DNA of 64,000 nt, taken from IMG/VR virus record IMGVR_UViG_3300035145_003993, positions 62,001 to 126,000 of that record, one strand, 5' to 3'. Both the position numbers and the translations under genes were made by a program. The notes below the pieces were generated by a model. It saw only the letters and a program-made list of their open reading frames with translations, did not search any database and was not told where the DNA came from. Every line of letters begins with the position of its first letter. The first letter of the stretch is position 1. This document shows positions 1-64,000 of the stretch, piece after piece.

Positions 1-3000
1 AAAGAATTGCCTAATGTTGTATACTTTCTTAAGATAAAATTTCAGTGTAATGCTACTTGGGGGATTATTTATGTTCGAACTGACTTCATCGTTATAAAAA
101 TAAGCGTTTAAATCTTGCGCGTTATATATACCACCATCACCACTCGTATTATTGTTATAATAGATACCAGTTGAAGAAGAATACAAAATTCCACCTTCAT
201 TGAATGGTAAAAGACCATAATCTCGGCCATCAACGTGTCTCTCTGAATTTAAAGAATGAGGATTTACGTATGTAGGTATTCTTCCTGCTGGAAGTGTATT
301 TAATTGAACACTATTTTGAGTAGCTGTATACGGGTTAAGTCTACACATACTATTAATATCATTAGGATTAGGCTTAAAAGAAACAGTAAACACTTTATAG
401 TTGGTCCTGAAAACTCCTTGTGCATCTAAAGTATTAAAATTAACTTTTAATGTTAACGGTGTATTTGGACCGTATAAGCTATACCATAATTCTGATTCAG
501 GCAAACAAACATGAGAATTTCCATATCTATTAGGAAGAAAACCAGATAAATTATTTCCTGTTAAAGGGTCCCGGTCTCTGCCTATTTTGTTTGGATCATC
601 CCAATGATCATTTATTTTTTTTCCATTTCTCCACTCTATTTCTCCAAGATAATTTTCATCTCGGATTAAGTCTATTCCTCCATCATATTTTAATCCATAC
701 AACATTGTGTTTTGATCATAATTTGATTTTGAATAATTCTTTGCATAACCAGAGTAGTTGCACTGCAGGGTAACAAAATTTACATTAACGACATTATTTA
801 TATTACTCGGGAATATAGAAACTGATTGTGGCTTATTACCATTATCAAATGTATCGTCAACATTATTCATATAAACATCGTAACTTGTAGGCTCGCTACT
901 TAAAGTCTGTGAAGAATTTTCTAAAACAAATGCTCTAACAGCTTGCGCTGTAACTAGATTATTATGTTTGTTGTCAGCAGCAATTTCTTCATCTAAACTT
1001 TGCAACACGTTAACTTCTGTTACAGAATTATTCGGGTCGTCATTATCAGCATTTGCATCGTTTGTAACACTACCTAAGACTTTGTAGTTATTCATTGTCT
1101 TAAGTTTGTCATTTGTAATTGTATCATTGGCGATATTACCGCCAACAATTGATGTTGCTGCGATTGAACCGGTTGCTGTGCCTTGAGCATCAACACCACC
1201 AGTAACTGCTCCATTTTCTATGTTTAAAGTCTGTACTTTACCAGCTTCAGCTGTGTTTGCTTCTGTATATCTTAAAACATCACCTGTTGCTCCAGTCGGA
1301 AGAGAAAATGCTGCTTCTTGCCCTTCAACATTGTAAGGTGAAGAAATAATCCAACCAGAGAATTCTGATCCTCGGCCGCTTACAGGATTACTCCAGATCT
1401 TTTTCCAAGTAATATCAATGTAAGGAATATCAGAAGTATTAAATTGAATGACTTTTTGATTAACTAGGAATTCTGATGTATTTGAACTGTTTGTGGTGCC
1501 AATTAATTTTTTGTAGATACTACCTTGTGAATTAATTGTTACTTTTTTAATTGTGCCACTAGCTAGAAAATAAATTCTAGTAGAATCGTTGTGTGACAAG
1601 TTATCCCAAGCATTAATTTGATTATTTATCGGCAAATTCAGAGTAACTTGTTGTTCTGAATTTGTAAATACGTAATAATCTTTGAATTTGAAAAATCTTT
1701 CCTCTAATGCAATTACTTGGCCCCAATTATAAGTATTATTTGTATTAACTGGTCTAACAAGTTGAGTGTAGCTATGAAGTCTTTTTTTCTTTTCGTCTTT
1801 TGCTCTCCACGAGCCATTATGGTAAACAAATATTAACTTACTAGTTTCTTGCAAGTCAGTCCAAGAATATGTGCATGTTTTAGAGGTAGAAAGTACTATA
1901 TTAACTTTTGCAGAACCTAAATTACTATCATTAACATTATTAACATGTGTAACTGGAATAATTTCTATTGTTTTAAGTTCATCAGCCGTATTTGGTAGAG
2001 TAAACGTATATTCTATAGTATCATTATTTCTAGAACTAAAAATGTAAGTATAATCTGATTCTAGCGTTATATTATTTCTAACACTAGTGCCCGCACCAGT
2101 GCCAGACACACCAATCCAATCATGTTTTCTTGCAACTCTAGAAAAAGGTATTGTATTAACTTTGTCACTATTACTACTATCTAAAACCAAAACTTTATCA
2201 TCAAGAGCAAGTTCTTCCTCAGTTAATACTGGCGCTGAACTGAAGTCTGGGGTTACAGTTAAATCACTTAAGAAATTTGAATACGAAACTCTTTTAAGCT
2301 CATTACTATCATTAGAATCTGAAATAAGGACGAAGTCACCTGGATCAGGCTTAAAAATGCTTACACCGTCAACAACTTTAACTTTAATAGTTTGCATTGA
2401 AATTACAGATTTGTCAAGATGTCTGGCTAAAACAGAATCATCTTTGTATTTAGCTTGCCATGGATTGGTTCTTGCACTATCGTAAGTAAACGATATATCT
2501 GAGTCGTCAAAAGTCAAAAGCACGTGTTCTTTAATTTTTTGTGCAGTTACATTCTTTTTTGCACCTGGGTTTTCTGAAACGTCTAGCATGACAAATTGGT
2601 CTGTCGAAGCAATGTCTCCACTTAAAGCTGTTGATGGCCATGTAAAGTCTGCTGCAGCTGAAGCAGTAATGCCTCCATTGTCATTTAGCGCTGCTACGAG
2701 GTTTGAAATACTTACGTCTAAGTTGTCTTCATTATCAATATAAACAAATCTATCAGGATTTGCAATTAGTTGACCGGGATTTGCAGGATCATCGATTTGA
2801 TCAGGCTTGACATTGATATTTAAAGTATTACCAGTAAGTGTTAAACCAGCGCCTCCTTGGATTTCACCTGCACCAGAAAACTTAACAAACGTGATATCAT
2901 CTGTGTTTACTGTGTCACTATTTGAATCGCTCGTGCAGATAAATCCGTTACCTTTATTTGTATCACCATGTTCTACATAAATAAAACTACCACTTGCTTG

Positions 3001-4911
3001 GAAACCTGATGCAAAATCTGATGTTCTTTCAAAAGACCAAGGACTACCTACACTGCCTTTAGAAATAAGCTCATAAATTCCGTTATGAATTGCACTCGTT
3101 TGATTTTTAACTAAAATTCTAGAGCCAATAATAATATTATTAGGGTCAGATTCGTCTCTTTCAACAAGACTATTTACAGGATATCCGTCGATAGAACCGA
3201 GTTCACCATTAAGATTTGCTATAAGTGTTGATACATTTAATGTTGCATCCAAATTTTCTGTTGTTGCAACAATACAAGTATCTAAAACAGATGCAACTGA
3301 TTGAATTGTATTGTCAACGTATTGTTTAGTTGCTGCATCTGTATTCTCAATAGGCGCTGCAAGACCTCTTATGTTCTTGCTACCCATAGAAATACCAACT
3401 ACATCGGTACCGCCAACATTTATCGTGAGTTTATTTAAAGAATCAGAGGTGTCGCTTACAACATATCCACTAAGATCTGGAGATGCAGGTAAGTCTGCAT
3501 TTGTCAAAAATGATTGAGAATCAACCCACCCTTTCGTTGCAAAAATAGCTTGACCTGCAGTTTTTTCTGTATCTGTTAAAAGTGTTGAATCAAATGTGTA
3601 TGTAAAACTATTACTAGCACTTAGCGTTCCTGTAAAGAAAGATGAAGATGCAACTGATGCAATGTTAATTTCTTTATCAGCAGAGGATGCTAAACTTAAA
3701 GTCGGAATAGTAAATTCAGGGTCAGTTGCAGAGGCAAAATTAACTTTTAAATTATTTTTACTTAATTCAATTCCTTCACCTTCAGCAACACTGTCAGGCA
3801 AAAGTTGAATTGATTGGTTATCAAACAAATTAAAAGTGTTAAGATCAAGATGCGCACCTAAATGTGGGTCTGAGTCTTCAATTATAGCTGTTAGACCCGT
3901 AGAATTAAAGTCATTCCAAACAAGAGGACTTGTACCTAAAATAGAACCTGTTGTTGTTGACGAAGAAAAGAAAATCTTTCCTGCATTATCTGTTCCTTCA
4001 ATAACTGATACAGATAGCCCAGAGAAATCAATATCACCACTTAAGTCATCTGCTCTTGTTAAAACAAATTCTGTAGAACCATCTCCTGCAGCTGTTACAA
4101 TATAGATGCCGTTTTGAGTTTTGTCTGTTTGATCTTTGACTAATAATCTATCTTCAACTTGAAAAGCATTTACACCATCAATTAATAATGCACCTGGATT
4201 ATTAGCTGTAAGTGTAAAAGATAAACCATCATATGCTGCATCTAAGTTTTCTGTTGTTGCAACTTTTACAGGTGATTTAACAAGTAATAAATTATCATAT
4301 TTAGTATTACCATCTATTGTTAATGAAGGTGATGAAGAAACAGCAAATCTACTATCTTTTACGCTTAAAGATAACTGATTTCCACTTTGAGAAACTAATC
4401 TAATGCCTTGACCACTTTGTTTTGCGCTTCCTACATAAAGATTTCTAACAGCATCAACTGAGTTTCCTAAATCATATGTAACATCACTTGCAGGAACATA
4501 GTGACCATTACTATCAATATACCAACGATCTGCTTCATTGGTTTTAAATATTAACTTGTTATTTGTAGAATCGCTAGCGTCATAATTTGCTATAACTGCT
4601 TGTTGTTGTGTTGTTACATCTTCAGAATTAGTTGGACCTGCAAATATTCTATCAACTTCTGCATTAGAACTACCTGTATCAGATGCAGATATTGTGTATT
4701 GCGCACCTTCGCCTTCATCAGCAGCACTTGGTCCTTCAATTGTTATACCTGTGCCTGCTTTAAGCAATTGATTCCCTACTAAGTTTTTAAGTTCATTTGA
4801 CTTGAAATTACCAAAAGAACCACTTACTGCATTAACCTCTAACCACCTTCTATCAGATAAGCCTAACTTTCCTTCTTCATCTGCTCTAGGAACTAAGTTC
4901 TTTGTTGCCAT
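1..4911 (-). CDS. Giant virion structural/tail-fibre-like protein (>=1637 aa, runs off the left edge; absent from the supplied ORF track)
   Basis: ATG at 4911 with AGGAG SD; frame open in every line checked down to base 1. Starts MATKNLVPRADEEGKLGLSDRRW. Carries two copies of the fibre module V(K/V)ATTENLD...R(L/I)LVK(D/N)Q...NGIY (about 4260-3950 and 3310-2830). Confidence 0.8.
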   Translation of the reverse strand, partial: MATKNLVPRADEEGKLGLSDRRWLEVNAVSGSFGNFKSNELKNLVGNQLLKAGTGITIEGPSAADEGEGAQYTISASDTGSSNAEVDRIFAGPTNSEDVTTQQQAVIANYDASDSTNNKLIFKTNEADRWYIDSNGHYVPASDVTYDLGNSVDAVRNLYVGSAKQSGQGIRLVSQSGNQLSLSVKDSRFAVSSSPSLTIDGNTKYDNLLLVKSPVKVATTENLDAAYDGLSFTLTANNPGALLIDGVNAFQVEDRLLVKDQTDKTQNGIYIVTAAGDGSTEFVLTRADDLSGDIDFSGLSVSVIEGTDNAGKIFFSSSTTTGSILGTSPLVWNDFNSTGLTAIIEDSDPHLGAHLDLNTFNLFDNQSIQLLPDSVAEGEGIELSKNNLKVNFASATDPEFTIPTLSLASSADKEINIASVASSSFFTGTLSASNSFTYTFDSTLLTDTEKTAGQAIFATKGWVDSQSFLTNADLPASPDLSGYVVSDTSDSLNKLTINVGGTDVVGISMGSKNIRGLAAPIENTDAATKQYVDNTIQSVASVLDTCIVATTENLDATLNVSTLIANLNGELGSIDGYPVNSLVERDESDPNNIIIGSRILVKNQTSAIHNGIYELISKGSVGSPWSFERTSDFASGFQASGSFIYVEHGDTNKGNGFICTSDSNSDTVNTDDITFVKFSGAGEIQGGAGLTLTGNTLNINVKPDQIDDPANPGQLIANPDRFVYIDNEDNLDVSISNLVAALNDNGGITASAAADFTWPSTALSGDIASTDQFVMLDVSENPGAKKNVTAQKIKEHVLLTFDDSDISFTYDSARTNPWQAKYKDDSVLARHLDKSVISMQTIKVKVVDGVSIFKPDPGDFVLISDSNDSNELKRVSYSNFLSDLTVTPDFSSAPVLTEEELALDDKVLVLDSSNSDKVNTIPFSRVARKHDWIGVSGTGAGTSVRNNITLESDYTYIFSSRNNDTIEYTFTLPNTADELKTIEIIPVTHVNNVNDSNLGSAKVNIVLSTSKTCTYSWTDLQETSKLIFVYHNGSWRAKDEKKKRLHSYTQLVRPVNTNNTYNWGQVIALEERFFKFKDYYVFTNSEQQVTLNLPINNQINAWDNLSHNDSTRIYFLASGTIKKVTINSQGSIYKKLIGTTNSSNTSEFLVNQKVIQFNTSDIPYIDITWKKIWSNPVSGRGSEFSGWIISSPYNVEGQEAAFSLPTGATGDVLRYTEANTAEAGKVQTLNIENGAVTGGVDAQGTATGSIAATSIVGGNIANDTITNDKLKTMNNYKVLGSVTNDANADNDDPNNSVTEVNVLQSLDEEIAADNKHNNLVTAQAVRAFVLENSSQTLSSEPTSYDVYMNNVDDTFDNGNKPQSVSIFPSNINNVVNVNFVTLQCNYSGYAKNYSKSNYDQNTMLYGLKYDGGIDLIRDENYLGEIEWRNGKKINDHWDDPNKIGRDRDPLTGNNLSGFLPNRYGNSHVCLPESELWYSLYGPNTPLTLKVNFNTLDAQGVFRTNYKVFTVSFKPNPNDINSMCRLNPYTATQNSVQLNTLPAGRIPTYVNPHSLNSERHVDGRDYGLLPFNEGGILYSSSTGIYYNNNTSGDGGIYNAQDLNAYFYNDEVSSNINNPPSSITLKFYLKKVYNIRQFF

Positions 4912-5001
4912 TTTAATTTGACTCCTAATAATTTATTTCTAATCTAATTATGCAATCAATTTTGTTTAATCTTATATTGATTAATTAATTATTATGTATT
5001 G

Positions 5002-8000
5002 TTAAGTTCCTTCAACATATTCCTCAAAGAAAGATTCACCAGTAATTTCTTCGAGTCGTCTTATCATTTTCTCCATGTTTACTTTTACTTTTTTACCTGT
5101 CTTTTTATTTTCAGACCAATAAACCCAATCACCTTCTTCATTGTGAGGAGATATCTGTGTAACATTTCCTGCTTCATCTTGAACAAACATTTCTGCAGAG
5201 CCACTAACATCTTTTGAATAAATATGTGCATGATTTCCTCTAACAGATGGATCAGAAGCAGTTACTTTTGTTGCAATAGGACCAGCGTTAACAATTTCTG
5301 TGGTTGATGATGCACTATCACCAATAATGTCAATTGCAACTGTTTCAACATTTCCTGAAAGAACTGATAGTTGTAGATTTCCGTGAGTTTGTGCAGGTGC
5401 TCTAACTTTAATTCTGCCGTATACGTCATATACTGATGAGTAGTAACCTTGGAAGTATATGTCTCCAACAATATCACCAGGATCTGTATACATTTTTTGT
5501 AATTTTATTTGTGGGCCAATTCCACTAGTATTACTGGTGTTTGACTGAATTGTAAATGTTGGGTCGTACGCATTCTGCGAAGAACCCATGCTAAGAGTCA
5601 ATCCTGAGTCGGCGATATGTTGCAAAGTTACATCTTGATCATTCCCAAAATAAATTCTAGAAGAATCTCCAAGATATAGATTTGCCCATTCTCCAGATGT
5701 CGAACCTAGATTATATGTATCTGCTGTTGAAGGTACAACGTTAGAAGATACACTTGTTAAATCTACACTACTAGGAGTCCAATGTAGACCGTTTGCCGCT
5801 GTGTATGTCAAGACATCATTGTCAGATGGATTTTCTGTAGAAGTGTCTAAAACATTCAACTCAGCTGCAGTTGACTTAACTAATGTTCCACCTAAAGAAA
5901 GACCCGAGTCTGTAGCGTTATGTAATGGAATATCTACTAATAAATGACCACTGATATTTCCTTCAATAGACAAGCCTTCAGTCGATGCGTTTCCTGCAAA
6001 TAATCCTCCTGTGGCTGTGTAAAAATATAATCCTGCAGATTCTATATTGTTTGTAGGACTTACAATTTTAGATCTGACTGCTGTATATTCATGTAAAGTA
6101 GACACTGAATTTTTAGCAGTAGAAGTTATTGTTCCAATTATATCATTTCCTGCAGGAGAAGATGTTTCAGAAAGAAATTCTATTTCACCTCCAGTTGCGA
6201 TGCCTGTGTTGGCATTTTTTATTGTAAGACGAGGAGTCAATGCTGGATCTAAAGACATGTCTAAAATCAATCCTGCATCTGGATCATGTTCTAAATAAAC
6301 ATCTTGATCATTCCCGAAATAAATTCTAGAAGAATCACCTAAGTATAAATCTGACCATTCAGCAGCTGTAGAACCTAGTGATCTCGTATTCGAACCATCA
6401 GGTAAAACGTTAGATGAAATGTTTGTTAAGTCTGTGCTACCTCCAGATACTGATGCAAATGTTAATACGCCTGAGCCATTTGTTTGTAATACTTGTCCAG
6501 AAGTTCCGTCTGACGTTGGAAACGAGTAAGCATTATTAAATGTAATAGTGCCAGTTTCATCAATTTTAAGTCTGTTAGAAGTTGTACCTCCTGTGCCTGT
6601 ATTAAATTCTAAAGTTCCGCCATATGTTGAACCATCAACTGTTGCACTAGATCTAATAATAGCACTTTCTAAGAAAGATGTACCATTATGTCCGTACATT
6701 ACAAATTTACCGAGTTCATCTGCTGCAACAACTGCTGTAGGCGTAGCAGGTGTTCCTCTTGCTTTTTGTAATAAAACATCCGGACCATCTGCAGAAGTAT
6801 GATATTGGTCTATTCTCATTGAACCTTCGTATTGTACGTCTCCTACAAGATGTAGTGTTCTTGCAGGAGAACTAGTTCCAATACCTATACGATCATTTGA
6901 TGTATCTATAGTTAACAAGTTTGTAGATAATACACTAGAACCATCACTATTAGCAACCAATATAGCGTTATTAGTTAAAGTAGAAGGCATTGAGTAACCA
7001 TCACTAACCAAAAAAGTTCCTGATGCGTCTGGTAGAGTTAAAGTTCTGTTTGATGCAAGAGAGCTTTGACCTTGAATTTGTATGTAGTTTGTTCCGTGTT
7101 TTTCACCTGTTCCATCTTCATGTATTCTTAAGGGGTTATCATAATGAAAACCAACAGAGTTAACGTCAATCCACATACGTGCATTTTCTGGATGAGCTCC
7201 AGTTCCTCCAGATGCATCTGACGCGCCTTTGTCTGGGAGTTCCAGGTAAAAACCAACTCTTCTATTTGCAGCACCTGCTTGATCATCAATTGCCCCAAAC
7301 CATTGTTCATACCATAATTGGCCTTGCCCGTACTGTCTCGTGTTAGAAGAATACCAGTTGGCAAACTTTACCTTTACAGTATCTTCATTATAAGCAAAAA
7401 ATTGTGATCCTGATCCTCCGAGAGATAGTCTGTTAGTTACAGAAATATTTTGTGATGTTAACAAACCATTACTATCAGCACCACCTGTATTGTTCCAAGT
7501 TAGATTTGAACTTAAAGCCACACTAGAACTGTCACTATTAGATGTCAAGACAGCGTTATTAGTAAGTGTTGTAGGTAATTGATAGTTACTCTGTGTAGAC
7601 TGATTTGATGCATTTCCAATAAAAAACTTTCCTTCATTTAAGTTAGGAGTAGCATTTGTTCTTCCTGCACCACCAACTAAAACTTCACCATTGCTTGCAT
7701 CAGACTTGACAATTTTACCAATGTTTTGAATTAAATTGCTTCCAGTAGGAGGAGTATTCTGAAATTCTCCTGCAGTTGTAGAACTTACATAAAGAGTATC
7801 TCCTTCACTATACTCAGCATTAGTATCAATCCCTTTAAATAGCCCACTATAAACAACATACCCTTCAGCTTCTGCTGCAATGTCACTTTGCACAAATCCA
7901 AAAGCAGGCATTGTAGCAGAAGAATTAGATTGAGCCAAAGAAACTTCTGGTTTGTTTCCACTATGACCAGAAATATAGACTAATTGTCCTTTAGTTAATG

Positions 8001-8265
8001 CTGTTGTCGTAGAAGGATTTTTAACTGGGAATGATAAAGCTTTTGGTAAAGAATCACCTTGTAAAAGAGCAATATCACCATCTTCATCAGGAAAATTAAT
8101 TGTTCTATCATCTGTAGGGTCTGTAACTGTTAGTTGTAATTCGAAATCGTCAGCTGTGTCGCCTTCAAACGCTAATCCACCTGAACCTATTACTATTCTA
8201 TCTGTTGGTTTTAGAACTTTCTTTGATCCGTTATTATAATATACAAACTTTTCTATATCAGCCAT
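5002..8265 (-). CDS. Tail-fibre-like virion protein, 1087 aa, with internal duplications
   Basis: G/S/T-rich mosaic. Modules TDPTDDRTINFPD, RIGIGTSSP and FPTSDGTSGQVLQTNGSGVL; duplicated LYLGDSSRIYFGNDQDV block; C-terminal SAEMFVQDEAGNVTQISPH. Confidence 0.8.
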   Translation of the reverse strand: MADIEKFVYYNNGSKKVLKPTDRIVIGSGGLAFEGDTADDFELQLTVTDPTDDRTINFPDEDGDIALLQGDSLPKALSFPVKNPSTTTALTKGQLVYISGHSGNKPEVSLAQSNSSATMPAFGFVQSDIAAEAEGYVVYSGLFKGIDTNAEYSEGDTLYVSSTTAGEFQNTPPTGSNLIQNIGKIVKSDASNGEVLVGGAGRTNATPNLNEGKFFIGNASNQSTQSNYQLPTTLTNNAVLTSNSDSSSVALSSNLTWNNTGGADSNGLLTSQNISVTNRLSLGGSGSQFFAYNEDTVKVKFANWYSSNTRQYGQGQLWYEQWFGAIDDQAGAANRRVGFYLELPDKGASDASGGTGAHPENARMWIDVNSVGFHYDNPLRIHEDGTGEKHGTNYIQIQGQSSLASNRTLTLPDASGTFLVSDGYSMPSTLTNNAILVANSDGSSVLSTNLLTIDTSNDRIGIGTSSPARTLHLVGDVQYEGSMRIDQYHTSADGPDVLLQKARGTPATPTAVVAADELGKFVMYGHNGTSFLESAIIRSSATVDGSTYGGTLEFNTGTGGTTSNRLKIDETGTITFNNAYSFPTSDGTSGQVLQTNGSGVLTFASVSGGSTDLTNISSNVLPDGSNTRSLGSTAAEWSDLYLGDSSRIYFGNDQDVYLEHDPDAGLILDMSLDPALTPRLTIKNANTGIATGGEIEFLSETSSPAGNDIIGTITSTAKNSVSTLHEYTAVRSKIVSPTNNIESAGLYFYTATGGLFAGNASTEGLSIEGNISGHLLVDIPLHNATDSGLSLGGTLVKSTAAELNVLDTSTENPSDNDVLTYTAANGLHWTPSSVDLTSVSSNVVPSTADTYNLGSTSGEWANLYLGDSSRIYFGNDQDVTLQHIADSGLTLSMGSSQNAYDPTFTIQSNTSNTSGIGPQIKLQKMYTDPGDIVGDIYFQGYYSSVYDVYGRIKVRAPAQTHGNLQLSVLSGNVETVAIDIIGDSASSTTEIVNAGPIATKVTASDPSVRGNHAHIYSKDVSGSAEMFVQDEAGNVTQISPHNEEGDWVYWSENKKTGKKVKVNMEKMIRRLEEITGESFFEEYVEGT

Positions 8266-8279
8266 TTTTTAACCTTTTC

Positions 8280-8813
8280 TTAATTGTTTAGTGCATCTAA
8301 TTCTGCTTGACATTCTGCCATTTCAGCATCAATGTCTCTTGGCATAACATTACCTTCAGAGTCAAACTCAAAATATTTGTCTACTGCACTGTCTCTATTT
8401 GTCATTGTGTATTGTGATGTTTGTAAAGTACTTCCATCAAGCATTAAGTTTAAATCTAAACCAAAAAGACCTGTGTCACCATCTAATATATTAGTAGGAA
8501 CTAAATTGTCGTTATCATCTATATCTAAAGACCAAAGACTTGAATCACTTTTCTCTGCGTAAAGTTTTCCTTTGATAACAACGTCACCGCCAAATACTGC
8601 AACTGAGTTAGGAATACTATGCTCAACGCCGCATTTAGAACCATGAACATATAGAAATGTTTCTTCTCCTAAACCTGTGAGCATTGTTTCAGGGATCCCG
8701 CCTACGTTATCTAATGCATTATTATCTGGGTATATAATTAGCTTAGGGCTTGACGAGCCAGATCCAATAATCTTATTTGTTCTTATCTGTCCACTTAAAA
8801 AGTCTTTTGCCAT
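8280..8813 (-). CDS. Hypothetical virion-associated protein
   Basis: 177-aa ORF co-oriented in the structural operon; contains a fibre-like VFGGDVVIKG motif. Confidence 0.55.
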   Translation of the reverse strand: MAKDFLSGQIRTNKIIGSGSSSPKLIIYPDNNALDNVGGIPETMLTGLGEETFLYVHGSKCGVEHSIPNSVAVFGGDVVIKGKLYAEKSDSSLWSLDIDDNDNLVPTNILDGDTGLFGLDLNLMLDGSTLQTSQYTMTNRDSAVDKYFEFDSEGNVMPRDIDAEMAECQAELDALNN

Positions 8814-8815
8814 TT

Positions 8816-9034
8816 TTATCTCTCAATCACAATATAATGAATATTCATTTCAACGTCTTCACTTTTAGTTATTACTAAATAAGTATTTGTTAGTTCAGAT
8901 ATATAAATATTAACATTCGTATTAGATGTTATTTTAACAATAGGGCTTTGTGAATATGTTTCAACAAAATTAATTGTTATTTCTTCTTCACCTAATGCGC
9001 TATTTACTATTCCTTTTTCATAATTTGTAGACAT
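8816..9034 (-). CDS. Small beta-rich protein, H-type-lectin-like; paralogue of 9037-9363
   Basis: INFVETYSQSPIVKIT..NVNIYISELTNT aligns with the next gene. Confidence 0.5.
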   Translation of the reverse strand: MSTNYEKGIVNSALGEEEITINFVETYSQSPIVKITSNTNVNIYISELTNTYLVITKSEDVEMNIHYIVIER

Positions 9035-9036
9035 TT

Positions 9037-9363
9037 TTAACTCGCATCATACACTTGAACGTGAACTTTTCCTGTGAAGTTGTTTGAGCTTTCTATTACT
9101 AAACCTGTTGTTGTTAAGCTCGTAATAAATATATTAACATTTTCTGCTTCAGGTGTCAAACCAATTACAGGAATTTCTGTGTAAGTCTTTGTAAAGTTAT
9201 AAGTTTCTTGGTAAGAGTCAACAAAATCTACAATTGCAACTTCTGCATCAACTCCTAACAAATCATCAGCAATATCTGTTTCTAGATACTGTTTATAAAC
9301 AGGTTTAATTCTTATAAGAGGATAACTTTTTCTTAATCTATTTGCGTCATATATCTTAGGCAT
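9037..9363 (-). CDS. Small beta-rich protein, H-type-lectin-like
   Basis: YNFTKTYTEIPVIGLT..ENVNIFITSLTTTG. Confidence 0.5.
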   Translation of the reverse strand: MPKIYDANRLRKSYPLIRIKPVYKQYLETDIADDLLGVDAEVAIVDFVDSYQETYNFTKTYTEIPVIGLTPEAENVNIFITSLTTTGLVIESSNNFTGKVHVQVYDAS

Positions 9364-9373
9364 AAACTATTCC

Positions 9374-10714
9374 TTAAAGTTTTTCTGCGACTATATTAGC
9401 TAACTCTGACCTATAGCCTCGAGTAAAATTAACATGACCTGTTAAACTTTCATCCTTTAACTTTTCGGTCACAATTGTTAAACCATTAGAAAATTTATTA
9501 ACATAAGGTAAATCAACTTGCTCTATATCACCTAAAAGTATTACTTTAGAATTTCTTCCAGTTCTTGTAATTACTGTTTTAAGCTCATGAACAGTAGCAT
9601 TTTGTGCTTCGTCTACAATTATTATAGAATCATTAAAACTTCTACCACGAATATGTGATAATGGTGCTACGTCTATTTGTCCTTTTTCCATCATCATTTC
9701 AAAATAAGTCAAGTCTCCAAATTGATTTCTAAAATTGTCAACAATAGGTGCAAGCCACGGTGACATTTTTTCGTTTAAGTCACCAGGCAAAAAACCAATA
9801 TCTTTCCCTACAGTTTGTATAGGTCTAGTAAAAATAATTCTCTTTTTAGTATTTTTTTCAATAAACTTAAGTGCTGTCATTAAAGCTAGATAAGTTTTGC
9901 CGCTGCCAGGTATTCCTGTAAGTGTTACAAGTGGAATTTCTTCATTTAATAATAATTCTAATGCAAAAATCTGTTCTTTATTTTTAGGCTCAATACCACT
10001 TTGTTTTTGTAGCTCTTGTTTTGTTTCTAATATAACTAAGTTTTTAGTATTTCTCATCATCAAACAAGATTGATTACTTCCGTTGTTAGCCTTTAAAATA
10101 ACAAATTCATTTTCACTTATATTTAGGTTATAACCGTTGTCAATAAGATCTTCTTTTATTTTTAAATGATTACCAGAATATGCTCTGTTAATAATATCTG
10201 AATCGACTAATAGTTCAACGTGTCCTTGGTATAAATTGTCTGCCTCAACAAATTCATAATCTGCGTAGTAATCATTTGCTTCTATACCAACAGCGTCACT
10301 TTTAACTCTAAGATTGATGTCTTTAGTTATAACAATAACTTTGTTTTCTTCTTCATTTTTATTAATGACAAAATAATTTGCATTAGAAATTATGATATTA
10401 TCATTAGTGTTTTTATCTAATCCTTCTAAACCTTCCCATGAAGATAAAGAACTTACTTTTAGATTTATATTATGTTTTTCAATAAAAACTCCAGTATTTA
10501 AACTGCCTTTTTCTCTTAACTCATCTAGAAATCTGTTGTAAAATCTTGCATTTTCCCCTAATAAACCTTCTCTTGTTTTAAACCGATCCATTTCTTCTAG
10601 GACAACCATAGGAATAACAATATCATTCCCATGCATGTTAAACAATGCATGCTTATCATAAAGAAGTACACTTGTATCAACAATAAAAGTTTTTCTGTTC
10701 TGTTTTTTGTCCAT
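9374..10714 (-). CDS. phoH: PIN domain-PhoH family ATPase (PhoH2/YlaK type)
   Basis: N-terminal PIN motif FIVDTSVLL...VLEEMD...ITKDINLRVK; Walker A GIPGSGKT; IGFLPG; RGRSF; IVDEAQN; GDIEQ. Confidence 0.92.
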   Translation of the reverse strand: MDKKQNRKTFIVDTSVLLYDKHALFNMHGNDIVIPMVVLEEMDRFKTREGLLGENARFYNRFLDELREKGSLNTGVFIEKHNINLKVSSLSSWEGLEGLDKNTNDNIIISNANYFVINKNEEENKVIVITKDINLRVKSDAVGIEANDYYADYEFVEADNLYQGHVELLVDSDIINRAYSGNHLKIKEDLIDNGYNLNISENEFVILKANNGSNQSCLMMRNTKNLVILETKQELQKQSGIEPKNKEQIFALELLLNEEIPLVTLTGIPGSGKTYLALMTALKFIEKNTKKRIIFTRPIQTVGKDIGFLPGDLNEKMSPWLAPIVDNFRNQFGDLTYFEMMMEKGQIDVAPLSHIRGRSFNDSIIIVDEAQNATVHELKTVITRTGRNSKVILLGDIEQVDLPYVNKFSNGLTIVTEKLKDESLTGHVNFTRGYRSELANIVAEKL

Positions 10715-10781
10715 AATCTGATAAAATCTTTCTTTATAATCTATAATAATTATTAAATTTATTAGAAAGGTTTATTAAATT

Positions 10782-11045
10782 ATGAATAATTCGAAAAATA
10801 ATCTAGACAATATTACATGCTATAATGCACATAAAATTAAAAATAAGTCTTGTCAAAATAAATCGTGTAGATATTGGCACGATTTAAATAAACAAGATAG
10901 TAATTGTATTCTTAACAAAGTAAATTCTGATGAAGATTTTACTTTACAAGAAATAGGTGATCTATTTGGAATAACTAGAATGAGAGTCTGTCAAATAGAA
11001 AAAAATGTTTTAGAAAAAATTAAAAAAAATTTAGTCTTTGTTTAG
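10782..11045 (+). CDS. Stand-alone sigma-70 region-4 HTH protein with Cys-rich N-terminus
   Basis: FTLQEIGDLFGITRMRVCQIEKNVLEKIK matches the sigma70 r4.2 HTH; N-terminal C/H cluster (CYNAH, CQNKSCRYW, NCIL). Confidence 0.75.
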   Translation: MNNSKNNLDNITCYNAHKIKNKSCQNKSCRYWHDLNKQDSNCILNKVNSDEDFTLQEIGDLFGITRMRVCQIEKNVLEKIKKNLVFV

Positions 11046-11249
11046 AGTAAACTTTACAAAGTCGCCTAAAAATCCTTTTAAGTGCCTTAAACTTTTTCTT
11101 AGCCTAACTCCTGCTGCTTTATTACCTTTATTTGCCTTTTGAGCATCTAGTTCAATTGAATCAACTAAAAGCCTAAGATGCCCATAATGATCTTCTACAG
11201 AGTCTAAAACAATATCTTGAACTTCTTCTGTTAATACTTCTTCTGTCAT
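11031..11249 (-). CDS. Histone H1-like Hc1-family nucleoprotein
   Basis: DAQKANKGNKAAGVRLRKSLRHLK resembles the Hc1 signature GNKAAG.R.RK. Confidence 0.65.
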   Translation of the reverse strand: MTEEVLTEEVQDIVLDSVEDHYGHLRLLVDSIELDAQKANKGNKAAGVRLRKSLRHLKGFLGDFVKFTLNKD

Positions 11250-11260
11250 ATTAATTCTCC

Positions 11261-11482
11261 TTAAATAATTAAATTTTCTTTTTTATTTTCATTAGCTTCT
11301 TCATTAGGATTTAATAAAAAATGAATTTTTCTCATTAGGTCAGTATTTTCTAATTCAAGAGATAAAATAGATATAATTTTAATAATTTCACTATCATTTA
11401 CACCAAAATTAATTATTTCTTTTACTATATTTCTACTTTTTTCAATTGATTTTATATCATCTGCATTTTTAGCTTTAAGCAT
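11261..11482 (-). CDS. Hypothetical protein
   Basis: 73-aa ORF in a tight operon. Confidence 0.5.
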   Translation of the reverse strand: MLKAKNADDIKSIEKSRNIVKEIINFGVNDSEIIKIISILSLELENTDLMRKIHFLLNPNEEANENKKENLII

Positions 11483-11949
11483 TATAAATACCTTTGAAAT
11501 ACTTCTTTTTTGAGTTTAAAATTACCATTATTAAATTCTAATAGATTAATTACTATATTACTATCAATTTCATTTTTGTTTAATATTATATTACCTTTTT
11601 CTTTACTTTCAATAAGGTATTCAGCTAATTCCCAATCTGAAATGTGACATTGATTTTTTTCAAGTAAGTCAACTAAATTATTAAAATTATTTGATATTAA
11701 ATTAAACTTAATATCATCTATTGTTGTTACTAATGCAGATAAACTTTCATTTCCCCATTTAATTTCGCTTTTTAAAACTTCTGTAACTCTGTGTATAATA
11801 TTACAATTTTCACACATTACATATTTTTCTTCACACTTATCTTTTATCAACTTTGAAAAAACAGGAAATTTATGATAGACAGGTTTTGTTTTGTTTTTAA
11901 AAATTGATAAAGTACATTGACATTCAATTAAGTGTTTAACATAATTCAT
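11482..11949 (-). CDS. Hypothetical protein with putative Zn ribbon
   Basis: ECQC...CENCNIIH cysteine pairs; overlaps its neighbours. Confidence 0.55.
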   Translation of the reverse strand: MNYVKHLIECQCTLSIFKNKTKPVYHKFPVFSKLIKDKCEEKYVMCENCNIIHRVTEVLKSEIKWGNESLSALVTTIDDIKFNLISNNFNNLVDLLEKNQCHISDWELAEYLIESKEKGNIILNKNEIDSNIVINLLEFNNGNFKLKKEVFQRYL

Positions 11950-13150
11950 TAGAATCCTCTTTATTTTGAAGAATAATATATCCTATAGAACTCAAGGTTT
12001 CAGCTAATTTATTTCCCAATATTTTAACTGACTCAATACATTTGTATGAATATAAATAATTATCTATTTCTTTTAATCCAAATATTGCTATATTATTATA
12101 ACATACTATTAAATATTTAACTTCAGATAACATTTCTATGTTAGACATAGGAATTAATATTTCAACTATATTCGTGTTAATCCTAGCCTTTCTCTTGAAC
12201 AAATATTTTTTTAGGCTACTATCATTACAATCTTTAAGTTTTTCATTAATAATTTCATTAATTTCATTATTTGGATTAAAAATTTCTATATTATGCCACT
12301 GGGCTTTTAACATTCCTATACTAGATTTTTCTACTGAATTTTTGTACATACTATCACCTAATTCAGCACTAACTAATTGACAATTTAATACTTTAGATAA
12401 ATCTTCTAACTTAAAAGGATCTTCATTATCAAATTTAACTATATAAGGTAAAATATGAACTTTATTTCTTAAAATAATATTTTTAATTGCTTTTACACAA
12501 TTATCTGTCATTCCTCTACAAAATATAATTAAAGGCAAATTATTATCTTTTGCTTTGTCAATCAAAGGAATAAGTTCAGATTCTCTTTCAATAAAGACAT
12601 CTAAAACAGATATCAAATAACTTTGAGTTTTAGACTTTGATTTACTAAAATATATATTTGAAAAATCTTTATGAATACTAACATTAAAAATAGGATTTTT
12701 TCTTTTTTTCACTAAAACTTCAGAAGAATTTGTAGGATTACAAATTATAGTTGCATTTGGTCCAGAAAATTCTAAAATATTTTTTATCAAATCAGAGTTT
12801 TTTTTGACTGTTAATTGATTAAAGTATTTTGTTATGTTATCTAAACTTTTTTCTACGTTTTTTTCGTTTTCAAAAATACTTTTATTTTTTAAAATTAAAT
12901 TTACAATATAACAAGATAAAAGATAAGAACTACCAGGATATATTTTTTCTGATTTGTGGAAATAATTTAAAAGTATATCTGCATATGGAGTTTCTCTGAA
13001 TTGTTCTGAAGAACATATGTATTTGAAAAAATTGAATTTTGACAAATATACTCTATTACTCGAGACAATTCTCAACCTAGAATTTTTAAATTTTTCATTT
13101 AATTTTGATAAACTTAAAACTGTGTTTAATAATGTACTATTCTTATTCAT
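11936..13150 (-). CDS. Highly diverged GroEL/chaperonin-like protein
   Basis: ELIPLIDKAKDNNLPLIIFCRG and KLEDLSKVLNCQLVSAELGD resemble the GroEL apical domain; the GDGTTT ATP motif appears replaced by PGSSYL. Confidence 0.6.
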   Translation of the reverse strand: MNKNSTLLNTVLSLSKLNEKFKNSRLRIVSSNRVYLSKFNFFKYICSSEQFRETPYADILLNYFHKSEKIYPGSSYLLSCYIVNLILKNKSIFENEKNVEKSLDNITKYFNQLTVKKNSDLIKNILEFSGPNATIICNPTNSSEVLVKKRKNPIFNVSIHKDFSNIYFSKSKSKTQSYLISVLDVFIERESELIPLIDKAKDNNLPLIIFCRGMTDNCVKAIKNIILRNKVHILPYIVKFDNEDPFKLEDLSKVLNCQLVSAELGDSMYKNSVEKSSIGMLKAQWHNIEIFNPNNEINEIINEKLKDCNDSSLKKYLFKRKARINTNIVEILIPMSNIEMLSEVKYLIVCYNNIAIFGLKEIDNYLYSYKCIESVKILGNKLAETLSSIGYIILQNKEDSNELC

Positions 13151-13243
13151 AGATTAAATTATAAAAATATTTTATTTAATGTTAATTTTAACCCAATATA
13201 AAACTTTTTGTAAATATAATGGAAACTTATTTTTCATTTTGAT

Positions 13244-14878
13244 CTACATTTCTATATAACTTTCAATAAAATTTTTAGGAAGATGATGTTTATTTTTATT
13301 ATAAACTCTTTCCCAATCTCTATCAAGTATATATGTTATTGCTTCATCATTTTCTGATCTGATACTTCTTCCTACACTTTGTATAACTGTTCTTGTAGTT
13401 TGAAGATCATACCACCAATTCCATTTTTTAATTTTTTTACCTACAACTTTATCACCTAAATATGGAAACGGTATTTTACAAATTATTTGAAATTTAGATA
13501 ATTCTCCTTTTAAATTAACTCCTTCAGCCATTGAAGGAGAAATTAATATAGTAGGTTCTTTTGATTTAATGTGATTATCTAAAACTTTATCTCTATTTTC
13601 TCCGTAAGCAATTAATAGTCTTTTAGATCTTATAGATCTTTTTAAGAATTCAGCAATTTTTGTATTGTGTGTATGAATAATACCTTTTTCTTTAGGATGA
13701 TTTTTAATTATTTCTTTAACCATTGATAACATATTAGGTAAAGTTTTATCAATATTTTTCATAGACATGCTTCCCGCGGGAGAGTATACTATCGGACTTT
13801 TTTTAGGATCAAAAGGAGAGTCTTCTTTTACAGAAATAGTTTTATCAGATGGTAATCCTAACGTTAAAGAAAATCCTTCATGTGATAATATCGTTGCTGA
13901 CATGAATATTACAAAATCGGCATATTTTAGTAAATAATCATGAGCATATTCTGCAACTTCAATAGGTTTAAAAATAAATTTTTTATATGAATCATTTGAT
14001 TTTTCAATATCAAAAACCCAATTGTCTTTGTTGTATAAATTTATAAAGTTTAATATTTTTTTCTCGTGAGATACGAGCATATCAAGTCTTTTAGTTATTT
14101 TTGAAAATTCTTCTAGTTTTTGTGTTGTTAAACCAAATCTTTCCATTTGACTTGTGATATTTTTTATTTTACTAGATATTTTTGGATAATATACGTTTTT
14201 AATCCATAAAAAAGTTTGATACTGAGTTTTTAATGTTTTATCTAACTTTATTTTTAAAATCTTTTCAGCGAAATATTCAGAAATTGATATTTCTACAAAT
14301 CTAGATAATTCGTTTTCTAAATTATGAGCTTCATCTATTATAAGAACTCTTTTATTTGGAATTTTTTGACTAAATGATTTTTCTGTAAGGAAATAACTAA
14401 AATTTGTTATTCCTAAAGATTTCTCCATAAAATCTTTTTTCATTTTTTTATAACAACAATCATAACTACAACTACTATATTTTTTTGGAATACTTTTTGA
14501 TCTAAGACCAGTTTGTATATCTTTACAAGAAGTATTTTTATCTATAGAACATTTATAGTTTGAAGAAGAATATAAAGAGACTAAACCTGTTGATTTTGAA
14601 AAATCATCTTCGTATTGTTTTTGAAGTATTTTTTGAGTTGTTAAAAAATATGCTCCATTGTCATATTCTCTTTCGTATTCTGAATTGTTGATTAATGATT
14701 GAGCAATAGTTAGTCCTATTGCAGACTTTCCTACACCTGTCCCGCAATCAATAATTGCGTATTTTTTATTATTCTTGAATTCTTCTAGAACTTTGTTTAT
14801 TACGTTTTCTTGTTGTTTTCTTGGAGATTTATAAGGGAAAAATTTATCCCAATCATTTATATTAATAATATTATTCAA
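13244..14878 (-). CDS. DinG/XPD-like SF2 helicase
   Basis: Motif I GTGVGKS; IIDEAHN; MSAT; EGVNL; QSVGRSIRSEND; Cys cluster (YKC..C..CSYDCCY) at the Fe-S position. Confidence 0.88.
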   Translation of the reverse strand: MNNIININDWDKFFPYKSPRKQQENVINKVLEEFKNNKKYAIIDCGTGVGKSAIGLTIAQSLINNSEYEREYDNGAYFLTTQKILQKQYEDDFSKSTGLVSLYSSSNYKCSIDKNTSCKDIQTGLRSKSIPKKYSSCSYDCCYKKMKKDFMEKSLGITNFSYFLTEKSFSQKIPNKRVLIIDEAHNLENELSRFVEISISEYFAEKILKIKLDKTLKTQYQTFLWIKNVYYPKISSKIKNITSQMERFGLTTQKLEEFSKITKRLDMLVSHEKKILNFINLYNKDNWVFDIEKSNDSYKKFIFKPIEVAEYAHDYLLKYADFVIFMSATILSHEGFSLTLGLPSDKTISVKEDSPFDPKKSPIVYSPAGSMSMKNIDKTLPNMLSMVKEIIKNHPKEKGIIHTHNTKIAEFLKRSIRSKRLLIAYGENRDKVLDNHIKSKEPTILISPSMAEGVNLKGELSKFQIICKIPFPYLGDKVVGKKIKKWNWWYDLQTTRTVIQSVGRSIRSENDEAITYILDRDWERVYNKNKHHLPKNFIESYIEM

Positions 14879-14931
14879 AGTTATTCCTTAAACTTTAGAG
14901 TTAAAACAATATTATTATATTAAAATAAATT

Positions 14932-15393
14932 TTATAAGTTTTTAAATAATATATTTTTTATAATAATATTAGCTTCGTCAGGAGAATCACAATAAATTAC
15001 TTCATTTTCTTTGTCATTAAAGTATAATGTAACAATATCTTTACCTTTTTCTGTATCAATACCAATTTCAGCATGAATTAAGTTTTTAAAATTTAAAACG
15101 TCACTAGCTGTATTTATTCCAGAATTATCTCCTGACAAGTTATCAGAATTAGATGACCTAAGATTTCTTCCAGGTGCTATATAATTCTCTTTTAATATAT
15201 AATCAGAATATAAGTTTAATGATATTTCTTTTATATGACTCTTTTTAAAGTATCTTTTATTAGAGTTATAGTATAAATTGCTTATAAGTGATTTTACATC
15301 TTTTAAAGAACTTTTTTCATTTATATTTTCTAAAATATAATTTGATTCAGCTCTTGATAACATAATGTAACAATTATCGTATTTTAAATACAT
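14932..15393 (-). CDS. Hypothetical protein
   Basis: 153-aa ORF, no recognised motif. Confidence 0.5.
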   Translation of the reverse strand: MYLKYDNCYIMLSRAESNYILENINEKSSLKDVKSLISNLYYNSNKRYFKKSHIKEISLNLYSDYILKENYIAPGRNLRSSNSDNLSGDNSGINTASDVLNFKNLIHAEIGIDTEKGKDIVTLYFNDKENEVIYCDSPDEANIIIKNILFKNL

Positions 15394-15395
15394 AT

Positions 15396-15653
15396 TTATT
15401 TCTCTTTTTTAACATCTTCTTCATCAAATATTTCAACAGCAGCTGAAATGTATTTATCTAATGCTGCTTGTCCTAAAACGTAACCAATAGTTAAACATGA
15501 TGATGAAACTACCATACCTAGTAAAAGTGTAGTTTCATAAATATCTAAAGTTCCTATATGAGTTATTAGATAACCCATTAAAAATTTTGTTGTAAGCTCT
15601 GAAATAATGTAGGCTAAAAATTTTTTACTTCTAATTGGATGTTTATCTATCAC
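15396..15653 (-). CDS. Two-TM membrane protein (holin-like)
   Basis: SKKFLAY start, two hydrophobic segments, charged C-terminal tail. Confidence 0.45.
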   Translation of the reverse strand: MIDKHPIRSKKFLAYIISELTTKFLMGYLITHIGTLDIYETTLLLGMVVSSSCLTIGYVLGQAALDKYISAAVEIFDEEDVKKEK

Positions 15654-15830
15654 TTTAATGTCCTTTTTAATTTTTTATAAATTATAAATATATTAAGTTT
15701 TACACAATATATAAGAAAGTTCTATTTAAATTAAATATTTTGATATTTATATTACGTGACAATATTTTTGTGATTTATAATATTTAAATTAAACTAATAA
15801 AGAAAAACTAAAAAAAGAAAAGTAATCAAA

Positions 15831-16694
15831 ATGTCGATAAGATTAGATGAAAATACTGTTGAAGCTAATATTGCAATTGTTTTAACTGATATTATCGGAT
15901 CGACTAAGTTTGTTCAAAAAAATGGATCATATACAGCAGCAAAATGGTTTGGAGCACACGATAAAGCTGTTATGAATTTTATTGCAAGACATAACGGACA
16001 GCTTATAGATGCTTCTGATGGACATTTAATGATGTTTTCTACAGTTGTTGATGCAATTGGTTTTTCATTTGAATATAAAAAATATTTAAGAAAGAAAAAA
16101 TTCCCTTTCAGGAGTCGCGTTGGTATACACTGGGACAAGATGTTAATCGTAAAGTCTGAAGCACATATTGTAAGAGCTGGAGGAAAGCGAATAAATCTAG
16201 AAGGTATAGGCAAAAACATTGCAGCACGTACTATGTCAATATGTGGTGAAGAACAAATCCTTATGTCAAGCCAAGCTTATATGCAATACAAAAAATTTGG
16301 TCATAGGAGTAACTACATACCTCAAAAAGCACTATCAGCCTTAGTCGGACTCTATTCCTTTAAAGGGGTTTCAGAACCTGAAGCTATTTACGCGATTGGT
16401 TTGATTGAGGCACAGCTTCAACCACCACCTGACGGTGAAAAAGCAAAAAGAATTGGTGGAGCTAGAAAAATAAGAACGAGACTAAGAAACAAAAACCTGA
16501 AAGAATTAGTTTGGTGGATAACATTAAAAATTTTTTGGATTTCTTTGGTTTTTATTTTTGTTTTTTTGATAAAAACAGCAGATAATTTCCATACTAATAG
16601 TATGTTTTATACTCTAACTGGCATCGATTTAAATTATTATATTGGATGGATTATTCCATTGTTTAACCAAATAGTTGAGTTGTTAAAAACTTAA
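15831..16694 (+). CDS. Class III nucleotide (adenylate/guanylate-type) cyclase with C-terminal TM segment
   Basis: VLTDIIGST; LIDASDGHLMMF; RVGIH; NIAART...QILMS; hydrophobic C-terminus. Confidence 0.85.
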   Translation: MSIRLDENTVEANIAIVLTDIIGSTKFVQKNGSYTAAKWFGAHDKAVMNFIARHNGQLIDASDGHLMMFSTVVDAIGFSFEYKKYLRKKKFPFRSRVGIHWDKMLIVKSEAHIVRAGGKRINLEGIGKNIAARTMSICGEEQILMSSQAYMQYKKFGHRSNYIPQKALSALVGLYSFKGVSEPEAIYAIGLIEAQLQPPPDGEKAKRIGGARKIRTRLRNKNLKELVWWITLKIFWISLVFIFVFLIKTADNFHTNSMFYTLTGIDLNYYIGWIIPLFNQIVELLKT

Positions 16695-17162
16695 TATTGA
16701 ATACCAAGGCGTTGGTCTACCGAAAACTATCGAGCCATTATATTCTTCATTTATAGCTGTACAGTTCAAAATAGATTTGATTCTAAGCTCAACAGTTGTC
16801 TGAGAGGTAGTAATAAGCACACATCTCGCAAAAGATTCAGATTTGTATCTATGTGTATTATCATTCCATGTTGCTGTACTAAGTTGGCAATCTTTACCAA
16901 GCCACACTGAGTTTGTAACGTCATACCATTGAAAGACCATATAACCTCCCGTATACGTTGTGCGTTTATCTATAAAAGCACTTGCTGTAAGTAATACAGA
17001 TAAACCGCTACTAATAACTAGTTGACCGTTTGAATTAGTTATACCTGTATGAGTAGCGCTAGTACATGGGATTCGTGTATTTACGTTTAAATCGGCTGGA
17101 ACACCAAGTGTGCTTTGTGTCTTATTAACATCAGGATTTGCTAAAAAAGGGGCATATGTCAT
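16683..17162 (-). CDS. Hypothetical beta-rich (C1q/TNF-like) protein
   Basis: Alternating aromatic/hydrophobic strands, TVELRI motif; co-oriented with three similar small genes. Confidence 0.4.
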   Translation of the reverse strand: MTYAPFLANPDVNKTQSTLGVPADLNVNTRIPCTSATHTGITNSNGQLVISSGLSVLLTASAFIDKRTTYTGGYMVFQWYDVTNSVWLGKDCQLSTATWNDNTHRYKSESFARCVLITTSQTTVELRIKSILNCTAINEEYNGSIVFGRPTPWYSILSF

Positions 17163-17171
17163 CTTTAACTC

Positions 17172-17573
17172 CTATAGTACAACACAAATAGAACTATTTA
17201 ATGTGTGATTCTCATCATTAAACTCATAATAGTGAATAGCTAGTTCATCGTTTGTATATTTAGCACACCCTACTGAACCACCAGAAATACTATTTGAATA
17301 CCCGTCAGATGTATCAAAACCAAAACCTCCTGTAGGTGTCGGGCAGTGACCTGCATTAGACAACAAGTTTGGAGATCCTCCTCCTGTATCATAAGTGTAA
17401 AGGTCACTGAAAGCTAAACCATTTTCAACAAACATTTTAGTAGTATGAAATGCGCCTGCACTTGTTCGAACTTCATCAATAGTTAGTTTATTTAGTTGAC
17501 CTACTACTCCTGTATCTTGACCAGAGTTAATAATTCCTACTGCAAACATTCCTCTTGGTAATCTATAACTCAT
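17172..17573 (-). CDS. Hypothetical protein (possible virion accessory)
   Basis: 133-aa G/S/T-rich ORF with SD. Confidence 0.45.
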   Translation of the reverse strand: MSYRLPRGMFAVGIINSGQDTGVVGQLNKLTIDEVRTSAGAFHTTKMFVENGLAFSDLYTYDTGGGSPNLLSNAGHCPTPTGGFGFDTSDGYSNSISGGSVGCAKYTNDELAIHYYEFNDENHTLNSSICVVL

Positions 17574-18013
17574 GTTCGTACTCCATAAATAACTAAGTCT
17601 GAATTTCCGATTGTCGTGGTTGAAAAATATGAGTCTGTCACCCTTAATTCAACATCAACTCCACCTTCTAGGGTAATTGCACTCGTATACATATCTGTGT
17701 TGAAAACATACGATCCATTAATATTACTATCCCAATCATTATGAGTAATGTACGGAAAGTCTGTATTTAATACATTATCTACATGCCATTTTATTTCAAT
17801 AGATCTATTAACATCATCAGGTTCAACTGACGCGTAACAAATCCACTCACCAGCAGGCAGACTAACCACACCGTTAGACACAGAAACTCCATGTCCACTT
17901 GTTCCTGTTGATATACTATAATTAATAGTATCACCTACAGACACAGATGCAGAATTTGCTTCAAGGTAAACGAGATATGTGCCTAGAGTTGCTTTTTTGT
18001 TGTTAAAACTCAT
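17570..18013 (-). CDS. Hypothetical beta-rich (C1q/TNF-like) protein
   Basis: VVSLPAGEW...VELRV; ATGA overlap with the next gene. Confidence 0.45.
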   Translation of the reverse strand: MSFNNKKATLGTYLVYLEANSASVSVGDTINYSISTGTSGHGVSVSNGVVSLPAGEWICYASVEPDDVNRSIEIKWHVDNVLNTDFPYITHNDWDSNINGSYVFNTDMYTSAITLEGGVDVELRVTDSYFSTTTIGNSDLVIYGVRT

Positions 18014-18022
18014 AATTCACTC

Positions 18023-18349
18023 CTAAACAATAAACCAATTTGCCCCATTACTTTGTAATGTAAGTGACTCGTAACGATTTATAATACTAACTGATGATTT
18101 GTTATCTATTAACTCTGTCCCACCAGAAATTCCTCCGTCACGGACGAGTCTTATTGTATAACCATTCGCATTGCTTTTAATATTATATTGATAACCATTA
18201 CCACACGTAACTGCTGAAGGGAGAAAAATGTCAATGTTTGCGCTTGCCGTTACTATATACGTCTCTCCATCACCTCTGTGATTAGTGATTGTATAATTAC
18301 TGCTTGGCGCAATACTGTTTGTATAAAAATTAGATTTTATATAAGTCAT
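18023..18349 (-). CDS. Small tail-fibre-domain-like protein
   Basis: IDIFLPSAVTCGNGYQYNIK...ESLTLQSNGANWFIV is typical of phage fibre modules. Confidence 0.55.
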   Translation of the reverse strand: MTYIKSNFYTNSIAPSSNYTITNHRGDGETYIVTASANIDIFLPSAVTCGNGYQYNIKSNANGYTIRLVRDGGISGGTELIDNKSSVSIINRYESLTLQSNGANWFIV

Positions 18350-18494
18350 ACTTTTCCCTTAACACATTATATATCGTTATATATCTATATATAAAACTAG
18401 AAAGAGAAAATCATGCAAAAAAATAATAAAAAGAAAAACACAAAATCAGACGACGCTTTACGACCATTTATATATTTCATTTGGGAGAAGAAGA

Positions 18495-18965
18495 ATGTCT
18501 AATAAAGAAGAAAAGACTCAAAAACAATTTACACAAACAGAAAAAGCAAAACGAGGTTGGTGGTTTAGCGTCGTTTTTATGATTCTTGTTATATGTTTAA
18601 TAATGTTCCTTGCTTTTATTCCTTTACAACAGGACAATCGAGATATCATTGTGGGTATGATTGGTATGATTACAGGAGCAATATCTTCAATGCTTTCAAT
18701 TGCTGCAGGACGAGACCCATCTGAAGTAGAGGAACTAAAGGATAAACTATCATCAGCAAATGCTGACCGTGCAGCTTTGATTGGACGTTTAAGAGATTCA
18801 CAAATTCAGATGCAGCTACTTAGAGAGCAAATATTTGAATTACAAAGTGCTGTAATTGACAAGTTGTCTTTGTTTAAAGGACAACATCCAATCAAAACTA
18901 AAAATATAAATCAAGTTGTTTTACATGATGAAGTTGAAGAGTGGCTTCCAAAATTAGAAAAATAA
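18495..18965 (+). CDS. Two-TM + coiled-coil membrane protein
   Basis: Hydrophobic segments at about aa 22-44 and 51-71, followed by a heptad-rich helix. Confidence 0.6.
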   Translation: MSNKEEKTQKQFTQTEKAKRGWWFSVVFMILVICLIMFLAFIPLQQDNRDIIVGMIGMITGAISSMLSIAAGRDPSEVEELKDKLSSANADRAALIGRLRDSQIQMQLLREQIFELQSAVIDKLSLFKGQHPIKTKNINQVVLHDEVEEWLPKLEK

Positions 18966-18982
18966 ATTTTTTTATATTTTAT

Positions 18983-19288
18983 TTAATTACACCACCAGTC
19001 ATCAAAAGAACCAAAATCTATTTGCTCATATAGACTATCAGGTATGCTTCCAACACAATCGTAACTAAACCATTCTCCTTCAAGTCTATACTTTCTTAAC
19101 TTCTCGTGTAATATTTTTTCTTTCCACCCAATATTTTTAAACTCTGCTATTAATTTCAGTCTATTAGGATTACCCGTTTGAAGCTGTTTTAATCTTTTTT
19201 GTGGGTCTTTAGATCTACCTATTTTTATCATTCCAGTTTTGTCTGATTGAATTAGATATAAACTGTCTTTGTTCATTTTAACACTCAT
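18983..19288 (-). CDS. T5orf172/GIY-YIG-like domain protein
   Basis: LYLIQ...IKIGRSKDPQKRLKQLQTGNP...EKILHEKL..YRLEGEWF. Confidence 0.85.
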   Translation of the reverse strand: MSVKMNKDSLYLIQSDKTGMIKIGRSKDPQKRLKQLQTGNPNRLKLIAEFKNIGWKEKILHEKLRKYRLEGEWFSYDCVGSIPDSLYEQIDFGSFDDWWCN

Positions 19289-19322
19289 AATTATAATTAT
19301 ATTTTATTAATAAAGGAATTAT

Positions 19323-20606
19323 ATGATTATTGTAACAGAAAATAAAAAAAATCACTATATGATTAAAAATTTTTTAATTGATTTTAAATCTTATCAAAAT
19401 ATAAATGAGAGTAGTAATGATAAAACTCATAAGTTCCACAAGGCATTTAATGATATGCCTGGACAAGACAATCCTGTTGGTTTTTATCCAAAAGTAAAAG
19501 ATAAAGAAAATGAGATAATCACAGACAAAGATATCACTAGGATTGCAACAGATGAGGAAATAGAATTTGTTGCTAATAAAAATAAAAAATATAAAAAATT
19601 TTTAAACAAATTTATCAATACAGCAAAAGTTTTACCATTTATGGCAGCTGTCTTATTATATAATTCAACACATATAGGATCTCCACAACATTATAAAGCT
19701 GTCGAGTTAATAAATGATGCAAATGAAAACGTTCAAGAAGAAGTTGATTTTAATGAAAAAAAATTATCATTGACAAAAAACGAAAAAGATATATTTATAG
19801 CTATAAAAAATAATCAATATGCATTTGATGGAGTTACTCAACAAAATGAAACTTCTTTGTATAATTTTGAAGGTTTTGCTTCAGAACCTTATAAAGATGC
19901 TGGAGGAATGTCGATAGGTTACGGAACTCAGCTTTTTTCAAAATGGAAAAATCCAAATAACTCAGGTTGGCAAAAAGTATTTTTTGAAAATATTCTAGGT
20001 AATCAAAAAACAAATAATCCAAAAACAGTTATAAGAAATGATATTGAAACAAAATTATCTGATATTACTAGTATTACTAAAAATGAAGCACGTAAAGCTA
20101 TAAATAAAATTCTTAAAAATAGAATAAAGTCTTTAGATTCTTACATTTTAGAACTACCAGGCACAGTACAGTTGGCTTATCTTGATATGACGATTAATAT
20201 GGGAGAAAATTTTAATATGCCAAAGTTTAAATCTCAATTGAAATACACATCAGATTTAATCAAAGAAGGAGAATTTGAAGTAGCAATTCAGGCTTTATCC
20301 GCTTCAATGAATCAAGCAGAGTTTAAAGTTGACCCTAATTATTTATCAATTATGCATTCTGATGATGAAAGTTATGATCCTTCAAAAGAAATTTATAGAT
20401 CTGCTTGGGCTACACAAAGTAAAAAAGCTTATTTAGCTAGTTCTGAAGAAGGAGAAATTCATAGGAGACCAAGATTCCTTTTAAGTTTAATGCAAGAAGG
20501 AGTTGACTTATTAAGAAGTAAATTAAATACTAAAAAAGAAAATACTAAAAAAGATGTTAACGAATCATATAGTATTAAAAGATTATACAAACATTTATTT
20601 GTATAA
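19323..20606 (+). CDS. Protein with a phage lysozyme-like (GH24/pesticin-type) muramidase domain
   Basis: LYNFEGFASEPYKDAGGMSIGYGT has the E-x8-D..T/SIGYG lysozyme signature; LAYLDMTINMG. Confidence 0.7.
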   Translation: MIIVTENKKNHYMIKNFLIDFKSYQNINESSNDKTHKFHKAFNDMPGQDNPVGFYPKVKDKENEIITDKDITRIATDEEIEFVANKNKKYKKFLNKFINTAKVLPFMAAVLLYNSTHIGSPQHYKAVELINDANENVQEEVDFNEKKLSLTKNEKDIFIAIKNNQYAFDGVTQQNETSLYNFEGFASEPYKDAGGMSIGYGTQLFSKWKNPNNSGWQKVFFENILGNQKTNNPKTVIRNDIETKLSDITSITKNEARKAINKILKNRIKSLDSYILELPGTVQLAYLDMTINMGENFNMPKFKSQLKYTSDLIKEGEFEVAIQALSASMNQAEFKVDPNYLSIMHSDDESYDPSKEIYRSAWATQSKKAYLASSEEGEIHRRPRFLLSLMQEGVDLLRSKLNTKKENTKKDVNESYSIKRLYKHLFV

Positions 20607-20617
20607 GAAAGAAAAAA

Positions 20618-21370
20618 ATGAAAAAATCACTATTATTGTTCACTTTATTTTTGACAAACTTTGCTTTTGGTCAAGTTAACATAGAATCTATTAGAAATAA
20701 TGATAAACAAAAACCTCTTTGGGGAGAAGTTAAAGGTGGTTTAGAACTCCAAAGAGGAAATGTAGATATTACTTCTTTTGATTTAGATATCTTAGTTCAT
20801 TATAAAAAAAAGAAACATCATATCTTTTTACAATCAAAAAACTCTCAAGGGCAACAGGATGATAAAAAGTTTAAAAATAATTCTTTTATACATCTTAGAT
20901 GGACTTGGATGACCTGGGATATAATAGGTTTAGAACTTTTTACACAACTTCAACAAGATGAATTTAAATCACTCAAAATAAGACAATTAAATGGCGGTGG
21001 CTTTAGAGCTGAAGTATTAAAAAGAAAAGATTTTTCTTTAAGTTTAGGAACAGGAGTAATGTTAGATTACGAAGAAGTAGCTGAAAAAGAAAAAAGTTCT
21101 TTTTTTCGTAGTACTTCTTACTTAACCCTTATAAAATATTTTGATAAAAAGAAAAATAATTTAACGCTGTTTACACTTTACTATCAACCTTTATTTATCA
21201 ATGTAAACGATTATAGGATTAATCTAGAAGCAAACGTCCGTACAATTTTAATATCTTCTTGGAATATCTTTGTGGACAATTCAATTAATTATCTTTATGA
21301 TACAAAACCGCCTGAAGGTATTAATACAAATGATTTAATCATAAAAACTAATATTACATACACTTGGTAA
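20618..21370 (+). CDS. DUF481-like outer-membrane beta-barrel protein
   Basis: Signal peptide; amphipathic strands; GGLELQRGNVD; FTQLQQDEF; C-terminal TNITYTW ends in an aromatic residue (BAM signal). Confidence 0.75.
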   Translation: MKKSLLLFTLFLTNFAFGQVNIESIRNNDKQKPLWGEVKGGLELQRGNVDITSFDLDILVHYKKKKHHIFLQSKNSQGQQDDKKFKNNSFIHLRWTWMTWDIIGLELFTQLQQDEFKSLKIRQLNGGGFRAEVLKRKDFSLSLGTGVMLDYEEVAEKEKSSFFRSTSYLTLIKYFDKKKNNLTLFTLYYQPLFINVNDYRINLEANVRTILISSWNIFVDNSINYLYDTKPPEGINTNDLIIKTNITYTW

Positions 21371-21373
21371 ATT

Positions 21374-21625
21374 TTAATTATTTTCTATATACTCGAATAT
21401 CTCTTCACAACTATTTATTTTTTTTATTTCTTCTAAACTTATATCACCACAACTTTTAACATAATGAATCGCTCCACGATGTAAACCTAAGCAATCTGTT
21501 ACAATATTTTTAATTTGATCACAGAGTGTAATTTTGTTACTTATATCTTCTTTATTATCAACTTCAGAACATGAAAGCGTAAAAGTAAAGAAAAACGCAA
21601 AACATATAATTATTTTTTTTAACAT
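21374..21625 (-). CDS. Putative lipoprotein
   Basis: MLKK-hydrophobic-TLSC lipobox; further Cys residues. Confidence 0.55.
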   Translation of the reverse strand: MLKKIIICFAFFFTFTLSCSEVDNKEDISNKITLCDQIKNIVTDCLGLHRGAIHYVKSCGDISLEEIKKINSCEEIFEYIENN

Positions 21626-21659
21626 TGTAAACTTCCTGTCAAATCCATATGATCTATAT

Positions 21660-21800
21660 ATGGACTATAAAATAACAAGTAAAGAACTTACATGCATAAA
21701 CATACTTATTAAAGTATTAGAAGAAGCAATAAATAGAAATTGCTTTACTGAAAAAGAAGTAAATAATATACTAAAAACAATCGATACATTAACTAAATGA
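21660..21800 (+). CDS. Small hypothetical protein (likely start 21660)
   Basis: MDYKITSKELTCINILIKVLEEAINRNCFTEKE. The track's upstream extension overlaps an antisense gene. Confidence 0.45.
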   Translation: MDYKITSKELTCINILIKVLEEAINRNCFTEKEVNNILKTIDTLTK

Positions 21801-21809
21801 TATATAATT

Positions 21810-22790
21810 TTAAATATTTACATCAAAATCTAAAATTCTTATCGACTCGGGAGAAGCATTTTCAATATTACTTAAAACAATTCCAATATTATCTTCATGT
21901 AAATCTGACGTTGTAATATAACCTAAAATTTTTTTAAAGAAAATTATATCTTTTCCAAAATCTACTTCACTAAAATCTTTAACCAAAGATAATTTAGACA
22001 TTTGTTCATAAATTGTTTGGTTACTTATATTAGGAAAAATTGAATCTAATTTTCCTGTTCTTTTTATTTTAGACACTTTTTCTTTAATCTCTTCCCCAAA
22101 TTCAGGAAATAGTTTTGTAAAAGATAAATAATCCCGGTGTAAATCATAATCACTTAAATCTAATTTTGATTTTTTTAATTTTCTTCTTTCAAAATGTACT
22201 AAACTCATCAACGTTTTTGTAATAAACTCTTTAAAATTTTTAGAGTCTTTTTTAAATTTATTATTTTCTCCTTCTAAACAATTCCAAAAAGTTGGAAAAA
22301 TTTTCTTTAATAAATTTAAATCTTGTATTTTATCTAATTGAACAACTTTTTCGCTAATTACCCACCAAGGATTTGAGTTAATTTTGTCCCAAGAATATAT
22401 TTGTACAAATCCTTCTTGAGCACCTGATCCATGTTTTCTATTAATTTGTATATCTAATTCTTTTTTATTATTTATTGCACCTGAAATGTTCATTGCAATT
22501 TTTAAAACCCATGGACTATTATTTAAAGAATAACCTTCTCTACTTAATCCTTGCCCTATTAAATTAATATTGTCTTTGTATAAAGTATTTTCTAACTTTT
22601 GATAAATCAAAGAAGTCTTGTCACGATAATAGTCATAATCATCTTCAGAGACAGATTCTTTAAATTTTAATATGACATTTTGCAGCATATCAGAATATTT
22701 TTTTATCTCTTTATCATCTGAAGATTTGAGGCTTTCATTTAAAAACTTGTTCCAGTCTTCGATTAATAAATTCCATTCTTTATTATTCAT
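21810..22790 (-). CDS. Protein-kinase-like-fold enzyme with N-terminal WNKFLNE leader
   Basis: GQGLSREGY (Gly loop), VLKIA (VAIK Lys), DLHEDNIG (catalytic loop), RILDFD (DFG-like). Confidence 0.75.
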   Translation of the reverse strand: MNNKEWNLLIEDWNKFLNESLKSSDDKEIKKYSDMLQNVILKFKESVSEDDYDYYRDKTSLIYQKLENTLYKDNINLIGQGLSREGYSLNNSPWVLKIAMNISGAINNKKELDIQINRKHGSGAQEGFVQIYSWDKINSNPWWVISEKVVQLDKIQDLNLLKKIFPTFWNCLEGENNKFKKDSKNFKEFITKTLMSLVHFERRKLKKSKLDLSDYDLHRDYLSFTKLFPEFGEEIKEKVSKIKRTGKLDSIFPNISNQTIYEQMSKLSLVKDFSEVDFGKDIIFFKKILGYITTSDLHEDNIGIVLSNIENASPESIRILDFDVNI

Positions 22791-22883
22791 AATTTTCTTT
22801 CTGATTTTTGAAATATTATATTATATATTTTACAATATAATTAAAAGAAAATTAAAATAACTTAAACGTAGTAATTTTAAATT

Positions 22884-23237
22884 TTAACCGTCAAATTCAT
22901 CATCGTCAGGAAAAGGATTCCCTTCAGTATCAAGTCCTATATTAAAGAGCATGTTTTCATTATATCTATTAAGAAAATCATTGATTTCTTCATTTGAAAT
23001 ATTTCTTCCCGTCAATTGTCTTCCAAATCTTCTTAAAAATTCTCGATTGTTATTTGCTCTTTCTTCATCTGATCGTTTAATATCTTCAATTTGGCTTTCA
23101 ACGTCTGAAAGAGCTAAACTTGTTGGATCTTGTCCATCATCTGGTAGAGGTGCAAAAATATCATCATCATCATTATAATTGTTTTCTGCAATAACTTTTC
23201 TTATAATACTTCTTAACTTACTCTCTGTTATTTTCAT
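22884..23237 (-). CDS. Hypothetical protein with MKITESKLRSIIRKVIAE leader
   Basis: SD AGGAG; leader shared with 24883-25380 and 25490-25951. Confidence 0.65.
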   Translation of the reverse strand: MKITESKLRSIIRKVIAENNYNDDDDIFAPLPDDGQDPTSLALSDVESQIEDIKRSDEERANNNREFLRRFGRQLTGRNISNEEINDFLNRYNENMLFNIGLDTEGNPFPDDDEFDG

Positions 23238-23371
23238 ATAAACTCCTATTAAGTCTTATTTTATATATTATTATTTATATATATTATTGTTTAAATAAAT
23301 ATCATATAAATTATGAATATAGATTAAGGTCATCCAGAAAATAGACACCTTATTCGAGAAATAATTTACTT

Positions 23372-23917
23372 TTATACTTCAATAAAGTCAATAAACGACG
23401 ATTCACGTAATTTTTTCAATACAATCAACTCGCCAACTTTATAATAACACTTAGATAAAGAACTATCAATATCTCCTGAAAGTTGATGATACTCAATATC
23501 AGGCCTCATCATATACTTATCCCACACACTTTTAGCATCATCAGACACTTTACCACGATCACTCATCAAACAAACACCCTCCTCCGACGCCTTTTCAATC
23601 AATATTTCATAAAGTAAAGGCCCAAAACCTTTAGTCACAGGAAAAGTCTCAAATATAAAAAAGTTTCCTGATGATCTTTCACTCAATTCTCTTTCAAAAT
23701 CAATCGCTCCACTCACCACATCATCCTTAACATCATACTCAACTCGACCATAGTCTCCATCCAGATCGTATACAATCTTAACCTTACTCCCGTTTCGAGA
23801 TATTTCTTCAAGATTGTTAACAATCCTTAATATACTCTCTACACTCGCTACTTCAAAGCTCTCACTTAAAGAAACACGCCATCCTTCAACTAACTCTCGA
23901 TACTCTTTTCGATTCAT
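23372..23917 (-). CDS. GNAT-like acetyltransferase-fold protein with leader
   Basis: KGFGPLLYEILIE...LMSDRGKVSDDAKSVWDKY fits GNAT motif A plus S-x-x-A-x-x-W; coding strand is very C-poor. Confidence 0.6.
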   Translation of the reverse strand: MNRKEYRELVEGWRVSLSESFEVASVESILRIVNNLEEISRNGSKVKIVYDLDGDYGRVEYDVKDDVVSGAIDFERELSERSSGNFFIFETFPVTKGFGPLLYEILIEKASEEGVCLMSDRGKVSDDAKSVWDKYMMRPDIEYHQLSGDIDSSLSKCYYKVGELIVLKKLRESSFIDFIEV

Positions 23918-23957
23918 AAGTTAAATCCTGTTTGATTTTTTTACTCTGTCTATATAT

Positions 23958-23999
23958 TTAAAAAATAAAATTTTGAATATAATTTTCTAATAACTTCAT
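23958..23999 (-). CDS. 13-aa mini-ORF MKLLENYIQNFIF (leader-like remnant)
   Basis: AAAGGA SD upstream; resembles KILLESYILN of the adjacent gene. Confidence 0.3.
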   Translation of the reverse strand: MKLLENYIQNFIF

Positions 24000-24040
24000 A
24001 TAAAATTCCTTTAATTATATAGTAAATATTTATTAAAATT

Positions 24041-24886
24041 CTAAGTTAAACTATTTAAACAAACAACGTTGTTTTGAAAAAGACCAATTATTTTTTTCCA
24101 CACTTCTAAAGAATCACTGTGAAAATTTTGATAAAATTCATTAAAATCTTCATAATCTTCCATTTTATCTCTAAATATATTTTCATCAACTTGATTAATA
24201 TGTCTGTTTATAATAGTAAAAGCTCCTAAACTTGGAATAAAATCCATACCACCAACGCCTTCAGTAAAACCATAATGTTTTAAAAATATCAAAGCATCGT
24301 TCTGATATATTGTTGACAGTTCACGATATCCATTTACATCTTTTAACATTGAATACTTATTTATAATATCTTTAGTAGATCTTGACATTTTATAATCTTT
24401 ATAATCATACCACCCTACGAAATCGACAATTCTATGCCAAATATCATGTACCATCCAATCTAAATTATCTTGAACTAAATTAACTTTCCCTTTATCAAGG
24501 AAATTTCCAACATTAATACAGATAAATACGGGTAATTCATCTTCAAATTCTCCACCAACACTGTCAATATCTTTCTTAGGAATAAATGACTTAATATGAT
24601 CAATTATGTTTTCATTCTTTTCGAAAATATAACATTGTTTGTGTATAAATTCAAATTGTTCATCACTCAAATATACTCTTTTTGAACCATCATATTGATC
24701 AAACATATTCGAAAATAATTTCTGATCACAGTTTATACCTATTAGCCACGCATTAAGATCAAAATTTTCTTGAGAAACTTTTTCTTTCGATAGATTTTTG
24801 TTTAACTGAAATTTGCTAAAACGTCCTTTTTCAAGTAAAAGGTTTAAAATATAACTTTCTAACAATATTTTTTCTTTTTTATTCAT
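24041..24886 (-). CDS. Hypothetical protein with LLESYILNLLLE leader
   Basis: 281 aa; contains WMVHDIWH (HD-like, possibly metal-binding). Confidence 0.6.
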   Translation of the reverse strand: MNKKEKILLESYILNLLLEKGRFSKFQLNKNLSKEKVSQENFDLNAWLIGINCDQKLFSNMFDQYDGSKRVYLSDEQFEFIHKQCYIFEKNENIIDHIKSFIPKKDIDSVGGEFEDELPVFICINVGNFLDKGKVNLVQDNLDWMVHDIWHRIVDFVGWYDYKDYKMSRSTKDIINKYSMLKDVNGYRELSTIYQNDALIFLKHYGFTEGVGGMDFIPSLGAFTIINRHINQVDENIFRDKMEDYEDFNEFYQNFHSDSLEVWKKIIGLFQNNVVCLNSLT

Positions 24887-25380
24887 TTGTCAATTCTATT
24901 TCCAAATTTATTATATTTGTTACCAAAAAAAGCTTTTCTAAATGAATCAATTTTTTTCTTATTTTCAAGATCAATTATTTTTTTTGAACTTTCTCTTGCA
25001 TCATATAACGATTTTGTTTTTAAATCAAAACCTTCAAGATAACTTATTGCGTCATTCACACATTCTTTAAATTCTATAGGATTCTCACTTTTTGTATGTT
25101 CTTCATATAGAAAATTTATAAATTTATGAAAATGTCCAGGGTCATTATAAACTTCTTTTGTCAAATTACTTAGGTCTTCACCATTAATTTTTACAAAGAC
25201 ACCAGTGTTAGGTGACATATTAATATTAAAGTATTGATCATCTTTTATAGGAAAGTTATTTTTTAATTCTCTTTCCATTTCTTCGAAAAATTTTTCTTTT
25301 GTATTATATTTTGTTATAGAACTAGATTCTTTAATTATTTGTCTTATAAGACTTCTTAATTTGTTCTCTGTTATTCTCAC
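24883..25380 (-). CDS. Hypothetical protein with MRITENKLRSLIRQIIKE leader
   Basis: GTG start with AGGAG SD. Confidence 0.65.
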   Translation of the reverse strand: MRITENKLRSLIRQIIKESSSITKYNTKEKFFEEMERELKNNFPIKDDQYFNINMSPNTGVFVKINGEDLSNLTKEVYNDPGHFHKFINFLYEEHTKSENPIEFKECVNDAISYLEGFDLKTKSLYDARESSKKIIDLENKKKIDSFRKAFFGNKYNKFGNRIDK

Positions 25381-25489
25381 GTTAACTCCTAAATAACTTT
25401 ATTTATAAATCTATATATTATCTTATATTATAAATTAAAGTCTATTCGTGATAAACGTAAGACAATCTTTTTACTTAATACTGAATTTT

Positions 25490-25951
25490 TTAACTCATTA
25501 ATTTTTTAAACTCAACTAAAACTTCTTTAATGTTTTCACTCATTTTTACAATGTCATATAAAAATATATTATTATGATCAATTTCAACTCTTACTACAGC
25601 ATAATAATCAGGTTCTGGGAATTTAAGTTGATATGGTTCTGCTTTCACCAATAAATATCCACACTCGCCCATATTATCTCGACTCCAAATTGCATTATGT
25701 CTAACAAATTCATTTGTAAACAAAGCAGCCGTATATGCATCATGTCCTAAATCCAATCCTAAATCCAATCGATCAGAAATCTTGTGTCCAATAGTAACTA
25801 ATTCGTCTCTAAGCGTATCTTCATCTAATTTCTTTACAAACAAATCAGTAAAAATTTCTTTTTCATCACGATCATGTAGGTTTTCTTCACCATATGACTC
25901 TTTAATTACTTGACGAATAATATTTCTTAATCTACTCTCTGTTATTTTCAT
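25490..25951 (-). CDS. Hypothetical protein with MKITESRLRNIIRQVIKE leader
   Basis: AGGAG SD; last minus-strand gene before the divergence point. Confidence 0.65.
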   Translation of the reverse strand: MKITESRLRNIIRQVIKESYGEENLHDRDEKEIFTDLFVKKLDEDTLRDELVTIGHKISDRLDLGLDLGHDAYTAALFTNEFVRHNAIWSRDNMGECGYLLVKAEPYQLKFPEPDYYAVVRVEIDHNNIFLYDIVKMSENIKEVLVEFKKLMS

Positions 25952-26040
25952 TTTTTTCTCCTAATGAAATCTTATAACTTATAATATATATCTTTTATAA
26001 TATAAAAAAAATTTAATTTATATAAACGTTGTGACTCAAG

Positions 26041-26460
26041 AGCCACTCCTTCTACATCAAAACTCAAACAAAACAGTCATAACACACTTCAAACATTCTT
26101 AAAACTTCAAATATATACACTTTTAAAAATTTCATATAAACCTCTTCAATTCTTATTTAAAATTTGGATCCAAATTTATCTCTGTTAAATCTTTTAATCC
26201 ACTTCAATTAAAACACACATCAACTCAATCAAGTCTTTACTCACACAATTCTCAAATCAAATCACACATACCTCACACCTCCTTCAGCAAACTCAAAAAC
26301 TTTTCAAAATTTTTCTCCGGAAATTTTTCCCGAAAAACCACTTTTTACTTTTTACACTTCGCCACATTTTTTGCCCACATACACACACATATAACACGTC
26401 TTATCTAATACACACTTCTCTCACATTTACACTTTCTCACACTTTCTTTTATATGTGGTA
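26041..26460. other. Non-coding G-depleted (CA/CT-rich) tract
   Basis: 16 G in 420 nt on the + strand (manual count); no ORF >=60 aa. Confidence 0.8.
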
Positions 26461-26543
26461 CAAGGTATTCACTTATACTACATCTCTCGAGTAAAAAATT
26501 TTCTCGGAAAAAAATTGGCTAGTCGGTTAGCGCTTTTTTCGCG

Positions 26544-26638
26544 GTTACACTTCAGAGAGTTAACGCTGGGGCCTCCCCCAGGGGGGCCTCAGAAGCGCCC
26601 AGTTACACCCCGGGGCATAGAGGGGCATCAAGTGTAAC
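26544..26638. repeat. GC-rich palindrome flanked by GTGTAAC boxes in both orientations
   Basis: GGCCTCCCCCAGGGGGGCC hairpin at 26570-26588; GTTACAC at 26544 and 26602; GTGTAAC at 26632. Confidence 0.75.
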
Positions 26639-26689
26639 TCGAGCGATTGAAATACACAAGCTTTCGAGGCATGACCAAATTGATCGGTC

Positions 26690-27005
26690 AAGTGTAACTC
26701 ATCCCTGAAAATGGTATAATAAACCATAAGGGGGGAACAGGAACAACGGATTCCTAAAGGTTAAAATAAAAAAAACCTCAAGCCTTAAAAAACTTTTTGA
26801 AAACTAGGAATAAAAACTTCAGGCATTAATAAGTGTAACCCTATAATAATAGGTTTATAATAAACCATAAGGAACAACGGTTCCAATAAGGACAAATTAA
26901 AAAAATCCTTCAAGTTTAAAAAACTCTTTGAAAATTAGGAAATAAAAACCCAGCATTAATAAGTGTAACTTTTAAATATATAATTTATTATAAACCATAA
27001 GGTAT
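26690..27005 (+). repeat. Tandem about 130-140-bp imperfect repeat, each unit carrying a promoter
   Basis: GTGTAA at 26692, 26833 and 26963. Shared AACAACGG(A)TTCC, TTAAAAAACTyTTTGAAAAyTAGGAA and GCATTAATAAGTGTAAC segments. Confidence 0.9.
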
Positions 27006-27067
27006 AAAGGCCTTATTAAATAATCTTTAACTTACCTACAACCCTATTATAAAAGGATTAAATTAAA

Positions 27068-27679
27068 ATGGAAAACTCAACACTAATGCAACAATTGTTT
27101 CAAGATTACATTCAAAACGGTGGTCAACCTAAAATTACCAGTTTCCGTTTGCATCTTGAAAAGCTAATGAAAACAGAAATCAAGCCCCTTTGCGGAGGTT
27201 CAAGAAGACTTGCCCCAGGAGCTCATGATTGGAGAAACGAATTAAAAGATCGATTTGGAGGTCGAGGTAATAAATGGATGAAAGTTTCCATTGAGGAAAT
27301 TAATCCATCTCTCGATAAATTTGATGCTGAAGGTTATGATACAGAAGATTACCGATCTCATATCGAACGAGCCGGTTTCGCTTGGATTCGATATTATGGA
27401 CCAAAGCTTAATAATGGAATTAAGGTCGCGGCATTTACTGTTCATACATTTGATGCAACAATTTATCAGCCTCAAACTCAGCACTATATACCGGTTGATC
27501 GTTTGGATGAAACAATTGAACCATTAAATGGAACTCCATTCAGCCTAAAGCTTGAAGAAGCTGGATCGATCGTTCAAAATGATACTGATGATGAAGTTAC
27601 TCCTTTAGATGAGGAATCCGCGAACTTAAACGATGAAATCCTAAGTCAAATCCAAGATTTGGAACTAGAGGACCTCTAA
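27068..27679 (+). CDS. Early protein, paralogous family A (copy 1)
   Basis: FRLHLEK..KPLCG..WR..L..RF.GRG.KW..AWIRYYGP..LNGTPFSLKLE, acidic tail; AAAGGA SD. Confidence 0.85.
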   Translation: MENSTLMQQLFQDYIQNGGQPKITSFRLHLEKLMKTEIKPLCGGSRRLAPGAHDWRNELKDRFGGRGNKWMKVSIEEINPSLDKFDAEGYDTEDYRSHIERAGFAWIRYYGPKLNNGIKVAAFTVHTFDATIYQPQTQHYIPVDRLDETIEPLNGTPFSLKLEEAGSIVQNDTDDEVTPLDEESANLNDEILSQIQDLELEDL

Positions 27680-27935
27680 GATCACCGGGATAATATAAAC
27701 TCCCATGATGCCCGTATCGTTTGATTGAAGTCATAAATAAATCTGAACTGATAGTTTGGATGGTCAAACGATAAAACTTTACTTTGATTATTTGCTTATA
27801 ATATAAGTGTAATGATAAATGAATCGTTCAACATTTAAAATGATTGTTCGATCGATTAAGAACTTTTAGTGTAATTGATCGTTTGATTAATTATAATTTA
27901 TAATCTCAACTCATTCATTTAAGGAATCGTCGTTA

Positions 27936-28190
27936 ATGGAAGAATACTCAACCCCTCTATGTCTTATTACATCGTTCTTTTTGTCAATCTTCGCTTACAC
28001 TTCGTCTCAGTCAAACGAATTACCTATCCAGCATTTAGAGTTCGATGAAATGATCATTGAACCGAGTGAATCGATGAAACGATCAATACAGATAATCGAA
28101 TTCGACGATCATGTCATCGTTTCTAGGTCAATCGCTTTAGCTGACAAAAACGAAGATGACGATGAAGACGACGAAGATTATGGATGCTAA
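27936..28190 (+). CDS. Small secreted/membrane protein with acidic tail
   Basis: Hydrophobic N-terminus, repeated IQ..EFD motif; downstream of promoter 27869. Confidence 0.6.
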   Translation: MEEYSTPLCLITSFFLSIFAYTSSQSNELPIQHLEFDEMIIEPSESMKRSIQIIEFDDHVIVSRSIALADKNEDDDEDDEDYGC

Positions 28191-28336
28191 TATCTAGTCA
28201 ATCGTTATAAAAGTAATGCTTCAAGATTCAAACGACCAGCTTCATCACATTTTCTCTCAAGTGTAACTCATCGTTTTATGAAGTATAATATATCATAAGG
28301 TCCAACAAATTAATCAACCACCCAAAAGGATTTAAT

Positions 28337-28498
28337 ATGTACAAAGTAATTAATCAAGAACTAGAAAAGTTTGTTAAATCATTTAAAACTCGTCAAGAGG
28401 CTGAAGTTTATATCGCTCGACAAGGGAACAAGACTTACGAACTACTTGATCGTCAATACCCAGTTTATATCATCGCATCTTCATCACCTTCTAAATAA
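28337..28498 (+). CDS. 53-aa hypothetical early protein (not in the track)
   Basis: MYKVINQELEKFVKSFKTRQEAE...; AAAGGA SD after promoter 28261. Confidence 0.65.
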   Translation: MYKVINQELEKFVKSFKTRQEAEVYIARQGNKTYELLDRQYPVYIIASSSPSK

Positions 28499-28508
28499 GG
28501 ATAATGTC

Positions 28509-28766
28509 ATGGATTTTAATCAAGATACACTCAATGATCGTTTATATAAAGAACATCCAGAACTCAGCTCGAATTGGTCGTTTATGGATTGGGACGATGA
28601 CAAAGCAACGATAACATATCAATTCGATGATGGATCTGATGATGAGGTCTTCATTTATAAAGACGGATCGATTCATATTTCAGAAAAAACGATATACGAA
28701 ATGAATAAGATCTTAATGAATCAAGTTACATATCGATATTTCAATCATTCTGTATCATATCACTAG
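28509..28766 (+). CDS. Hypothetical early protein (start MDFNQD)
   Basis: AAGGA SD at 28497; C-terminal part of track ORF 28371-28766. Confidence 0.6.
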   Translation: MDFNQDTLNDRLYKEHPELSSNWSFMDWDDDKATITYQFDDGSDDEVFIYKDGSIHISEKTIYEMNKILMNQVTYRYFNHSVSYH

Positions 28767-28984
28767 TCTGGCTCATATCTTAAGTGTCTAGGTGTTACAG
28801 CATCCTCGATCGTCGGCTCTAGGTTAGGTGGTATATCCATCTATCCTTCTTAGAAAAGACTCGAAGCCAGATCAAGCTTCAAACGATGAAGTTATTTAAT
28901 CAAGTGTAACTCTCATTCGTATAGAGTATAATAAACCATAAGGCCGGCCTAATCAATCATCTATTCATCCAAAGGATTAACATC

Positions 28985-29251
28985 ATGAAAAAAATTACAA
29001 AAGATCAATTCTACAGACTAATCATGTCCTGTAACCCAGAACTTCATAAACTTCCTCAACACATCCAAGATGACATCTCCGATCTACGTAAAGTCACTAA
29101 GAATGGCAAAGCTCATCTACTTCTTACTCATCCAGAAGGCCAAGATAATTACTTCCTTGATTACGTCGAAGTAGATATGCTATGTGAAGAAGAAATTGAT
29201 GAAACTAGACTACATGCTAAAGAAAATAGAGGACGTCTTGTCGCCATTTAA
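28985..29251 (+). CDS. Hypothetical early protein
   Basis: Promoter 28904, AAAGGA SD. Confidence 0.7.
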   Translation: MKKITKDQFYRLIMSCNPELHKLPQHIQDDISDLRKVTKNGKAHLLLTHPEGQDNYFLDYVEVDMLCEEEIDETRLHAKENRGRLVAI

Positions 29252-29442
29252 TAAGTTTAATTAAACTTAAGATCCTACAAGTTACTAGTATATCTTATAT
29301 CTACTTTAATATTACCTTTTGAGTACTTCAAGATTCAAACGGCCAGTTTCATCACATAAGTGTAACTCTTAAATCCGAATGGTATAATATATCATAAGGT
29401 CCAATAAATCAATCAACCAATTAATCTACAAAGGATTTAAAT

Positions 29443-29637
29443 ATGAAAGTTCGAAAAAGAGCATCTCAAACAAATAATATCTCAGTTTGGGCAGAAGCTA
29501 ATAAAAAAGGTGGTTTCATTATTTACATGGGGATCAAAGGAACAGACGCTAAATCGATCGTTGGGGCCGCGGCATACAAAGAAACTCTCGAATATAATTT
29601 AAGAAAAGCTAAGTTCAAGCACGGAATCAAACTTTAA
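29443..29637 (+). CDS. Hypothetical early protein (basic)
   Basis: Promoter 29360, AAAGGA SD. Confidence 0.7.
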   Translation: MKVRKRASQTNNISVWAEANKKGGFIIYMGIKGTDAKSIVGAAAYKETLEYNLRKAKFKHGIKL

Positions 29638-29815
29638 GATAACAGATCGTTCGGTATACTTCTAACTTTAACCTCATCTTTAAAATGTCTAGATAAAACA
29701 TCGCTCGGCTTCATCACAAATTTCTCTTAAGTGTAACTCTTAAATCTGAATGGTATAATATATCATAAGGTCCAATTAATCAAACAAACCAATCAAATCA
29801 AAAAGGATTTAAAAC

Positions 29816-30454
29816 ATGAATAACTCAAACCTACAAACCTCTGAACAGGAGAACAGCATGTCTACAATTCAAAAACTTTTCCAAGAATATCTCGAATCAG
29901 GCGGTCAACCAAAACTTACAAGCTTCAGATTTCATATCGAAAAACTAATGAAGACCGATATAAAACCTTTATGCGGTCGATCTGGAAAGTCTTCATCAGG
30001 TAATGATTGGAGAAAAGATCTTATGAATCGATTTAAAGGTCGCGGATCAAAATGGGTCTTTGTAAGTCTCGAAGAAATTAAAGATACTCTCGATCGTTTT
30101 GACCAAGAAGGAATTGATACAGAAGATTACAGATCTTGGACTGAAAAGAAACAAAAAGCTTGGATTAGATTTTATGGTCCAAGGCTCGATAATGGAATCA
30201 AAGTCGCGGCATTTACAGTTCATACCCTAGATTCAACAATCTATCAGCCTCATACATTACATTATATTCCAATCGATCGTCTAGATGAAACAATTACTCC
30301 ATTAAACGGGACTCCCTTCAGTCTCAAGCTTGAAGTTGATGATGTCCAACAGGAAAATGATACTGAATCAAACGAAGAAATTATCGAATATATCTCTAAA
30401 TTTGATGAAGATCTCTTACAAGGACTCGAAGATTTACAGAACGATGATCTATAA
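29816..30454 (+). CDS. Early protein, paralogous family A (copy 2)
   Basis: Co-linear with 27068-27679, with long identical stretches (GIKVAAFTVHT, PLNGTPFSLKLE). Confidence 0.88.
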   Translation: MNNSNLQTSEQENSMSTIQKLFQEYLESGGQPKLTSFRFHIEKLMKTDIKPLCGRSGKSSSGNDWRKDLMNRFKGRGSKWVFVSLEEIKDTLDRFDQEGIDTEDYRSWTEKKQKAWIRFYGPRLDNGIKVAAFTVHTLDSTIYQPHTLHYIPIDRLDETITPLNGTPFSLKLEVDDVQQENDTESNEEIIEYISKFDEDLLQGLEDLQNDDL

Positions 30455-30660
30455 ATCTAATTAAATCTTAATCCAGATCTTAGAAATCATTCCTCGTTAG
30501 ATGCTTCAATACTACAAGTAATCGCTGCATCACACTCAAGATGTATATTTTGTCGATTGATGAAATATACAAGACAAACATACGATTAAATCAGTTTATA
30601 ACTTTTTTGAATTGTTATATGAACAATCATATTTCTCATAAAGTAAAGTCTGGAGCCAAA

Positions 30661-30825
30661 ATGGATATTGTATCGTTATCATTTCTTACTAAATCTATTG
30701 TACCAGTGTGTCTAATGATGATTCCTATCATGACAATTTCTGGAACAGGGCCCGTAAGGTCTCTAATGACGGGTCTATCGATCTACTTTGGATTTATTAT
30801 CCTTAACTCTTTACACGTAATTTAA
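30661..30825 (+). CDS. Small membrane protein (likely start 30661)
   Basis: GGAG SD before MDIVSL; two hydrophobic segments. Confidence 0.4.
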   Translation: MDIVSLSFLTKSIVPVCLMMIPIMTISGTGPVRSLMTGLSIYFGFIILNSLHVI

Positions 30826-30871
30826 ACTAAACGATCTACACTACAACATTATAATATTACAAGGAAAAAAC

Positions 30872-31102
30872 ATGTCTGAGACACCTTTAAAGTTTATTAA
30901 ATGCGCTACGATGAATTCTGGATCACCTGTCACTATTTCTTTTCAATCAGTTTCGCATGTCGTTAAAAACAAGTCTGCGCACGATGAAAATAGAAGTACA
31001 ACTTGGATAAACTTCCATTCAGGTAAATCAATTCATGTAGACACTCCGTACGAAAAAGCTGAGTTATTATTTACTAGATTTTTAAATGAGACTTCAATTT
31101 AA
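30872..31102 (+). CDS. Small protein, family B (FlbD-like pattern)
   Basis: VSH..NK..HD..TWINFHSGKSIHV; paralogue of 31820-32047. Confidence 0.7.
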   Translation: MSETPLKFIKCATMNSGSPVTISFQSVSHVVKNKSAHDENRSTTWINFHSGKSIHVDTPYEKAELLFTRFLNETSI

Positions 31103-31251
31103 TTAACTTATCTAAATCAATCTGTGAAAGTGCCTTGCCCAGTTTATAACTCGCATCATCAAAAATGAAAGTGTAACTATTATTTATTTTGAGTATAATA
31201 TATCATAATCCAATTCAAATCAACCACTAACTAAAATAAAAAAGGATTAAA

Positions 31252-31416
31252 ATGAGTTCCAAACAAAAACAACAATTCCTAGATTCAATTAATGAACTTG
31301 TAAAACGATCAAACGAAGAGTATAAGAAAGGAAATATAAAAGAAGCCAAGCGTTTATCAAGGGACGCAAATCAATTAAACCTTCACTTTAAATCTATGCT
31401 TAATGAAATGATCTAA
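31252..31416 (+). CDS. 54-aa helical hypothetical protein
   Basis: Promoter 31171, AAAGGA SD; MSSKQKQQFLDS... Confidence 0.6.
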   Translation: MSSKQKQQFLDSINELVKRSNEEYKKGNIKEAKRLSRDANQLNLHFKSMLNEMI

Positions 31417-31544
31417 TGACAAAACCCAATAAGAAATTAAAAGAATTAAACCACGAGATTCAATCTGAAAGAAGATTGAAAGGTTTAACTGGTAGGCTTG
31501 AAGATTTAATTAGACAAAGAAATCTTCTTCTTGCAAAGAAATAG
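31416..31544 (+). CDS. 42-aa basic peptide
   Basis: TAATG coupling with the upstream ORF. Confidence 0.45.
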   Translation: MTKPNKKLKELNHEIQSERRLKGLTGRLEDLIRQRNLLLAKK

Positions 31545-31662
31545 ATTTTATATTAATGAAAGTTTTAAAATATTATTTTTGTGTAATTAATTAAAACCAT
31601 TGTTATAATATACCATAATCCAATTCAAATCAAACAACCACCAAAAAAAAGGATTTAAAATT

Positions 31663-31815
31663 ATGCCTCTATTATTATTATCTGCACTTATTATTTACGG
31701 ATTAATTTCTTTTGCAGTTGGTTTAATAATACTACATCCTGTTCCAACATTGTTCGCAACAGCTTTATTCATTACTTTTAACTTTATCAATACTTTAATC
31801 CTTAGAAAGGTCTAA
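31663..31815 (+). CDS. 50-aa membrane peptide
   Basis: Promoter 31581, AAAGGA SD; entirely hydrophobic. Confidence 0.55.
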   Translation: MPLLLLSALIIYGLISFAVGLIILHPVPTLFATALFITFNFINTLILRKV

Positions 31816-31819
31816 TCTT

Positions 31820-32047
31820 ATGACAACAACAGCACTCAGAACTTACACAACAGTTAATTCATCATCAGAAATCACAGTCGCTCTAAATTCAGTATCTCAT
31901 ATTATTGAAAATAAAAACCCTCATGATGATACTTCATTAGATCAAAGAACATCGTGGATTCATTTCCATTCAGGAAAGTCAGTTCATGTAAGTGAATCAT
32001 TCGAAAACGTCAATGATGACTTAGTAGAGTTTTATAAAACTCGCTAA
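31820..32047 (+). CDS. Small protein, family B (copy 2)
   Basis: VSHII.NK.PHD..TSWIHFHSGKSVHV. Confidence 0.7.
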   Translation: MTTTALRTYTTVNSSSEITVALNSVSHIIENKNPHDDTSLDQRTSWIHFHSGKSVHVSESFENVNDDLVEFYKTR

Positions 32048-32059
32048 CAAGGAATATTA

Positions 32060-32239
32060 ATGGTAAGAAAATTATTTGATGCTTCTCTCTTTTTTATAAT
32101 GTTTGCTTTAGCTTTTTTAGCTTTTATTAATCTTCTAGAGCAATATCCAACCTTTACGTATTCTGTAATTGCTATTTTTACTCTTGCAGAAGCTTATGAT
32201 CGATCTCTTCCAAAATACAAACAATACTTGAAACGTTAA
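32060..32239 (+). CDS. 59-aa membrane peptide
   Basis: AAGGA SD; two TM-like segments. Confidence 0.5.
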   Translation: MVRKLFDASLFFIMFALAFLAFINLLEQYPTFTYSVIAIFTLAEAYDRSLPKYKQYLKR

Positions 32240-32247
32240 GGAATAAA

Positions 32248-32538
32248 ATGACTGTATCTAATAGAATTAAAATCGAATGGGAATTTGATATATCAGTAAA
32301 TGAAGAATTACAAAATCGTCTAAACTTATCTGAAGGGCAGATATATGAAATGCTTGAAGACGAAGACGAAGAATCAAGACTACATAGTTTATGTTGTGGA
32401 GAAACAGGAACTCCAGAATGGATAGATCTAGATCTTTTCTTTGAAGACCCTCGAAGTATAAGTGAAGATGAAATTACAGAAACTTTATCTGATGATTATG
32501 GTTGGCTGATTAAATCATGGGAATGGCAATATGTGTAA
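32248..32538 (+). CDS. Acidic hypothetical protein
   Basis: IKIEWEFD...LSDDYGWLI; the stop codon lies in the next promoter's -35 box. Confidence 0.7.
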   Translation: MTVSNRIKIEWEFDISVNEELQNRLNLSEGQIYEMLEDEDEESRLHSLCCGETGTPEWIDLDLFFEDPRSISEDEITETLSDDYGWLIKSWEWQYV

Positions 32539-32656
32539 CCTTAATTAATTTAGCGTATAATGTCTCATAAGGGGAATTTAGAATGAAACTTATTTTTATG
32601 TTACTACTACTTTATATTATCTTCCATGCCAACACACCAAGAAAAAGGAAATAACA

Positions 32657-32896
32657 ATGAATATAATTAAATACTTGAAAGAATTCTTCTACGCATTTTC
32701 AGCAGGTTGCGTTTTATTTTCTTTTGTATCACTCATCATTTTAATTATCCTCGCTCCATTTGGATTATGTATTTATCTCGGAGATACTTTAGGATATCAC
32801 AGCGTAATTTCATTTAGTTCTGCTATTATGTGTTATGCAATATACTGGATAATCATCAGACACTTTAACTTAATTGATATCAAAGGTTTACAATGA
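32657..32896 (+). CDS. Membrane protein
   Basis: Two TM segments; AAAGGA SD. Confidence 0.6.
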   Translation: MNIIKYLKEFFYAFSAGCVLFSFVSLIILIILAPFGLCIYLGDTLGYHSVISFSSAIMCYAIYWIIIRHFNLIDIKGLQ

Positions 32897-33168
32897 ATGA
32901 TAATGAAAAGATCTCTTTTACAACAGGAGCTAATGGAGAAATCCTTGTATGGGAAACTCCAAAGGGTGAAGCAGCAAAAATTGAACGCAATCTTGCGGAA
33001 AGAATTGATTATTACGTCGCATTTCAGCCTCTCAAAGAAAACAATCTCGTCTTCATTCCCAAAAGAAAAACTGTTGAATCAATTATACAAGCTTGGGATC
33101 AATTCCAATCTCACTTAGCTATTCAATCTGATTCTTATATTTTATTCAACCCAAATGAAGATGTATAA
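32893..33168 (+). CDS. Hypothetical protein
   Basis: ATGA overlap with the upstream gene. Confidence 0.6.
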   Translation: MNDNEKISFTTGANGEILVWETPKGEAAKIERNLAERIDYYVAFQPLKENNLVFIPKRKTVESIIQAWDQFQSHLAIQSDSYILFNPNEDV

Positions 33169-33177
33169 TACTCTTAA

Positions 33178-33297
33178 CTACTTTTCCGTAGATCTTGTCG
33201 CTGTTTTTTATATCTTGAATAATGCTTGATATTTCAACACTTAGTATCATCACAAAAGTGTAACTTTAATTTTTTTTGAGTATAATACACCATAAGG
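33178..33297 (+). repeat. About 120-bp promoter-cassette direct repeat, copy 1 (copy 2 at 34310-34427)
   Basis: Shared CTACTyTTCCGTAGATCTTrTCGCTGTTTTTT...ATCACAA(AA)GTGTAACTTTAATTTTTTTTGAGTATAATA.A.CATAAGG. Confidence 0.9.
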
Positions 33298-33348
33298 CAA
33301 TTACCTTTAAAATTAATTACTCCCCCACCAAAAAAAGGAAAATACAGC

Positions 33349-33750
33349 ATGATTACTGATTATATTATTGCTTCAGTTATGATTAACAATGTTCCCCCAT
33401 CAGCTTATGAACAAGGCTTCGATGATTTTTTACAGGATATGGATGATCCAGTTCTTTTCTCACACTTTGTAAATAAATACAATGTTACTGAAGGCATAAT
33501 AATTAAAACTCATGAAAATAATTCCGGTTATAATGTACCCTGTATTACAGCCTATGTTGATTATAATACTTGGAATACTTGGTCTGAGGATATGAAAGAA
33601 TTTTGGAATATGATGTTCCACCCCGAAATTCAGAAAAAAGAAAAAAATGAATGGGGAATTGATTGTATACTACCAAAGCTATCAGATGAAGAAATTGATA
33701 ACATCATTATTCCGCTAGAAAAACTCAAATCAAGATTTCCTAATGTGTAA
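33349..33750 (+). CDS. Hypothetical early protein
   Basis: Promoter 33258; ends in GTG TAA, the next -35 box. Confidence 0.7.
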   Translation: MITDYIIASVMINNVPPSAYEQGFDDFLQDMDDPVLFSHFVNKYNVTEGIIIKTHENNSGYNVPCITAYVDYNTWNTWSEDMKEFWNMMFHPEIQKKEKNEWGIDCILPKLSDEEIDNIIIPLEKLKSRFPNV

Positions 33751-33822
33751 TTTAAATTAACCCTGTTTTATAATAAATCATAATCCAATAAAAACCATCA
33801 TTTAATTCAAAAGGATAAAAAC

Positions 33823-34227
33823 ATGGAAAACAAAATCAATCTATCAAATGAAATCCGCTATGTTGTTGATTATAGATCTTGTCCAAGTGGCTTAGGCTCA
33901 ATCTTCTTAGATGAAGTTGGAGGGAATAAACAGATCCTCATTACTGATCAAGATACTGGTCCTAAGGATATGTCTGAAGCTAAAGAAACATTCAATCCGG
34001 ACTCGATGCCTGATTTCGTTGATCACATCCCGCTTGACTCCCAGTTCTGGGATATCATTAACCAATGCCTCGGAGCTATCCTCGTATCACATCATGTTAA
34101 ATACGTTATCGATTCAGAACTAGCTTATGATTGTCCAGATCTTACTGATCCCGATGGTGGTGATAATAAAACAATCTTTACAATTCAAAATTGGCTAAAA
34201 GCTCGTGATATCAAAGGTATTTTATAA
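33823..34227 (+). CDS. Hypothetical early protein (family shared with the C-terminus of 40714-41337)
   Basis: ILITD..PDFVDHIPLD..Q.L..IL. Confidence 0.7.
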   Translation: MENKINLSNEIRYVVDYRSCPSGLGSIFLDEVGGNKQILITDQDTGPKDMSEAKETFNPDSMPDFVDHIPLDSQFWDIINQCLGAILVSHHVKYVIDSELAYDCPDLTDPDGGDNKTIFTIQNWLKARDIKGIL

Positions 34228-34309
34228 ATTAGATTCGAATATGTAAAAAACATACTTCAGGTATATTACCCTATCTAATCGTAATAATCACTAAAACAGA
34301 CGATTTTAT

Positions 34310-34427
34310 CTACTCTTCCGTAGATCTTATCGCTGTTTTTTTGTATCTAAAAAATGCTCAGTATTATATCACACTGTTTCATCACAAGTGTAACTTTAAT
34401 TTTTTTTGAGTATAATATATCATAAGG
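34310..34427 (+). repeat. About 120-bp promoter-cassette direct repeat, copy 2
   Basis: See 33178-33297. Confidence 0.9.
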
Positions 34428-34464
34428 TAATTCAATCAACCATTCAATCAAAAAGGAAACAAAC

Positions 34465-34755
34465 ATGACTTCAATAAGAACAACTCAAATCGGTGATACT
34501 CTCGAAATCAAAAAGATTACACAAATATCTGGTCATCATAAAGATTATCTGTTCTTAACTAATCATTCAGATAATCCTAATTGTCCATATCCAAAAACAA
34601 CAAACATCTCTCGTATAGTTCACCCGGGAACAAAGGTTGCAGTTATCGCTAAAGGCAGACCACAAGATAAATACAACGAAAGCTTTATTACTGTAGTTCA
34701 TAATAATTTAATTTTCGATATTCGTTCATCAGATCTAAGAAGATTCTGTAAGTAA
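34465..34755 (+). CDS. Hypothetical early protein (SH3/KOW-like)
   Basis: IGDTLEIK..GTKVAVI; promoter 34388. Confidence 0.65.
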   Translation: MTSIRTTQIGDTLEIKKITQISGHHKDYLFLTNHSDNPNCPYPKTTNISRIVHPGTKVAVIAKGRPQDKYNESFITVVHNNLIFDIRSSDLRRFCK

Positions 34756-34826
34756 CTCTTAAGGTGTGTAACTCTGCTCTCTCTCCTATTATAATATATT
34801 ATACCAACAATACAAAGGATTCTACA

Positions 34827-35195
34827 ATGAATAATCAAATCTCCCTCCAACAATGGAATGAACTCATGTCTCTCGTCAAAACAAGCGCTGCAACTGAAAA
34901 ACAAATCAAAGGTGCTATCTACTCCGGAACAGATGAACTTAAGAACGGCAACCAACGACACTACTGCTACGATAACCTCGATCGGTATGATGTCCCCGGT
35001 CTAGATCTTACAATCAAAAAAGATTCAGACGTTGGAACTCTCACAGTCTACAACGGCTCAGAACAAGCAAGAGCTCCTATTACATTTGAACAAGGCCTCT
35101 TCATCGCTACTAACTTCTTCAAATACGAAGGATACGATATGTCAGAACAAATCGTTTGTGATTGGGTTATGGATGGCAATAAGAGTGTCTTTTAA
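34827..35195 (+). CDS. Hypothetical early protein (start MNNQIS)
   Basis: AAAGGA SD after promoter 34766. Confidence 0.65.
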   Translation: MNNQISLQQWNELMSLVKTSAATEKQIKGAIYSGTDELKNGNQRHYCYDNLDRYDVPGLDLTIKKDSDVGTLTVYNGSEQARAPITFEQGLFIATNFFKYEGYDMSEQIVCDWVMDGNKSVF

Positions 35196-35209
35196 GAAAT
35201 TAAACAAAA

Positions 35210-35359
35210 ATGAATTTCGAAAAAGAAAAGCAAGCATTAAGAACCCTATACGCTTCTAAGAAGCAATGGTTTCAGTCGACTCCGACATACGGATGTTGGA
35301 TTTATCCGGACATTTATTACATTAAATTAAAAGATCTAGAGAATAAATACTCTAATTGA
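35210..35359 (+). CDS. 49-aa hypothetical peptide
   Basis: MNFEKEKQALRTLYASKKQW...; weak SD. Confidence 0.35.
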   Translation: MNFEKEKQALRTLYASKKQWFQSTPTYGCWIYPDIYYIKLKDLENKYSN

Positions 35360-35567
35360 TAATGATTGTCAAAATCAGTACGAGTCTCGAGCTAAGAGTC
35401 GAGTTCTTTGGCAGTTTATTAAAAAAGAATTATCTGTTTAGCTCTGTTAATGATTTTAAATTAAGTTAATAGGTTTTATCGTATAAGTAAAAAAGATTAA
35501 AACAGGTGTATTTAAGTCCATTTGAGACTATAATAAATATATAATGTTTTATAGAGGAAAAGAGAAG

Positions 35568-35828
35568 ATGAAAAGATTGTTATTTTTGGTGTTGATTTTG
35601 TTTAGTGTGTGTTGTAGTGAAGAGGCATTGGGAGAAGACGAGTTGAGGGTTGAGTGTAAGAGACCGGGAGGAAGGGTGGAGGTATATCGAGTGAAGATAA
35701 AGAGTTTGTTTGATTTGACTCGGTCGAGGAGTGCCTTTTGGCATTTTGTGGGTGTGAGGAAGAGTGATGGAAAGAGAGTGGAGGTTGTATCGAACGAGTG
35801 TTATGTAGAGAGGGAGTTGAAGAGATGA
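35568..35828 (+). CDS. Putative lipoprotein in a C-depleted tract
   Basis: MKRLLFLVLILFSVCC signal/lipobox. Confidence 0.6.
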   Translation: MKRLLFLVLILFSVCCSEEALGEDELRVECKRPGGRVEVYRVKIKSLFDLTRSRSAFWHFVGVRKSDGKRVEVVSNECYVERELKR

Positions 35829-36151
35829 GTGTTATATTGGAGATAAGGGATTTAGAAAGAGGAAGACGTTTATTTAAGATGCAGCATGAAAGTGTTGATT
35901 GTAGTTTTGTTGAGTGGAAGAGGGAAGAGACTTTAGCAAGGGAGTTGGGATATGAAGATTCATTAGAAGAGATTCATAGTGATTGGGAGCTTGATGCAGG
36001 AATGATGATATCGATGTTGAAGAGATATAGGGATAGGGGAGTTGAGAGAGTAGATTGGAAGTGTAAAGGTGAGGGATTATCTATTGGAGAGATTATAGAG
36101 GATTTAACGTATGAGTTAGAATGTAGTTGGGATTCTTGGATTGATGATTAA
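35825..36151 (+). CDS. Hypothetical acidic protein in a C-depleted tract
   Basis: ATGA overlap; G-ending codons dominate. Confidence 0.55.
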   Translation: MSVILEIRDLERGRRLFKMQHESVDCSFVEWKREETLARELGYEDSLEEIHSDWELDAGMMISMLKRYRDRGVERVDWKCKGEGLSIGEIIEDLTYELECSWDSWIDD

Positions 36152-36361
36152 AGAGATGTTTGGATATTCTATTGTATAAGAGATATATTATGTGTAGAGT
36201 TAGATTTTTACAATAGAGGTTATAAAAAGATTTTTTATTATAGTCTGAATAGATTAGAGATTTAATTTTGTGTTATATGATTTGAGTGTAATTAAAATAA
36301 AAAGTGATTATAATGAATTATAAGGTTTAATAAACAGCCCAACCAAAAAAGGAAGCTTAAA

Positions 36362-36583
36362 ATGGTCGAAAACAATGAGGAAAATAGATTAAGACTTGTA
36401 AACGAGTTAATGGAAAATATTGATTATGATCTGCTCTGGCATTTTGCTAAAGAAAAAATGTTAGATGATTATAAAACTAATGATGACTGCTTCCAAGAAG
36501 ATTGGTATCATAAAATTGTTTTGGATCTTGGAGAACAAGAATTAAATAAAAATATAAGTGATCGAGAATTCAATGAACAATAA
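36362..36583 (+). CDS. Hypothetical early protein (homologous to the N-terminus of 40714-41337)
   Basis: NEENRLRLVNELM...NDDCFQEDW. Confidence 0.7.
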   Translation: MVENNEENRLRLVNELMENIDYDLLWHFAKEKMLDDYKTNDDCFQEDWYHKIVLDLGEQELNKNISDREFNEQ

Positions 36584-36782
36584 TCTTCATACAAGTTTGT
36601 TAAGTTTAGATAAAGACAATAGTGATTTTAACTATAGAGATAGTAATACTTCTATTGAGTATTCAAAGAAAGTTCTTGGTCTAAGATATTTTATTTTTAA
36701 TCCTGTTTCAAATGATAGAAAGGACAAATTATGTTTCATTTCTCAGAGCAATGGAGAATCCCAACAGAACAGCAAGCTTTAA
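36573..36782 (+). CDS. Hypothetical protein
   Basis: Overlapping ORF in the operon. Confidence 0.4.
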   Translation: MNNNLHTSLLSLDKDNSDFNYRDSNTSIEYSKKVLGLRYFIFNPVSNDRKDKLCFISQSNGESQQNSKL

Positions 36783-37024
36783 TTAATCCTGCTTCTGAGT
36801 TTGTTGGAGAAACGAAGATTTTTAGAAAGCCTTCATTTAAAGATTTAATTGATAAGGGTGTTAAGATAAGAAGGACTAGATGGTGTCGTGGTGTAGCTAA
36901 TATTGAAAACTATGCTAATTCCTTAGAAGATGTAAGTGGTTGTAATGAATATCGAGCATATCATTATTTTGATAGTGAATATAAGATATGGTGTACTGAA
37001 TGGTATGAACTTTCTCATCCGTAA
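36731..37024 (+). CDS. Hypothetical protein
   Basis: AAAGGA SD. Confidence 0.55.
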   Translation: MFHFSEQWRIPTEQQALINPASEFVGETKIFRKPSFKDLIDKGVKIRRTRWCRGVANIENYANSLEDVSGCNEYRAYHYFDSEYKIWCTEWYELSHP

Positions 37025-37033
37025 AGGATAAAG

Positions 37034-37330
37034 ATGAAACATATAAAAAGATTAAAGAAAATTCAGATTATTGATAAATGGTTATCTATGATTGGTGGTG
37101 AAAGAGAAGTTGAAGGTGAATTGATATGTTATAGTAATCATACAGGAAACTTTAAGCTTTATAATGACGGAAGTTTATATTATTATGATCTTTTGCTAGC
37201 AGAAATAATTGATGGAGTACATACAGTATATGATCATACAGCATCTGGTGGAAGTTTTATTTCGAAATCTACAAGTTATCATGTTAACTACTTAAAAGAA
37301 TTTGCGTTAAACGTAGTAAGTTATAATTAA
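37034..37330 (+). CDS. Hypothetical protein
   Basis: AAAGGA SD; SKSTSYHVN motif. Confidence 0.6.
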   Translation: MKHIKRLKKIQIIDKWLSMIGGEREVEGELICYSNHTGNFKLYNDGSLYYYDLLLAEIIDGVHTVYDHTASGGSFISKSTSYHVNYLKEFALNVVSYN

Positions 37331-37431
37331 GAGTTTATATTATTTGAGTGTAATTAAAATAAATTATAGGTATAATAAACCATAAGGTTCAATTAATCAA
37401 ACAAACATTCATTCAAAAAAGGAAATAAAAA

Positions 37432-37884
37432 ATGGATCCAGCAATTACAAGACTTAATGAAAAAATCTGTGAAGAGTATGAAATAAGGATTACCTGTGAC
37501 CAAAGTCATATTATTGATAGATATGAAGAAGGTGAAATAGAAGAAGTTTCATTTATTGAAGGTTTCTATAACAGTAAAAGAGAATCAACCGTTGAAAATA
37601 TCGGATTAAATGTTAAAGAAATTGTTGAACATGTTCTTAAGTCATATACACAATTTAATTCATTCGAAGAGTATTTTAATGATAACTTCAACTATTCAGA
37701 TGATTATTTTATTGTACGTAGGCAAGTTAATAAAGACCGAAATGAACCAACTATAGGTGATGTCGAAATGTGGAAAATTGGTGAAGAAGATTTGTATGCG
37801 CAATATACGCATATAAAGCTTACAATTAATTCAGCACTATTAAGTGTCGATATGATTAGATCTTTAATTGAAATGGAAGGTTAA
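37432..37884 (+). CDS. Early protein family C (copy 1)
   Basis: Paralogue of 43016-43495 (YEEGE.EE, FNY.DD, E.WK.GE..LY). Confidence 0.8.
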   Translation: MDPAITRLNEKICEEYEIRITCDQSHIIDRYEEGEIEEVSFIEGFYNSKRESTVENIGLNVKEIVEHVLKSYTQFNSFEEYFNDNFNYSDDYFIVRRQVNKDRNEPTIGDVEMWKIGEEDLYAQYTHIKLTINSALLSVDMIRSLIEMEG

Positions 37885-37909
37885 GTAATCATTTAAAAGG
37901 ATATAAAAA

Positions 37910-38176
37910 ATGAATTCCGATCTAATCGAAATCACAACAACTAGACAACATAAAAACGGTACTCGAATGTTTAAGTGCAATCGAACTGGAGCATTATATG
38001 GAAGTTATACTTCAGGTTACGCAAGAAGAAAAGTTAAACCAAATTCCACGTTTTATCAACTCAACAAGAAAGTTTTTTACAGTGCGGAAAAGAAAGCTGT
38101 AGTACGTGTTATGATAAAATCAGAAGCTGATCGACTCGAGCTTATTAACCAACGCAGTTTAAAATTTAGAAGATAG
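37910..38176 (+). CDS. Basic hypothetical protein
   Basis: NGTRMF..GALY...G..RR; weakly similar to 50975-51361. Confidence 0.65.
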   Translation: MNSDLIEITTTRQHKNGTRMFKCNRTGALYGSYTSGYARRKVKPNSTFYQLNKKVFYSAEKKAVVRVMIKSEADRLELINQRSLKFRR

Positions 38177-38186
38177 GAAAATAATA

Positions 38187-38447
38187 GTGAGTGACAAGCA
38201 TAGATTCGAAGAGATTATTGGTAAAATTAAAGTGCTACTTGATGAAGCTTTAGAGCTCGTACCTGAAGGTATTTCTAAATCTCGAGCTAAGTCTTATTGG
38301 TATGCTCATATGGTTGTAAATATAGACGAAGACCATGAATATATGAGTGGTAGTATGTGTTCTATGCAAGATACATTGGAAGAATTCGATGAAATCGATG
38401 AAGTAGATGAAGAAGAAGAAAATGAACCAAGATATTGGATGTCGTAG
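38187..38447 (+). CDS. Early protein family D (intact copy)
   Basis: LDEALELVPEG..RAKSYWY..HEYMSGSMCSM. Confidence 0.75.
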   Translation: MSDKHRFEEIIGKIKVLLDEALELVPEGISKSRAKSYWYAHMVVNIDEDHEYMSGSMCSMQDTLEEFDEIDEVDEEEENEPRYWMS

Positions 38448-38566
38448 GAGGAAGAAGACGATTACATTGCTACTAATCCTTTTCACACAAGGTCAGGAGT
38501 TTAGAGATTTACTACTATTGAAGAGAAAAGGATTAAATCAACTATTGTCATTTGGAGATGTGAAAA

Positions 38567-38779
38567 ATACTATATACAGTTTGGGTAGGTGGAATAGAGG
38601 TTAATGATGACTACTTCGATAACATTCACGAAGCTCGCTTATTAGCAAGAGAATATGTTAATGAAGGTTACACAGACGTTTTTATAGAAGCAAGAAAATG
38701 GTCTGAGATTTTTCAAGATGATTTAAACAAAATTAAAAGAAACAGAAATAAAAAGGAAAAACAAGATGCCAATGCCTAG
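38567..38779 (+). pseudogene. Family E reading frame lacking an in-frame start
   Basis: YTVWVGGIEVNDDYF...EYVNEGYTDVFI is homologous to 42776-42967. The upstream ATG is followed by TGA, and the upstream GTG is out of frame by one A in an A5 run. Confidence 0.5.
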
Positions 38780-38969
38780 AGAATATACTATTTTGATGAG
38801 AGATTTAGTTGAAGACGAAATGTTAGATGCTAAAGAAGTTCTGTTCAATCTTTTAAACTGGTTGCCTGAAGATGATGTATATGAGTTCAGTCAAGATGAA
38901 TATGATGTTGCAATAAACTCAGCATATAAATCAAAGTATGATTCTTTGGATGTAAGTAATGAGGAATAA
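38766..38969 (+). CDS. Acidic hypothetical protein
   Basis: AAAGGA SD. Confidence 0.6.
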   Translation: MPMPREYTILMRDLVEDEMLDAKEVLFNLLNWLPEDDVYEFSQDEYDVAINSAYKSKYDSLDVSNEE

Positions 38970-39164
38970 ATGGAGAACAAATATCCTTTTAAAACTGGTG
39001 ATATTATTAATTTTAGAAGCAATTATTATGGTTTAATAGTTAGTGCAAAATACCGTAATAGTTATATTTGGCTTGAAGTTTTAAATACCAACTCTGATGT
39101 TAGACAGCTTAACTTAACTTTTTTAGAAAATCATAGTTACGCTTATAAAGTTATTAACGTATAA
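38970..39164 (+). CDS. SH3/KOW-like small protein
   Basis: FKTGDIINF..YGLIV. Confidence 0.55.
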   Translation: MENKYPFKTGDIINFRSNYYGLIVSAKYRNSYIWLEVLNTNSDVRQLNLTFLENHSYAYKVINV

Positions 39165-39230
39165 GTTAGATTAATTGTTTGTTATAATATATTATAAAAT
39201 AACAGCAATCATTCTCTCAAAAGGAAAAAA

Positions 39231-39509
39231 ATGCTTAAAAACGTTTCTTATAAAAACAAGTTTTCTTTAACTTTTTTTATCATGGCAAAGTTAATTTCAC
39301 TACCTACAGCTTTTTCAATAGTTAATGGCGACTTAGATAAAGCTTTTATTCTATTATCAGTCTATAGTTTTTTAATATTTATAACAATTGTTTTATCAAT
39401 AATTCCTGATAAGAAGAAAGAAATAAAAATCCCAGATGGAGAATTCTATTCAGACGGTATGGTATTAAAAATAGTTAACGGAAAGATTCAAGATTTTAAA
39501 AATTTGTAA
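39231..39509 (+). CDS. Membrane protein
   Basis: Two TM segments; AAAGGA SD. Confidence 0.6.
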   Translation: MLKNVSYKNKFSLTFFIMAKLISLPTAFSIVNGDLDKAFILLSVYSFLIFITIVLSIIPDKKKEIKIPDGEFYSDGMVLKIVNGKIQDFKNL

Positions 39510-39582
39510 GTGCAATTTAAATAAATTATAAGTATAATATACCATAAGGCATTAACAATCAATCATTCAAAAGGAAAAAAAC

Positions 39583-40035
39583 ATGTCTAACTTAAATTAT
39601 AAACCAGCACATAATGTAACTCGAATCAGAAGAATAACTTGTATGAGTCACGATATTGAAGGTATATGTCATTTTGAAGTGGATGGTGCTGATTACTCTT
39701 CAGATATTAAATTTTTTGAAATGGCATATATAGCTCAACGTAAACAGTTGTTTAAAGATATGGGATGGGGCAAATGGACTAAAATGGGAGACTTGGGGTT
39801 TCAAAACTATCTTCTTGTAAAAGAAAAAAATAATTATAGTTTAAGTTATTATGAAAACAAATTTACATACAGAGTATCAGCTCAAATAAAATGTTGTGGT
39901 AAATGGTTAGGATTAGGAAAGTTTACTAATACTTGTAATAAATGTGGTGCAGATTATAATGGTAGTGGACAGCTCTTAGCTCCTCGACATTATTGGGGAG
40001 AAGATACAGGCGAGCACTGGACTGATTGTATTTAA
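39583..40035 (+). CDS. Hypothetical protein with C-terminal Zn ribbon
   Basis: KCCG...TCNKCGADYNGSGQLL.P..WGE. Confidence 0.7.
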   Translation: MSNLNYKPAHNVTRIRRITCMSHDIEGICHFEVDGADYSSDIKFFEMAYIAQRKQLFKDMGWGKWTKMGDLGFQNYLLVKEKNNYSLSYYENKFTYRVSAQIKCCGKWLGLGKFTNTCNKCGADYNGSGQLLAPRHYWGEDTGEHWTDCI

Positions 40036-40062
40036 TTTAAACAAGAGAATTATAGAATTATT

Positions 40063-40416
40063 ATGTTAATATATCAAGAAAAAATGTTAAAAGAAAATTT
40101 GCCTTGGAAAAATAGCGAAGAAGTTTTAAGATTTAATATTGAAACATTTAATAAATACTTTTTGAAGGTAGGAAAATCTGATCGATATGGATCAGAAACT
40201 GCCCTAATAAGATTAGACGAAAGTTTGTCATCAATGAGAGAATTAGGAAGTCAATTTTTATTTCTCATTATTCTAAAGTTAATTAACATTGAAATTAAAA
40301 ACTTACAGTCAAGAAAAAATCAAAATTATTCAGATAAACAAATGACAAACAAAGCAATTGCTAACATGATTTTCCATTCAGATATGTTTAATCAAGCTAT
40401 TAGTATAAGGAATTAA
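40063..40416 (+). CDS. Hypothetical protein
   Basis: 117-aa ORF in the operon. Confidence 0.5.
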   Translation: MLIYQEKMLKENLPWKNSEEVLRFNIETFNKYFLKVGKSDRYGSETALIRLDESLSSMRELGSQFLFLIILKLINIEIKNLQSRKNQNYSDKQMTNKAIANMIFHSDMFNQAISIRN

Positions 40417-40420
40417 AATA

Positions 40421-40612
40421 ATGTATGAAGTTGTAAGAAATAATAAAGTAATTAGTAAGCATAAATCAAGAAAATTAGCTGAAAAGTCTATGCATAGAGC
40501 AATGAAAAAAGAATCAGAATTACTTTCACAAAAAAACAACATGTATTCTTTTATTGGTTGGAATGATAAAACTACTTATACAACAGGATTTTATTGTGTA
40601 AGACAAAGATAA
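40421..40612 (+). CDS. Early protein family F (copy 1)
   Basis: Near-duplicate of 42408-42596. Confidence 0.75.
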   Translation: MYEVVRNNKVISKHKSRKLAEKSMHRAMKKESELLSQKNNMYSFIGWNDKTTYTTGFYCVRQR

Positions 40613-40713
40613 TAGTTTAACAAATGTGTATTTGTAATAAATTATTATTATAATAAAACATAAGGTAATTCATTTAAAAAAACTTTCAACCACTCAGTCA
40701 AAAAGGATATAAT

Positions 40714-41337
40714 ATGGCTCTTTCAAGAGATAAATATGTTAACAACACAGAAGAAAATCGAAATAAACTAATTGACAAGATCTTATGTGATGCAAAATTA
40801 GATAAGGTTTTAAATATAGCTTATCAAGGTCTAATAGAACGTTATATTGATAATGATCAAGCATTCATTGAAGATTACTATGAAATATTTCCAGACGAAG
40901 ATCCTGAACTAAATGGTGTTCAAGAAGAAGAAAAAAATAAAATTATTTATTATCATGGACATCACAGCAATCCGTGTGTAGTAGGAGAAATACACATACC
41001 TACTCTTATAAAAATGACTGATGGTTCACATCATACAGATATTGAAGTTATCATGATAACACATGACATTATATGTGAAGATTATAATGACAACCTTAGC
41101 GACATTACCAAAGTCTGGGATAGCCAAACGCAATCTGAAGTTTATAACAGTCGATATGATACTGACCCAGATACATGTATTCATATCCCCTTAAACATAG
41201 GAGAACACACATCCTTATCCAGTCAAGTCCTCAAGCAAATTTTATTAAAGAAAAACGTAGAGCTTGTCAAGATTCAATATGACGTCAACGGTCACTACAC
41301 TCTTGACGAGTTCCTAACAGAATGTTTAGGTGTATAA
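40714..41337 (+). CDS. Two-domain fusion protein (36362-like + 33823-like)
   Basis: See findings; promoter 40626. Confidence 0.7.
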   Translation: MALSRDKYVNNTEENRNKLIDKILCDAKLDKVLNIAYQGLIERYIDNDQAFIEDYYEIFPDEDPELNGVQEEEKNKIIYYHGHHSNPCVVGEIHIPTLIKMTDGSHHTDIEVIMITHDIICEDYNDNLSDITKVWDSQTQSEVYNSRYDTDPDTCIHIPLNIGEHTSLSSQVLKQILLKKNVELVKIQYDVNGHYTLDEFLTECLGV

Positions 41338-41340
41338 GAA

Positions 41341-41547
41341 ATGAAATACTATGCTTACATACCATCAGACTGTGGTCAAGAACCGATTGGTACAAATGGT
41401 AGAATACTATTTAAAAGTAACACGAATGAAGATGCAATTAAACATGTAGAGAAAACTCTTGGTAATAGATATATGATTTTCAGTTATACTAATCTTTATA
41501 ATAAAAGGAAAAAATATAAACTTGTAATGGCTAGTCATTATATTTAA
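41341..41547 (+). CDS. Small protein family G (cf. 48988-49185)
   Basis: YYAY..F..AIK..LG..Y.IF. Confidence 0.55.
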   Translation: MKYYAYIPSDCGQEPIGTNGRILFKSNTNEDAIKHVEKTLGNRYMIFSYTNLYNKRKKYKLVMASHYI

Positions 41548-41592
41548 TTACTTCTCTAATTACTTCTAATTAAATCTTCAAGAGAAAATTTT

Positions 41593-41919
41593 ATGAAATT
41601 ACTAAATCCAGACGCAAAAATCGAAATCATTTGGGAGTTAGGTCATTATACTAGAGACAATGATTATATACCACCGAAAGATAATTTGTTTGATATATGT
41701 ATTGACATGGATAATGATCTAGGCATTGAACATGAAAATCTTTCTGATGATGTTCTATATGATTTATTAATAGATTATTTAAAACTCCCTAGAACTGTTG
41801 TTCTAAGTGGTTTAGAATCAGGGCATCCACGTATCGATGATTATCTCTACATTTATGATACTTACCTATCAAATATATCTAATGGCTTTGCTCCAAAATC
41901 TTTTAAAGAAATTAAATAA
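41593..41919 (+). CDS. Acidic hypothetical protein
   Basis: KIEIIWE pattern, like 32248 and 59149. Confidence 0.55.
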   Translation: MKLLNPDAKIEIIWELGHYTRDNDYIPPKDNLFDICIDMDNDLGIEHENLSDDVLYDLLIDYLKLPRTVVLSGLESGHPRIDDYLYIYDTYLSNISNGFAPKSFKEIK

Positions 41920-41932
41920 CAAAGGAAATTAT

Positions 41933-42310
41933 ATGAAAACTTTAGTTGTAAAATTTAATACTAGCGATAATCCTTGGATTCAAAAAATCGAAGAAGCAGA
42001 ATTCTCTAGAGAAAAAATTGAGTCCATTGCAAAAAGTTTAATTGTTGAATGTACAGGAAGAGATTATACATCTTCCTTTCAATATGGTAAACATGTCTCT
42101 TTTGTTATAGAAAAAGTTTGGGATAGTACATGTGGATCTATTATTCCTTTTTATAAAGCTTTACTTATAGTGTTAAGAGAAATGTATAATCCTGATGATG
42201 GTTGGAATGGAGGAGCAACAGCAGCAATAAGATGTATTGAAACACGTTTAGCTTATGCTTCACCAGGGTTTATTGAAGCTAAAAGATATAATGAATTATA
42301 TGGAAGTTAA
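41933..42310 (+). CDS. Hypothetical protein (start MKTLVV)
   Basis: AAAGGA SD. Confidence 0.6.
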   Translation: MKTLVVKFNTSDNPWIQKIEEAEFSREKIESIAKSLIVECTGRDYTSSFQYGKHVSFVIEKVWDSTCGSIIPFYKALLIVLREMYNPDDGWNGGATAAIRCIETRLAYASPGFIEAKRYNELYGS

Positions 42311-42407
42311 AATGATCAAGGTTTAATTAAGTGTAATTTAAATCAATTTGGTATTATAATAAACCATAAGGTAATTCAATCAACCATCCAACTAAAAAGG
42401 AAACATA

Positions 42408-42596
42408 ATGTTTGAAGTAGTAAGAAACGAAATAGTTATTAGCCGTCATAAAACAAGATCAGCAGCTGAAAAGAAAATGAATCAATTAATGAAGAAAGAG
42501 TCATCAGAACAGTCTGCTAAAAACAGTTTATATGCTTTCATTGGATGGGAATATAGAATACCAACAACTGGTGTTTATTGTGTAAGAGAAAGATAG
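42408..42596 (+). CDS. Early protein family F (copy 2)
   Basis: MFEVVRNEIVISRHKTR..TGVYCVRER. Confidence 0.75.
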   Translation: MFEVVRNEIVISRHKTRSAAEKKMNQLMKKESSEQSAKNSLYAFIGWEYRIPTTGVYCVRER

Positions 42597-42605
42597 GAGT
42601 AACTA

Positions 42606-42776
42606 ATGAACTTTATAAGGTTTGAAGTAACAGGTATGTTGAGAGATGGTAGCAGATTTGAGAAAATGGTGTTCAGCTCCTTTAAAACAGCATCAATGAT
42701 CAATCTATACTCTGGTTCTGTTTGGGGGATTACTGAAGATGGTAAGCGTAAATTGTTAAGAAGGGTATATAACTAA
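42606..42776 (+). CDS. 56-aa conserved phage-type protein (not in the track)
   Basis: AGGAG SD; FEVTG..DGSRF..MINLYSGSVWG..GKRKLLRRVYN. Confidence 0.65.
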   Translation: MNFIRFEVTGMLRDGSRFEKMVFSSFKTASMINLYSGSVWGITEDGKRKLLRRVYN

Positions 42777-42967
42777 TGATGAACTATACCGTGTGGGCTG
42801 GAGGAACAGAAGTTTGTGATGAATATCTCAACAGTTTGGAAGCTGCACAAAGAATTGCAGACGAGTATCGTAAAAAAGGATATGATGACGTTATTATAAT
42901 GTGGCAACCAGAAGAAATTACCGTGGATGATCTTGTAAGTGTAATTAAGAATCATCACCAATTATAA
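42776..42967 (+). CDS. Early protein family E (intact copy)
   Basis: YTVWAGGTEVCDEYL..EY..KGYDDV. Confidence 0.7.
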   Translation: MMNYTVWAGGTEVCDEYLNSLEAAQRIADEYRKKGYDDVIIMWQPEEITVDDLVSVIKNHHQL

Positions 42968-43015
42968 TAAATCACAAATCATATTCACTCAATCATTCAA
43001 AAAGGATTTAATTAT

Positions 43016-43495
43016 ATGAATCAATCAGCAATCAAAGAACTTAATGAGTTAATAAACGAAGAGTACTCAATTGAAATCAATCTATCACAATCTGTAATTT
43101 TGTGTGGTTATGACGAAGGCGAACTTGAGGAATCGTTTTACTACCCGTCAATCTACGACATTAAGCTTCACGCAAAACCAGAAAACATCAAAGAAGAATT
43201 AAGAAGTTCTTTAAACGTCTTAATGAAAGAAATTGTAGATTACGGAACACTTGAAAAATATTATCAGGAATGTTTTAATTATACAGATGATAGTATTGTT
43301 TCATTGAGACTAGTTAATGAAAATAGAACAAAACCCTCTGAAGAAGAAGTTGAATTATGGAAATCTGGAGAGTATAGTTTATATCATGAGTATACATACT
43401 TTGAGACTAAAATAAATGGCACAACAATTGGTGCAGAGTTAATCAGCAAGTTAATTGAAAGTGAGGAGTATGATGTCGAACAAGTTACGGTTTGA
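43016..43495 (+). CDS. Early protein family C (copy 2)
   Basis: Paralogue of 37432-37884. Confidence 0.8.
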   Translation: MNQSAIKELNELINEEYSIEINLSQSVILCGYDEGELEESFYYPSIYDIKLHAKPENIKEELRSSLNVLMKEIVDYGTLEKYYQECFNYTDDSIVSLRLVNENRTKPSEEEVELWKSGEYSLYHEYTYFETKINGTTIGAELISKLIESEEYDVEQVTV

Positions 43496-43705
43496 AAAAA
43501 TTAAAGATCAGATTAAAGAGTTAATTGATGAAGCAATTGATCTTGTACCTGAAGGTGGTGTTAAGGAACGTGCTCGATCTTACTGGTATCACACATCATT
43601 ATGGCATTAGACAATGATCACGGTTATATGGGTGGAAGTATGTGTACTATGGAGGATACTGCTAACGAGTTTGATGAAGACAATGAGGATGAATATGATC
43701 GATAA
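43473..43705 (+). pseudogene. Family D copy with a 1-nt frameshift near 43590
   Basis: MSNKLRFEKIK..LVPEG..RARSYWY in one frame; HIIMALDNDHGYMGGSMCTMEDT..EFDE continues in another. Together they match 38187-38447. Confidence 0.75.
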
Positions 43706-43934
43706 AGAAACAGCAAAAAAGATCTCAGAAATTTCTTTAGTTCTTGGTAAAAGTAAAAAATTTAATATAGATTTAGAAATAAAAATAATTAATTATCTTG
43801 AAGGCGTTCAAGTTAACTGGTTTGGATCTGGTCATAGTTTTATGTGGAGATCTACTAATTGGAATCCAAATGAACTAGAACATTATTCTGGTAATAATGA
43901 GTGTAATATATATAAGTGGAAGTATATCATGTAA
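43695..43934 (+). CDS. Hypothetical protein (start MIDKET)
   Basis: C-terminal part of track ORF 43614-43934; GAGGA SD. Confidence 0.5.
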   Translation: MIDKETAKKISEISLVLGKSKKFNIDLEIKIINYLEGVQVNWFGSGHSFMWRSTNWNPNELEHYSGNNECNIYKWKYIM

Positions 43935-44143
43935 TGTCTGAAAGATATGTTTTATTGTTTTTAAGTTTTTGGTTTTCGACATTTTTCTTTTCAATGTCTA
44001 TTACAGATAGTTTATTATGTTTTGAATGTTTATCCTTAATTGATAAGTTTTTAGCAACTTTATTGTGTATTCTTTGTAGTTTCGAATTATCGAAAAAAAT
44101 AATTCTAAAATTATTAGAAAAAGAAAAAACATCTGAAAAGTGA
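43934..44143 (+). CDS. Membrane protein
   Basis: TAATG coupling; two TM segments. Confidence 0.5.
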   Translation: MSERYVLLFLSFWFSTFFFSMSITDSLLCFECLSLIDKFLATLLCILCSFELSKKIILKLLEKEKTSEK

Positions 44144-44161
44144 TTTAAGAAAGAAGTTTAA

Positions 44162-44434
44162 ATGAATCCTGAATATGATAGAGGTGATATCCTAATAAAA
44201 AGAATTTCTAATGGGTGGTTAGTTGTTCAAGGAAGCGAGTATGATGAGGACCGTACTCAAATATTTGTGTATGAGGATAAAGAAAATCCTAACTATATAG
44301 CTGAATCATTGTATAATTTGTTATGCGATCAATTTGAATGTTATATGCAATCAAAAAATACTGCAGGCATTAATATGAGATTTTCACATAAATCATTAAG
44401 TGAAGAAGAAGAAGAGAAAGATAAAGATATTTAA
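44162..44434 (+). CDS. Hypothetical protein
   Basis: IKRISNGWLV motif, common in small phage proteins. Confidence 0.6.
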   Translation: MNPEYDRGDILIKRISNGWLVVQGSEYDEDRTQIFVYEDKENPNYIAESLYNLLCDQFECYMQSKNTAGINMRFSHKSLSEEEEEKDKDI

Positions 44435-44526
44435 TTTTTAATGTGTATATTCATTTATTAATTGGTATAATATACCATAAGGAATAAAACAAATTAATTA
44501 ACTTTTCTTTTAAATGGAGTTTTATT

Positions 44527-44694
44527 ATGGCAGCTAACGTATTCTTTTCTATTATTTTATTTATTTTAATTCTTTCTTTTTTTCAAATGTTTTTCTATTT
44601 ATTGGCAGTTTATCCTCAAGTTGCTTTTTCAATTGTAACATTTATCGTATTATTTAGTTTATACTATGATCTCTATCTTGTAAGAAAGAGTTAA
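44527..44694 (+). CDS. 55-aa membrane peptide
   Basis: Promoter 44443, GGAG SD; hydrophobic. Confidence 0.5.
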   Translation: MAANVFFSIILFILILSFFQMFFYLLAVYPQVAFSIVTFIVLFSLYYDLYLVRKS

Positions 44695-44706
44695 ATAACA
44701 AAGTTT

Positions 44707-44943
44707 ATGAAAAAAAATAAAATCAAATTATCTTTTTCATCAAAAGAAAAAAGTATTTTAAAAGACTTAAGATCTTTAAAAGGGCACATTTATAGATTAC
44801 CTTCTTTTTTCAAATATAAAAACGAAAGATATATTTTCTGTGTTCAATCTAGCGGAAAACACTATATTGAGAAAATGGCGAAAGAAGGATCTTATTGGGA
44901 AATTCTATGGCTAAAAAATGAGAATATATATCTTTTGAAATAA
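44707..44943 (+). CDS. Basic hypothetical protein
   Basis: 78-aa ORF. Confidence 0.5.
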   Translation: MKKNKIKLSFSSKEKSILKDLRSLKGHIYRLPSFFKYKNERYIFCVQSSGKHYIEKMAKEGSYWEILWLKNENIYLLK

Positions 44944-45036
44944 GAAATTTTATGTGTATAATTTATTTAATTAATGTATAATAAAACATAAGGTTTATAA
45001 TTAAAAATTTCAATCATTCATTCATTAGGAAAAAAA

Positions 45037-46215
45037 ATGGATATTTCAAACTATCAATCAGAATATAATAATCTTGTAACTTTTGTTGATCTTATTGTTA
45101 ATAAAGGTAAAATAAAAAACAATAAAGATAAAAAAGAAAAATGGGCTTCGTTTAAAAAAGAAAACGAATCTGAAATTAGGGATCTCCTTAATATTCCTAA
45201 TGAATTAAAAGATAATCCTTGTAATCTTGTCAGTTTCGATATTGATGAAGAAAAAAACTTATTATTATTAAACTATACTTCACAAGCTCATAATGTTCTC
45301 CATGTTTATAAAAATGGATGGTCAAATGAACTTAAACTTTGTAGAGGGTTAGTTTTTTCTATTAAAAATAAAATTAAGTTAGTAAGTAGAGGATTTGAAA
45401 AATTCTTTAACGCTAACGAAACTAAAAAATCTCTTCAAGAAGAATTAACAAGAACTTACGATAAAGATCAATTATTCGATGCTTATGAAAAAATAGATGG
45501 TCACATGATAGAGTTTTTTGAACACGAAAATAAAATGTGTGCTACTACTCGAGGAAAATTTAATACTATATCTTCAAAAGAATCATTAAGTTTAATTTCG
45601 TATGAAGAATGGAATCAATGTAAAGATTATTTATTATCTAAGTATAATATAAACTTAATGACTATTGTAGCAGAATTAGTTACTCCATTTTCAAAAGTCT
45701 TAGTTGATTATTTCAATGATGAATGTGTTTACATATTAGCATCATACGACAATAAAGGAAATAAAATCAGTTATGACCTTTTAAAAGAAATATCAAGTTT
45801 TATTAATAAATCTAAATTACCAGAAAAGAGAAGATACACACTTTCAGAAATGTTTAAAGAAGTTACAAGAAGAGATATTAATAACCATGAAGGATGGGTT
45901 CTTAATCTCGATGGTGTCTTACTTAAATTCAAGTATAACAATTATATTGGAATGATGGTTAGTAATAAGATGTGTTATAAATATCTTATGCAAACTATGA
46001 TTAATAAAACAACTAATAAAATGGTTTCTACTTTAGACAAAGAATCTATAAAAGAAGTTGAATTACTTCTTAATAATATTGATCTTAAGATTACTGAATG
46101 TAAAACTATTTCTACTTATAAACCTTTATATGAATTATGGTCTGATGAGGAAGGAAGCTTAAACTACTTCAGATTGGTCTGTCGGAAATTTTACAAAAAC
46201 CTAATTAATGTGTAA
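45037..46215 (+). CDS. RNA ligase, T4 Rnl1-like
   Basis: LLLNY..CRGLVF..VSRGFEKFFN; motif I YEKIDG; AEL; motif IV EGWV; motif V LKFK. Confidence 0.88.
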   Translation: MDISNYQSEYNNLVTFVDLIVNKGKIKNNKDKKEKWASFKKENESEIRDLLNIPNELKDNPCNLVSFDIDEEKNLLLLNYTSQAHNVLHVYKNGWSNELKLCRGLVFSIKNKIKLVSRGFEKFFNANETKKSLQEELTRTYDKDQLFDAYEKIDGHMIEFFEHENKMCATTRGKFNTISSKESLSLISYEEWNQCKDYLLSKYNINLMTIVAELVTPFSKVLVDYFNDECVYILASYDNKGNKISYDLLKEISSFINKSKLPEKRRYTLSEMFKEVTRRDINNHEGWVLNLDGVLLKFKYNNYIGMMVSNKMCYKYLMQTMINKTTNKMVSTLDKESIKEVELLLNNIDLKITECKTISTYKPLYELWSDEEGSLNYFRLVCRKFYKNLINV

Positions 46216-46294
46216 TTTACTATTTATAAAGTTATAATAAAACATAATCTATATCCTTAATAAAAAATCAACTTTCTTTTAAAGGAAAATAAAA

Positions 46295-46990
46295 ATGAAT
46301 AAAGGCTTTCAATATGAAAAAACGATTTTATCGTTAATGAAAACAAACGGCTACGTTTCTGAAGAATTCTTGACTCAAGAATCAGCAGGAAGTGATAGTA
46401 CAAAACCTGATCTTGTTTTGAATTTAAACGGAAAAGATCTTAATATTGAACTTAAAGAAAGCATCAAATCACAAGCTGGTGGAACAAGTATTAGATATAC
46501 AAATGGTTTGTTTGAATTGGTAAAAGACATTGATGGTATAGATAAACAAGATATCTACGACTTACTTTGTAATAATAAAAATCACTTTGATAACATATTA
46601 GATTTTCATCAAGCTAATAATATACCTTTTTCAACTAGTAAGAAAAAATGGTTGGAATCTGTTGAAAGAGGTCTCTTAAAAAAGACAAATTTCAAAATCG
46701 ATTGTAAACCATCTTTTATAGAAAATCATTATACTAATAAAAATACTTATTACATCAATATAGGTAAAAAAGGTCTTTATTATATGAAAGAAGATATTGC
46801 AAATCTTGGAGTTCCAAGATTTAAAGCTAAAATTGACTTAGAAATAAGATTAACTAGAAACGGGTCTAAGTTAAACTCTAAAGGCGAAAGAGTATGTTCT
46901 TCATCATTAAGAATTCAATCAAGAATTAAAAAACTAGAAAAAAGCCCGTTTAGTCTTGAAAATATCGATTCAATGTTAAGATTTAAATAA
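46295..46990 (+). CDS. PD-(D/E)xK restriction-endonuclease-like protein
   Basis: KPDLVL...NIELK; YYINIGKKGLY. Confidence 0.7.
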   Translation: MNKGFQYEKTILSLMKTNGYVSEEFLTQESAGSDSTKPDLVLNLNGKDLNIELKESIKSQAGGTSIRYTNGLFELVKDIDGIDKQDIYDLLCNNKNHFDNILDFHQANNIPFSTSKKKWLESVERGLLKKTNFKIDCKPSFIENHYTNKNTYYINIGKKGLYYMKEDIANLGVPRFKAKIDLEIRLTRNGSKLNSKGERVCSSSLRIQSRIKKLEKSPFSLENIDSMLRFK

Positions 46991-47076
46991 ATGTTCAAAA
47001 AGTTTAAAGTGCATCTTTTCTTTTTAAATAATATAATAAATCATAATTTCAATCCTATCATTTAAAGGAATTTCTT

Positions 47077-47814
47077 ATGAATGACAATAATTTAAAATCA
47101 AATCTCATTTCAGCATTAACTGAATATTTTAATGAAAACAAACAAGGATATACTAGTTTTCGATTTCATATTGATTCAATTTTAAAAGAACACATTAAGC
47201 CATTAACTTCTAGATCTATGAACTCTTCTAAGTCAAAAAACAGTGGTTGGAGACAAGATCTTATGGATAGATTTAAAGGAAGAGGTTCTAAATGGGTTTT
47301 TGTTTCTCTTAAAGAAATTGAACCAACTTTAAAGAAATTAGAAGATCAAGGAATTAATTGTCAAGATTATAGAAAAAACATTGAGCGATTAAATAAAGCT
47401 TGGATTAGATTTATGGGTCCAAGAATTATTAATGGAACACCTCATGCATCTTTTGAAGTTCGAACTCAAGGCTCAACAATTTATCACCCTCATCAATTAC
47501 ATTATATTTCTTTAGAAAACATTAAAGTTGATTCTGAAGAGTCTTATATCACATTAATGAAATCTACACCAAAAGCTTTAAAATTAGAAGAAGATTTTAA
47601 ATCTAATCCTAAATCTTTAGAAGAAACAAAAGAAAAAGTTAAAAAAATGAGAAATAAAAAAGAAAAGAAAATTTCTCAAAAAGAAAATGTTGTTGTAGAC
47701 AATGAAAATGTAGAAATAAACCTATCTGATATTCCTAGTAGTAATAATCCCGATGATTGGGAAGCTTTCCTTTCTGCTGAAGGATTAGTTGATTTTGATG
47801 ATCTAGACTTATAA
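47077..47814 (+). CDS. Early protein family A (copy 3)
   Basis: FRFHID..IKPL..WRQDLMDRFKGRGSKWVFVSL..AWIRFMGP..TPKALKLE. Confidence 0.85.
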   Translation: MNDNNLKSNLISALTEYFNENKQGYTSFRFHIDSILKEHIKPLTSRSMNSSKSKNSGWRQDLMDRFKGRGSKWVFVSLKEIEPTLKKLEDQGINCQDYRKNIERLNKAWIRFMGPRIINGTPHASFEVRTQGSTIYHPHQLHYISLENIKVDSEESYITLMKSTPKALKLEEDFKSNPKSLEETKEKVKKMRNKKEKKISQKENVVVDNENVEINLSDIPSSNNPDDWEAFLSAEGLVDFDDLDL

Positions 47815-48063
47815 AATACTTTATGTATATAACAATCTGCTTCATCACATTTGTTCTTGTGTTTTAATAGAAAATAAATCTCATGAATAGAAACTTTATT
47901 TTAAACTTTATTTTAATTTGTATATTTTTATATCTTTTAGTATATCAAACTTCGATAACTTTAATATTTTTTCTAGGAGCTTTTGTCTATTCTTTTATTG
48001 ATGCTATTATTAAAAAAGACTTGTAGAATATATTTACTAAACAACCTTATATAGAGTTAATAT

Positions 48064-48282
48064 ATGTTTAGTAAAAATGATCTGGTTAAATTATATAATG
48101 GAAATTCTTATGACATCGGTATAATAGTAGGATTAAAATCTTTAAATAGAAATTCTTTTTTTGGTTTAGAAGAAGATTATATACAGGATGGATGGGAAAT
48201 ATATTCTATACTAATCAATAGCAAAATAATAGAATGTGATGTTAATATAAAAAAAAATATAAACTACATTGTTAAAATATAG
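48064..48282 (+). CDS. SH3/KOW-like small protein
   Basis: NDLVKL..IGIIV. Confidence 0.5.
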   Translation: MFSKNDLVKLYNGNSYDIGIIVGLKSLNRNSFFGLEEDYIQDGWEIYSILINSKIIECDVNIKKNINYIVKI

Positions 48283-48314
48283 TTTATATACTAAAAGGAG
48301 TTTAGTTTTACTTT

Positions 48315-48632
48315 ATGATTAAAGAATTGTCTCTAATAGCATTAATGCTAATGACATTATTGTTATTTTTATTATCTTCGTGTCAGTTTGAAAAACCTAA
48401 TAAGAAAGGTCATCCAAGAAAAGATTTATATCAAATATATTGTATTCATCCGACTTTAGGGTATAAAAAATTTATTGTAAGTAAAAATACTTGGAATTAT
48501 CCCATTTATAATAATGGTAATACTTGGATTTTTATTGATATAAACGGAAATAAAGTTGTTTCTTCATTAGGATGTTATACAGATAAATCGATGAAATTTA
48601 AACAAGTAAGTAATAAAAGAAATGAAAAATAA
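48315..48632 (+). CDS. Putative lipoprotein
   Basis: Hydrophobic segment followed by LSSC. Confidence 0.55.
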   Translation: MIKELSLIALMLMTLLLFLLSSCQFEKPNKKGHPRKDLYQIYCIHPTLGYKKFIVSKNTWNYPIYNNGNTWIFIDINGNKVVSSLGCYTDKSMKFKQVSNKRNEK

Positions 48633-48912
48633 TAAAAACTCTAGTCTTATTACAAAGATTAAAGAAAATGATTTAATTTCTTTAAGAAAAGGAATACCAT
48701 CTTATCCTGTTTATTTCAATAGAAATAATGTTTTTTCATTAAATTTTGATAAATTTATATCTTGTGAAGAAATCTTAATTGTTTTAAAAAGTATTTGTTT
48801 AAAAGGAAAACACGCATATAAATGTCTTTTAGATAATGAACTAGTTTACATATCAGATTTAAACAAAGCTCATTTAAAACTTAACGTTAGATTTTGTTTT
48901 ATTAAAGCATAG
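48622..48912 (+). CDS. Hypothetical protein
   Basis: Overlapping ORF in the operon. Confidence 0.45.
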   Translation: MKNNKNSSLITKIKENDLISLRKGIPSYPVYFNRNNVFSLNFDKFISCEEILIVLKSICLKGKHAYKCLLDNELVYISDLNKAHLKLNVRFCFIKA

Positions 48913-48987
48913 AATTTTATTTTTTTATGTGTATTTATTAATTAATAATGGTATGATATATCATCAATCAATAAAAAGGAATTTATT

Positions 48988-49185
48988 ATGAAAAAATTTT
49001 TTGCTTATAAAGGTAATCTAGATTTAGATACAGCAAAGAGAAAAAAAATTGGCAATACAAAATTTCATTTAAATTCATTAGATATTGCAAAAAAAAGATG
49101 TAATAGAATTTGGGGTGAAGGTAATTATAATTTGTATATTTTCGAAAACTTTAATGATAATAAAACTTTTTTAAAAGTAGATTAG
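48988..49185 (+). CDS. Small protein family G
   Basis: Promoter 48929, AAAGGA SD. Confidence 0.6.
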   Translation: MKKFFAYKGNLDLDTAKRKKIGNTKFHLNSLDIAKKRCNRIWGEGNYNLYIFENFNDNKTFLKVD

Positions 49186-49192
49186 AGGTAAT

Positions 49193-49462
49193 ATGAAGAA
49201 TAGTCAAAAACAAGATTTAGCTCTTATGTGGATTGATATCATGGAAGAATATAGCATTTTTCTAGATGGAGATTTGATTATTGGTGACGAATTAAATAAT
49301 TATTTTAATTACAAATATAATAAAGACAAAGACGAGCTAACAGTTAATTTTGAAGTTAATGAAGGTTCTGCTTATTTTAAAGTTTTTAATGCTTCAAGTA
49401 TAAGTAAGTCAAAAGTATCTTTTAATAAAATTGCTTTACTTCACCAACAACAATCAAGTTGA
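49193..49462 (+). CDS. Hypothetical protein
   Basis: GAGG SD. Confidence 0.55.
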   Translation: MKNSQKQDLALMWIDIMEEYSIFLDGDLIIGDELNNYFNYKYNKDKDELTVNFEVNEGSAYFKVFNASSISKSKVSFNKIALLHQQQSS

Positions 49463-49471
49463 TAGTAAAAA

Positions 49472-49753
49472 GTGATAAAAAATATAAAAATTAGAGTTAC
49501 AACAGATTGTTTTGAATGTGATGATCTAAAAGATTTAGATGAAATTAGTTTAACCAATTTTTTTGATTTAAATACAAATATTAATCATCTTAGAGAAATT
49601 TCTTCAATTAAAATAAAAGACAATATCCTAACAGCTGTTAATAATGGAAAATTAGTTTGTATTGAGAATTTAGATATGACTTGGGAAAATTATTTTAAAA
49701 TTCTAGATAGCATATCAGATTTAAAAATAAATAACAATTTAAGTGTAAATTAA
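49472..49753 (+). CDS. Hypothetical protein
   Basis: GTG start; 3' end overlaps the next -35 box. Confidence 0.45.
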   Translation: MIKNIKIRVTTDCFECDDLKDLDEISLTNFFDLNTNINHLREISSIKIKDNILTAVNNGKLVCIENLDMTWENYFKILDSISDLKINNNLSVN

Positions 49754-49922
49754 ATTATTACATAATATAATAATAATATAAAGGATCAATATGGAATGTT
49801 ATTACGATTACATTATAAGAATGTGTATTTGTTACGAAGAAGAAATTATTAATACTTCTTACAAAATTTTTAACTTAGGATTTTATTTGGTTTAAACTTT
49901 ATTTGAAAGGCAAGTAATCTAT

Positions 49923-50213
49923 ATGAAAACTATATTTTGTTTTTCTGTGGTTATTTCTGTGTTATCTGGATGTACAGATGCAGAATTTTCTAAAATAACA
50001 ACAATTGGTCAAAGATCTGAAGCAGTTTGTTTGAGTGGAGGGATTTTATCATTTCATGGTATATCAACAGGAAAAGTTAGTAATGAACAAAATAGTGATG
50101 GATATTATGCAGTTTGGAATGTTATAGAAGCTCCTTATTTTAAACACATAAAAAAAGGTGATATTACACCTCTAACATTATCAAGTGATTGTAACATTGC
50201 TTATATTGATTAA
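49923..50213 (+). CDS. Putative lipoprotein
   Basis: VLSGCTDAE lipobox. Confidence 0.7.
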   Translation: MKTIFCFSVVISVLSGCTDAEFSKITTIGQRSEAVCLSGGILSFHGISTGKVSNEQNSDGYYAVWNVIEAPYFKHIKKGDITPLTLSSDCNIAYID

Positions 50214-50221
50214 AGGAAAAA

Positions 50222-50581
50222 ATGAAAAAGATTTTCTTACTATTAAGTTTTTTAATTGCCTGTGAAGCAGAATCCAAACTATCAGAAGAAGAATACAGAA
50301 GAATTGGTTATAAAGAATTTTTATGTAATAAGATAGACTTTATTGATACTAAAAGTGATAGTAACCCTTATTACAAAATATACTCTGAAGTAGAAGTTAT
50401 TGACAACAAAAAGTCTGGTTTAATATTAAGATGTTTTGATACATATAACTGTATACCAGAAGTTGTTTCTTATCAAGAAGTTATTTGTCAAAAATTATTT
50501 ATTATCGATAATAAAAAACCACTTTATAAAGAGTGGGATAATCATACAATTCTAGTTAATAATATAAAAACTATAAAATAA
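50222..50581 (+). CDS. Putative lipoprotein
   Basis: MKKIFLLLSFLIAC. Confidence 0.65.
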   Translation: MKKIFLLLSFLIACEAESKLSEEEYRRIGYKEFLCNKIDFIDTKSDSNPYYKIYSEVEVIDNKKSGLILRCFDTYNCIPEVVSYQEVICQKLFIIDNKKPLYKEWDNHTILVNNIKTIK

Positions 50582-50630
50582 AATTAAATTTAACGATATA
50601 TAGTAATTCTATAAATAGAAAGGATTATTT

Positions 50631-50765
50631 ATGAGATATTTTTACGTTATACTAACATCAGTTTCTTTAGTTTCTTTATTTACTTTTTTAAATGAAAGCG
50701 AAATAGAAACTCAGCATTATGACATGTCTGAATATGAAATTACAATTACTCCTAGTAAGAATTAA
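50631..50765 (+). CDS. 44-aa membrane-anchored peptide
   Basis: AAAGGA SD; QHYDMSEYEITITPS resembles 27936-28190. Confidence 0.5.
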   Translation: MRYFYVILTSVSLVSLFTFLNESEIETQHYDMSEYEITITPSKN

Positions 50766-50974
50766 AATTTTTATTTTTTATGTGTAAATTTAATCTTAAT
50801 TTAATATAATATACTATAAATAATTTTAAGACACTTTAATTAAATTATTGGTCTTAATAAAACAGTTTTAATAATAAACCTTTATTTTTAAGTCTGTATA
50901 TGTTTAGATTTCTTATAATATTTGATTTCTAAACTGCCCAAAAAATTTTTAACACGTTCTCTGAAAGGAATACA

Positions 50975-51361
50975 ATGGGAAATATTAATTTTGATACTAA
51001 TCGCTTTGTTGAAACTTCTTCTACTACACAAATTTCAAATGGTACAATGATGTTTATGGACACTATGAATCCAGGTGTTTATTACACAGCTAATAGAAAC
51101 GGTAATGTTAATCGAATTATTAAGACAAACGAACAAGTTGTGTCTACAAAAGATAATCAAACTACATTAACAACTTCAAGAAAGCGAACTCGTTATAATA
51201 GAATTAATTATCGTCAACCTAACAATGGATCTTTTATTCCACTACACCGTTTAAATGATCAACTTCGCCGAATTCAACAAGTTGCTGAAAATTATAATTA
51301 TCATGTAACTTATACTTATACTGACAGTCGAAACAATCAGATTCTTGTTACACCTCGATAA
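50975..51361 (+). CDS. Hypothetical protein (N/R/T-rich)
   Basis: Promoter 50782 with a long leader; AAAGGA SD. Confidence 0.65.
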   Translation: MGNINFDTNRFVETSSTTQISNGTMMFMDTMNPGVYYTANRNGNVNRIIKTNEQVVSTKDNQTTLTTSRKRTRYNRINYRQPNNGSFIPLHRLNDQLRRIQQVAENYNYHVTYTYTDSRNNQILVTPR

Positions 51362-51443
51362 AATTTATTATACATAGTTTATTTCTTTGATAAAATAAAA
51401 TTAGAGCTTCTTATGATAAAAAAATATTTTAAGAAGTTCATTT

Positions 51444-51516
51444 GGGCTTTTAGTGTAATGGTTAGCACGTCACTCTCATAAAGTGTTTAGTCTGGGTTCA
51501 AATCCCAGGGAGCCTA
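51444..51516 (+). tRNA. tRNA with CAT anticodon (Ile2 or elongator Met)
   Basis: Acceptor GGGCTTT/GGAGCCT; D stem GTGT/GCAC; loop CTCATAA; T arm CTGGG-TTCAAAT-CCCAG. Confidence 0.85.
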
Positions 51517-51542
51517 TTTATTAAATTTTTTAAGAGTTTAAA

Positions 51543-51908
51543 ATGAAAAATAATATATGGTCTAGAAATAGACATGTACTTAAAAAAATAAAAAACCCTT
51601 CTAAAAGAAAATATGAGATTGAAATAGTAATACCTGAATTGACTTTTGAAGGTGATAAGAAAAAGCCAGATTTTGGTAAGCTTTGTATAAATTTTTGTCC
51701 TAATGACTGTGTTATTGAACTTAAATCTTTAAAAGAATATATCTACGAATTTAGAAATCAACTTTACTCATATGAAAGAATAATAAATGTAATTTTTGAT
51801 GATATTATGGAAATATATAATCCGAAAAGTTTAAGTATAATTTTAAGTACAAATCCAAGAGGTGGTATATCATCAAAATTAAAAGTCGATTCTGAAAATA
51901 ATGTTTAA
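51543..51908 (+). CDS. QueF-like T-fold protein lacking the catalytic Cys
   Basis: PELT...[26 protein letters not shown]; the canonical CPxTGQPDF is replaced by EGDKKKPDF. Confidence 0.8.
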
Positions 51909-51931
51909 AATATATAGATAAAGGAAAACAG

Positions 51932-53230
51932 ATGTTAAATAAAAATAACTTAGACTTTAAGATCAAAAACATAGATTTAGCTTCTTGGGGAAGAAACGAA
52001 GTAATACTTGCAGAAAAAGATATGCCAGGATTAATGTCTTTAAGAGAAAGATATGGAAAAACAAAACCCTTAACAGGAGCAAGAATTACTGGGTGTCTTC
52101 ATATGACAATCCAGACTGCAGTATTAATTGATACACTAATTGAATTAGGTGCTCAAGTTAGATGGATGACTTGCAACATTTTCAGTACACAAGATCACGC
52201 TGCAGCTTATATTGCAAGTAAAGGTATTCCTGTTTTTGCTTGGAAAGGAATGACTGAAGATGAATATGAAGAATGTTTAAATGATGTTTTATGGTTTGAC
52301 GATCAAGGGCCAAATATGATTTTAGACGATGGAGGAGATCTTACTAAATTTATAATAGAAAATCATTCTGATCTAATACCTAACATTAGAGGGGTCTCAG
52401 AAGAAACAACTACAGGGGTACTTCGTCTTAGAGAATTTGAAGAACAATTAAAACTTCCTTTTCCTGCGATTAATGTTAATGATTCTGTTACAAAATCTAA
52501 ATTTGATAATAAGTACGGTTGCAAAGAAAGTTGTGTTGATGCAATTAGAAGAGCAACAGATACAATGATGGCAGGAAAAGTTGCAACAGTTGCTGGTTAT
52601 GGTGATGTTGGAAAAGGATCAGCAGCATCATTAGCAGCTGCTGGATGTAGAGTTATTGTAACTGAAATTGATCCTATTTGTGCTTTACAAGCTGTTATGG
52701 ATGGATTTAAGGTAACTACAATGGAAGAAGCTGTTGTTGAATCTGACATAATCGTAACAGCTACCGGTAACTATAACGTTGTTAATAGTCATCACTTTAA
52801 TCAAATGAAAGACAATGTGATTGTTTGTAATATTGGACACTTCGATAATGAAATTGACGTTAAATGGTTAATAGAAAATGCTGAAGAAACAAATATTAAA
52901 CCTCAAGTTGATCTTTATAATTTAGATGGAAAATCAGTTATATTATTAGCTAAAGGTAGACTTGTTAATTTAGGTTGTGCAACAGGACATCCAAGTTTTG
53001 TAATGTCAGCTTCATTTACAAATCAAGTCCTTGCTCAAATTGAACTTTGGACGAAATCTTCTTTTTACGAGAATAAAGTTTATGTTCTTCCTAAAATCTT
53101 AGATGAAGAAGTTGCTCGACTACATTTAGAAAAAGTTGGTGCAAAACTTGATATATTAAGTGAAAATCAAGCTGATTATATTAATGTAGAAATAGATGGT
53201 CCTTTTAAAAATAAAGATTATAGATATTAA
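51932..53230 (+). CDS. ahcY: S-adenosyl-L-homocysteine hydrolase
   Basis: [13 protein letters not shown]; [12 protein letters not shown]; LDDGGD; EETTTGV; [12 protein letters not shown]; GYGDVGKG; NIGHFD; [18 protein letters not shown]; C-terminal YRY. Confidence 0.97.
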
Positions 53231-53302
53231 ATAAAAAAATTATACAATTATTAATATAGTCATATAATAAAAATAGATTAATTAATTTTAATCTAAAAAC
53301 AA

Positions 53303-53375
53303 GCTGGTGTAGCTCAATTGGCAGAGCAGCTGATTTGTAATCAGCAGGTTAAGGGTTCAAATCCCCTCACCAGCT
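53303..53375 (+). tRNA. tRNA-Thr(TGT)
   Basis: GCTGGTG/CACCAGC; anticodon arm GCTGA-TTTGTAA-TCAGC; GGTTCAAATCC. Confidence 0.95.
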
Positions 53376-53423
53376 TTCCCGTAATTAAACAATTACAGAC
53401 ACAGACACAGAAAGGAGTTTGAT

Positions 53424-53627
53424 ATGGGAGATTCAAATAAAAATGGTTACGAGATTCGTGAGAGTTTGCTTGGACTTGCAGTTGGAATTTTGGATACAAG
53501 AAATGCAACATTACGTGAAAACGAGTATATAAAGCCAGAAGGACAGCAACAAGAAATTCAACCTTACGATGTACAAGAAGTTTTACAAACTGCTGAAACA
53601 TTGTATCAATTCGTCTCCAAGAAGTAA
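53424..53627 (+). CDS. Conserved phage-type hypothetical protein
   Basis: NGYEIRESLL..A..L...EVLQTAE.LYQFVSKK; AAAGGAG SD. Confidence 0.7.
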   Translation: MGDSNKNGYEIRESLLGLAVGILDTRNATLRENEYIKPEGQQQEIQPYDVQEVLQTAETLYQFVSKK

Positions 53628-53636
53628 TGAGTTTTT

Positions 53637-53804
53637 ATGCTGCATAAAGTAGTAAGATTATTATTGAGTTTACATGGAATTTTTCACGTTATTGAAACAG
53701 CGTTAAATCTATATGAAGGTGCTTATCTTAGTGCAGCATTAACTTTATTCTCTTCGATTATCATGTTACTTGGAGCTTATATTGATTATGATCATCACAA
53801 GTAA
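53637..53804 (+). CDS. 55-aa membrane peptide
   Basis: MLHKVVRLLLSLHGIFHVIE...DHHK. Confidence 0.5.
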   Translation: MLHKVVRLLLSLHGIFHVIETALNLYEGAYLSAALTLFSSIIMLLGAYIDYDHHK

Positions 53805-53833
53805 TTATGTCACCATGATCATGGTGTCACTTT

Positions 53834-53905
53834 GGGATATTAGCTCAATGGTAGAGCAGTGGACTTTTAATCCATTGGTTGTAGGTTCGAGTCCTACATG
53901 TCCCA
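53834..53905 (+). tRNA. tRNA-Lys(TTT)
   Basis: GGGATAT/ATGTCCC; GTGGA-CTTTTAA-TCCAT; GTAGG-TTCGAGT-CCTAC. Confidence 0.95.
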
Positions 53906-53909
53906 TTCA

Positions 53910-53942
53910 GCATCCTTAGCTCAGTAGGAAGAGCAGTATACT
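53910..53942 (+). pseudogene. Orphan tRNA 5' half (acceptor strand, D arm, 5' anticodon strand to U33)
   Basis: GCATCCT-TA-GCTC-AGTAGGAA-GAGC-A-GTATA-CT; positions 34-36 coincide with the endonuclease stop codon. Confidence 0.75.
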
Positions 53943-54785
53943 TTACATATCAGAAAGATATTTTTTAACTAGTCTTCTTACATGAGTATGACTTATATCT
54001 AGATCTCTAGCAGCTTTAGAAACCCAACCCCAACACTTTTCAGTGTTTTTAATGTGATTTAATCTTGATTTAAGAAGGCTTTTAGCTTTTTCTTCTTTGA
54101 TTTTTAAATCATTTTTTCTTTTCGCTTTTCTTCTTTCAGACTTGTTTTTTCGCAATTCAAAGTCTATTTTAAAATTATCAAACTTATTCTTTCTTATTCT
54201 TTCAATTAAATTAGATAAAAAAGCATCATCGTAAACTTTTGAGTAATGAATCTCATACAACACCCAACCTTGTTCTTTAATTAAATCGTGCCTTTCTTGA
54301 TAATACTTTTTAAGAGACTTATCTTTATTGTAATGTTGCTCACCATTTACTTCTATTCCAAACATGACTTCAGGTATTGCAATATCAATAGAGAAAAATC
54401 TGTTTTCTAACGGCTGATATTCTTCAATGAAATCTATATTTTTTTTCTTAAGAAATTTCTTTAATTTTTCGCAAGGAATAGAATTAAATTTGTTTTTTGA
54501 ACGCCAAGGATGATTATCTGGATTTTCCTTAAGATACTTTTTTCTACTGTTAGATATTTTTTGTTTAAACTCTTTGGTATATACTCCTTTGTTAAAACAT
54601 TCTCGAGAGCAGTATTTTCTAACTGAGTTGGTTCTTGTATTTTTTATTGAAGTATTACAAGTCTTACAGAAAGAATCTTCAATGACTTTTTTATTTCCAC
54701 ACCATCTTTTATGATTGCCTGCTTCTTTTTTAGGTATCTCTTTTTCACATTTTTTACAATACATATTTATCCTTGGCTTGAACAT
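53943..54785 (-). CDS. Free-standing Vsr/DUF559-like (homing-type) endonuclease with N-terminal Zn-finger motifs
   Basis: CKKC..H..WC; CKTC..KYCSREC; SIDIAIP..GIEVNGEQHY..ERHD..QGWVLYEIHY. Confidence 0.8.
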   Translation of the reverse strand: MFKPRINMYCKKCEKEIPKKEAGNHKRWCGNKKVIEDSFCKTCNTSIKNTRTNSVRKYCSRECFNKGVYTKEFKQKISNSRKKYLKENPDNHPWRSKNKFNSIPCEKLKKFLKKKNIDFIEEYQPLENRFFSIDIAIPEVMFGIEVNGEQHYNKDKSLKKYYQERHDLIKEQGWVLYEIHYSKVYDDAFLSNLIERIRKNKFDNFKIDFELRKNKSERRKAKRKNDLKIKEEKAKSLLKSRLNHIKNTEKCWGWVSKAARDLDISHTHVRRLVKKYLSDM

Positions 54786-54861
54786 ATAATAAATATGATT
54801 AGATCAATGCTAATGCAAAATTAATTTAACAATAAATAAAAAAATAATAATATAATCGTAT

Positions 54862-54948
54862 GCCTTCTGCATCCCCACTGGTCTTCTAAGCCGGCCTCAT
54901 CAATCTAGGGGAATTGGAGAGTGTGAGGTTCGAATCCTCCAGGAGGTG
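54862..54948 (+). ncRNA. D-armless tRNA-like element with an Arg(TCT)-type anticodon loop and a possible 8/4 fold
   Basis: GCCTTCTG/CAGGAGGT 8-bp stem; CTGGT-CTTCTAA-GCCGG; long variable arm; GAGG-TTCGAAT-CCTC T arm; only 8 nt where the D arm should be. Confidence 0.55.
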
Positions 54949-54950
54949 CT

Positions 54951-54988
54951 TAAGCCCAAGAGTTCTGGTTCGAGTCCAGATAGGCGTA
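54951..54988 (+). pseudogene. Orphan tRNA 3' half B
   Basis: TAA-GCCCA-AGAGT-TCTGG-TTCGAGT-CCAGA-TAGGCGT-A. Confidence 0.7.
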
Positions 54989-55019
54989 TTGGTCGTAGGT
55001 TCAAATCCTACCGGGTGTA
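54985..55019 (+). pseudogene. Orphan tRNA 3' half C
   Basis: CGTAT-TGGTC-GTAGG-TTCAAAT-CCTAC-CGGGTGT-A. Confidence 0.7.
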
Positions 55020-55167
55020 CTACAAATACTTATATTCACGCAATCATATAAAAATTGGTGGCCTGATTTATTTAAATAGAAATTAAAATATTTTAAGTGT
55101 AATTCAAAATAAATTTTGATATAAATCTTATATACTTTAAAATAATTCAAAATAAATAGGATAAAAA

Positions 55168-55557
55168 ATGAAATTTTTAATTGACGAAGACGTATTATTT
55201 TCAACATCACCTCAAGAATTAAATGTAATTAAAAATAATCTAAGAAAAATTTTTTTAGAAATTCATGAAATAAAAAAGTGGAAATGGGAATTTTCTAAAG
55301 AAACAATTCAAGTTTGTATTAGAGATGGAAAATCATATCAAGACAATTCGGAACATTCAAAACCTACACTTTGGATTGCTTTAATTTGGGCTAATAGGAA
55401 AGGATCAACAAGATCTCCTGAAGAAGATAGAGAAATTTTTATTTCGAAAAGTACTATGTCTAAACCTTATTCTGAACAGAATGTATATACGTATCATTCT
55501 TATTCTGATTTGTTACAAAAATATAATTCAGGTAATTTAAATTTAATTATCAGATAA
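55168..55557 (+). CDS. Hypothetical protein
   Basis: Promoter 55097, AGGA SD. Confidence 0.6.
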   Translation: MKFLIDEDVLFSTSPQELNVIKNNLRKIFLEIHEIKKWKWEFSKETIQVCIRDGKSYQDNSEHSKPTLWIALIWANRKGSTRSPEEDREIFISKSTMSKPYSEQNVYTYHSYSDLLQKYNSGNLNLIIR

Positions 55558-55587
55558 ATATTTATCATATAAACAAGGAATATATTT

Positions 55588-55842
55588 ATGATAAATGAAG
55601 AACTAAATAAATCTGATCTTAGAAAAATAAAATCTTTAATTAGACAAGAAATTAAGGATTTCGAAAAAGAAACCTTAGAAAAAAAAGTAAAATATATAAT
55701 TAAAAAAGATTTTAAAAATATTGAAAATATAGATAAAGATTTTGATAAAAAAGTAGAAGAAATTACAAAAGACGTTATGCAAGCTTTTCATGATCTTCTT
55801 TACAAAGAAAAATATATTTTAAAAACAAAAGTTAAAAAATAA
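55588..55842 (+). CDS. Helical hypothetical protein with an INEE..IKSLIRQEI leader-like start
   Basis: AAGGA SD; resembles the ITE..LRSLIRQ leaders. Confidence 0.6.
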   Translation: MINEELNKSDLRKIKSLIRQEIKDFEKETLEKKVKYIIKKDFKNIENIDKDFDKKVEEITKDVMQAFHDLLYKEKYILKTKVKK

Positions 55843-56001
55843 AAAAGTGTAATTAGATATAATTCATATTATAATGACACATAATTTAACTCTGTTTATA
55901 ATTTATTAATTGATACATTGAAATCTATTAATTAAAATAAAAATCATTAACAGATCTTATTTAGATGTTATTTTGATTTTAAAAGTTAAAAGGAGTTTTT
56001 A

Positions 56002-56181
56002 ATGTCTAAAAGTAAAAAAACAGAAGAAAAATTATATAAATGCCTACATTGTAAAAAAAAATTAGTTTCTTTTCATTTTCATGTTTGTAGCAAATCCCAT
56101 CAAGAATATTTTGGTTGCAAATTTTGTGATGACTGGTGTATAAAGTGTAAAAAAGATTGGAATGACTGTAATGAAACTTAA
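56002..56181 (+). CDS. 59-aa Cys/His-rich Zn-finger protein (not in the track)
   Basis: AAAGGAG SD; CLHC..HVC..H..CKFCDDWCIKC. Confidence 0.6.
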   Translation: MSKSKKTEEKLYKCLHCKKKLVSFHFHVCSKSHQEYFGCKFCDDWCIKCKKDWNDCNET

Positions 56182-56404
56182 TAAGATATTTTTTGACGGA
56201 AAAGGCTACTTAAGAAAATGTATAGAATTAGAAGAATATCTTGATGATGAATTATTTAAAATTTGTTCAAGATTTAATTTTATTCCAATTGATAGTATAT
56301 CATTTGAGAAATATCAACCACAAACTTATTGTGATATTGTAATAAATGGATATCACATTGAATCTGTAAGTATAGAGCATCTTTATACACAAATACCACA
56401 ATAA
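56162..56404 (+). CDS. Hypothetical protein
   Basis: 80-aa ORF. Confidence 0.5.
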   Translation: MTVMKLNKIFFDGKGYLRKCIELEEYLDDELFKICSRFNFIPIDSISFEKYQPQTYCDIVINGYHIESVSIEHLYTQIPQ

Positions 56405-56430
56405 ACTCTTAAATAGTAAAGATTTTAAAA

Positions 56431-56670
56431 ATGAAAAATTCAGAAATTAAAAAGTTCTTCAAGAATATTAAAAACTTAAATTTAAGTAATATTGAAAAAA
56501 ACAAAATGATGGAAATGATGCAAGTTAGAGGTATAAATAAAATAAATAAAAAAATGTCTTATAGTAATTTAAAAAGTATCTTAAACAAAAAGAATGGAAA
56601 AATTACTAATTTAGTTTTAGGACCTGAATGGTCGAAATTAATTTTTGTAGATATAAACATAGAAATATAA
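56431..56670 (+). CDS. Basic hypothetical protein
   Basis: 79-aa ORF. Confidence 0.45.
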   Translation: MKNSEIKKFFKNIKNLNLSNIEKNKMMEMMQVRGINKINKKMSYSNLKSILNKKNGKITNLVLGPEWSKLIFVDINIEI

Positions 56671-56673
56671 AAT

Positions 56674-56934
56674 ATGGATAATAAAGAAATAATAGAAGTC
56701 TTAAAAGAAGATATTCATAATAATGCTTTTGTAATTTTTTGTGTTAGTGAAGATGGATCTGTAACAATGATTACAACAGGTGATATAAGTAAAATACAAA
56801 AAGATATATGCTCTAATATGATAATTGTATCAGGTGATCACTCAATAATTTTATCTTCTGTTCTTTTCTTAGAAAGAACATTCGAAAATATCATGTATAA
56901 ATTTAAAGTATTTTTCGAAAGAATTTTCAAATGA
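56674..56934 (+). CDS. Hypothetical protein
   Basis: 86-aa ORF. Confidence 0.5.
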   Translation: MDNKEIIEVLKEDIHNNAFVIFCVSEDGSVTMITTGDISKIQKDICSNMIIVSGDHSIILSSVLFLERTFENIMYKFKVFFERIFK

Positions 56935-57024
56935 AATACTTTAAAAGTGTAATTTTGTAATATAAGTTGTATAATATATCATACCAAAAAACAATAACCT
57001 TAATTATATTATTAGGAAATAAAT

Positions 57025-57591
57025 ATGGGTAATAAAGCTTTTAAAAGATACATTAGAGAAAGGTATCAAGGAAGAGGTAATTCTTGGGTAAGAATTGAAA
57101 AAGATAGTGAAACATATGAAAAAATTATTAATCATCTAAAAGATTTAAATTTAAACTTAGAAAACTGTGATTATATAAAACATATAACAAGAGAAGGTTT
57201 TGCTTGGATACGATTTTCAAAACCTGAAGGGACGCAAGAAGAACCTATTTCAAGATTTGAAGTTAGATATAAATCTTCAAAAATTGATCAACCAGAATCT
57301 TTTCTTTTAATCGATGATAATACAGCAAAGAATTTTAAACTATTAGGCAATACTCCTTTAAAGCTTCAACTAGAAATTGATCCTAAGAATAGAAAACAAA
57401 AAGATAATCTTGTAAATAGTATTAAAAATCTTAAAAAGAAATCTTCAAATAATATTAATCAAGATAATTTTGAATCTTATGAAGAAGTTAAAATTATTAA
57501 GGAAAGGCCTTTAACTAAACCTTCTAATAGAGAACTTGAAGAATGGTATGAATTCTTAAAGATAAATAATCTATATGAAGAAAATGTGTAA
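57025..57591 (+). CDS. Early protein family A (copy 4, N-terminally shorter)
   Basis: RERYQGRGNSWVRI..FAWIRFSKP..FEVR..KIDQP..LGNTPLKLQLE; ends in the next -35 box. Confidence 0.8.
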   Translation: MGNKAFKRYIRERYQGRGNSWVRIEKDSETYEKIINHLKDLNLNLENCDYIKHITREGFAWIRFSKPEGTQEEPISRFEVRYKSSKIDQPESFLLIDDNTAKNFKLLGNTPLKLQLEIDPKNRKQKDNLVNSIKNLKKKSSNNINQDNFESYEEVKIIKERPLTKPSNRELEEWYEFLKINNLYEENV

Positions 57592-57774
57592 CAAATAAAA
57601 ATTTAAAGTATAATCATTCATGATAGATTTAATTTTAATATCTTTTTTCGTTTTAGTCTTTAGTTTTCTTCACAGTTTTTATAACAACAGAAAAAGATCA
57701 GACTTTTATTTTATTTTTGTTTTAACAGAAATATCAATTATATACAGTTACTTATACTATATTGGGAGGATTTA

Positions 57775-58110
57775 ATGAGAATTAAATGGATTGAAGTTAA
57801 AAATGGAGATGCTGTTTATTTCAAAGAAAAAACAGGTTCTGGTTCTGTAGTAAAAACTAAAAATCATGGTAGATATTTTATGCCAGCAAAAATTGGAATG
57901 AGAATTAAAGGAGAAATTAATCCAATCGAAAAGCACGAAAGGTTTATTTTTCAAAATTCAAAAGTTCAAATGGTAGATGGATCTTCTCGCATAGTTAAAT
58001 GTTTTTTAATTAGAGTTTCTGATAATTCAAACTTAGCTATCAGTGAACAGCAACTAATGCAATATTTTTATAAAAAAGATGAAAGTAGTTTAAGTGGATA
58101 TGATTGTTAA
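57775..58110 (+). CDS. Hypothetical protein
   Basis: GGGAGG SD. Confidence 0.6.
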   Translation: MRIKWIEVKNGDAVYFKEKTGSGSVVKTKNHGRYFMPAKIGMRIKGEINPIEKHERFIFQNSKVQMVDGSSRIVKCFLIRVSDNSNLAISEQQLMQYFYKKDESSLSGYDC

Positions 58111-58327
58111 TAGTAGACCAAAAAAATCAAAAATAGAAATTGATTTAAAAGGACCAAATGGTAATGCTTTTATATTACTTGGATTAGTTGAATCTTTAGG
58201 GAAACAATTAAGTTTTCCAAAAGAAGTTATTAGTGATATAAAAAAAGTTATGATGATGGGATCGTATGAAGATTTAATTAAAACTTTTGATATTTGGTTT
58301 GGTGATCATGTCATACTCTATAGATGA
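58094..58327 (+). CDS. Conserved phage-type hypothetical protein
   Basis: IDLKGPNGNAFILLG..MM.GSYEDLI..F. Confidence 0.65.
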   Translation: MDMIVNSRPKKSKIEIDLKGPNGNAFILLGLVESLGKQLSFPKEVISDIKKVMMMGSYEDLIKTFDIWFGDHVILYR

Positions 58328-58580
58328 TATTAAATTAGGTGATATGCTTTGGGTTGAGTTAAAAGGTCCAGACCAGAACTATGGTTATGGTGAAGTTATT
58401 AATATTTGGAAAGATTCAGACACAGGATATGAATTTTTTGATTTTCATTGTTTAATTAACGGAGGACAAAGGTCTGGTAGGATTGATTTAATAATAGAAA
58501 AACCGACTGCTAGAATGACATCTAAACTTTTGCAATCAAGAAAAGAATTTAACGAGATTATGAAAGAAAAAAATAGATAA
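58308..58580 (+). CDS. SH3/KOW-like hypothetical protein
   Basis: IKLGDMLWVE..GYGEV. Confidence 0.55.
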   Translation: MSYSIDDIKLGDMLWVELKGPDQNYGYGEVINIWKDSDTGYEFFDFHCLINGGQRSGRIDLIIEKPTARMTSKLLQSRKEFNEIMKEKNR

Positions 58581-58595
58581 AGCGTTTAAATAAAA

Positions 58596-58811
58596 ATGAA
58601 TAATATATCTGTTGGTGATTTAATAAAATATAAATCTTATGTATATCCAAAAGGATTAATTTGTCTAGTTGTAAAATTAGATAGAATATATAATATCCCA
58701 ACAAAAAACTATTTCGAGCAATATACTCTTTATTGTTCAAATACTAAACATAAATTTAGAATATGGAATAGTACATGCAAAAATTCATCAAGTCTAGAAA
58801 AGGTAAATTAA
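58596..58811 (+). CDS. SH3/KOW-like small protein
   Basis: ISVGDLIKY..GLICLVV. Confidence 0.5.
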   Translation: MNNISVGDLIKYKSYVYPKGLICLVVKLDRIYNIPTKNYFEQYTLYCSNTKHKFRIWNSTCKNSSSLEKVN

Positions 58812-58812
58812 T

Positions 58813-59097
58813 ATGTCAAATAAATTAAATTGTTCTTCATGTAAAGCTGGAATTCTCTGTCAATGTAAAACTAAACAAAAGAAAAAAAGAGAAAACGTAA
58901 ATCATCCAGATCACTATTTGAGAAACAGTGGTCATGAGGTAATTGATGTAATAGGAGCTTGGAATTTAAATTTTGAATTAGGAAACGCTGTTAAGTATAT
59001 TGCAAGAGCAGGAAAAAAAGATTCTAATAAAGTAATTGAAGATTTAGAAAAATCAATTTGGTATATTAAAAGACAAATAGAAAATATTTCTAAATAA
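58813..59097 (+). CDS. DUF3310 family protein
   Basis: VNHPDHY..EVIDVI..FELGNAVKYIARAGKK..EDLEKSIWYI. Confidence 0.88.
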   Translation: MSNKLNCSSCKAGILCQCKTKQKKKRENVNHPDHYLRNSGHEVIDVIGAWNLNFELGNAVKYIARAGKKDSNKVIEDLEKSIWYIKRQIENISK

Positions 59098-59148
59098 TTT
59101 ATATTTTAATCATTAACGCTATATATAAAAAAAACATTAGGAGTATTA

Positions 59149-59364
59149 ATGATTAAAATTAGAAAAATAGTTTGGGACTTTAGTGATACTGAGTTTGAAG
59201 ATTGTGACTATGAAGAAGCAAGAAAAATTGCTGTTCTTCCTAAAAGTCTTAAAATAAACGAAGACGATCTTGACTCAGATGCGGAAGAAGAAGATATTAT
59301 CTTTTATCTTGAAGAAAATTATAATTTCTCTGTAAAGGAAATAAAAACTGATTTGGACGACTAA
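59149..59364 (+). CDS. Acidic hypothetical protein
   Basis: AGGAG SD; KIVWDF pattern. Confidence 0.6.
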   Translation: MIKIRKIVWDFSDTEFEDCDYEEARKIAVLPKSLKINEDDLDSDAEEEDIIFYLEENYNFSVKEIKTDLDD

Positions 59365-59411
59365 AGTGTAATTAAAAAATTTATCGATTATAATATATTA
59401 TAGGAGATAAA

Positions 59412-59954
59412 ATGAAAGATCAAATAAAATTAAAATTTTCTGGTGTAAAACATAAATGGATTTATTATCACACAGATTCTAAAACTTTTAATTTAATAGT
59501 CAACAAAATTTCAGATAAAGTTCATACTAACGAAATTGATAGTAAATCAGCTATTAATCTTGTAAAATGCTTTAAAAAACAAGAAAAAGTTTTTTTGAAA
59601 TTTATTAAAACTATTGGAAGAAAAAATTTTTCTTGTCTATGCTATTTAATAGACAAAGATAATAATAAAATTCATATTAATCTTGATCCAAAAACACTTC
59701 TTGACTCAAATATATTAAATGGGACTCCTAAATCTCTTAGACTTTATAAAGTTGAAAAGGATAAACATAAATGGAAAAAACCTAATGATGGATTTGATGA
59801 TCCTGTTTCATATCCTCCAGTTGAAGAAGAATTAACAGAATTAGGATATAGTATGTATAAAGATTGGTCTCAAGAAGTTGCATTATCTGGATTAACTTCA
59901 AAGCAATATTATAGAAAACTTTTAGGAATTGACAAATATTATAAGAAGGATTAA
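59412..59954 (+). CDS. Hypothetical protein, possible distant family A member
   Basis: KFSGVKHKW and LNGTPKSLRL echo RFGGRGNKW and LNGTPFSLKL; promoter 59366. Confidence 0.6.
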   Translation: MKDQIKLKFSGVKHKWIYYHTDSKTFNLIVNKISDKVHTNEIDSKSAINLVKCFKKQEKVFLKFIKTIGRKNFSCLCYLIDKDNNKIHINLDPKTLLDSNILNGTPKSLRLYKVEKDKHKWKKPNDGFDDPVSYPPVEEELTELGYSMYKDWSQEVALSGLTSKQYYRKLLGIDKYYKKD

Positions 59955-59956
59955 AT

Positions 59957-60154
59957 ATGGCTACCTGTTTTGATTGTGGAGATAAATACCCTGATAAAAG
60001 AAAGTTTTTAGGTTATAATGTTTGTATTAAATGTGGAGACAAAATCGCATCAGATGAAGTAGTAAGAAAATCAAAATGTATTGCACCTCTTTTTAATAAA
60101 GGTGCCTATCAATATATAGGAAATATTAAAGAAGCTAAACATATTGGTAGATAA
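59957..60154 (+). CDS. DksA/TraR-type C4 zinc-finger protein
   Basis: CFDCGDKYPDKRKFLGYNVCIKC fits CxxCG..I...R......CxxC spacing. Confidence 0.6.
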   Translation: MATCFDCGDKYPDKRKFLGYNVCIKCGDKIASDEVVRKSKCIAPLFNKGAYQYIGNIKEAKHIGR

Positions 60155-60182
60155 TTATTTCTAAATTAATAAAGAGAATTTT

Positions 60183-60659
60183 ATGTCTGAAGTGTGGAAA
60201 AATGGTAAAAGAGAGATCGTAAGCTTTAATGATATCATGTCTATTTTAGAAGATGTATCTAAGTGCAAACAACACAAAATAATTATTGGATCTGATAGCA
60301 TTAAACTTGGACACAATTTTATTTTTACGAAAGCTATTTGTATTTTAAATAAAGATTATTATGATAAAAGATATTTTTATCTAAGAAAAAAAATCCAAGA
60401 TGACTTTTATTTAGATTTATCAAAAAGACTTTTAAAGGAAACATCAGACTCTATTTCATTAGCAATAAATATAAGAGATAAAGTAAATACTGCAAATATA
60501 GAAATTCATGCAGATATAAATCCCGATCAGAATCATATGTCTTCAAAATATAAAAATACTATTACAGGATATATTCAAGGATGTGGATTTAAAGTTAAAA
60601 TTAAACCTAATTCTTTTGTAGCTTCATCTATAGCAGACCAACATACTAGAAAAAAATAA
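60183..60659 (+). CDS. RNase H-like YkuK/DUF458 family protein
   Basis: IIIGSDS; RLLKETSDSI; EIHADIN; GYIQGCGF..IKP.SFVASSIAD. Confidence 0.85.
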   Translation: MSEVWKNGKREIVSFNDIMSILEDVSKCKQHKIIIGSDSIKLGHNFIFTKAICILNKDYYDKRYFYLRKKIQDDFYLDLSKRLLKETSDSISLAINIRDKVNTANIEIHADINPDQNHMSSKYKNTITGYIQGCGFKVKIKPNSFVASSIADQHTRKK

Positions 60660-60661
60660 TA

Positions 60662-60883
60662 ATGTATAGTTTTGTTTTTCATGTTAAAAAAGAAAACAAA
60701 ATTATTGGTCACGATTTTAGCAGCCAAACTAAAAACATAATAAATTATAATATAAAGCCAGGTATATATCTTGCGTTTTCTATTGAAGACAATGAAGAAA
60801 TAGATGATTATCTACTTTACTTTTTATACAATAACAAGATCTTATTAATTAAAAAAAAGATAGCCTTAGAATTAAAAATCTAA
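60662..60883 (+). CDS. Hypothetical protein
   Basis: 73-aa ORF. Confidence 0.45.
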   Translation: MYSFVFHVKKENKIIGHDFSSQTKNIINYNIKPGIYLAFSIEDNEEIDDYLLYFLYNNKILLIKKKIALELKI

Positions 60884-60927
60884 ACTAAATTTGTCCTATT
60901 TATATTATCTAATATAGGAGATTATTT

Positions 60928-61182
60928 ATGCCAAAATTAGTTTTTACTTTTTCTAATGACAATCAATTATTTGACGTGGGAAATAATAATAAAGTTATTG
61001 TTATAGAAAATATTTCAAGCGAGTATACTGAAGAAATTTGTGATATTATTGAAGAAAATAAACTTCCTTATGAAGAAATTAAAAATTTAGTCGAAAGTTT
61101 AGGAGGAACTATTGACATGTTTATTCTTAATCATCTTATAAATTTTTATAAAAAAAATTACTTAAAGGGGTATTCAATTTAA
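60928..61182 (+). CDS. Hypothetical protein
   Basis: AGGAG SD. Confidence 0.55.
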   Translation: MPKLVFTFSNDNQLFDVGNNNKVIVIENISSEYTEEICDIIEENKLPYEEIKNLVESLGGTIDMFILNHLINFYKKNYLKGYSI

Positions 61183-61227
61183 ATTTCGTGTCTAAATTAT
61201 AAAGGTTAAATCAAGAAAGGAAATTTT

Positions 61228-61593
61228 ATGACAATTGACACAATGATAAATTCAATTCTAAAGGAATACGACTATATGTCTTGCTATAATGGAACAAAAA
61301 GAAAATTAAACACTTATACACTAATGCAAGAAGATAATAATCTTATTTTTAAATGTCTTGCAACAGGTCTATCAGAAAATGATATTAAAATCTCTTTTGA
61401 TGATAAAAAACTTTATATAAAATCTTTAAATATCCAAGAAGAAAAAGATTTTGGGACTTCTTTTAATGACTCAGTTTATTTAAGTAAGAGAATTGATCCA
61501 AAAGAAAGTTATGCAAAACTATCAAAAGGAATTTTAACAATTAAAATGCCTTTACTAAACAAAGAAGGAAAACAAGAAATATCTTTTAAATAA
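61228..61593 (+). CDS. Small heat-shock protein (Hsp20/alpha-crystallin)
   Basis: ATGLSENDIKISFDDKKLYI..A.LSKGILTIKMP. Confidence 0.85.
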   Translation: MTIDTMINSILKEYDYMSCYNGTKRKLNTYTLMQEDNNLIFKCLATGLSENDIKISFDDKKLYIKSLNIQEEKDFGTSFNDSVYLSKRIDPKESYAKLSKGILTIKMPLLNKEGKQEISFK

Positions 61594-61629
61594 TAATATC
61601 GATATAAAATTCATATTCTTTTATAATTT

Positions 61630-61659
61630 AAACCAAGTCTTAAAAAGCTTGGTTTTTTT
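61630..61659 (+). terminator. Intrinsic terminator between convergent genes
   Basis: AAACCAAG-10-nt loop-CTTGGTTT followed by a T run. Confidence 0.75.
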
Positions 61660-61663
61660 GTAT

Positions 61664-61897
61664 TTATTTTAAAGATGAATATAAAACTTCATATCCGTCT
61701 GTTATTTCAACACAATCTATGTTATCTTCTAAAGATCCTACATATCCAATATTGTCTAAATACAATTCACAATCAGAAGAATATAATTTAGCTTTATGTT
61801 TATCTAGTAAATTTCTTAAGTCTTTTAAAAAATTATTAATCTTATCTTCAGGACTTGATTTCAAAACTATAGTTTCATTTTTAAAATCTTGTGACAT
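61664..61897 (-). CDS. Hypothetical protein
   Basis: 77-aa ORF ending at the terminator. Confidence 0.55.
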   Translation of the reverse strand: MSQDFKNETIVLKSSPEDKINNFLKDLRNLLDKHKAKLYSSDCELYLDNIGYVGSLEDNIDCVEITDGYEVLYSSLK

Positions 61898-62056
61898 TTA
61901 TACTTTCTTTCTATAAGTACTGGCAAAGTCCAGGGATTGAAAAAGCAATAAAGTAACCAATCGCTAAATATATAGGTGCGTCTTTTTGTTTTAATTTAAG
62001 CATGATATTTTTCCTTAACTTATTTTTATGCTAATTATATCAAGTAAACTCATTTT

Positions 62057-62233
62057 TTATATAAAACTTAAATTTTCTTTTTGAATACTTAAAATATGTT
62101 TATTAACGTATATAGTACACCATTTAAGATTATCTGAGTTTATATAATCACTTTCAGAAAGAATTAAACAGATTTGACCTTTTAACTTTCCTTTTTTTAA
62201 AATTCCAAGTTTATTAAATGCTTTACTATTCAT
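62057..62233 (-). CDS. 58-aa hypothetical protein (not in the track)
   Basis: MNSKAFNKLGILKKGKLKGQICLIL...; no clear SD. Confidence 0.35.
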   Translation of the reverse strand: MNSKAFNKLGILKKGKLKGQICLILSESDYINSDNLKWCTIYVNKHILSIQKENLSFI

Positions 62234-62257
62234 ACATTCTGTTTCGTCAAATTTTCT

Positions 62258-62890
62258 CTATCTTTTATTTCCTATAAATAAAAAAGATATTAATAATATA
62301 AGTAAAGTCCAAATTGCATTTGGATTTTCTCTTTGATTACAACTATTATTATTTATTTCTTGAATATAATATTGATCTTTATCATAATTGTTTAATTCTT
62401 TTTCATTATTATGTGATTCTAAATTGTTTTCATGTAATTTTTCTTTATTAATTTGACAACTTTGGCCCCATAAAGTTATACACTCATCTTCAAAATTTAA
62501 AATTCCATCCCCATCAATATCATCATCACACATATCACCAAGTCCATCACCATCACTGTCTAATTGGTTTTCATTATAATCATATAGACAATTATCACAC
62601 ATGTCACCAACACTGTCACCATCTCTGTCAAACTGATCTGTATTAGAATATCTCATACAATTATCAGAAGAGTCTTCTATTCCATCATCATCATAATCAT
62701 CTGCATGTTGGTATGAGTCTCCTAAGTCTGTATTTGATATTAACACAGATCCTTTTCCGCCTCCACCTCCACCACTTTGCTCAGGTGTTCCACAGTCATT
62801 ATAATTGTTATCGCATTCATAACTTTGGCTATATGATACATTATTAATAAAAATTAAAAAAGTTAAACAGACATAATTTAAATGATTCAT
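62258..62890 (-). CDS. Secreted thrombospondin type-3 repeat protein with MYXO-CTERM-like anchor
   Basis: Signal peptide; DDYDDDGIEDSSDNC, DRDGDSVGDMCDNC and DSDGDGLGDMCD repeats; C-terminal SC...hydrophobic helix...basic end. Confidence 0.85.
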   Translation of the reverse strand: MNHLNYVCLTFLIFINNVSYSQSYECDNNYNDCGTPEQSGGGGGGKGSVLISNTDLGDSYQHADDYDDDGIEDSSDNCMRYSNTDQFDRDGDSVGDMCDNCLYDYNENQLDSDGDGLGDMCDDDIDGDGILNFEDECITLWGQSCQINKEKLHENNLESHNNEKELNNYDKDQYYIQEINNNSCNQRENPNAIWTLLILLISFLFIGNKR

Positions 62891-62891
62891 T

Positions 62892-63719
62892 TTAATATCC
62901 TTTTATCAAGTGAATCCACCCAGGCAAATAAGAACTTCCATTTGAAGTAAATACTGCATTTTCGAATGCTTGTTTTGGATACTTCGTTACACCGTTATAA
63001 TCACCTGTACCATAGCCACATTTAAAACATCCACTCCATTTCCCTGCAGGATCATTGACATAATAGTTTTGACCATCAAATGATTTAACAACTAAAACAT
63101 GTCCTGAAGATGTGAAATAACCATGAACTATTGCGATATAGCCTTGAGACAAAGATATACGCAAATCTTCAGGAGAAGCATTTGTATATGTATTTATTGT
63201 ACTATTAGAAGCATAGTGTCTATAAATATAGTTTAAACCTGATGGTGATTGTGCCATATCTTTACCCCATCTAGAAAATATATCATCTGGATGAATATTA
63301 TATTGAAAGTAACTTAATACCATTGCAATTGAAGTATTTTGACATGTTGCATAAGGATAATGTTTATTGTTATATTGATTGTAATATGGAATAGAATTAT
63401 TATTTGAACTTTCTAATTGCTGTTGAGGTTGTTCTGACCAAAGTTGATGAGGCTTAGAATTTATATTACATAAAGTATATGCATCTCCTTCTTTAACACA
63501 CACACAAGGTCCTTCAACACAATCATATTGTTTTTCTTGAATATTGTATTCTACTGCATAATTTGAGTAAATACATTGATTATCGCATGAAGCTCCAACG
63601 TGTTTTGTTTCTGAATATGATTTATTTCTAAAATCAGTTTCATAACCTTGATAACTAGATAATTCATCTGAACAATTTAAAAGTAAAGATGAAAAAATTA
63701 ATAATAAAATATATTTCAT
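62892..63719 (-). CDS. Lipoprotein with C39-like cysteine peptidase domain
   Basis: LLLNC lipobox; IPYYNQ; TCQNTSIAMVLSY; GHVLVVKSFD; VNDPAG. Confidence 0.85.
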   Translation of the reverse strand: MKYILLLIFSSLLLNCSDELSSYQGYETDFRNKSYSETKHVGASCDNQCIYSNYAVEYNIQEKQYDCVEGPCVCVKEGDAYTLCNINSKPHQLWSEQPQQQLESSNNNSIPYYNQYNNKHYPYATCQNTSIAMVLSYFQYNIHPDDIFSRWGKDMAQSPSGLNYIYRHYASNSTINTYTNASPEDLRISLSQGYIAIVHGYFTSSGHVLVVKSFDGQNYYVNDPAGKWSGCFKCGYGTGDYNGVTKYPKQAFENAVFTSNGSSYLPGWIHLIKGY

Positions 63720-63831
63720 GATATCTCCTATATAACTACAATATAAATATATTCTTTAGTTTATAAACGTATTCTGTTTTACTATGTATACGTCTTGTTT
63801 CGTCAAAATTCTGAGATCTTTTTTCGAATAC

Positions 63832-63853
63832 AAAAAAACCAGCAAAAAGCTGG
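63832..63853 (-). terminator. Probable intrinsic terminator (minus strand)
   Basis: CCAGC-AAAAA-GCTGG hairpin preceded by an A7 run on the + strand. Confidence 0.6.
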
Positions 63854-64000
63854 CTTCTTATTAAGTTGAAATTTTTTTTAAATTGTCTTTTAAAACAACA
63901 TCAATTCCTCCTGACGGGAAAAGTACAAAATATCTTTTTTGATTATTAACTATGTTTTTCTCAATTACTAATCTCTTAAACTCTGAAATGACTATGACTG

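What the first reader, a model, noticed from the sequence alone, without database searches (positions are those of the whole stretch)
26041..36200. Mirror-image skew tracts bracket a compositionally distinct about 9-kb block (possible long terminal repeat)
Seen: left flank 26041-26460 has 16 G/420 nt on +; right flank 35581-36120 has 25 C/540 nt on +. Both flanks are therefore G-rich and C-poor when read outward. The enclosed block is GATC-rich and its last genes (34.8-35.2 kb) have C>=G on the coding strand, flipping abruptly near 35.4 kb. Inference: 26.6-35.4 kb is a terminal redundancy or origin domain whose flanks experience strand-specific mutation, e.g. persistent ssDNA during repeat duplication.
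Basis: partly seen in the sequence, partly recalled or inferred. Interest (0 to 1): 0.62.

Follow-up and report, generated by a model that had tools for sequence, protein, structure and literature searches.

The report
Cytosine-free transcripts flank phage early genes
In a large marine T4-type phage and its relatives, the stretches that flank the early-gene cluster and read away from it on each side are written almost without cytosine whatever they encode; this is real and unusual, but it does not mark a terminal repeat.

Summary
These are the only two stretches in the 211-kb phage genome with |GC skew| above 0.6. GATC is about twice as frequent as expected in the block.

The pattern is not chance and not an assembly artefact. 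A 239-kb relative and a 278-kb metagenome contig have the same mirrored pair around a syntenic block, and three shorter contigs show its left half.

The block is a cluster of small early genes of unknown function. It holds 14 of the window's 23 copies of one strong sigma-70-like promoter motif, all on the + strand. Metatranscriptome contigs cover it.

The two tracts lie where the first outward-reading transcription units are predicted to start. Cytosine avoidance follows position, not gene family. Unrelated genes sit in the tracts in different phages. One protein family is encoded normally inside one phage's block and C-poor in another's tract. Synonymous sites carry the bias, and it fades over 1.5-4 kb.

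The terminal-repeat reading is not supported. The large terminase is T4-like, which implies headful packaging. Contig depth in two independent samples shows no doubling at the left boundary.

I favour R-loop-prone, transcription-primed replication start zones (about 0.3). Rho-proof leaders and a purely mutational footprint are close rivals.

The parts
26030..26466 (-). Left tract. On the - strand it is G-rich and C-poor (C 3.8%, G 27%), with no ORF over 25 codons in this phage. It runs from the predicted P_L start to a hairpin at about 26030-26047.
   Evidence: It is 88-93% identical per 100 nt to a marine contig (about 94% over 26082-28826), while the genes to its left differ between contigs. 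No contig of two metatranscriptome runs lies on 26100-26850.
26283..26329 (-). A/T-tract element of about 45 nt, nearly invariant, containing the tract's few remaining cytosines (a TTCCGGAG core). Candidate DNA-unwinding or protein-binding site.
   Evidence: Invariant between this phage, marine contigs and G001. One copy per genome at the motif stringency used, and two related copies left of the block in L062. The predicted RNA hairpin is not conserved in G001.
26465..26484 (-). P_L, a predicted leftward promoter (-10-like TATAAG at 26472-26477). The C-free zone begins within about 20 nt downstream.
   Evidence: The 20-mer is identical in G001 although the surrounding sequence is diverged. Prediction only; no transcript start was mapped.
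26540..26700 (.). Divergent control region. It holds a GC-rich dyad (26568-26588), two inverted copies of the GTGTAAC promoter element (26544-26550, 26602-26608), and forward copies at 26632 and 26692.
   Evidence: DNA fold z -2.3. The G/C runs are conserved in G001 and L062.
26692..27060 (+). Three tandem promoter units about 130 nt apart with no ORF. Each is followed by a short conserved hairpin (GGAAC..GTTCC type). Possible small RNAs or a promoter stack for the first gene.
   Evidence: the same arrangement is in G001. Metatranscriptome contigs begin at 26850 and 26919.
26692..35413 (+). Early-gene block: about 25 small + strand ORFs with no family match, including the paralogue pairs 27068-27679/29816-30454 and 30872-31102/31820-32047. 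It holds 14 copies of the motif GTGTAAY-N14-20-TATAAT.
   Evidence: 23 matches in the window, all on +, 0.09 expected. No Pfam family above its curated cut-off and no PHROG hit. Gene order is conserved in G001 and L062. RNA-library contigs cover it.
35386..35413 (+). Terminator-like hairpin with a T-run at the end of the block, exactly where the skew flips.
   Evidence: The flanking sequence is partly conserved in L062.
35482..35534 (+). P_R region: a -10-like TATAAG (35482-35487), then a GGTGTAT element (35505-35511) and TATAAT (35529-35534).
   Evidence: The module is conserved in G001 and L062. Prediction only.
35405..36340 (+). Right tract. The + strand is G-rich and C-poor (800 nt from 35541: C 4%, G 31%). 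It ends at the next promoter (36286).
35568..35828 (+). 86-codon ORF for a lipoprotein-like protein (signal peptide and Cys), encoded with 13 C in 261 nt.
   Evidence: It is intact and 99% identical in five other assemblies, with a homologue at the same position in L062. No Pfam hit.
35825..36151 (+). 108-codon ORF of unknown function, encoded with 13 C in 327 nt.

Best explanation
Shown or strongly supported (about 0.75): the window comes from a roughly 240-kb marine phage of the T4 superfamily. The 26.7-35.4 kb block is its immediate-early gene cluster, driven by a dense array of strong sigma-70-like promoters. The two skew tracts are not repeat boundaries. They lie where the first outward-reading transcription units on each side are predicted to begin. 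In the left-hand unit of this phage and of G001, the near-absence of C starts at the predicted transcript start. The bias is strongest in the first 0.5-1 kb and fades over 1.5-4 kb. It is imposed on whatever sequence lies there, coding or not.

Inferred, my favoured mechanism (about 0.3; the confidence given here is for this full statement, mechanism included): RNA from P_L and P_R is G-rich and nearly C-free, and is copied from a C-rich, G-poor template. Such RNA stays hybridised to its template as an R-loop, whose RNA primes leading-strand DNA synthesis outward. The displaced G/T-rich strand then offers the replicative primosome a place to load. This would make the pair a two-sided, transcription-primed origin comparable to T4 oriF and oriG. 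Forks launched there would travel in the same direction as transcription in both arms. Repeated single-strandedness of the displaced strand may add a mutational push in the same direction.
For: The tracts are unique in the genome and the counts are exact. The same mirrored pair occurs in G001 and in L062, and the left half occurs in L061, L068 and L069.

The bias is positional. The right tract encodes two unknown small proteins here, a pentapeptide-repeat protein in G001 (Pfam E 1e-20) and four ORFs in L062. The left tract is non-coding here and largely coding in G001 and L062. One protein family (41% identity, E 4e-49) has C 24% inside G001's block and C 9% in L062's tract.

Synonymous sites carry the bias. 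Among A/G-ending codons G is used 0.67-0.76 in right-tract ORFs (0.46 in L062's left-tract ORF) against 0.13-0.17 elsewhere, and C at four-fold sites is 0.00-0.02.

The C-free zone begins just after a promoter-like 20-mer that is identical in G001. It decays outward from 0.7-0.9 to about 0.2. All 23 early-type promoters point rightward and none serves the left arm.

For the R-loop origin specifically:
- The terminase is T4-like, and two T4 origins are driven by transcription from middle promoters (PMC2988021).
- G-rich, C-poor non-template DNA is the classic R-loop-promoting composition (established knowledge).
- The right tract is the most hybrid-favouring 400-nt window in this genome and in L062 (nearest-neighbour parameters taken from memory).
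- The left tract is untranslated in this phage, and partly so in G001. It carries a unique, conserved A/T-tract element 140-180 nt downstream of P_L.
- The locus is the main point where gene orientation diverges.
Against: No transcript start, RNA:DNA hybrid or replication start was measured. All promoters are predictions.
- The left tracts, and G001's right tract, are not outstanding in the hybrid-stability calculation.
- Most tract sequence in L062, and the right tract here, is translated ORF. Ribosomes oppose R-loops.
- T4's own origins are not known for such skew (my knowledge).
- Metatranscriptome contigs cover the block but not the left tract; this is weak evidence, since a hole in contigs proves little.
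- The more distant relative G002 lacks the tracts.
- A search for the T4 gp59 helicase loader found nothing, but its control also found nothing, so it is uninformative.
- Genome-wide, GC skew follows gene orientation rather than distance from this locus.
Confidence: 0.3

Rival explanations
1. Rho-proof leaders. Rho loads on C-rich, G-poor, ribosome-free RNA. Removing C and adding G in the first kilobase lets polymerase leave the early cluster and reach the downstream delayed-early genes without a protein antiterminator. The reverse strand of each tract is C-rich and G-poor, so it would also stop inward antisense transcription.
For: The composition is the exact inverse of a rut site, in both C loss and G gain. 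The bias maps to transcript units and starts at the predicted start site. The left tract is a roughly 430-nt untranslated leader here, which would be a prime Rho target. In T4, Rho-dependent sites lie between immediate-early and delayed-early genes (PMC2988021). No early-type promoter serves the left arm, so read-through from P_L could matter. The block's own messages have C>=G, so they would be Rho-sensitive.
Against: The host is unknown and may lack Rho or depend little on it. Translated ORFs are already shielded by ribosomes, so kilobase-scale recoding of proteins looks excessive. I know of no precedent and found none. A smooth decay over several genes is not an obvious prediction.
Confidence: 0.2
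2. A purely mutational footprint. The sense (non-template, or displaced) strand next to two very active start points spends much time single-stranded. It accumulates strand-specific changes (C to T, A to G) in every infection cycle, and the composition itself has no function.
For: The bias is positional and independent of the gene. It is strongest at synonymous sites. It decays smoothly with distance across gene borders, most clearly in L062 (0.89, 0.68, 0.58, 0.49, 0.40, 0.33, 0.25). Vertebrate mitochondrial DNA is a precedent for exposure-time gradients that reshape amino-acid use (established knowledge).
Against: At four-fold sites T falls (0.28-0.32 against 0.41-0.47) while G rises six- to eight-fold. 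Deamination should raise T. The inner edges are sharp and coincide with a promoter and a terminator-like hairpin. The very heavily promoted block shows the opposite tendency, C>=G on the sense strand. The amplitude is far above anything else in three genomes.
Confidence: 0.2
3. Immunity to a cytosine-dependent RNA or single-strand DNA nuclease or deaminase. The first outward genes and RNA must survive an enzyme that needs C in its site, such as a host toxin endoribonuclease (ACA, ACY or GCU types) or a phage-made shut-off nuclease. The C-richer early messages would be destroyed.
For: C is removed almost completely (1-5%) while other bases remain. Tract genes look like defence or exclusion functions: a pentapeptide-repeat protein, which may act as a DNA mimic, in G001 and a lipoprotein here and in L062. 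The block messages are relatively C-rich.
Against: It does not explain the strong gain of G or the gradual decay. No candidate nuclease was identified. The non-coding left tract would need a separate role.
Confidence: 0.08
4. Boundaries of a long direct terminal repeat that the assembler collapsed, as in T5, SPO1 or Kayvirus, where the repeat carries host-takeover genes.
For: The block resembles such repeats in content: small early genes with strong promoters (papers listed). The assemblies are compatible with a collapsed repeat: G001 closes on itself with a 141-bp overlap.
Against: Contigs spanning the left boundary and contigs inside the block have equal depth in two independent samples. The terminase is T4-like. 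Resection from ends at the block edges would expose the wrong strand (inference). The left tract co-varies with the block rather than with the flank.
Confidence: 0.03

Closest known systems
T4 immediate-early gene regions with very strong sigma-70 promoters
   Same: Many small non-essential-looking ORFs, each with its own strong -35/TGn/-10-type promoter and all in one direction. The phage is in the T4 superfamily by its terminase. The cluster is followed by genes reached by extension of early transcripts.
   Different: The proteins have no detectable relatives in Pfam or PHROGs. The upstream promoter element is GTGTAAC rather than the T4 or E. coli -35. I know of no cytosine-free flanking units in T4 and found none in the literature searches.
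Transcription-primed (R-loop) origins: T4 oriF/oriG, ColE1 RNA II, the mitochondrial LSP/CSB region
   Same: A promoter reads into a region where G-rich RNA on a C-rich template can persist as a hybrid. The left-hand RNA is untranslated and several hundred nucleotides long, with an A/T-tract element downstream of the promoter.
   Different: There are two mirrored units 9 kb apart. The tracts run 0.5-2 kb and are often protein-coding. Only the right tract stands out in the hybrid-stability calculation. No hybrid or initiation was measured.
Rho utilisation (rut) sites and the T4 immediate-early/delayed-early boundary
   Same: The tracts sit at the junction between early genes and downstream operons, and the relevant variable is the C-to-G ratio of nascent RNA.
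   Different: The sense-strand composition is the inverse of a rut site. It would prevent termination rather than cause it, through bulk composition rather than a protein or a discrete RNA element.
Long terminal repeats with host-takeover genes (T5 first-step-transfer region, SPO1, Kayvirus)
   Same: A block of about 9 kb holding small early genes with strong promoters.
   Different: No depth doubling at the left edge and a T4-like terminase.
Replication-associated GC skew and exposure gradients (bacterial chromosomes, vertebrate mitochondrial DNA)
   Same: Mirror polarity with the G-rich strand reading outward, decay with distance, and an effect on amino-acid use.
   Different: The amplitude is 0.7-0.9 over about 1 kb. 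T is not enriched. The rest of the genome's skew follows gene orientation, not distance from this locus.

Membership tests
Long direct terminal repeat (T5/SPO1/Kayvirus type) | Two-fold read depth over the repeat in a collapsed assembly | tested here: not met
   Contig mean depths were 27.5 (boundary-spanning) against 27.4 (interior) in the source run, and 12.8 against 12.6 and 13.9 in an independent run. Doubling would give ratios of about 0.80 and 0.64. Left boundary only; contig means, not per-base depth.
Long direct terminal repeat (T5/SPO1/Kayvirus type) | Fixed physical ends (read-start pile-ups) at the repeat edges | not testable with these tools
   All 24 runs found are held only as contigs. 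Read laying reported no places where molecules begin or end, which contigs cannot show in any case.
Long direct terminal repeat (T5/SPO1/Kayvirus type) | Terminase of a clade that makes long exact terminal repeats | tested here: not met
   The best hits of the 544-aa large terminase are T4-superfamily phages: Flavobacterium phage immuto 40%, T4-like cyanophages and a pelagimyophage, with T4-like coliphages apparently among the many Escherichia records. Judged by similarity only; no tree was built.
Long direct terminal repeat (T5/SPO1/Kayvirus type) | The repeat carries early host-takeover genes with strong host-type promoters | tested here: met
   14 motif promoters and about 25 small ORFs, with RNA-library contigs over the block. 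Timing was not measured.
Transcription-primed (R-loop) origin, T4 oriF/oriG type | A promoter reading into the element | tested here: inconclusive
   Conserved promoter-like sequences at 26465-26484 (-) and 35482-35534 (+). No start site was mapped, and RNA contigs are absent from the left tract.
Transcription-primed (R-loop) origin, T4 oriF/oriG type | A downstream DNA-unwinding element | tested here: inconclusive
   A unique conserved A/T-tract element lies at 26283-26329. Unwinding was not computed or measured, and no clear counterpart was found on the right.
Transcription-primed (R-loop) origin, T4 oriF/oriG type | A persistent RNA:DNA hybrid | tested here: inconclusive
   Hybrid-minus-duplex stacking energy ranks the right tract first in G000 and in L062, but not in G001, and never ranks the left tracts high (parameters from memory). 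Physical hybrids cannot be tested here.
Transcription-primed (R-loop) origin, T4 oriF/oriG type | DNA synthesis initiates at the site | not testable with these tools
   This needs infected-cell marker-frequency or nascent-strand data.
Rho-dependent terminator (rut) on the inward-reading strand | C-rich, G-poor, unstructured RNA of 80 nt or more | tested here: met
   The + strand of the left tract has C 27% and G 4%. The - strand of the right tract has C 36% and G 5%. This is a composition test only; neither inward transcription nor the presence of Rho in the host is known.
Replication origin marked by a GC-skew switch | The sign change of the skew is independent of gene orientation | tested here: inconclusive
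   The window's cumulative skew minimum is at about 35 kb, not at the gene-orientation switch at 26.5 kb, and the + strand block has slightly negative skew. Genome-wide, however, skew tracks gene orientation.
Known RNA families (Rfam) | A match to a curated covariance model | tested here: not met
   No match at E<=1 over 25000-37500 on either strand.

The most novel reading that the evidence does not exclude
The two tracts are a device encoded in base composition rather than in a motif. Writing the first kilobase of two outward operons with almost no cytosine, even at the cost of the proteins' amino-acid make-up, would fix the fate of the nascent RNA. That fate would be either a stable R-loop that starts replication on both sides of the early genes, or complete immunity to Rho and to C-dependent nucleases. 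Either would be a new kind of phage control element, in a lineage widespread in the ocean.
Probability: 0.4. Interest if true: 0.8.

Novelty: new variant of a known kind. Interest (0 to 1): 0.62.

Why it matters
Base-composition asymmetry this strong is normally seen only in organelle genomes or in short regulatory sites. Here G-C skew is 0.7-0.9, and C at four-fold synonymous sites is about 1-2%. It is confined to two transcript-sized stretches and overrides protein composition. It is also conserved in position while the genes underneath change. This gives a natural experiment for asking how bulk composition of a nascent transcript controls R-loop formation, replication start, or Rho and nuclease sensitivity.

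If the favoured reading holds, it would also locate the replication origin and the early-to-delayed-early switch of an uncultured group of marine jumbo phages. As a practical point, it shows that a block of early genes bracketed by odd composition need not be a terminal repeat.

Tried and rejected
1. Terminal repeat: rejected as the best reading. Depth is equal in boundary-spanning and interior contigs in two runs, and the terminase is T4-like.
2. Near-identical phage records: none in the phage collection.
3. Known RNA families and tRNAs in 25-37.5 kb: none.
4. Protein families for block, tract and flank ORFs: nothing in Pfam above a curated cut-off and nothing in PHROGs, apart from the pentapeptide-repeat protein in G001, DUF6435 and an AAA_33 domain in L062.
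5. Structured RNA in the left tract: z is only -2.4, and the central hairpin is not kept in G001.
6. Tracts as arrays of the promoter's upstream element: AGTGT is 2-3 sd above shuffles here and in G001 but not in L062. I left this as a weak lead.
7. R-loop thermodynamics as a common property of both tracts: holds only for the right tract, in two of three genomes.
8. Simple deamination: four-fold sites lose T and gain G.
9. T4 gp59 loader search: blank, with a blank control, so uninformative.
10. Relatives through the first block protein in IMG/VR: only G001. The metagenome scan gave the useful ones.
11. A search of IMG/VR for a left-tract motif found only G001.
12. Literature searches for a described equivalent found none.

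Not used: the large protein searches, structure prediction and complex prediction, because nothing in the claim rests on them.

Full report
**What the window is.** The window is bases 62001-126000 of a 211,364-bp IMG/VR virus record. The record is classed linear and estimated 84% complete, with GC 27%. Its 544-aa large terminase matches T4-superfamily phages best: Flavobacterium phage immuto at 40%, Microcystis phage Mel-JY01, T4-like cyanophages and a pelagimyophage. Among 2,947 matching records many are Escherichia phages. A DinG/XPD-like helicase and PhoH lie in the left arm. All runs that hold the sequence are marine or wetland metagenomes.

**Check of the observation.**
- Over the whole genome, 420-nt windows have GC skew between -0.45 and +0.44 for 99% of positions.
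- Only two segments exceed |0.6|: window 25821-26521 (to -0.75) and 35361-36461 (to +0.80).
- In 200-nt bins the tracts are about 26000-26460 and 35400-36340, and the right-hand flip is abrupt.
- GATC is 2.25 times expectation in the block against 1.29 elsewhere. TCGA is enriched and TGCA depleted. The relative G001 shows the same three biases.
- The block's + strand genes have C>=G, unlike the rest of the genome.

**The pattern is conserved.** A relative with an 86% identical helicase, G001, is a 239,550-bp assembly that closes on itself by a 141-bp overlap. Only two of its segments reach a skew of 0.75 or more: 204981-206160 (-) and 214781-215980 (+), with one weaker segment at 0.53. They bracket an 8.6-kb block of higher GC.

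A more distant relative is L062, part of a 277,787-bp metagenome contig, whose first block protein is 50% identical to ours. It has a - tract at 5801-6360 and a + tract at 13781-15820 reaching 0.94. They surround a block with the same gene order. Three shorter contigs that reach the left side show -0.4 to -0.6 there. A still more distant phage, G002 (46% helicase identity, GC 43%), has no such tracts. Many Tara and other marine contigs are 90-94% identical to parts of the block and cross both boundaries. The feature is therefore not an assembly artefact.

**What the block is.** It holds about 25 small + strand ORFs, including two paralogue pairs. None matches a Pfam family above its curated cut-off, and none matches PHROGs. 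The motif GTGTAAY-N14-20-TATAAT occurs 23 times in the window against 0.09 expected. All copies are on the + strand, with 14 in the block and 9 in the right arm. With the stricter form, all 18 copies in the genome lie in window 26.7-55.8 kb. Most are followed by a G-poor, CA-rich leader and an AGGA-type ribosome site.

This is the layout of T4 immediate-early regions, whose promoters combine several strong recognition elements (PMC2988021). Contigs from two metatranscriptome runs cover the block from 26850 or 26919 onward. They do not cover 26100-26850, although a DNA run from seawater does. The block is thus present in RNA libraries. The left tract was not seen there, which is weak negative evidence.

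**What the tracts are.** On the - strand, a promoter-like 20-mer at 26465-26484 is identical in G001 although its surroundings have diverged. In both phages the C-free zone begins within about 20 nt downstream of it. In this phage the zone runs about 430 nt with no ORF over 25 codons. It ends at a hairpin near 26030-26047.

It contains a nearly invariant A/T-tract element of about 45 nt at 26283-26329. That element is unique in each genome at the stringency used, and L062 has two related copies. Between P_L and the first block promoter lie a GC-rich dyad and inverted copies of the GTGTAAC element.

On the right, a terminator-like hairpin at 35386-35403 ends the block. A conserved promoter module follows at 35482-35534. 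The C-poor stretch then runs to the next promoter at 36286. It encodes an 86-codon lipoprotein-like ORF and a 108-codon ORF. Both are intact in five other assemblies.

**The bias is positional, not a property of a gene family.**
- In G001 the right tract encodes a 208-aa pentapeptide-repeat protein (Pfam E 1e-20) unrelated to our two ORFs.
- In L062 the right tract encodes four ORFs, and the left tract is a 167-codon ORF.
- In G001 the first leftward gene is also C-poor.
- One family (41% identity, E 4e-49) lies inside G001's block with C 24% and skew 0.02, and in L062's right tract with C 9% and skew 0.54.

Codon analysis of the right-tract ORFs from three genomes gives these figures:

| Measure | Right-tract ORFs | Elsewhere |
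|---|---|---|
| G among A/G-ending two-fold codons | 0.67-0.76 | 0.13-0.17 |
| C among C/T-ending two-fold codons | 0.04 | 0.15-0.31 |
| C at four-fold sites | 0.01-0.02 | 0.04-0.16 |
| G at four-fold sites | 0.28-0.42 | 0.05-0.12 |
| Amino acids that require C | 6-12% | 11-20% |

L062's left-tract ORF is milder: G 0.46 among A/G-ending codons, C 0.12 among C/T-ending codons, and no C at four-fold sites. Reading outward from each promoter, the skew falls from 0.7-0.9 to about 0.2 within 1.5-4 kb. The decline is smoothest in L062.

**Terminal repeat.** Only contigs were available for every run, so per-base depth and termini could not be read. Contig mean depths still bear on the question.

| Run | Contig | Depth |
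|---|---|---|
| Source run | 7,655 nt, about 23.56-31.2 kb (flank plus block) | 27.5 |
| Source run | 2,098 nt, interior to the block | 27.4 |
| Independent seawater run | Boundary-spanning | 12.8 |
| Independent seawater run | Interior (two contigs) | 12.6 and 13.9 |

If the block were doubled, the boundary-to-interior ratios would be about 0.80 and 0.64. Both observed ratios are about 1.0. With the T4-like terminase, this makes a collapsed long terminal repeat unlikely. I put it at about 0.03. There is a further argument from polarity. Resection from ends placed at the block edges would expose the strand opposite to the C-poor one.

**Mechanism.** The following is shown:
- The bias has the same polarity as the predicted outward transcription.
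- On the left, in two genomes, it starts at the predicted transcript start.
- It acts at synonymous sites and decays with distance.
- It does not depend on the gene that lies there.

Several processes fit a nascent RNA that is G-rich and C-free.

*R-loop, transcription-primed origin (about 0.3, my preference).* Two T4 origins are driven by transcription from middle promoters. G-rich, C-poor non-template DNA is the classic R-loop-prone composition. The left-hand RNA is untranslated in this phage and has a conserved A/T-tract element downstream of its promoter. Forks started outward would run with transcription in both arms. Using stacking energies recalled from memory, the right tract is the most hybrid-favouring window here and in L062. 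The left tracts and G001's right tract are not.

*Rho-proof leaders (about 0.2).* The composition is the inverse of a rut site. In T4, Rho-dependent sites separate immediate-early from delayed-early genes.

*A purely mutational footprint of single-strand exposure (about 0.2).* The gradient and the gene-independence fit. The fall of T with the rise of G at four-fold sites does not.

*Immunity to a C-dependent nuclease (about 0.08).*

None of these could be tested physically here.

**Comparison with the known, and novelty.** The block is an ordinary kind of thing: a T4-style early gene cluster, though of unknown proteins. The paired cytosine-free flanks are not something I know from T4, T5, SPO1 or jumbo phages. 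Four literature searches found no description of them. I class the finding as a new variant of a known kind, namely transcription-linked strand asymmetry at an early or origin region. The open possibility (about 0.4) is that this is a control device encoded in composition, which would deserve more interest.

Noticed in passing
window 26692-27060; G001 = L008:18250-18790: Three tandem promoter units about 130 nt apart with no ORF. Each is followed by a short conserved hairpin (GGAAC..GTTCC type). The arrangement is also present in G001. Metatranscriptome contigs start inside this array. They may be small RNAs or a promoter stack for the first early gene.
   Followed up: partly
window 27068-27679 and 29816-30454; L062:7102-7788 and 9947-10609; L008:18798-19379 and L009:2137-2769: The first block gene (about 200 aa, acidic tail, no family match) is duplicated within the block in all three phages. 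It has 86 invariant columns among six sequences. This repeat is where metagenome assemblies break.
   Followed up: partly
window 33769-35270 versus 35270-37400: Against marine contig L012, the last block genes are only 54-83% identical, while everything from about 35270 rightward is 91-100% identical. A recombination mosaic edge coincides with the block's right end. On the left, the genes beyond about 26080 differ between contigs.
   Followed up: partly
L009:6985-7611 (G001): A pentapeptide-repeat protein (Pfam E 1e-20), possibly a DNA mimic, is the first gene of the right-hand unit in the relative and is encoded almost without C.
   Followed up: partly
window 26692-35413 and G001 206200-214780: The block has a shared oligonucleotide signature in both phages: GATC and TCGA about two-fold over expectation, and TGCA at 0.4-0.6 of expectation against 1.3 elsewhere. 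The cause is unknown. It could be a methylation or restriction-related signal, or a codon-pair effect.
   Followed up: partly
window 23372-23917 (-), genome 85341-86120: The third most skewed region of the genome (to -0.57) is a 181-aa gene 2.5 kb out in the left arm. By eye its C-terminal half resembles G001's first leftward gene. Several left-arm proteins also share a similar-looking N-terminal motif.
   Followed up: no
window 13244-14878 (-): The helicase near the locus is DinG/XPD-like by its matches to solved structures (E about 1e-4). Its nearest phage relatives are jumbo phages (phage G, Tunturi_5, XacN1). E. coli DinG is known to act on R-loops, but no link was tested here.
   Followed up: partly
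window 51443-53906: Three tRNA genes (Met-CAT, Thr-TGT, Lys-TTT) lie in the right arm.
   Followed up: no
window 26041-26460 (-), 35541-36340 (+); G001 tracts: The pentamer AGTGT, the core of the promoter's upstream element, is 2-3 sd above dinucleotide shuffles in the tracts here and in G001, but not in L062.
   Followed up: partly
window 36286-59394: Early-type promoters in the right arm use GTGTAAT, while most block promoters use GTGTAAC. This is a possible subclass difference.
   Followed up: no

Follow-up and report, generated by a model that had tools for sequence, protein, structure and literature searches.

Which polymerase transcribes the small-gene region of this uncultured phage of roughly 211+ kb, and does the unusual promoter word repeated there belong to the phage or to its host? 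The region had been described, in an earlier sequence-only reading, as organised by about 34 copies of a non-canonical promoter cassette, and we have followed up this description by motif statistics, gene content and a comparison with related genomes.

Distribution and build of the cassettes

The window (the whole stretch of 64,000 nt that was analysed) contains 31 sites that fit the pattern GTG[TC]A[AT]-N17/18-TATAAT, all of them on the + strand and confined to 26692-59394. A position-weight scan yielded two more sites with a variant -10 (26963, TATTAT; 48929, TATGAT), and the number of copies thus becomes about 33 instead of about 34, the cassettes themselves being real (Table 1). On the - strand of the window the search for GTG[CT]A[AT]-N17/18-TATAAT gave no match, in line with the claim that all copies share one strand. 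The statement that none occurs in 1-26 kb holds as well: a lone match at 23150 was rejected as a cassette and looks like chance, because it lacks CATAA and lies in a block of minus-strand genes. Nine more cassettes are found on the - strand at 130-195 kb of the genome, where the genes run that way.

The exact form GTGTAA-N17-TATAAT was observed 21 times versus 0.03 expected from 100 dinucleotide shuffles. Considering all 371 TATAAT on the + strand of the genome, GTGTAA stands exactly 17 nt upstream in 21 and the runner-up hexamer in four. In whole-genome tests, 21 of the 91 GTGTAA have TATAAT at +17, and every CATAAGG located 5 nt past a -10 hexamer (16/16) is accompanied by GTG.A. at -35. Moreover, the position-weight scan returned 30 strong sites, every one on the + strand at 26.7-59.4 kb of the window; on the - strand it gave three weak sites, and in the reversed genome no site at all. 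Rather than being as common on the minus strand or within genes, the motif is found on the + strand, in intergenic gaps or overlapping the stop of the preceding ORF by 6 nt (in one case by 29 nt), in a genome of which only 9% is intergenic. Motif, statistics and placement were seen directly, and the promoter-cassette observation is confirmed.

The extended consensus reads aaGTGTAAyT-N13-gTATAAT-AwAyCATAAGG, with 17 bp, rarely 18, between the word at the -35 position and the TATAAT of the -10. Only three parts are conserved, namely the word at -35, the TATAAT and the start box, while the spacer sequence varies freely. A G at -13 or TG at -15/-14 is frequent beside the -10 (the TG in only about a third of the window cassettes), and apart from AA at -37/-36 there is no conspicuous A/T-rich UP block. 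The cassette is followed by a G-poor, CA-rich leader, predicted to be unstructured, and then by an AAAGGA Shine-Dalgarno; in most copies 40-60 nt separate the -10 from the next ATG. An upstream element, TTCATCACA, had also been proposed. Indeed, TCATCA[CA]A is present at six cassettes, all at 28.2-34.4 kb in intergenic segments that are duplicated, but it lies at a variable 1-12 nt 5' of GTGTAA, and genome-wide it has no strand bias (11 on + vs 9 on -). As its spacing varies and only a subset of the cassettes carries it, TTCATCACA was rejected as a fixed promoter element.

Table 1. Cassettes of the window and the gene of the candidate reader of the -35 word
Feature	Position	Strand	Remark
Cassette 1, GTGTAA-N17-TATAAT, then AAACCATAAGG	26692..26720	+	first of three tandem units, no ORF between; D7 131-bp repeat
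Cassette 2, GTGTAA-N17-TATAAT, then AAACCATAAGG	26833..26861	+	
Cassette 3, GTGTAA-N17-TATTAT (variant -10), then AAACCATAAGG	26963..26991	+	ORF 27068 starts 76 nt on
GTGTAA-N17-TATAAT without CATAAGG	27869..27897	+	ORF 27936 starts 38 nt on
Cassette with ATATCATAAGG	28261..28289	+	TCATCACA 11 nt upstream
Cassette with AAACCATAAGG	28904..28932	+	
Cassette with ATATCATAAGG	29360..29388	+	TCATCACA 3 nt upstream; repeat family D2, 81% alike over 90 nt to 29731 cassette
Cassette with ATATCATAAGG	29731..29759	+	TCATCACA 12 nt upstream
Cassette with ATATCATAATCC	31171..31199	+	sole stretch common to several contigs from relatives
Cassette with ATACCATAATCC	31581..31609	+	
Cassette with GTCTCATAAGG	32533..32561	+	stop codon of upstream ORF is TAA of GTGTAA
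Cassette with ACACCATAAGG	33258..33286	+	TCATCACA 3 nt upstream
Cassette, 18-nt spacer, AAATCATAATCC	33745..33774	+	stop of upstream ORF is cassette TAA
Cassette with ATATCATAAGG	34388..34416	+	TCATCACA 1 nt upstream; resembles 33258 cassette at 92% over 50 nt
Cassette, 18-nt spacer, weaker downstream box ATATTATACC	34766..34795	+	
GTGTAT-N17-TATAAT without CATAAGG	35506..35534	+	called ATG 9 nt on; among weakest members
Cassette with GAATTATAAGG	36286..36314	+	
Cassette with AAACCATAAGG	37348..37376	+	leader predicted unstructured
GTGCAA variant with ATACCATAAGG	39510..39538	+	
GTGTAT variant with AAAACATAAGG	40626..40654	+	
Cassette, 18-nt spacer, AAACCATAAGG	42331..42360	+	
Cassette, 18-nt spacer, AAATCACAAATC	42939..42968	+	29-nt overlap with upstream ORF end
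GTGTAT variant with ATACCATAAGG	44443..44471	+	
GTGTAT variant with AAAACATAAGG	44954..44982	+	RNA ligase gene 45037-46215 comes next
Cassette with AAAACATAATCT	46210..46238	+	RNA ligase ORF stop codon is cassette TAA
GTGCAT variant with AAATCATAATTT	47009..47037	+	
Weak member GTGTAT-N17-TATGAT, then ATATCATCAAT	48929..48957	+	matrix score 22.7
GTGTAA-N17-TATAAT, degenerate downstream box	49743..49771	+	
GTGTAA-N17-TATAAT, then ATACTATAAAT	50782..50810	+	5' of ORF 50975 and tRNA + AdoHcyase block
Cassette with GACACATAATTT	55847..55875	+	
Cassette with ATATCATACC	56947..56975	+	
Cassette with CATTCATGAT	57586..57614	+	TAA is stop of upstream ORF; called ATG 5 nt on
Last cassette, ATATTATAGGAG	59366..59394	+	ORF 59412 starts 17 nt on
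sigma4-Zn (P0001), 87 aa, Cys-rich domain + sigma region 4.2 helix-turn-helix	10782..11045	+	outside the coordinates of the sequence-only reading

Gene content and the reader of the cassettes

There is about one cassette per two to three small genes. Downstream are ORFans, an RNA ligase, an AdoHcyase and, outside the window, the gene of a phage sigma factor; for the ORFans a Pfam search gave no match and a PHROG search one match only, to a family of unknown function. No cassettes were found in the module with the major head, portal and terminase genes. The proposed lineage-specific, one-strand regulon that organises the small-gene region is supported, the architecture being common to related phage genomes. 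The label 'early' follows by inference from the gene content (ORFans, phage sigma gene) and from the lack of cassettes among the head and packaging genes.

We consider the cassettes to be probable promoters of sigma-70 geometry for pre-late ('early') genes, of which we infer the timing and the start site; the RNA libraries consist of contigs that end at the repeats and in which DNA may be present. On the reading that we favour, with a probability of roughly 0.55 as a whole, the host RNA polymerase would fire them first via the consensus -10, and together they would form a pre-late class. More specifically, at infection the polymerase with the host primary sigma would open the cassettes through TATAAT, often with G-13 or TG -15/-14, and one such promoter would drive the phage's own sigma gene. 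The phage sigma, with its altered region 2.4 and no functional 4.2, would then serve a -35-less class before the structural genes. This second motif, ATATTTA, was observed 23 times versus 3.4 expected in one relative (G008) and 14 versus 1.8 in another (G004), and no -35 signal accompanies it in either. The following points weigh against this reading. GTGTAA agrees with TTGACA at just three of six positions (T-34, G-33, A-30), and host sigma-70 may therefore read the cassettes poorly without help; moreover, autoregulation by the phage sigma would account just as well for a cassette in front of the sigma gene.

Promoters of the canonical sigma-70 type show no enrichment (98 found vs 107 expected), and TTGACA promoters are essentially absent from the intergenic DNA of four family genomes. 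Without them, none other is at hand to start the programme, which speaks for the reading given above. A phage RNA polymerase match was not found; the T7-type search is uninformative, since its controls were silent too.

Two sigma fragments were observed directly. The phage sigma (250 aa, RpoD/RpoS-like) has intact regions 1.2-4.1 apart from changed -12-reading residues in 2.4, and a degenerate 4.2. Its gene lies directly behind one of the nine - strand cassettes here, and behind a cassette likewise in G001 and G008. The second protein, sigma4-Zn, is a four-Cys (zinc-finger) module fused to a well-conserved region 4.2, in which TRMR[VI]CQIEK replaces TRERIRQIE and is invariant among 42 aligned homologues; two residues that contact the -35 in sigma-70 are among those replaced. 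There are 274 sigma4-Zn loci in IMG/VR. Its gene has no cassette upstream and lies about 74 kb from the sigma gene on the opposite strand. As to which protein reads which element, sigma4-Zn is the leading candidate reader of the GT..AA word, where it could act as co-reader, activator or late shut-off occluder.

It is possible, if rather unlikely, that a phage sigma in two pieces reads the whole cassette, the 250-aa sigma binding core and TATAAT and sigma4-Zn binding GT..AA. This would make the regulon an autocatalytic 'middle' class that depends on leaky host transcription or an injected protein for its start, and sigma4-Zn would prefer AAGTGTAACT over a scrambled site. The two proteins indeed take up complementary stretches of a single sigma profile (in PHROG 351, columns 477-709 for the sigma and 693-725 for sigma4-Zn; RpoS model positions 19-242 and 204-274). 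The replaced -35-contacting residues are invariant in the family, as is the word at -35, -34, -31 and -30 (-33 and -32 vary), the strict 17-bp spacing is typical for a sigma-linked -35 reader, a cassette precedes the sigma gene in three genomes, and self-activating split sigmas are known, e.g. Tn916 Sig7-8 (bioRxiv 10.64898/2026.10.01.756105). However, the altered residues of region 2.4, the -35-less ATATTTA, which suits a sigma lacking 4.2 better, and the improbability that one region 2 reads both TATAAT and TATTTA optimally argue against it, as do the circular start of the programme and the lack of a cassette at the sigma4-Zn gene.

Large lytic phages generally shut their early transcription off. 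This would be consistent with GT..AA being an operator that overlaps the -35 position, at which sigma4-Zn or another phage protein shuts the early regulon off at late onset, the promoter proper consisting of the (extended) -10 only. The cassettes of G008 (ttcTGTAAAAAA..TGGTATAAT-actactATAAGG) have with TGGTATAAT an extended -10, for which no -35 is required, and sigma4-Zn appears to be a free DNA-reading helix-turn-helix whose own gene is without cassette. Nevertheless, we regard an operator as very unlikely, given the limited share of window cassettes with TG, a 17-bp register more exact than an operator needs and a word without dyad symmetry.

Comparison with known systems

The cassettes are reminiscent of the PeSL (promoter-early stem-loops) in the hyperplastic regions of T4-type phages (Arbiol et al. 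2010, PMC2839356; Comeau et al. 2014, PMC4122927): short early promoters occur as repeats on either side of small ORFans within a single variable region, point the same way as the genes and provide recombination junctions between related phages. The PeSL, however, combine a promoter that matches the sigma-70 consensus with a GC-rich stem-loop terminator, whereas here the -35 is non-canonical, terminator-like hairpins are not enriched (8 found vs 5.4 expected) and what is conserved in addition is the start box together with the leader. The phage is not necessarily T4-type, its polymerase being DnaE-like and its sigma RpoD-like.

The T4 early -35 GTTTAC, to which the cassette word had been likened, is an imperfect parallel: T4 early promoters are described as fitting the sigma-70 elements very well and GTTTAC is absent from that text (Hinton 2010, PMC2988021). 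The likeness would lie in dozens of strong promoters for prereplicative genes, with a consensus beyond -35/-10 and an unmodified host polymerase at the onset of infection; the differences are the -35 agreement at 3/6 and the missing UP block. A host-type -10 with a phage-specific box in place of the canonical -35, and a candidate phage reader, is formally closer to the T4 middle promoters. There, once AsiA has remodelled region 4, a non-sigma activator reads the MotA box (TGCTTtA, centred at -30, 12 +/- 1 bp from the -10; PMC2988021), whereas the present word stands in true -35 register and its candidate reader is a sigma region 4.2 helix-turn-helix. MotA- or AsiA-like matches were not found among the early ORFs tested.

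Known two-piece sigmas, i.e. T4 gp55/gp33, SPO1 gp34/gp33, B. subtilis SigO-RsoA and Tn916 Sig7-Sig8 (bioRxiv 10.64898/2026.10.01.756105), likewise have region-2 and region-4 parts on separate polypeptides encoded by a phage or mobile element. In contrast, the large piece of the present putative pair is nearly complete (1.2 to 4.1, with 4.2 decayed), and the small piece adds a four-Cys module and is encoded far away on the other strand.

Exchange at the cassettes and the -35 word in the family

Over 50-90 nt, pairs of cassettes agree at 81-92%, and in relatives of about 93% identity the contigs break off or join anew where a cassette lies. As near-repeats that flank ORFans, the cassettes also serve as homologous-recombination junctions for gene shuffling. 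Near-repeats and mosaic junctions are also what a short mobile or recombination repeat with a chance TATAAT in AT-rich DNA would give. That the cassettes are such repeats and no promoters is hardly credible, considering the confinement of conservation to the three promoter parts, the co-orientation of all copies with genes about 50 nt 5' of start codons, and the persistence of the architecture in relatives where the sigma is only 40% identical and the flanking sequences are unrelated.

Conservation across the family was directly observed. Related metagenomic phages of 27-45% GC have the same design of GT..AA, 17 nt, TATAAT and a starting ATAAGG (41 sites in G001; GTGCAA-N17-TATAAT in G004). 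Relatives of 27%, 29%, 39% and 44% GC retain GT(G/A)(T/C/A)AA at a distance of 17 nt, and in loci of 29-45% GC the word also stands 5' of the sigma orthologue. The sequence-only reading had suggested that the host might be identified with help from the -35 word. Ordinary host-dependent early promoters, with a -35 that mirrors the preference of the primary sigma of the host clade, would fit the perfect TATAAT, the canonical spacing, the three positions in common with TTGACA and the want of another promoter type to start infection. Such a host signature is nonetheless improbable: the relatives are unlikely to have one host clade in common, position -33 is A in nearly all listed copies of G008, a poor fit to a sigma-70-like reader, and in five arbitrary bacterial genomes, none a known host, the pattern is at control level only. 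Because relatives of very different GC share the word, it follows the phage lineage and would be tuned to something that this lineage carries. The -35 word is thus a marker of the phage family instead of a particular host.

The repeated cassette and its start box

The window covers bases 62001-126000 of a linear IMG/VR virus record of 211,364 bp (27.4% GC, about 84% complete; no alternative genetic code was applied), whose main features are collected in the table. The pattern GTG[CT]A[AT]-N17/18-TATAAT occurs 31 times on the plus strand between 26692 and 59394 and has no match on the window's minus strand. A scan with a two-block weight matrix returned 30 sites, all of them within the block of small ORFs and none in the reversed genome, and added two sites with a variant -10 (TATTAT at 26963 and TATGAT at 48929). 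These 31 matches and two variants, all on one strand, confirm the cassette that the sequence-only reading had described. One more match, the 32nd, is found at 23150 and has no downstream box; it is probably a chance occurrence. The exact form GTGTAA-N17-TATAAT was observed 21 times against 0.03 expected; of the 371 TATAAT hexamers on the plus strand of the genome, 21 are preceded by GTGTAA at a distance of exactly 17 nt, as against 4 for the runner-up hexamer. Moreover, the -35 word is present at every CATAAGG that is placed 5 nt after a -10.

Coordinates of the features discussed (window positions, unless marked as positions in the whole record by 'genome')
Feature	Coordinates	Strand	Remark
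Major head protein, portal, large terminase	genome 2-14 kb		
Giant head-decoration-like proteins, PIN-PhoH protein, helicase	1-15 kb		
Two ORFs with head-decoration/cement-like repeats	1-8265	-	>1,637 aa (cut by the window edge) and 1,087 aa
PIN-domain + PhoH fusion	9374-10714	-	446 aa; divergent from the sigma4-Zn gene
sigma4-Zn (P0001)	10782-11045	+	surrounded by late genes of the minus strand
Block of about 80 mostly small ORFs	26.4-61.6 kb	+	
Cassettes (33)	26692-59394	+	
Three tandem cassettes	26692-27068	+	131- and 130-nt spacing
Two paralogous early ORFs	27068-27679; 29816-30454		203 and 212 aa; no known family
Rnl1-type RNA ligase	45037-46215		preceded by a cassette at 44954, inside the cassette-driven block
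Three tRNA genes (Met, Thr, Lys) and S-adenosylhomocysteine hydrolase (AdoHcyase)	51443-53906		in the cassette-driven block
DnaE-like polymerase, DnaB, ligase, GroEL	beyond genome 126 kb		
Nine further cassette copies	genome 130-195 kb	-	
Phage sigma (P0002)	genome 146881-147633	-	250 aa

The consensus can be written as aaGTGTAAyT-N13-gTATAAT-AwAyCATAAGG, the rest of the spacer being free. It resembles a sigma-70-type promoter in its -10, which is an exact TATAAT in 31 of the 33 cassettes, and in its spacer, which measures 17 nt in 29 of them and 18 nt in four (17 +/- 1 bp in sigma-70-type promoters). It does not do so in its -35 word, as GTGTAA has only T-34, G-33 and A-30 in common with TTGACA; among the cassettes G-35, T-32 and A-31 are near-invariant. 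Every copy lies between genes and points in their direction, in a genome of which only 9% is intergenic, and in most cassettes 40-60 nt separate the -10 from the next ATG. In four cases (window 32533, 33745, 46210 and 57586) the ORF ahead of the cassette ends with the TAA of GTGTAA, so that a gene end and the next promoter are fused to the base. The predicted leaders are G-poor and CA-rich, and fold prediction gave no significant structure for them or for the tandem units at 26.7-27.07 kb. A repeated 78-nt unit (77% alike), and no ORF, lies between the three tandem cassettes; these may be promoters stacked in front of the ORF at 27068 or a source of short non-coding transcripts.

Nine further copies are present genome-wide. 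They follow the local gene direction and mostly lack the CATAAGG box, and one of them directly precedes the sigma-factor gene. The head and packaging module (genome 1-70 kb) contains zero copies. The element TTCATCACA, which had been reported upstream of several cassettes, is real at six of them (28.2-34.4 kb) and lies within duplicated intergenic segments. Considering its variable spacing of 1-12 nt and its restriction to these segments, it was rejected as part of the promoter.

The distance from the -10 to the CATAAGG box is constant at 5 nt (in the related record G008 it is 6 nt). With this register, a start at the A after the C would yield transcripts that begin with AUAAGG. The box is 40-50 nt from the ATG, too far to be the ribosome-binding site of the gene, and the fixing of its register to the -10 instead of the ATG suggests that it may serve in initiation or in the choice of the start site. 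Or it may act at the 5' end of the mRNA, as a stabiliser or a nuclease target, given that UAAGG corresponds to the 5' half of a Shine-Dalgarno sequence that would be perfect.

There is no excess of canonical TTGACA-type promoters (98 counted, 107 expected), and in the intergenic DNA of the genome under study and of three relatives near-perfect examples are all but missing. No multisubunit RNA polymerase was detected in the record, and the search for a T7-type polymerase was uninformative as its controls remained silent. The cassettes are therefore the sole visible candidates for starting transcription, for which the host polymerase must be used. We put the probability that the cassettes are real promoters at about 0.9.

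Conservation and possible shuffling of the cassettes in the phage family

A DNA search yielded no close relative among cultured phages, and no cultured member of the lineage turned up in tblastn searches that used polymerase, sigma and sigma4-Zn as queries. The best DNA match came from a wetland metagenome and relatives are present in seawater metagenomes. The sigma form of about 250 aa is carried by 44 IMG/VR contigs (26-80% identity), and four related metagenomic records were compared. The complete G001 (239.5 kb, 29% GC, terminal repeats) has 34 copies of GTGTA[AT]-N17-TATAAT, often followed by AAACCATAA, and 41 sites when the N17/18 pattern GTG[TC]A[AT] is allowed. G004 (201.6 kb, 44% GC, about 73% complete) has ten copies of GTGCAA-N17-TATAAT on a single strand, several of them followed by ..TAAGG. 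In G008 (293.4 kb, 39% GC, complete) the corresponding form is ttcTGTAAAAAA..TGGTATAAT-actactATAAGG, present 14 times on a single strand. No enriched word was found in G006 (75.7 kb, 40% GC, about 21% complete), which does encode a sigma4-Zn homologue. In a common register, what stays invariant in the family is G-35, T-34, A-31 and A-30, followed after 17 nt by TATAAT and by (A)TAAGG where transcription would start. The word also precedes orthologues of the sigma gene at loci whose GC content ranges from 29 to 45%, and in five unrelated bacterial genomes the pattern was found at control level only. A literature search on GTGTAA in phage promoters returned nothing relevant.

The conservation across the family implies that the word is inherited with the phage lineage, over hosts that must differ widely. 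Thus the host is not readable from it, and the proposal that the -35 word could help to identify the host finds no support in the relatives and sigma loci of such divergent GC content. The other half of that interpretation, a lineage-specific and probably early regulon, is retained. A Bacteroidota host had been considered on basis of AdoHcyase, for which the best named genomes (66-71% identity) belong to that group. The closest homologues, at 74-98% identity, are mostly on metagenomic contigs, and two of them belong to the phage family itself, namely G001 (239,550 bp) and a 273,025-bp IMG/VR record, which makes the enzyme unusable as a host marker. In addition, the strong AAAGGA Shine-Dalgarno sequences disfavour a Bacteroidota host.

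Within the cassette-bearing block, one of the larger ORFs matches a PHROG, a family of unknown function, and none of them matches Pfam; Rfam reported nothing beyond the three tRNAs. The two paralogous early ORFs share 72-81% DNA identity in several blocks, with an offset that stays at 2778 nt throughout. Adjacent cassettes have 81-92% identity over stretches of 50-90 nt, spacer and leader included. In contigs of relatives that are about 93% identical (metagenomic, 90% likeness) we found the joints 28887>29349, 28945>29318 and 31208>28969, and three to five contigs have only 31168-31218 (51 nt) in common and diverge on both sides. The joint-bearing contigs stem from seawater DNA and RNA libraries. 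These junctions hint weakly that the cassettes may be sites at which genes are deleted, swapped or re-joined in relatives. Three metatranscriptome runs contain contigs of a relative of about 93% identity across 26.7-32.6 kb, which may include DNA, and these contigs break at the repeated cassettes. Two contig ends flanked by adapter sequence (26740 and 29782) fall 14-17 nt beyond the predicted starts; suggestive as this is, they are not usable as start sites.

In T4-type phages, recombination between promoter-early stem-loop (PeSL) cassettes gives rise to indels and swaps among close relatives (PMC2839356, PMC4122927). The present cassettes are alike in being repeated early-type promoters that flank ORFans in a variable region, and the junctions in the relatives' contigs (metagenomic, at 90% likeness) weakly suggest that they may recombine in a like manner. 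They differ in that no stem-loop terminator adjoins them and no hairpin is shared upstream; between 26 and 45 kb, 8 terminator-like sites were counted versus 5.4 +/- 2.4 expected.

The phage sigma and a putative second promoter class

P0002, the phage sigma, is a member of the sigma-70 family with Pfam regions 1.2, 2 and 3. It scores 205 bits against the RpoS model (positions 19-242 of 285) and can be aligned to solved RpoD/SigA chains through region 4.1 (..LTPKEEKIIRLRFGI). The first helix of the helix-turn-helix of region 4.2 is absent and the protein ends midway through a degenerate recognition helix. Moreover, region 2.4 reads YACWWIKQSALQ where SigA has YATWWIRQAITR.

A second motif could be connected to this protein. 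Within the 70 nt that precede gene starts, the 7-mers with the strongest enrichment are ATATTTA and TATTTAT, both in G008 (23 versus 3.4 expected) and in G004 (14 versus 1.8). ATATTTA(t) is located 24-49 nt before the ATG of many large structural genes (560-2,349 aa) in these two genomes, and no conserved -35 signal was found upstream of the sites. The enrichment is 6-8-fold in the higher-GC relatives and weaker in the AT-rich genome under study (20 versus 8; e.g. genome 8700, 124923, 133833 and 184960), and G001 has TATTTATAAAT at the equivalent position. An earlier candidate for the late motif, CTATATAATTA, was replaced by ATATTTA because the latter is enriched family-wide. The gene of the PIN-PhoH fusion is divergent from that of sigma4-Zn, and in relatives the 70-80-nt region between them contains TAAATAT, that is ATATTTA on the PhoH strand.

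A -10 that is not TATAAT and comes without a -35 fits a sigma with a changed region 2.4 and a non-working region 4.2. From this comparison the phage sigma probably reads the late ATATTTA class, as gp55 does in T4. If so, the perfect TATAAT of the cassettes would be left to the primary sigma of the host, an assignment that we favour with some reserve. It is likely, and rather more so than that assignment, that the cassettes belong to a pre-late class; they would then also produce the phage sigma, as in a classical cascade.

The detached region-4 protein

sigma4-Zn (P0001) is an 87-aa protein that over its last 35 residues matches region 4.2 of sigma (Sigma70_r4 of Pfam, at 41 bits; also the RpoH, RpoS and RpoD models). 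Aligned to region 4 of Thermus sigma-A, a chain crystallised on -35 DNA, it reads TLQEIGDLFGITRMRVCQIEKNVLEKIKK. The two replaced residues (E->M and R->C) are the counterparts of E585 and R588 in E. coli sigma-70, to both of which genetic and structural work assigns contacts with bases of the -35 hexamer. In the AlphaFold model (pLDDT 73) confidence is restricted to the helix-turn-helix, and this part overlays region 4.2 of sigma-A. A structure search likewise overlaid only these 35 residues, with all E-values above 0.2, and left the Cys-rich half unmatched. Homologues were found in G001, G006, G008 and G010 and in 274 IMG/VR loci. In 42 aligned homologues C13, C24, C29, C42, W32 and TRMR[VI]CQIEK are invariant, which is partly forced by the search pattern. 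The upstream region of the gene has CTATAAT and lacks the GT..AA word.

P0001 and P0002 are complementary in their coverage of the RpoS, RpoD and PHROG 351 profiles (for the latter, columns 693-725 and 477-709, respectively), as in a sigma split over two polypeptides. They co-occur in G000 (the genome under study), G001, G008 and G010, with their genes about 74 kb apart. Known split sigmas are T4 gp55/gp33, SPO1 gp34/gp33, SigO-RsoA and Tn916 Sig7-8 (bioRxiv 10.64898/2026.10.01.756105). The present candidate pair differs from these in combining a near-complete RpoD-like piece with a putative metal-binding region-4.2 piece.

The altered reading head is invariant, as is the -35 word except for its variation exactly at -33/-32, a correlated pairing that is suggestive. 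The recognition helix is the same in all homologues found, in part through the search pattern, and so offers no variation to compare with that of the word. Judged from sequence, sigma4-Zn could co-read or boost the cassettes, act as partner of the phage sigma, or occlude the cassettes for early shut-off. That it would be a dedicated reader of the GT..AA word (candidate target AAGTGTAACT), docking on polymerase bound by host or phage sigma and replacing the resident region 4, we consider unlikely, if worth stating. A formal parallel is the T4 middle promoter, in which the MotA box TGCTTtA is centred at -30, 12 +/- 1 bp from the -10 (PMC2988021). Both combine a host -10 with a phage-specific upstream box; the cassette differs in its word, in the 17 bp to the -10 and in the candidate reader. 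No AsiA- or MotA-like match to PHROGs or Pfam was found for the nine larger early ORFs (100 aa or more).

The takeover programme of a phage is wired through its promoter classes, and almost none of these are known for uncultured marine and wetland phages. The -35 word, -10 and start box together provide a high-confidence, family-wide promoter model that can serve to annotate early regulons as well as operons across hundreds of phage genomes from metagenomes. They also call for caution in predicting hosts from promoter words, since an unusual -35 can belong to the virus and not to the host. The repeated cassettes may constitute a second and independent case, found beyond the T4 group, in which promoters mediate a modular shuffling of genes. 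In our view the most interesting point is the detached region-4 protein, encoded just outside the region to which the sequence-only reading had drawn attention, and its role at the 33 sites. Connecting the motif with two sigma fragments that are new to study opens the long-standing question of -35 re-specification by phages to in-vitro experiment. If sigma4-Zn does read the word, this would be sigma appropriation by a detached piece of sigma itself and, together with the ATATTTA promoters and the sigma without region 4.2, a three-state transcription programme from one dismantled RpoD.

Follow-up and report, generated by a model that had tools for sequence, protein, structure and literature searches.

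The window analysed here is a 64,000-nt stretch (positions 62,001 to 126,000) of the 211-kb marine virus record IMGVR_UViG_3300035145_003993, and its plus strand carries five open reading frames (ORFs) of one protein family; coordinates below are those of the window unless stated otherwise. These are paralogue 1 (27068–27679, 203 aa, long type A1), paralogue 2 (29816–30454, 212 aa, long type A2), paralogue 3 (47077–47814, 245 aa, type B), paralogue 4 (57025–57591, 188 aa, short type C) and paralogue 5 (59412–59954, 180 aa, divergent short type E). The first-pass annotation, made from the letters alone, had listed four of these copies and possibly the fifth, and all five ORFs are present as it claimed, on the plus strand. 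It had also placed the first copy directly after a junction, and indeed paralogue 1 is the first plus-strand gene past the strand switch, the last minus-strand gene having its start at 25951.

A tblastn search of paralogue 2 against its own genome returned matches of 60% (E 4e-80), 47% (E 1.1e-48) and 27% identity (E 2.7e-8). Homology among the ORFs starting at 27068, 29816, 47077 and 57025 is thus clear, with E values between 4e-80 and 3e-8, well above chance. The ORF at 59412 did not significantly match a profile made only from the other four (E 0.16). At the same time, a profile of 119 relatives, made without the clade to which this ORF belongs, ranked it fifth among all ORFs of the 211-kb genome (E 9.4e-5), hhalign paired it with the family at 77% probability (E 1.9e-5), and it was also picked up by the profile built on a sixth type of paralogue, found in some other relatives (E 2.2e-6, the next unrelated ORF being at 0.18). 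We therefore count it as a divergent member, recognised with deeper profiles only (E 9e-5 and 2e-6). It lacks the GRG and AWIR motifs and retains G.TP.SL.L. No sixth copy was found when the whole 211-kb genome was searched by profile. The motifs quoted in the earlier annotation are genuine: R..GRG..W, W.R, P and L..TP..L.LE are near-invariant across 122–124 relatives.

Each copy was said to have its own promoter cassette, and a pattern search found one upstream of every copy, on the plus strand, of the form AAGTG(T/C)A..-N-TATAAT. Three stand in tandem 5' of paralogue 1 (26690–26721, 26831–26862 and 26961–26992, spanning 26690 to 26992), each consisting of AAGTGTAAC-N-TATAAT/TATTAT; AAACCATAAGG comes after the first and second, AACCATAAGG after the third. 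The other copies have single cassettes at 29729–29762 (paralogue 2; almost identical to another at 29358–29391), 47007–47038 (paralogue 3), 56945–56978 (paralogue 4) and 59364–59397 (paralogue 5). The family does not have the cassette to itself, as copies also stand 5' of about 13 other genes of the same block, a 33-kb run of small plus-strand genes. The search gave 18 matches where 2.0 were expected, and 18 of the 24 cassettes in the genome lie on the plus strand between 26690 and 59364. From its small plus-strand genes and 18 cassettes, the block looks like an early region. The phage codes for a sigma-70-family factor and thus appears to use the host core polymerase. The TATAAT-type cassette is unlike the Bacteroidota housekeeping promoter so that, if the host belongs to the Bacteroidota, as it possibly does, the cassette might instead serve a later stage, with the sigma factor of the phage recognising it.

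The arrangement recurs in relatives. The complete relative G001 (239.5 kb) carries all five genes, in unchanged order and with the same neighbours, and the fragments G004 and G005 have five copies apiece. Orthologues in our genome (G000) and G001 are 52–73% identical, above the median of the block, where small genes are typically roughly 48% identical. The values are 66% for paralogue 1 (same position), 70% for paralogue 2, 53% for paralogue 3 (same place, after an RNA ligase gene and a gene for a 231-aa protein), 52% for paralogue 4 and 73% for paralogue 5. G001 also keeps the tandem cassettes and a TATAATAAACCATAAGG leader, and in both genomes a long-type copy opens the block past the strand switch. 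At six more loci from more distant relatives (L035, L028, L032, L027, L030 and L034), a long-type family gene is again first on the plus strand, after a gap of 0.6–1.3 kb. Since one copy always opens a block of small, probably early genes, very early action is likely, and we infer that synthesis of the family proteins belongs to the opening moments of infection. Beyond these genomes, a word search for the family gave 214 matches, and clustering at 50% identity yielded about 160 family clusters among 1.84 billion representative proteins, all of them metagenomic and unnamed, with the short type C the commonest. The family is genuine, multigene and restricted to one lineage, a clade of uncultivated jumbo phages from the sea.

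Two independent AlphaFold2 models predict the core with pLDDT 90–97. The core that every member shares is modelled over about 115 residues: one short helix and one strand come first, then a pair of helices and a further four strands. This would make it a small barrel of the SH3/Tudor-like type, into which two helices are inserted; it carries the near-invariant Arg/Trp cluster R-x-x-G-R-G-x-x-W and A-W-I-R-F and a conserved closing strand G-T-P-x-x-L-x-L-E. Around this core the paralogues differ in their add-ons. The long types have an N-terminal helical hairpin, followed in paralogue 1 by the core (residues ~52–164) and a tail ending in ...DLELEDL, and in paralogue 2 by the core (~61–175) and an acidic tail ending in ...DLQNDDL. 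In paralogue 3 a hairpin and core (~54–173) lead into a Lys-rich linker, a D-W-E-A-F-L-x-x-E-G-L helix and an acidic tip, ...DFDDLDL. Paralogue 4 begins with the core (residues 1–120) and continues through a disordered linker to a C-terminal helix, E-L-x-x-W-x-x-F-L-K-x-N-N-L, and the tail of paralogue 5 is basic at its end. Two kinds of tail can thus be told apart, strongly acidic with a hydrophobic end (A1, A2 and B) and an amphipathic W-x-x-F-L helix (B, C and E). One natural fusion, P0129, has a tandem double core; natural fusions show that the family is modular.

The charges agree only in part with the "basic core plus acidic tail" of the first-pass annotation. From copy 1 to copy 5, tails have net charges of -13, -13, -5, +2 and -1 and cores of -5, -2, +4, +2 and +13; the acidic tail holds for copies 1–3 only, and the basic core for copy 5 only. 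The nucleic-acid binding or mimicry proposed on these grounds is possible for the family.

No known family had been recognised at first reading, and the family was likewise unrecognised in Pfam, PHROGs, PADLOC, PDB sequences, Foldseek PDB/BFVD, the ESM Atlas and GenBank phages. The profile searches and structure prediction that had been proposed as checks were run and matched no known housekeeping or structural family. Against Pfam-A, the five proteins gave nothing better than E 0.07, the ten longest relatives gave no match, and 122 cores searched at E up to 10 pointed to no consistent family (at most 9 members per model, best E 0.033). The best PHROG match was an unnamed one hit by a single protein (E 0.045), with no structural PHROG, and matches in PADLOC-DB were at chance level (E 0.011 or weaker).

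Structural neighbours of the models are all small barrels (DUF1653, VapX, CarD/CdnL/Mfd, UvrD/PcrA Tudor, Hfq, WYL and KOW), many of which bind nucleic acid or RNA polymerase. At the same time, every Z score is below 6, where best scores of 7–8 are typical even for models without a true match, and because the matches are this weak we attach no functional weight to the predicted fold class. The best neighbour of both models is DUF1653 (PF07866; PDB 3be3), itself of no known function, with a small five-stranded barrel topology: one model aligned to 3be3_B with Z 5.9 and rmsd 3.8 over 71 residues, and the other with Z 4.5 over 65 residues, below the informative level. Unlike DUF1653, the family core, about twice the length, carries an insert of two helices between its strands 1 and 2, and none of the 122 members matched the DUF1653 Pfam model at E up to 10. 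The Tudor/SH3-like domains that interact with RNA polymerase (the N-domain of CarD/CdnL, the Mfd RID and the C-terminal Tudor of UvrD/PcrA), together with Sm/Hfq, WYL and KOW, share the same general small-barrel class at Z 3–4.5; these are scores as for unrelated barrels, there is no sequence similarity, and the Arg/Trp motif set is the family's own. Membership of the CarD_TRCF/RNA polymerase-interacting Tudor group was rejected (no Pfam match, structural Z of only 3.2–4.2), as was membership among single-strand-binding proteins, as the family matches neither PF00436 nor PF08804 and the modelled core is not an OB fold.

How the copies have evolved bears on a further proposal, that they had diversified against different host alleles. 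A natural variant of copy 1, about 95% identical, carries 14 synonymous against 5 nonsynonymous changes, a pattern that reads as purifying selection and not an arms race. Positional orthologues are kept, at 52–73% against about 48% identity; the paralogues are old, purifying selection acts on them, and diversification against host alleles is therefore unsupported. Copies 1 and 2 are transcribed in nature: in one marine metatranscriptome sample, three runs gave RNA contigs covering them, which carry presence and no infection timing. The contigs over copy 2 extend from 29754 to 30511 and from 29754 to 31450, and the spacer upstream of copy 1 (26500–26740) lies outside the RNA contigs and is covered by a DNA run.

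As the likeliest reading of these results, to which we give a probability of roughly 40%, the family may consist of modular early adaptor proteins sharing one ligand. This ligand, bound by the Arg/Trp face of the barrel, would most plausibly be nucleic acid or some other surface rich in phosphate or acidic groups, while the differing tails would fold back onto the core or dock different partner proteins. In this way five paralogues could couple a single binding activity to several host-takeover targets, in transcription or DNA metabolism. At the same time, in the two most acidic paralogues even the core has a negative net charge (-5 and -2), unlike that of a simple nucleic-acid binder, and the fifth paralogue lacks the Arg/Trp motifs.

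The position and charge of the long types also recall gene 0.3 (Ocr) of phage T7, the first gene expressed, behind three tandem early promoters and with an acidic product. A long type stands first past the junction behind three tandem cassettes, the first position is kept in distant relatives, and copies 1 and 2 have net charges of about -15 and -13. The acidic long types could accordingly be functional analogues of Ocr, made first from strong tandem promoters and acting as DNA mimics or as some other block of restriction or defence before the genome is attacked, with the other paralogues covering other defences. We consider this unlikely. Ocr is an all-helical, rigid and uniformly acidic body that mimics bent DNA, whereas the models predict a beta barrel with disordered tails, with acidity mainly in the tails of three copies, and we rejected a DNA mimic of the Ocr type. 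Moreover, there is no homology to Ocr, nor to anti-defence proteins or PADLOC entries; two of the five conserved paralogues (4 and 5) have a neutral to basic charge; and the family is among the better-conserved genes of the block and under purifying selection, unlike many anti-defence genes.

The weak structural neighbours could suggest a takeover directed at RNA polymerase, in which the barrel docks on the host enzyme and the tails recruit or block factors, steering transcription to phage promoters. Among these neighbours are the Mfd RID, CarD/CdnL, the UvrD C-terminal domain bound to an RNA polymerase lobe, the PcrA Tudor and the NusG/Spt5 KOW, and the apparent use of the host core polymerase would fit. 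We regard this as distinctly unlikely, as Z scores of just 3–4.5 can be obtained from any small barrel, neither CarD_TRCF nor KOW is matched in sequence, and five to six conserved paralogues for a single target would be unusual.

A slighter chance goes to mimicry of single-strand-binding (SSB) protein tails, by which the acidic, D/E-rich tips, ending in L, I or F, would imitate the tip that docks partners in the phage gp32-like protein or the host SSB, and would compete for enzymes of replication and repair or recruit them. Like the tails of T4 gp32 and the tip of bacterial SSB, these tails are disordered and acidic with a hydrophobic last residue: besides the three endings given above, family tails end in ...DDDDLIG, ...NDDIF and ...NDDMF, and the phage gp32-like protein ends in ...LDDAFADLDSL. 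However, the similarities are short, of low complexity and not backed by statistics, tails of this kind occur in three of the five paralogues only, and a gp45-type clamp was looked for and none was found. As for the family itself, PF08804 (gp32) matches a different gene of this phage (genome positions 194162–194686), and PF00436 is absent from G000 and G001; with a gp32-like gene already elsewhere in the genome, the family is not the replicative SSB. It is least credible that these are structural or virion-packaged, injected proteins and not early-expressed ones: the two cores of P0129 do follow an N-terminal peptide, MILKESDLRHLVRGILVES, resembling a motif shared by the N-termini of junction-adjacent minus-strand genes (which may be capsid-targeting or protease-cleaved propeptides), but the five window copies lack a MILKESDLRHLVRGILVES-type peptide, sit in the small-gene block with their own promoters and not among structural genes, and match no structural PHROG.

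The boldest reading, which we hold to be a long shot, is that the five or six paralogues assemble with each other or on a shared nucleic acid into a new takeover machine, in which barrels of a kind not seen before carry interchangeable docking tails. Such a machine would be produced before anything else, or be packaged into the virion and injected in some phages, and a widespread clade of marine jumbo phages would need it to begin infection. Abundant as marine jumbo phages are, almost none is in culture, and this family offers a defined handle on their early programme, being conserved in the clade and transcribed in the sea, with one member always opening the block. Its confidently modelled domain, matching no library, makes a good target for structure determination and for ligand or partner screens. 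Should nucleic acid or a central host machine turn out to be what the core binds, the phage takeover modules known so far, few in number, would gain a new domain family; if the family instead acts against defence, it would be an unusual, conserved set of anti-defence paralogues.

A candidate functional partner lies within the block, an acidic 96-aa ORF on the plus strand at 32248–32538. Homologues of this ORF found by phmmer (E 1e-15 to 4e-11) are fused N-terminally to long-type family proteins in P0022, P0140 and P0142, and in G001, L039 and L038 the ORF stands directly 3' of a family gene.

All five open reading frames that the first-pass annotation had grouped into one family are present where it placed them, on the + strand at 27068–27679, 29816–30454, 47077–47814, 57025–57591 and 59412–59954 (copies 1 to 5). 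Homology of copies 1–4 is beyond doubt: a search of the phage's own genome with copy 2 finds copy 1 (60% identity, E 4e-80), copy 3 (47%, E 1e-48) and copy 4 (27%, E 3e-8). Copy 5, put forward earlier as a possible fifth member, falls short of significance against a profile built from copies 1–4 only (E 0.16). With a profile of 119 relatives from outside its clade it ranks fifth among all ORFs of the genome (E 9.4e-5), hhalign aligns it with a probability of 77% (E 1.9e-5), and a profile made only from a sixth type of the family, found in other phages, detects all five window copies, copy 5 at E 2.2e-6. Copy 5 is therefore a genuine family member, though a divergent one in which the GRG and AWIR motifs are gone. 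Searching the whole phage genome found no further copy. The motifs by which the family was first recognised are, in alignments of 122–124 relatives, exactly the near-invariant columns (in copy-4 numbering R13, G16, R17, G18, W21, W61, R63, P90, L107, T110, P111, L116 and E117).

A word search returned 214 family proteins, none of them named; all come from marine metagenomes, on contigs as long as 256 kb. When a profile of the core, the common domain of ~115 residues, was run exhaustively against 1.84 billion cluster representatives, only 160 clusters were found at E ≤1e-3; this is a small family, restricted to a single group of phages. Its members comprise the long types A1 and A2 (copies 1 and 2), B (copy 3), the short type C (copy 4), which in metagenomes outnumbers every other type by a wide margin, E (copy 5) and the sixth type, a protein of ~204–214 aa with the tail ...FGIQTLEDILGEE... 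that sits between the C- and E-type genes in many relatives (L008 2491–3135, L005 12552–13166 and 12 other loci). The sixth type is absent from the window phage genome and from that of G001, a complete related phage of 239,550 bp (IMGVR_UViG_3300033183_000491); in the window its place is taken by five unrelated small ORFs (57775–59364). Gene order in G001 matches ours (strand switch, A1, A2, RNA ligase, a 232-aa gene, B, S-adenosyl-L-homocysteine (SAH) hydrolase, C, E), and two fragments of related phages, G004 and G005, carry five family copies each. Between our phage and G001 the orthologues of copies 1–5 are 66, 70, 53, 52 and 73% identical, against 30–60% for the majority of small genes in the surrounding block, and a natural variant of copy 1 assembled from RNA (~95% identical) differs by 14 synonymous and five nonsynonymous changes. 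The shared order, the orthologue identities and the 14:5 changes thus show that the paralogues are old, hold fixed positions and are subject to purifying selection, which argues against recent diversification of the kind proposed earlier, against different host alleles.

As in the first-pass annotation, no known family was recognised. Profile searches with all five (Pfam, PHROGs, PADLOC) gave no match, nor did Pfam with the longest relatives and all 122 cores, PDB sequence profiles, or blastn and tblastn of the region, copy 2 and copy 4 against 50,697 GenBank phage records, and we found nothing on the family in the literature. Phages commonly carry unannotated early-gene families. AlphaFold2, given a 124-sequence alignment, modelled copies 3 and 4 with mean pLDDT of 80.9 and 82.8, and of 90–97 in the core of both. 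The modelled core opens with a short helix bearing R-Y/F-x-G-R-G, strand 1 (W-V-x-V) and two helices, and continues with four strands (A-W-I-R-F..., F-E-V-R... and two more) and an extended G-T-P-x-x-L-x-L-E; the long types are predicted to add an N-terminal helical hairpin, and types B, C and E have a C-terminal helix, E-L-x-x-W-x-x-F-L-x-x-x-G/N-L, beyond a disordered linker.

Foldseek found nothing at E ≤0.001 with both models against the PDB, nor against BFVD. Neither a shape search nor a feature search of the ESM Atlas was of use, and the models that the Atlas itself holds for family proteins are poor. A structure search other than Foldseek returned weak small-barrel neighbours only: DUF1653 for both models (Z 5.9 and 4.5), VapX (Z 4.8), and SH3b, CAP-Gly, Mfd RID, CarD/CdnL, UvrD/PcrA Tudor, Hfq, WYL and KOW domains (Z 3–4.5), values that by the search tool's calibration do not establish relatedness. 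DUF1653 was not found in 306 Bacteroidota genomes. The predicted fold can be called a small barrel of SH3/Tudor-like type into which two helices are inserted, and we claim no family membership for it; none of the libraries searched contains the sequence family, and the domain is without a convincing structural relative. The one match among PDB sequence profiles, of a 27-residue helix to designer PPR repeats, was an artefact of summing, with no single stretch passing, and a papain-like protease (cathepsin B, C39 and calpain recurred as chance-level matches) was rejected because no Cys or His is conserved.

The 64-kb window covers bases 62001–126000 of its source record, an IMG/VR virus of 211,364 bp with an estimated completeness of 84%; G+C in the window is low (0.21–0.37). 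Left of ~26 kb the genes lie mainly on the − strand and include large virion-type proteins, a PIN-PhoH fusion (9374–10714, −) and a helicase. From 27068 onward there is a long run of small + strand genes, broken by a T4 Rnl1-type RNA ligase (45037–46215, +), the SAH hydrolase (51932–53230, +) and three + strand tRNA genes (Met-CAT 51443–51517, Thr-TGT 53302–53376, Lys-TTT 53833–53906). The ligase and the 231-aa gene that follows it (46295–46990, +) stand directly 5' of copy 3, in the window as in G001. Between the two strands lies a 1.1-kb non-coding junction (25952–27067) with blocks strongly conserved in G001: 48 nt around 26281–26328 with TCCGGA at the centre, 21 nt around 26465–26485, and a hairpin-prone, G+C-rich stretch around 26553–26620. 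The junction could serve as a site of protein binding, as an origin or in packaging. The G001 "direct terminal repeat" is only 141 bp and is probably a circular-assembly overlap and not a physical terminal repeat; with a repeat that short, we dropped the idea that the block lies at a genome end.

The first gene after the junction is, as noted before, a family member, and this holds in G001 and in six loci of more distant relatives (L035, L028, L032, L027, L030 and L034), where a long-type gene is the first on the + strand after a non-coding gap of 0.6–1.3 kb from the − strand run. First position is a conserved family feature. The earlier statement that each copy has its own promoter cassette also stands: all five upstream regions share AAGTG(T/C)AA-~17 nt-TATAATA(T/A)A(T/C)CATA. 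AAGTG-N18-24-TAWWATA has 18 matches in the window where 2.0 would be expected, and the promoter-like form AAGTGTAA-N-TATAATA.A.CATAAGG occurs 18 times in the 33-kb block (26690–59397, +). Genome-wide, 18 of the 24 cassettes lie on the + strand between 26690 and 59364, and the other six, elsewhere in the 211 kb, are all on the − strand; with such a distribution, the cassette marks a 33-kb transcriptional block and not the family as such. Those at 29358 and 29729 are near-identical across >34 nt. Three tandem cassettes precede copy 1 and are also present in G001, together with a conserved TATAATAAACCATAAGG leader.

Contigs 90–95% identical to the window occur in three metatranscriptome runs of a single marine sample. 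Those over copy 1 extend from 26740, 26850 or 26919 to 27683, 27762 or 28292, and those over copy 2 from 29754 to 30511 or 31450, which supports transcription of both genes in nature, in a related strain, and has no bearing on timing. No RNA contig covers the junction part 26500–26740, which is covered by a DNA run from another study. The RNA contig ends fall on the repeated cassette and are therefore not evidence of start sites. Early expression of the family is what we infer.

On this evidence the genes form a conserved multigene family that is transcribed and whose members combine one shared domain with interchangeable termini. The family stands at the head of a block that has a promoter type of its own, and recurs across it. 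Mechanistically, the simplest reading, to which we assign a probability of roughly 0.4, is that the proteins work as modular adaptors. The invariant Arg and Trp residues clustered on the small barrel would point to one common ligand. To judge from Tudor, Sm, KOW and WYL barrels, this would most plausibly be nucleic acid, or else a different surface that is acidic or rich in phosphate; the tails resemble short docking or self-inhibiting motifs. The early timing, the ligand and the partners are all what we infer. In three relatives' proteins (P0022, P0140 and P0142), a domain homologous to a 96-aa acidic ORF of the window (32248–32538, +) stands ahead of a long-type family protein (E 1e-15 to 4e-11), and a homologue of this ORF lies directly 3' of a family gene in G001 and at two relatives' loci (L039 and L038). 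A predicted complex of copy 2 with the 96-aa protein scored 0.24 against a mark of 0.32, which weighs neither for nor against binding. A 71-aa ORF just upstream of copy 5 (59149–59364) shows a weaker, unconfirmed resemblance to the 96-aa ORF.

Other readings overlap in part with modular adaptors. An Ocr-like decoy expressed first is the best placed of them, if unlikely. The earlier description of a basic core plus acidic tail holds only partly. Net charges of the N-terminal part, core and tail are +3, −5 and −13 in copy 1, +2, −2 and −13 in copy 2, +2, +4 and −5 in copy 3, 0, +2 and +2 in copy 4, and 0, +13 and −1 in copy 5. Acidic tails are thus borne out for copies 1–3, but the cores of copies 1 and 2 are negative and the tail of copy 4 is positive. 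Somewhat less probable still are factors directed at RNA polymerase. The cassette could be read by the host housekeeping sigma, which would make it early, or by the phage's own sigma-70-family factor (G000:C1:147310–147513, −, outside the window).

Mimicry of an SSB tail seems to us improbable. The long-type tails of relatives have an acidic run and a hydrophobic tip (...DDDDLIG, ...LDLDDLI, ...NDDIF, ...NDDMF, ...DNLDF), and the phage's T4 gp32-like single-strand-binding protein (G000:C1:194162–194686, −, outside the window) ends in ...LDDAFADLDSL, similar in style to the family tails ...DLELEDL, ...DLQNDDL and ...DFDDLDL; this resemblance, which is without statistical support, may serve as a lead. 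With that gp32-like gene elsewhere in the genome, we dropped the family as the replicative SSB. Neither a bacterial-type SSB nor a gp45-type clamp was detected in the phage genome, and with no such clamp a clamp-binding role of the C-terminal motifs was set aside. Packaged proteins are a very improbable reading, to which the relative's protein P0129 is pertinent, having two tandem cores behind an N-terminal peptide that resembles one shared by − strand genes beside the junction (21810–22790, 22884–23237, 23372–23917, 24041–24886, 24883–25380 and 25490–25951). That peptide occurs as M(K/R)ITE(S/N)(K/R)LR..IR..I.E(S/N) or MN.KE(W/Y)..L(I/V)E.W...L.ES, and the sequences have the look of propeptides, either capsid-targeting or protease-cleaved, from proteins that are internal or ejected.

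The phage has no close relative in GenBank, its helicase being ≤33% identical to those of jumbo phages such as Bacillus phage G. Its SAH hydrolase is 85% identical to that of G001 and 65–71% identical to the best bacterial homologues, nearly all from Bacteroidota (Saprospiraceae, Flavobacteriales, Cytophagales), a possible hint at the host phylum and at manipulation of the methyl cycle. Near-identical sequence is found in DNA and RNA runs from marine and seawater metagenomes.
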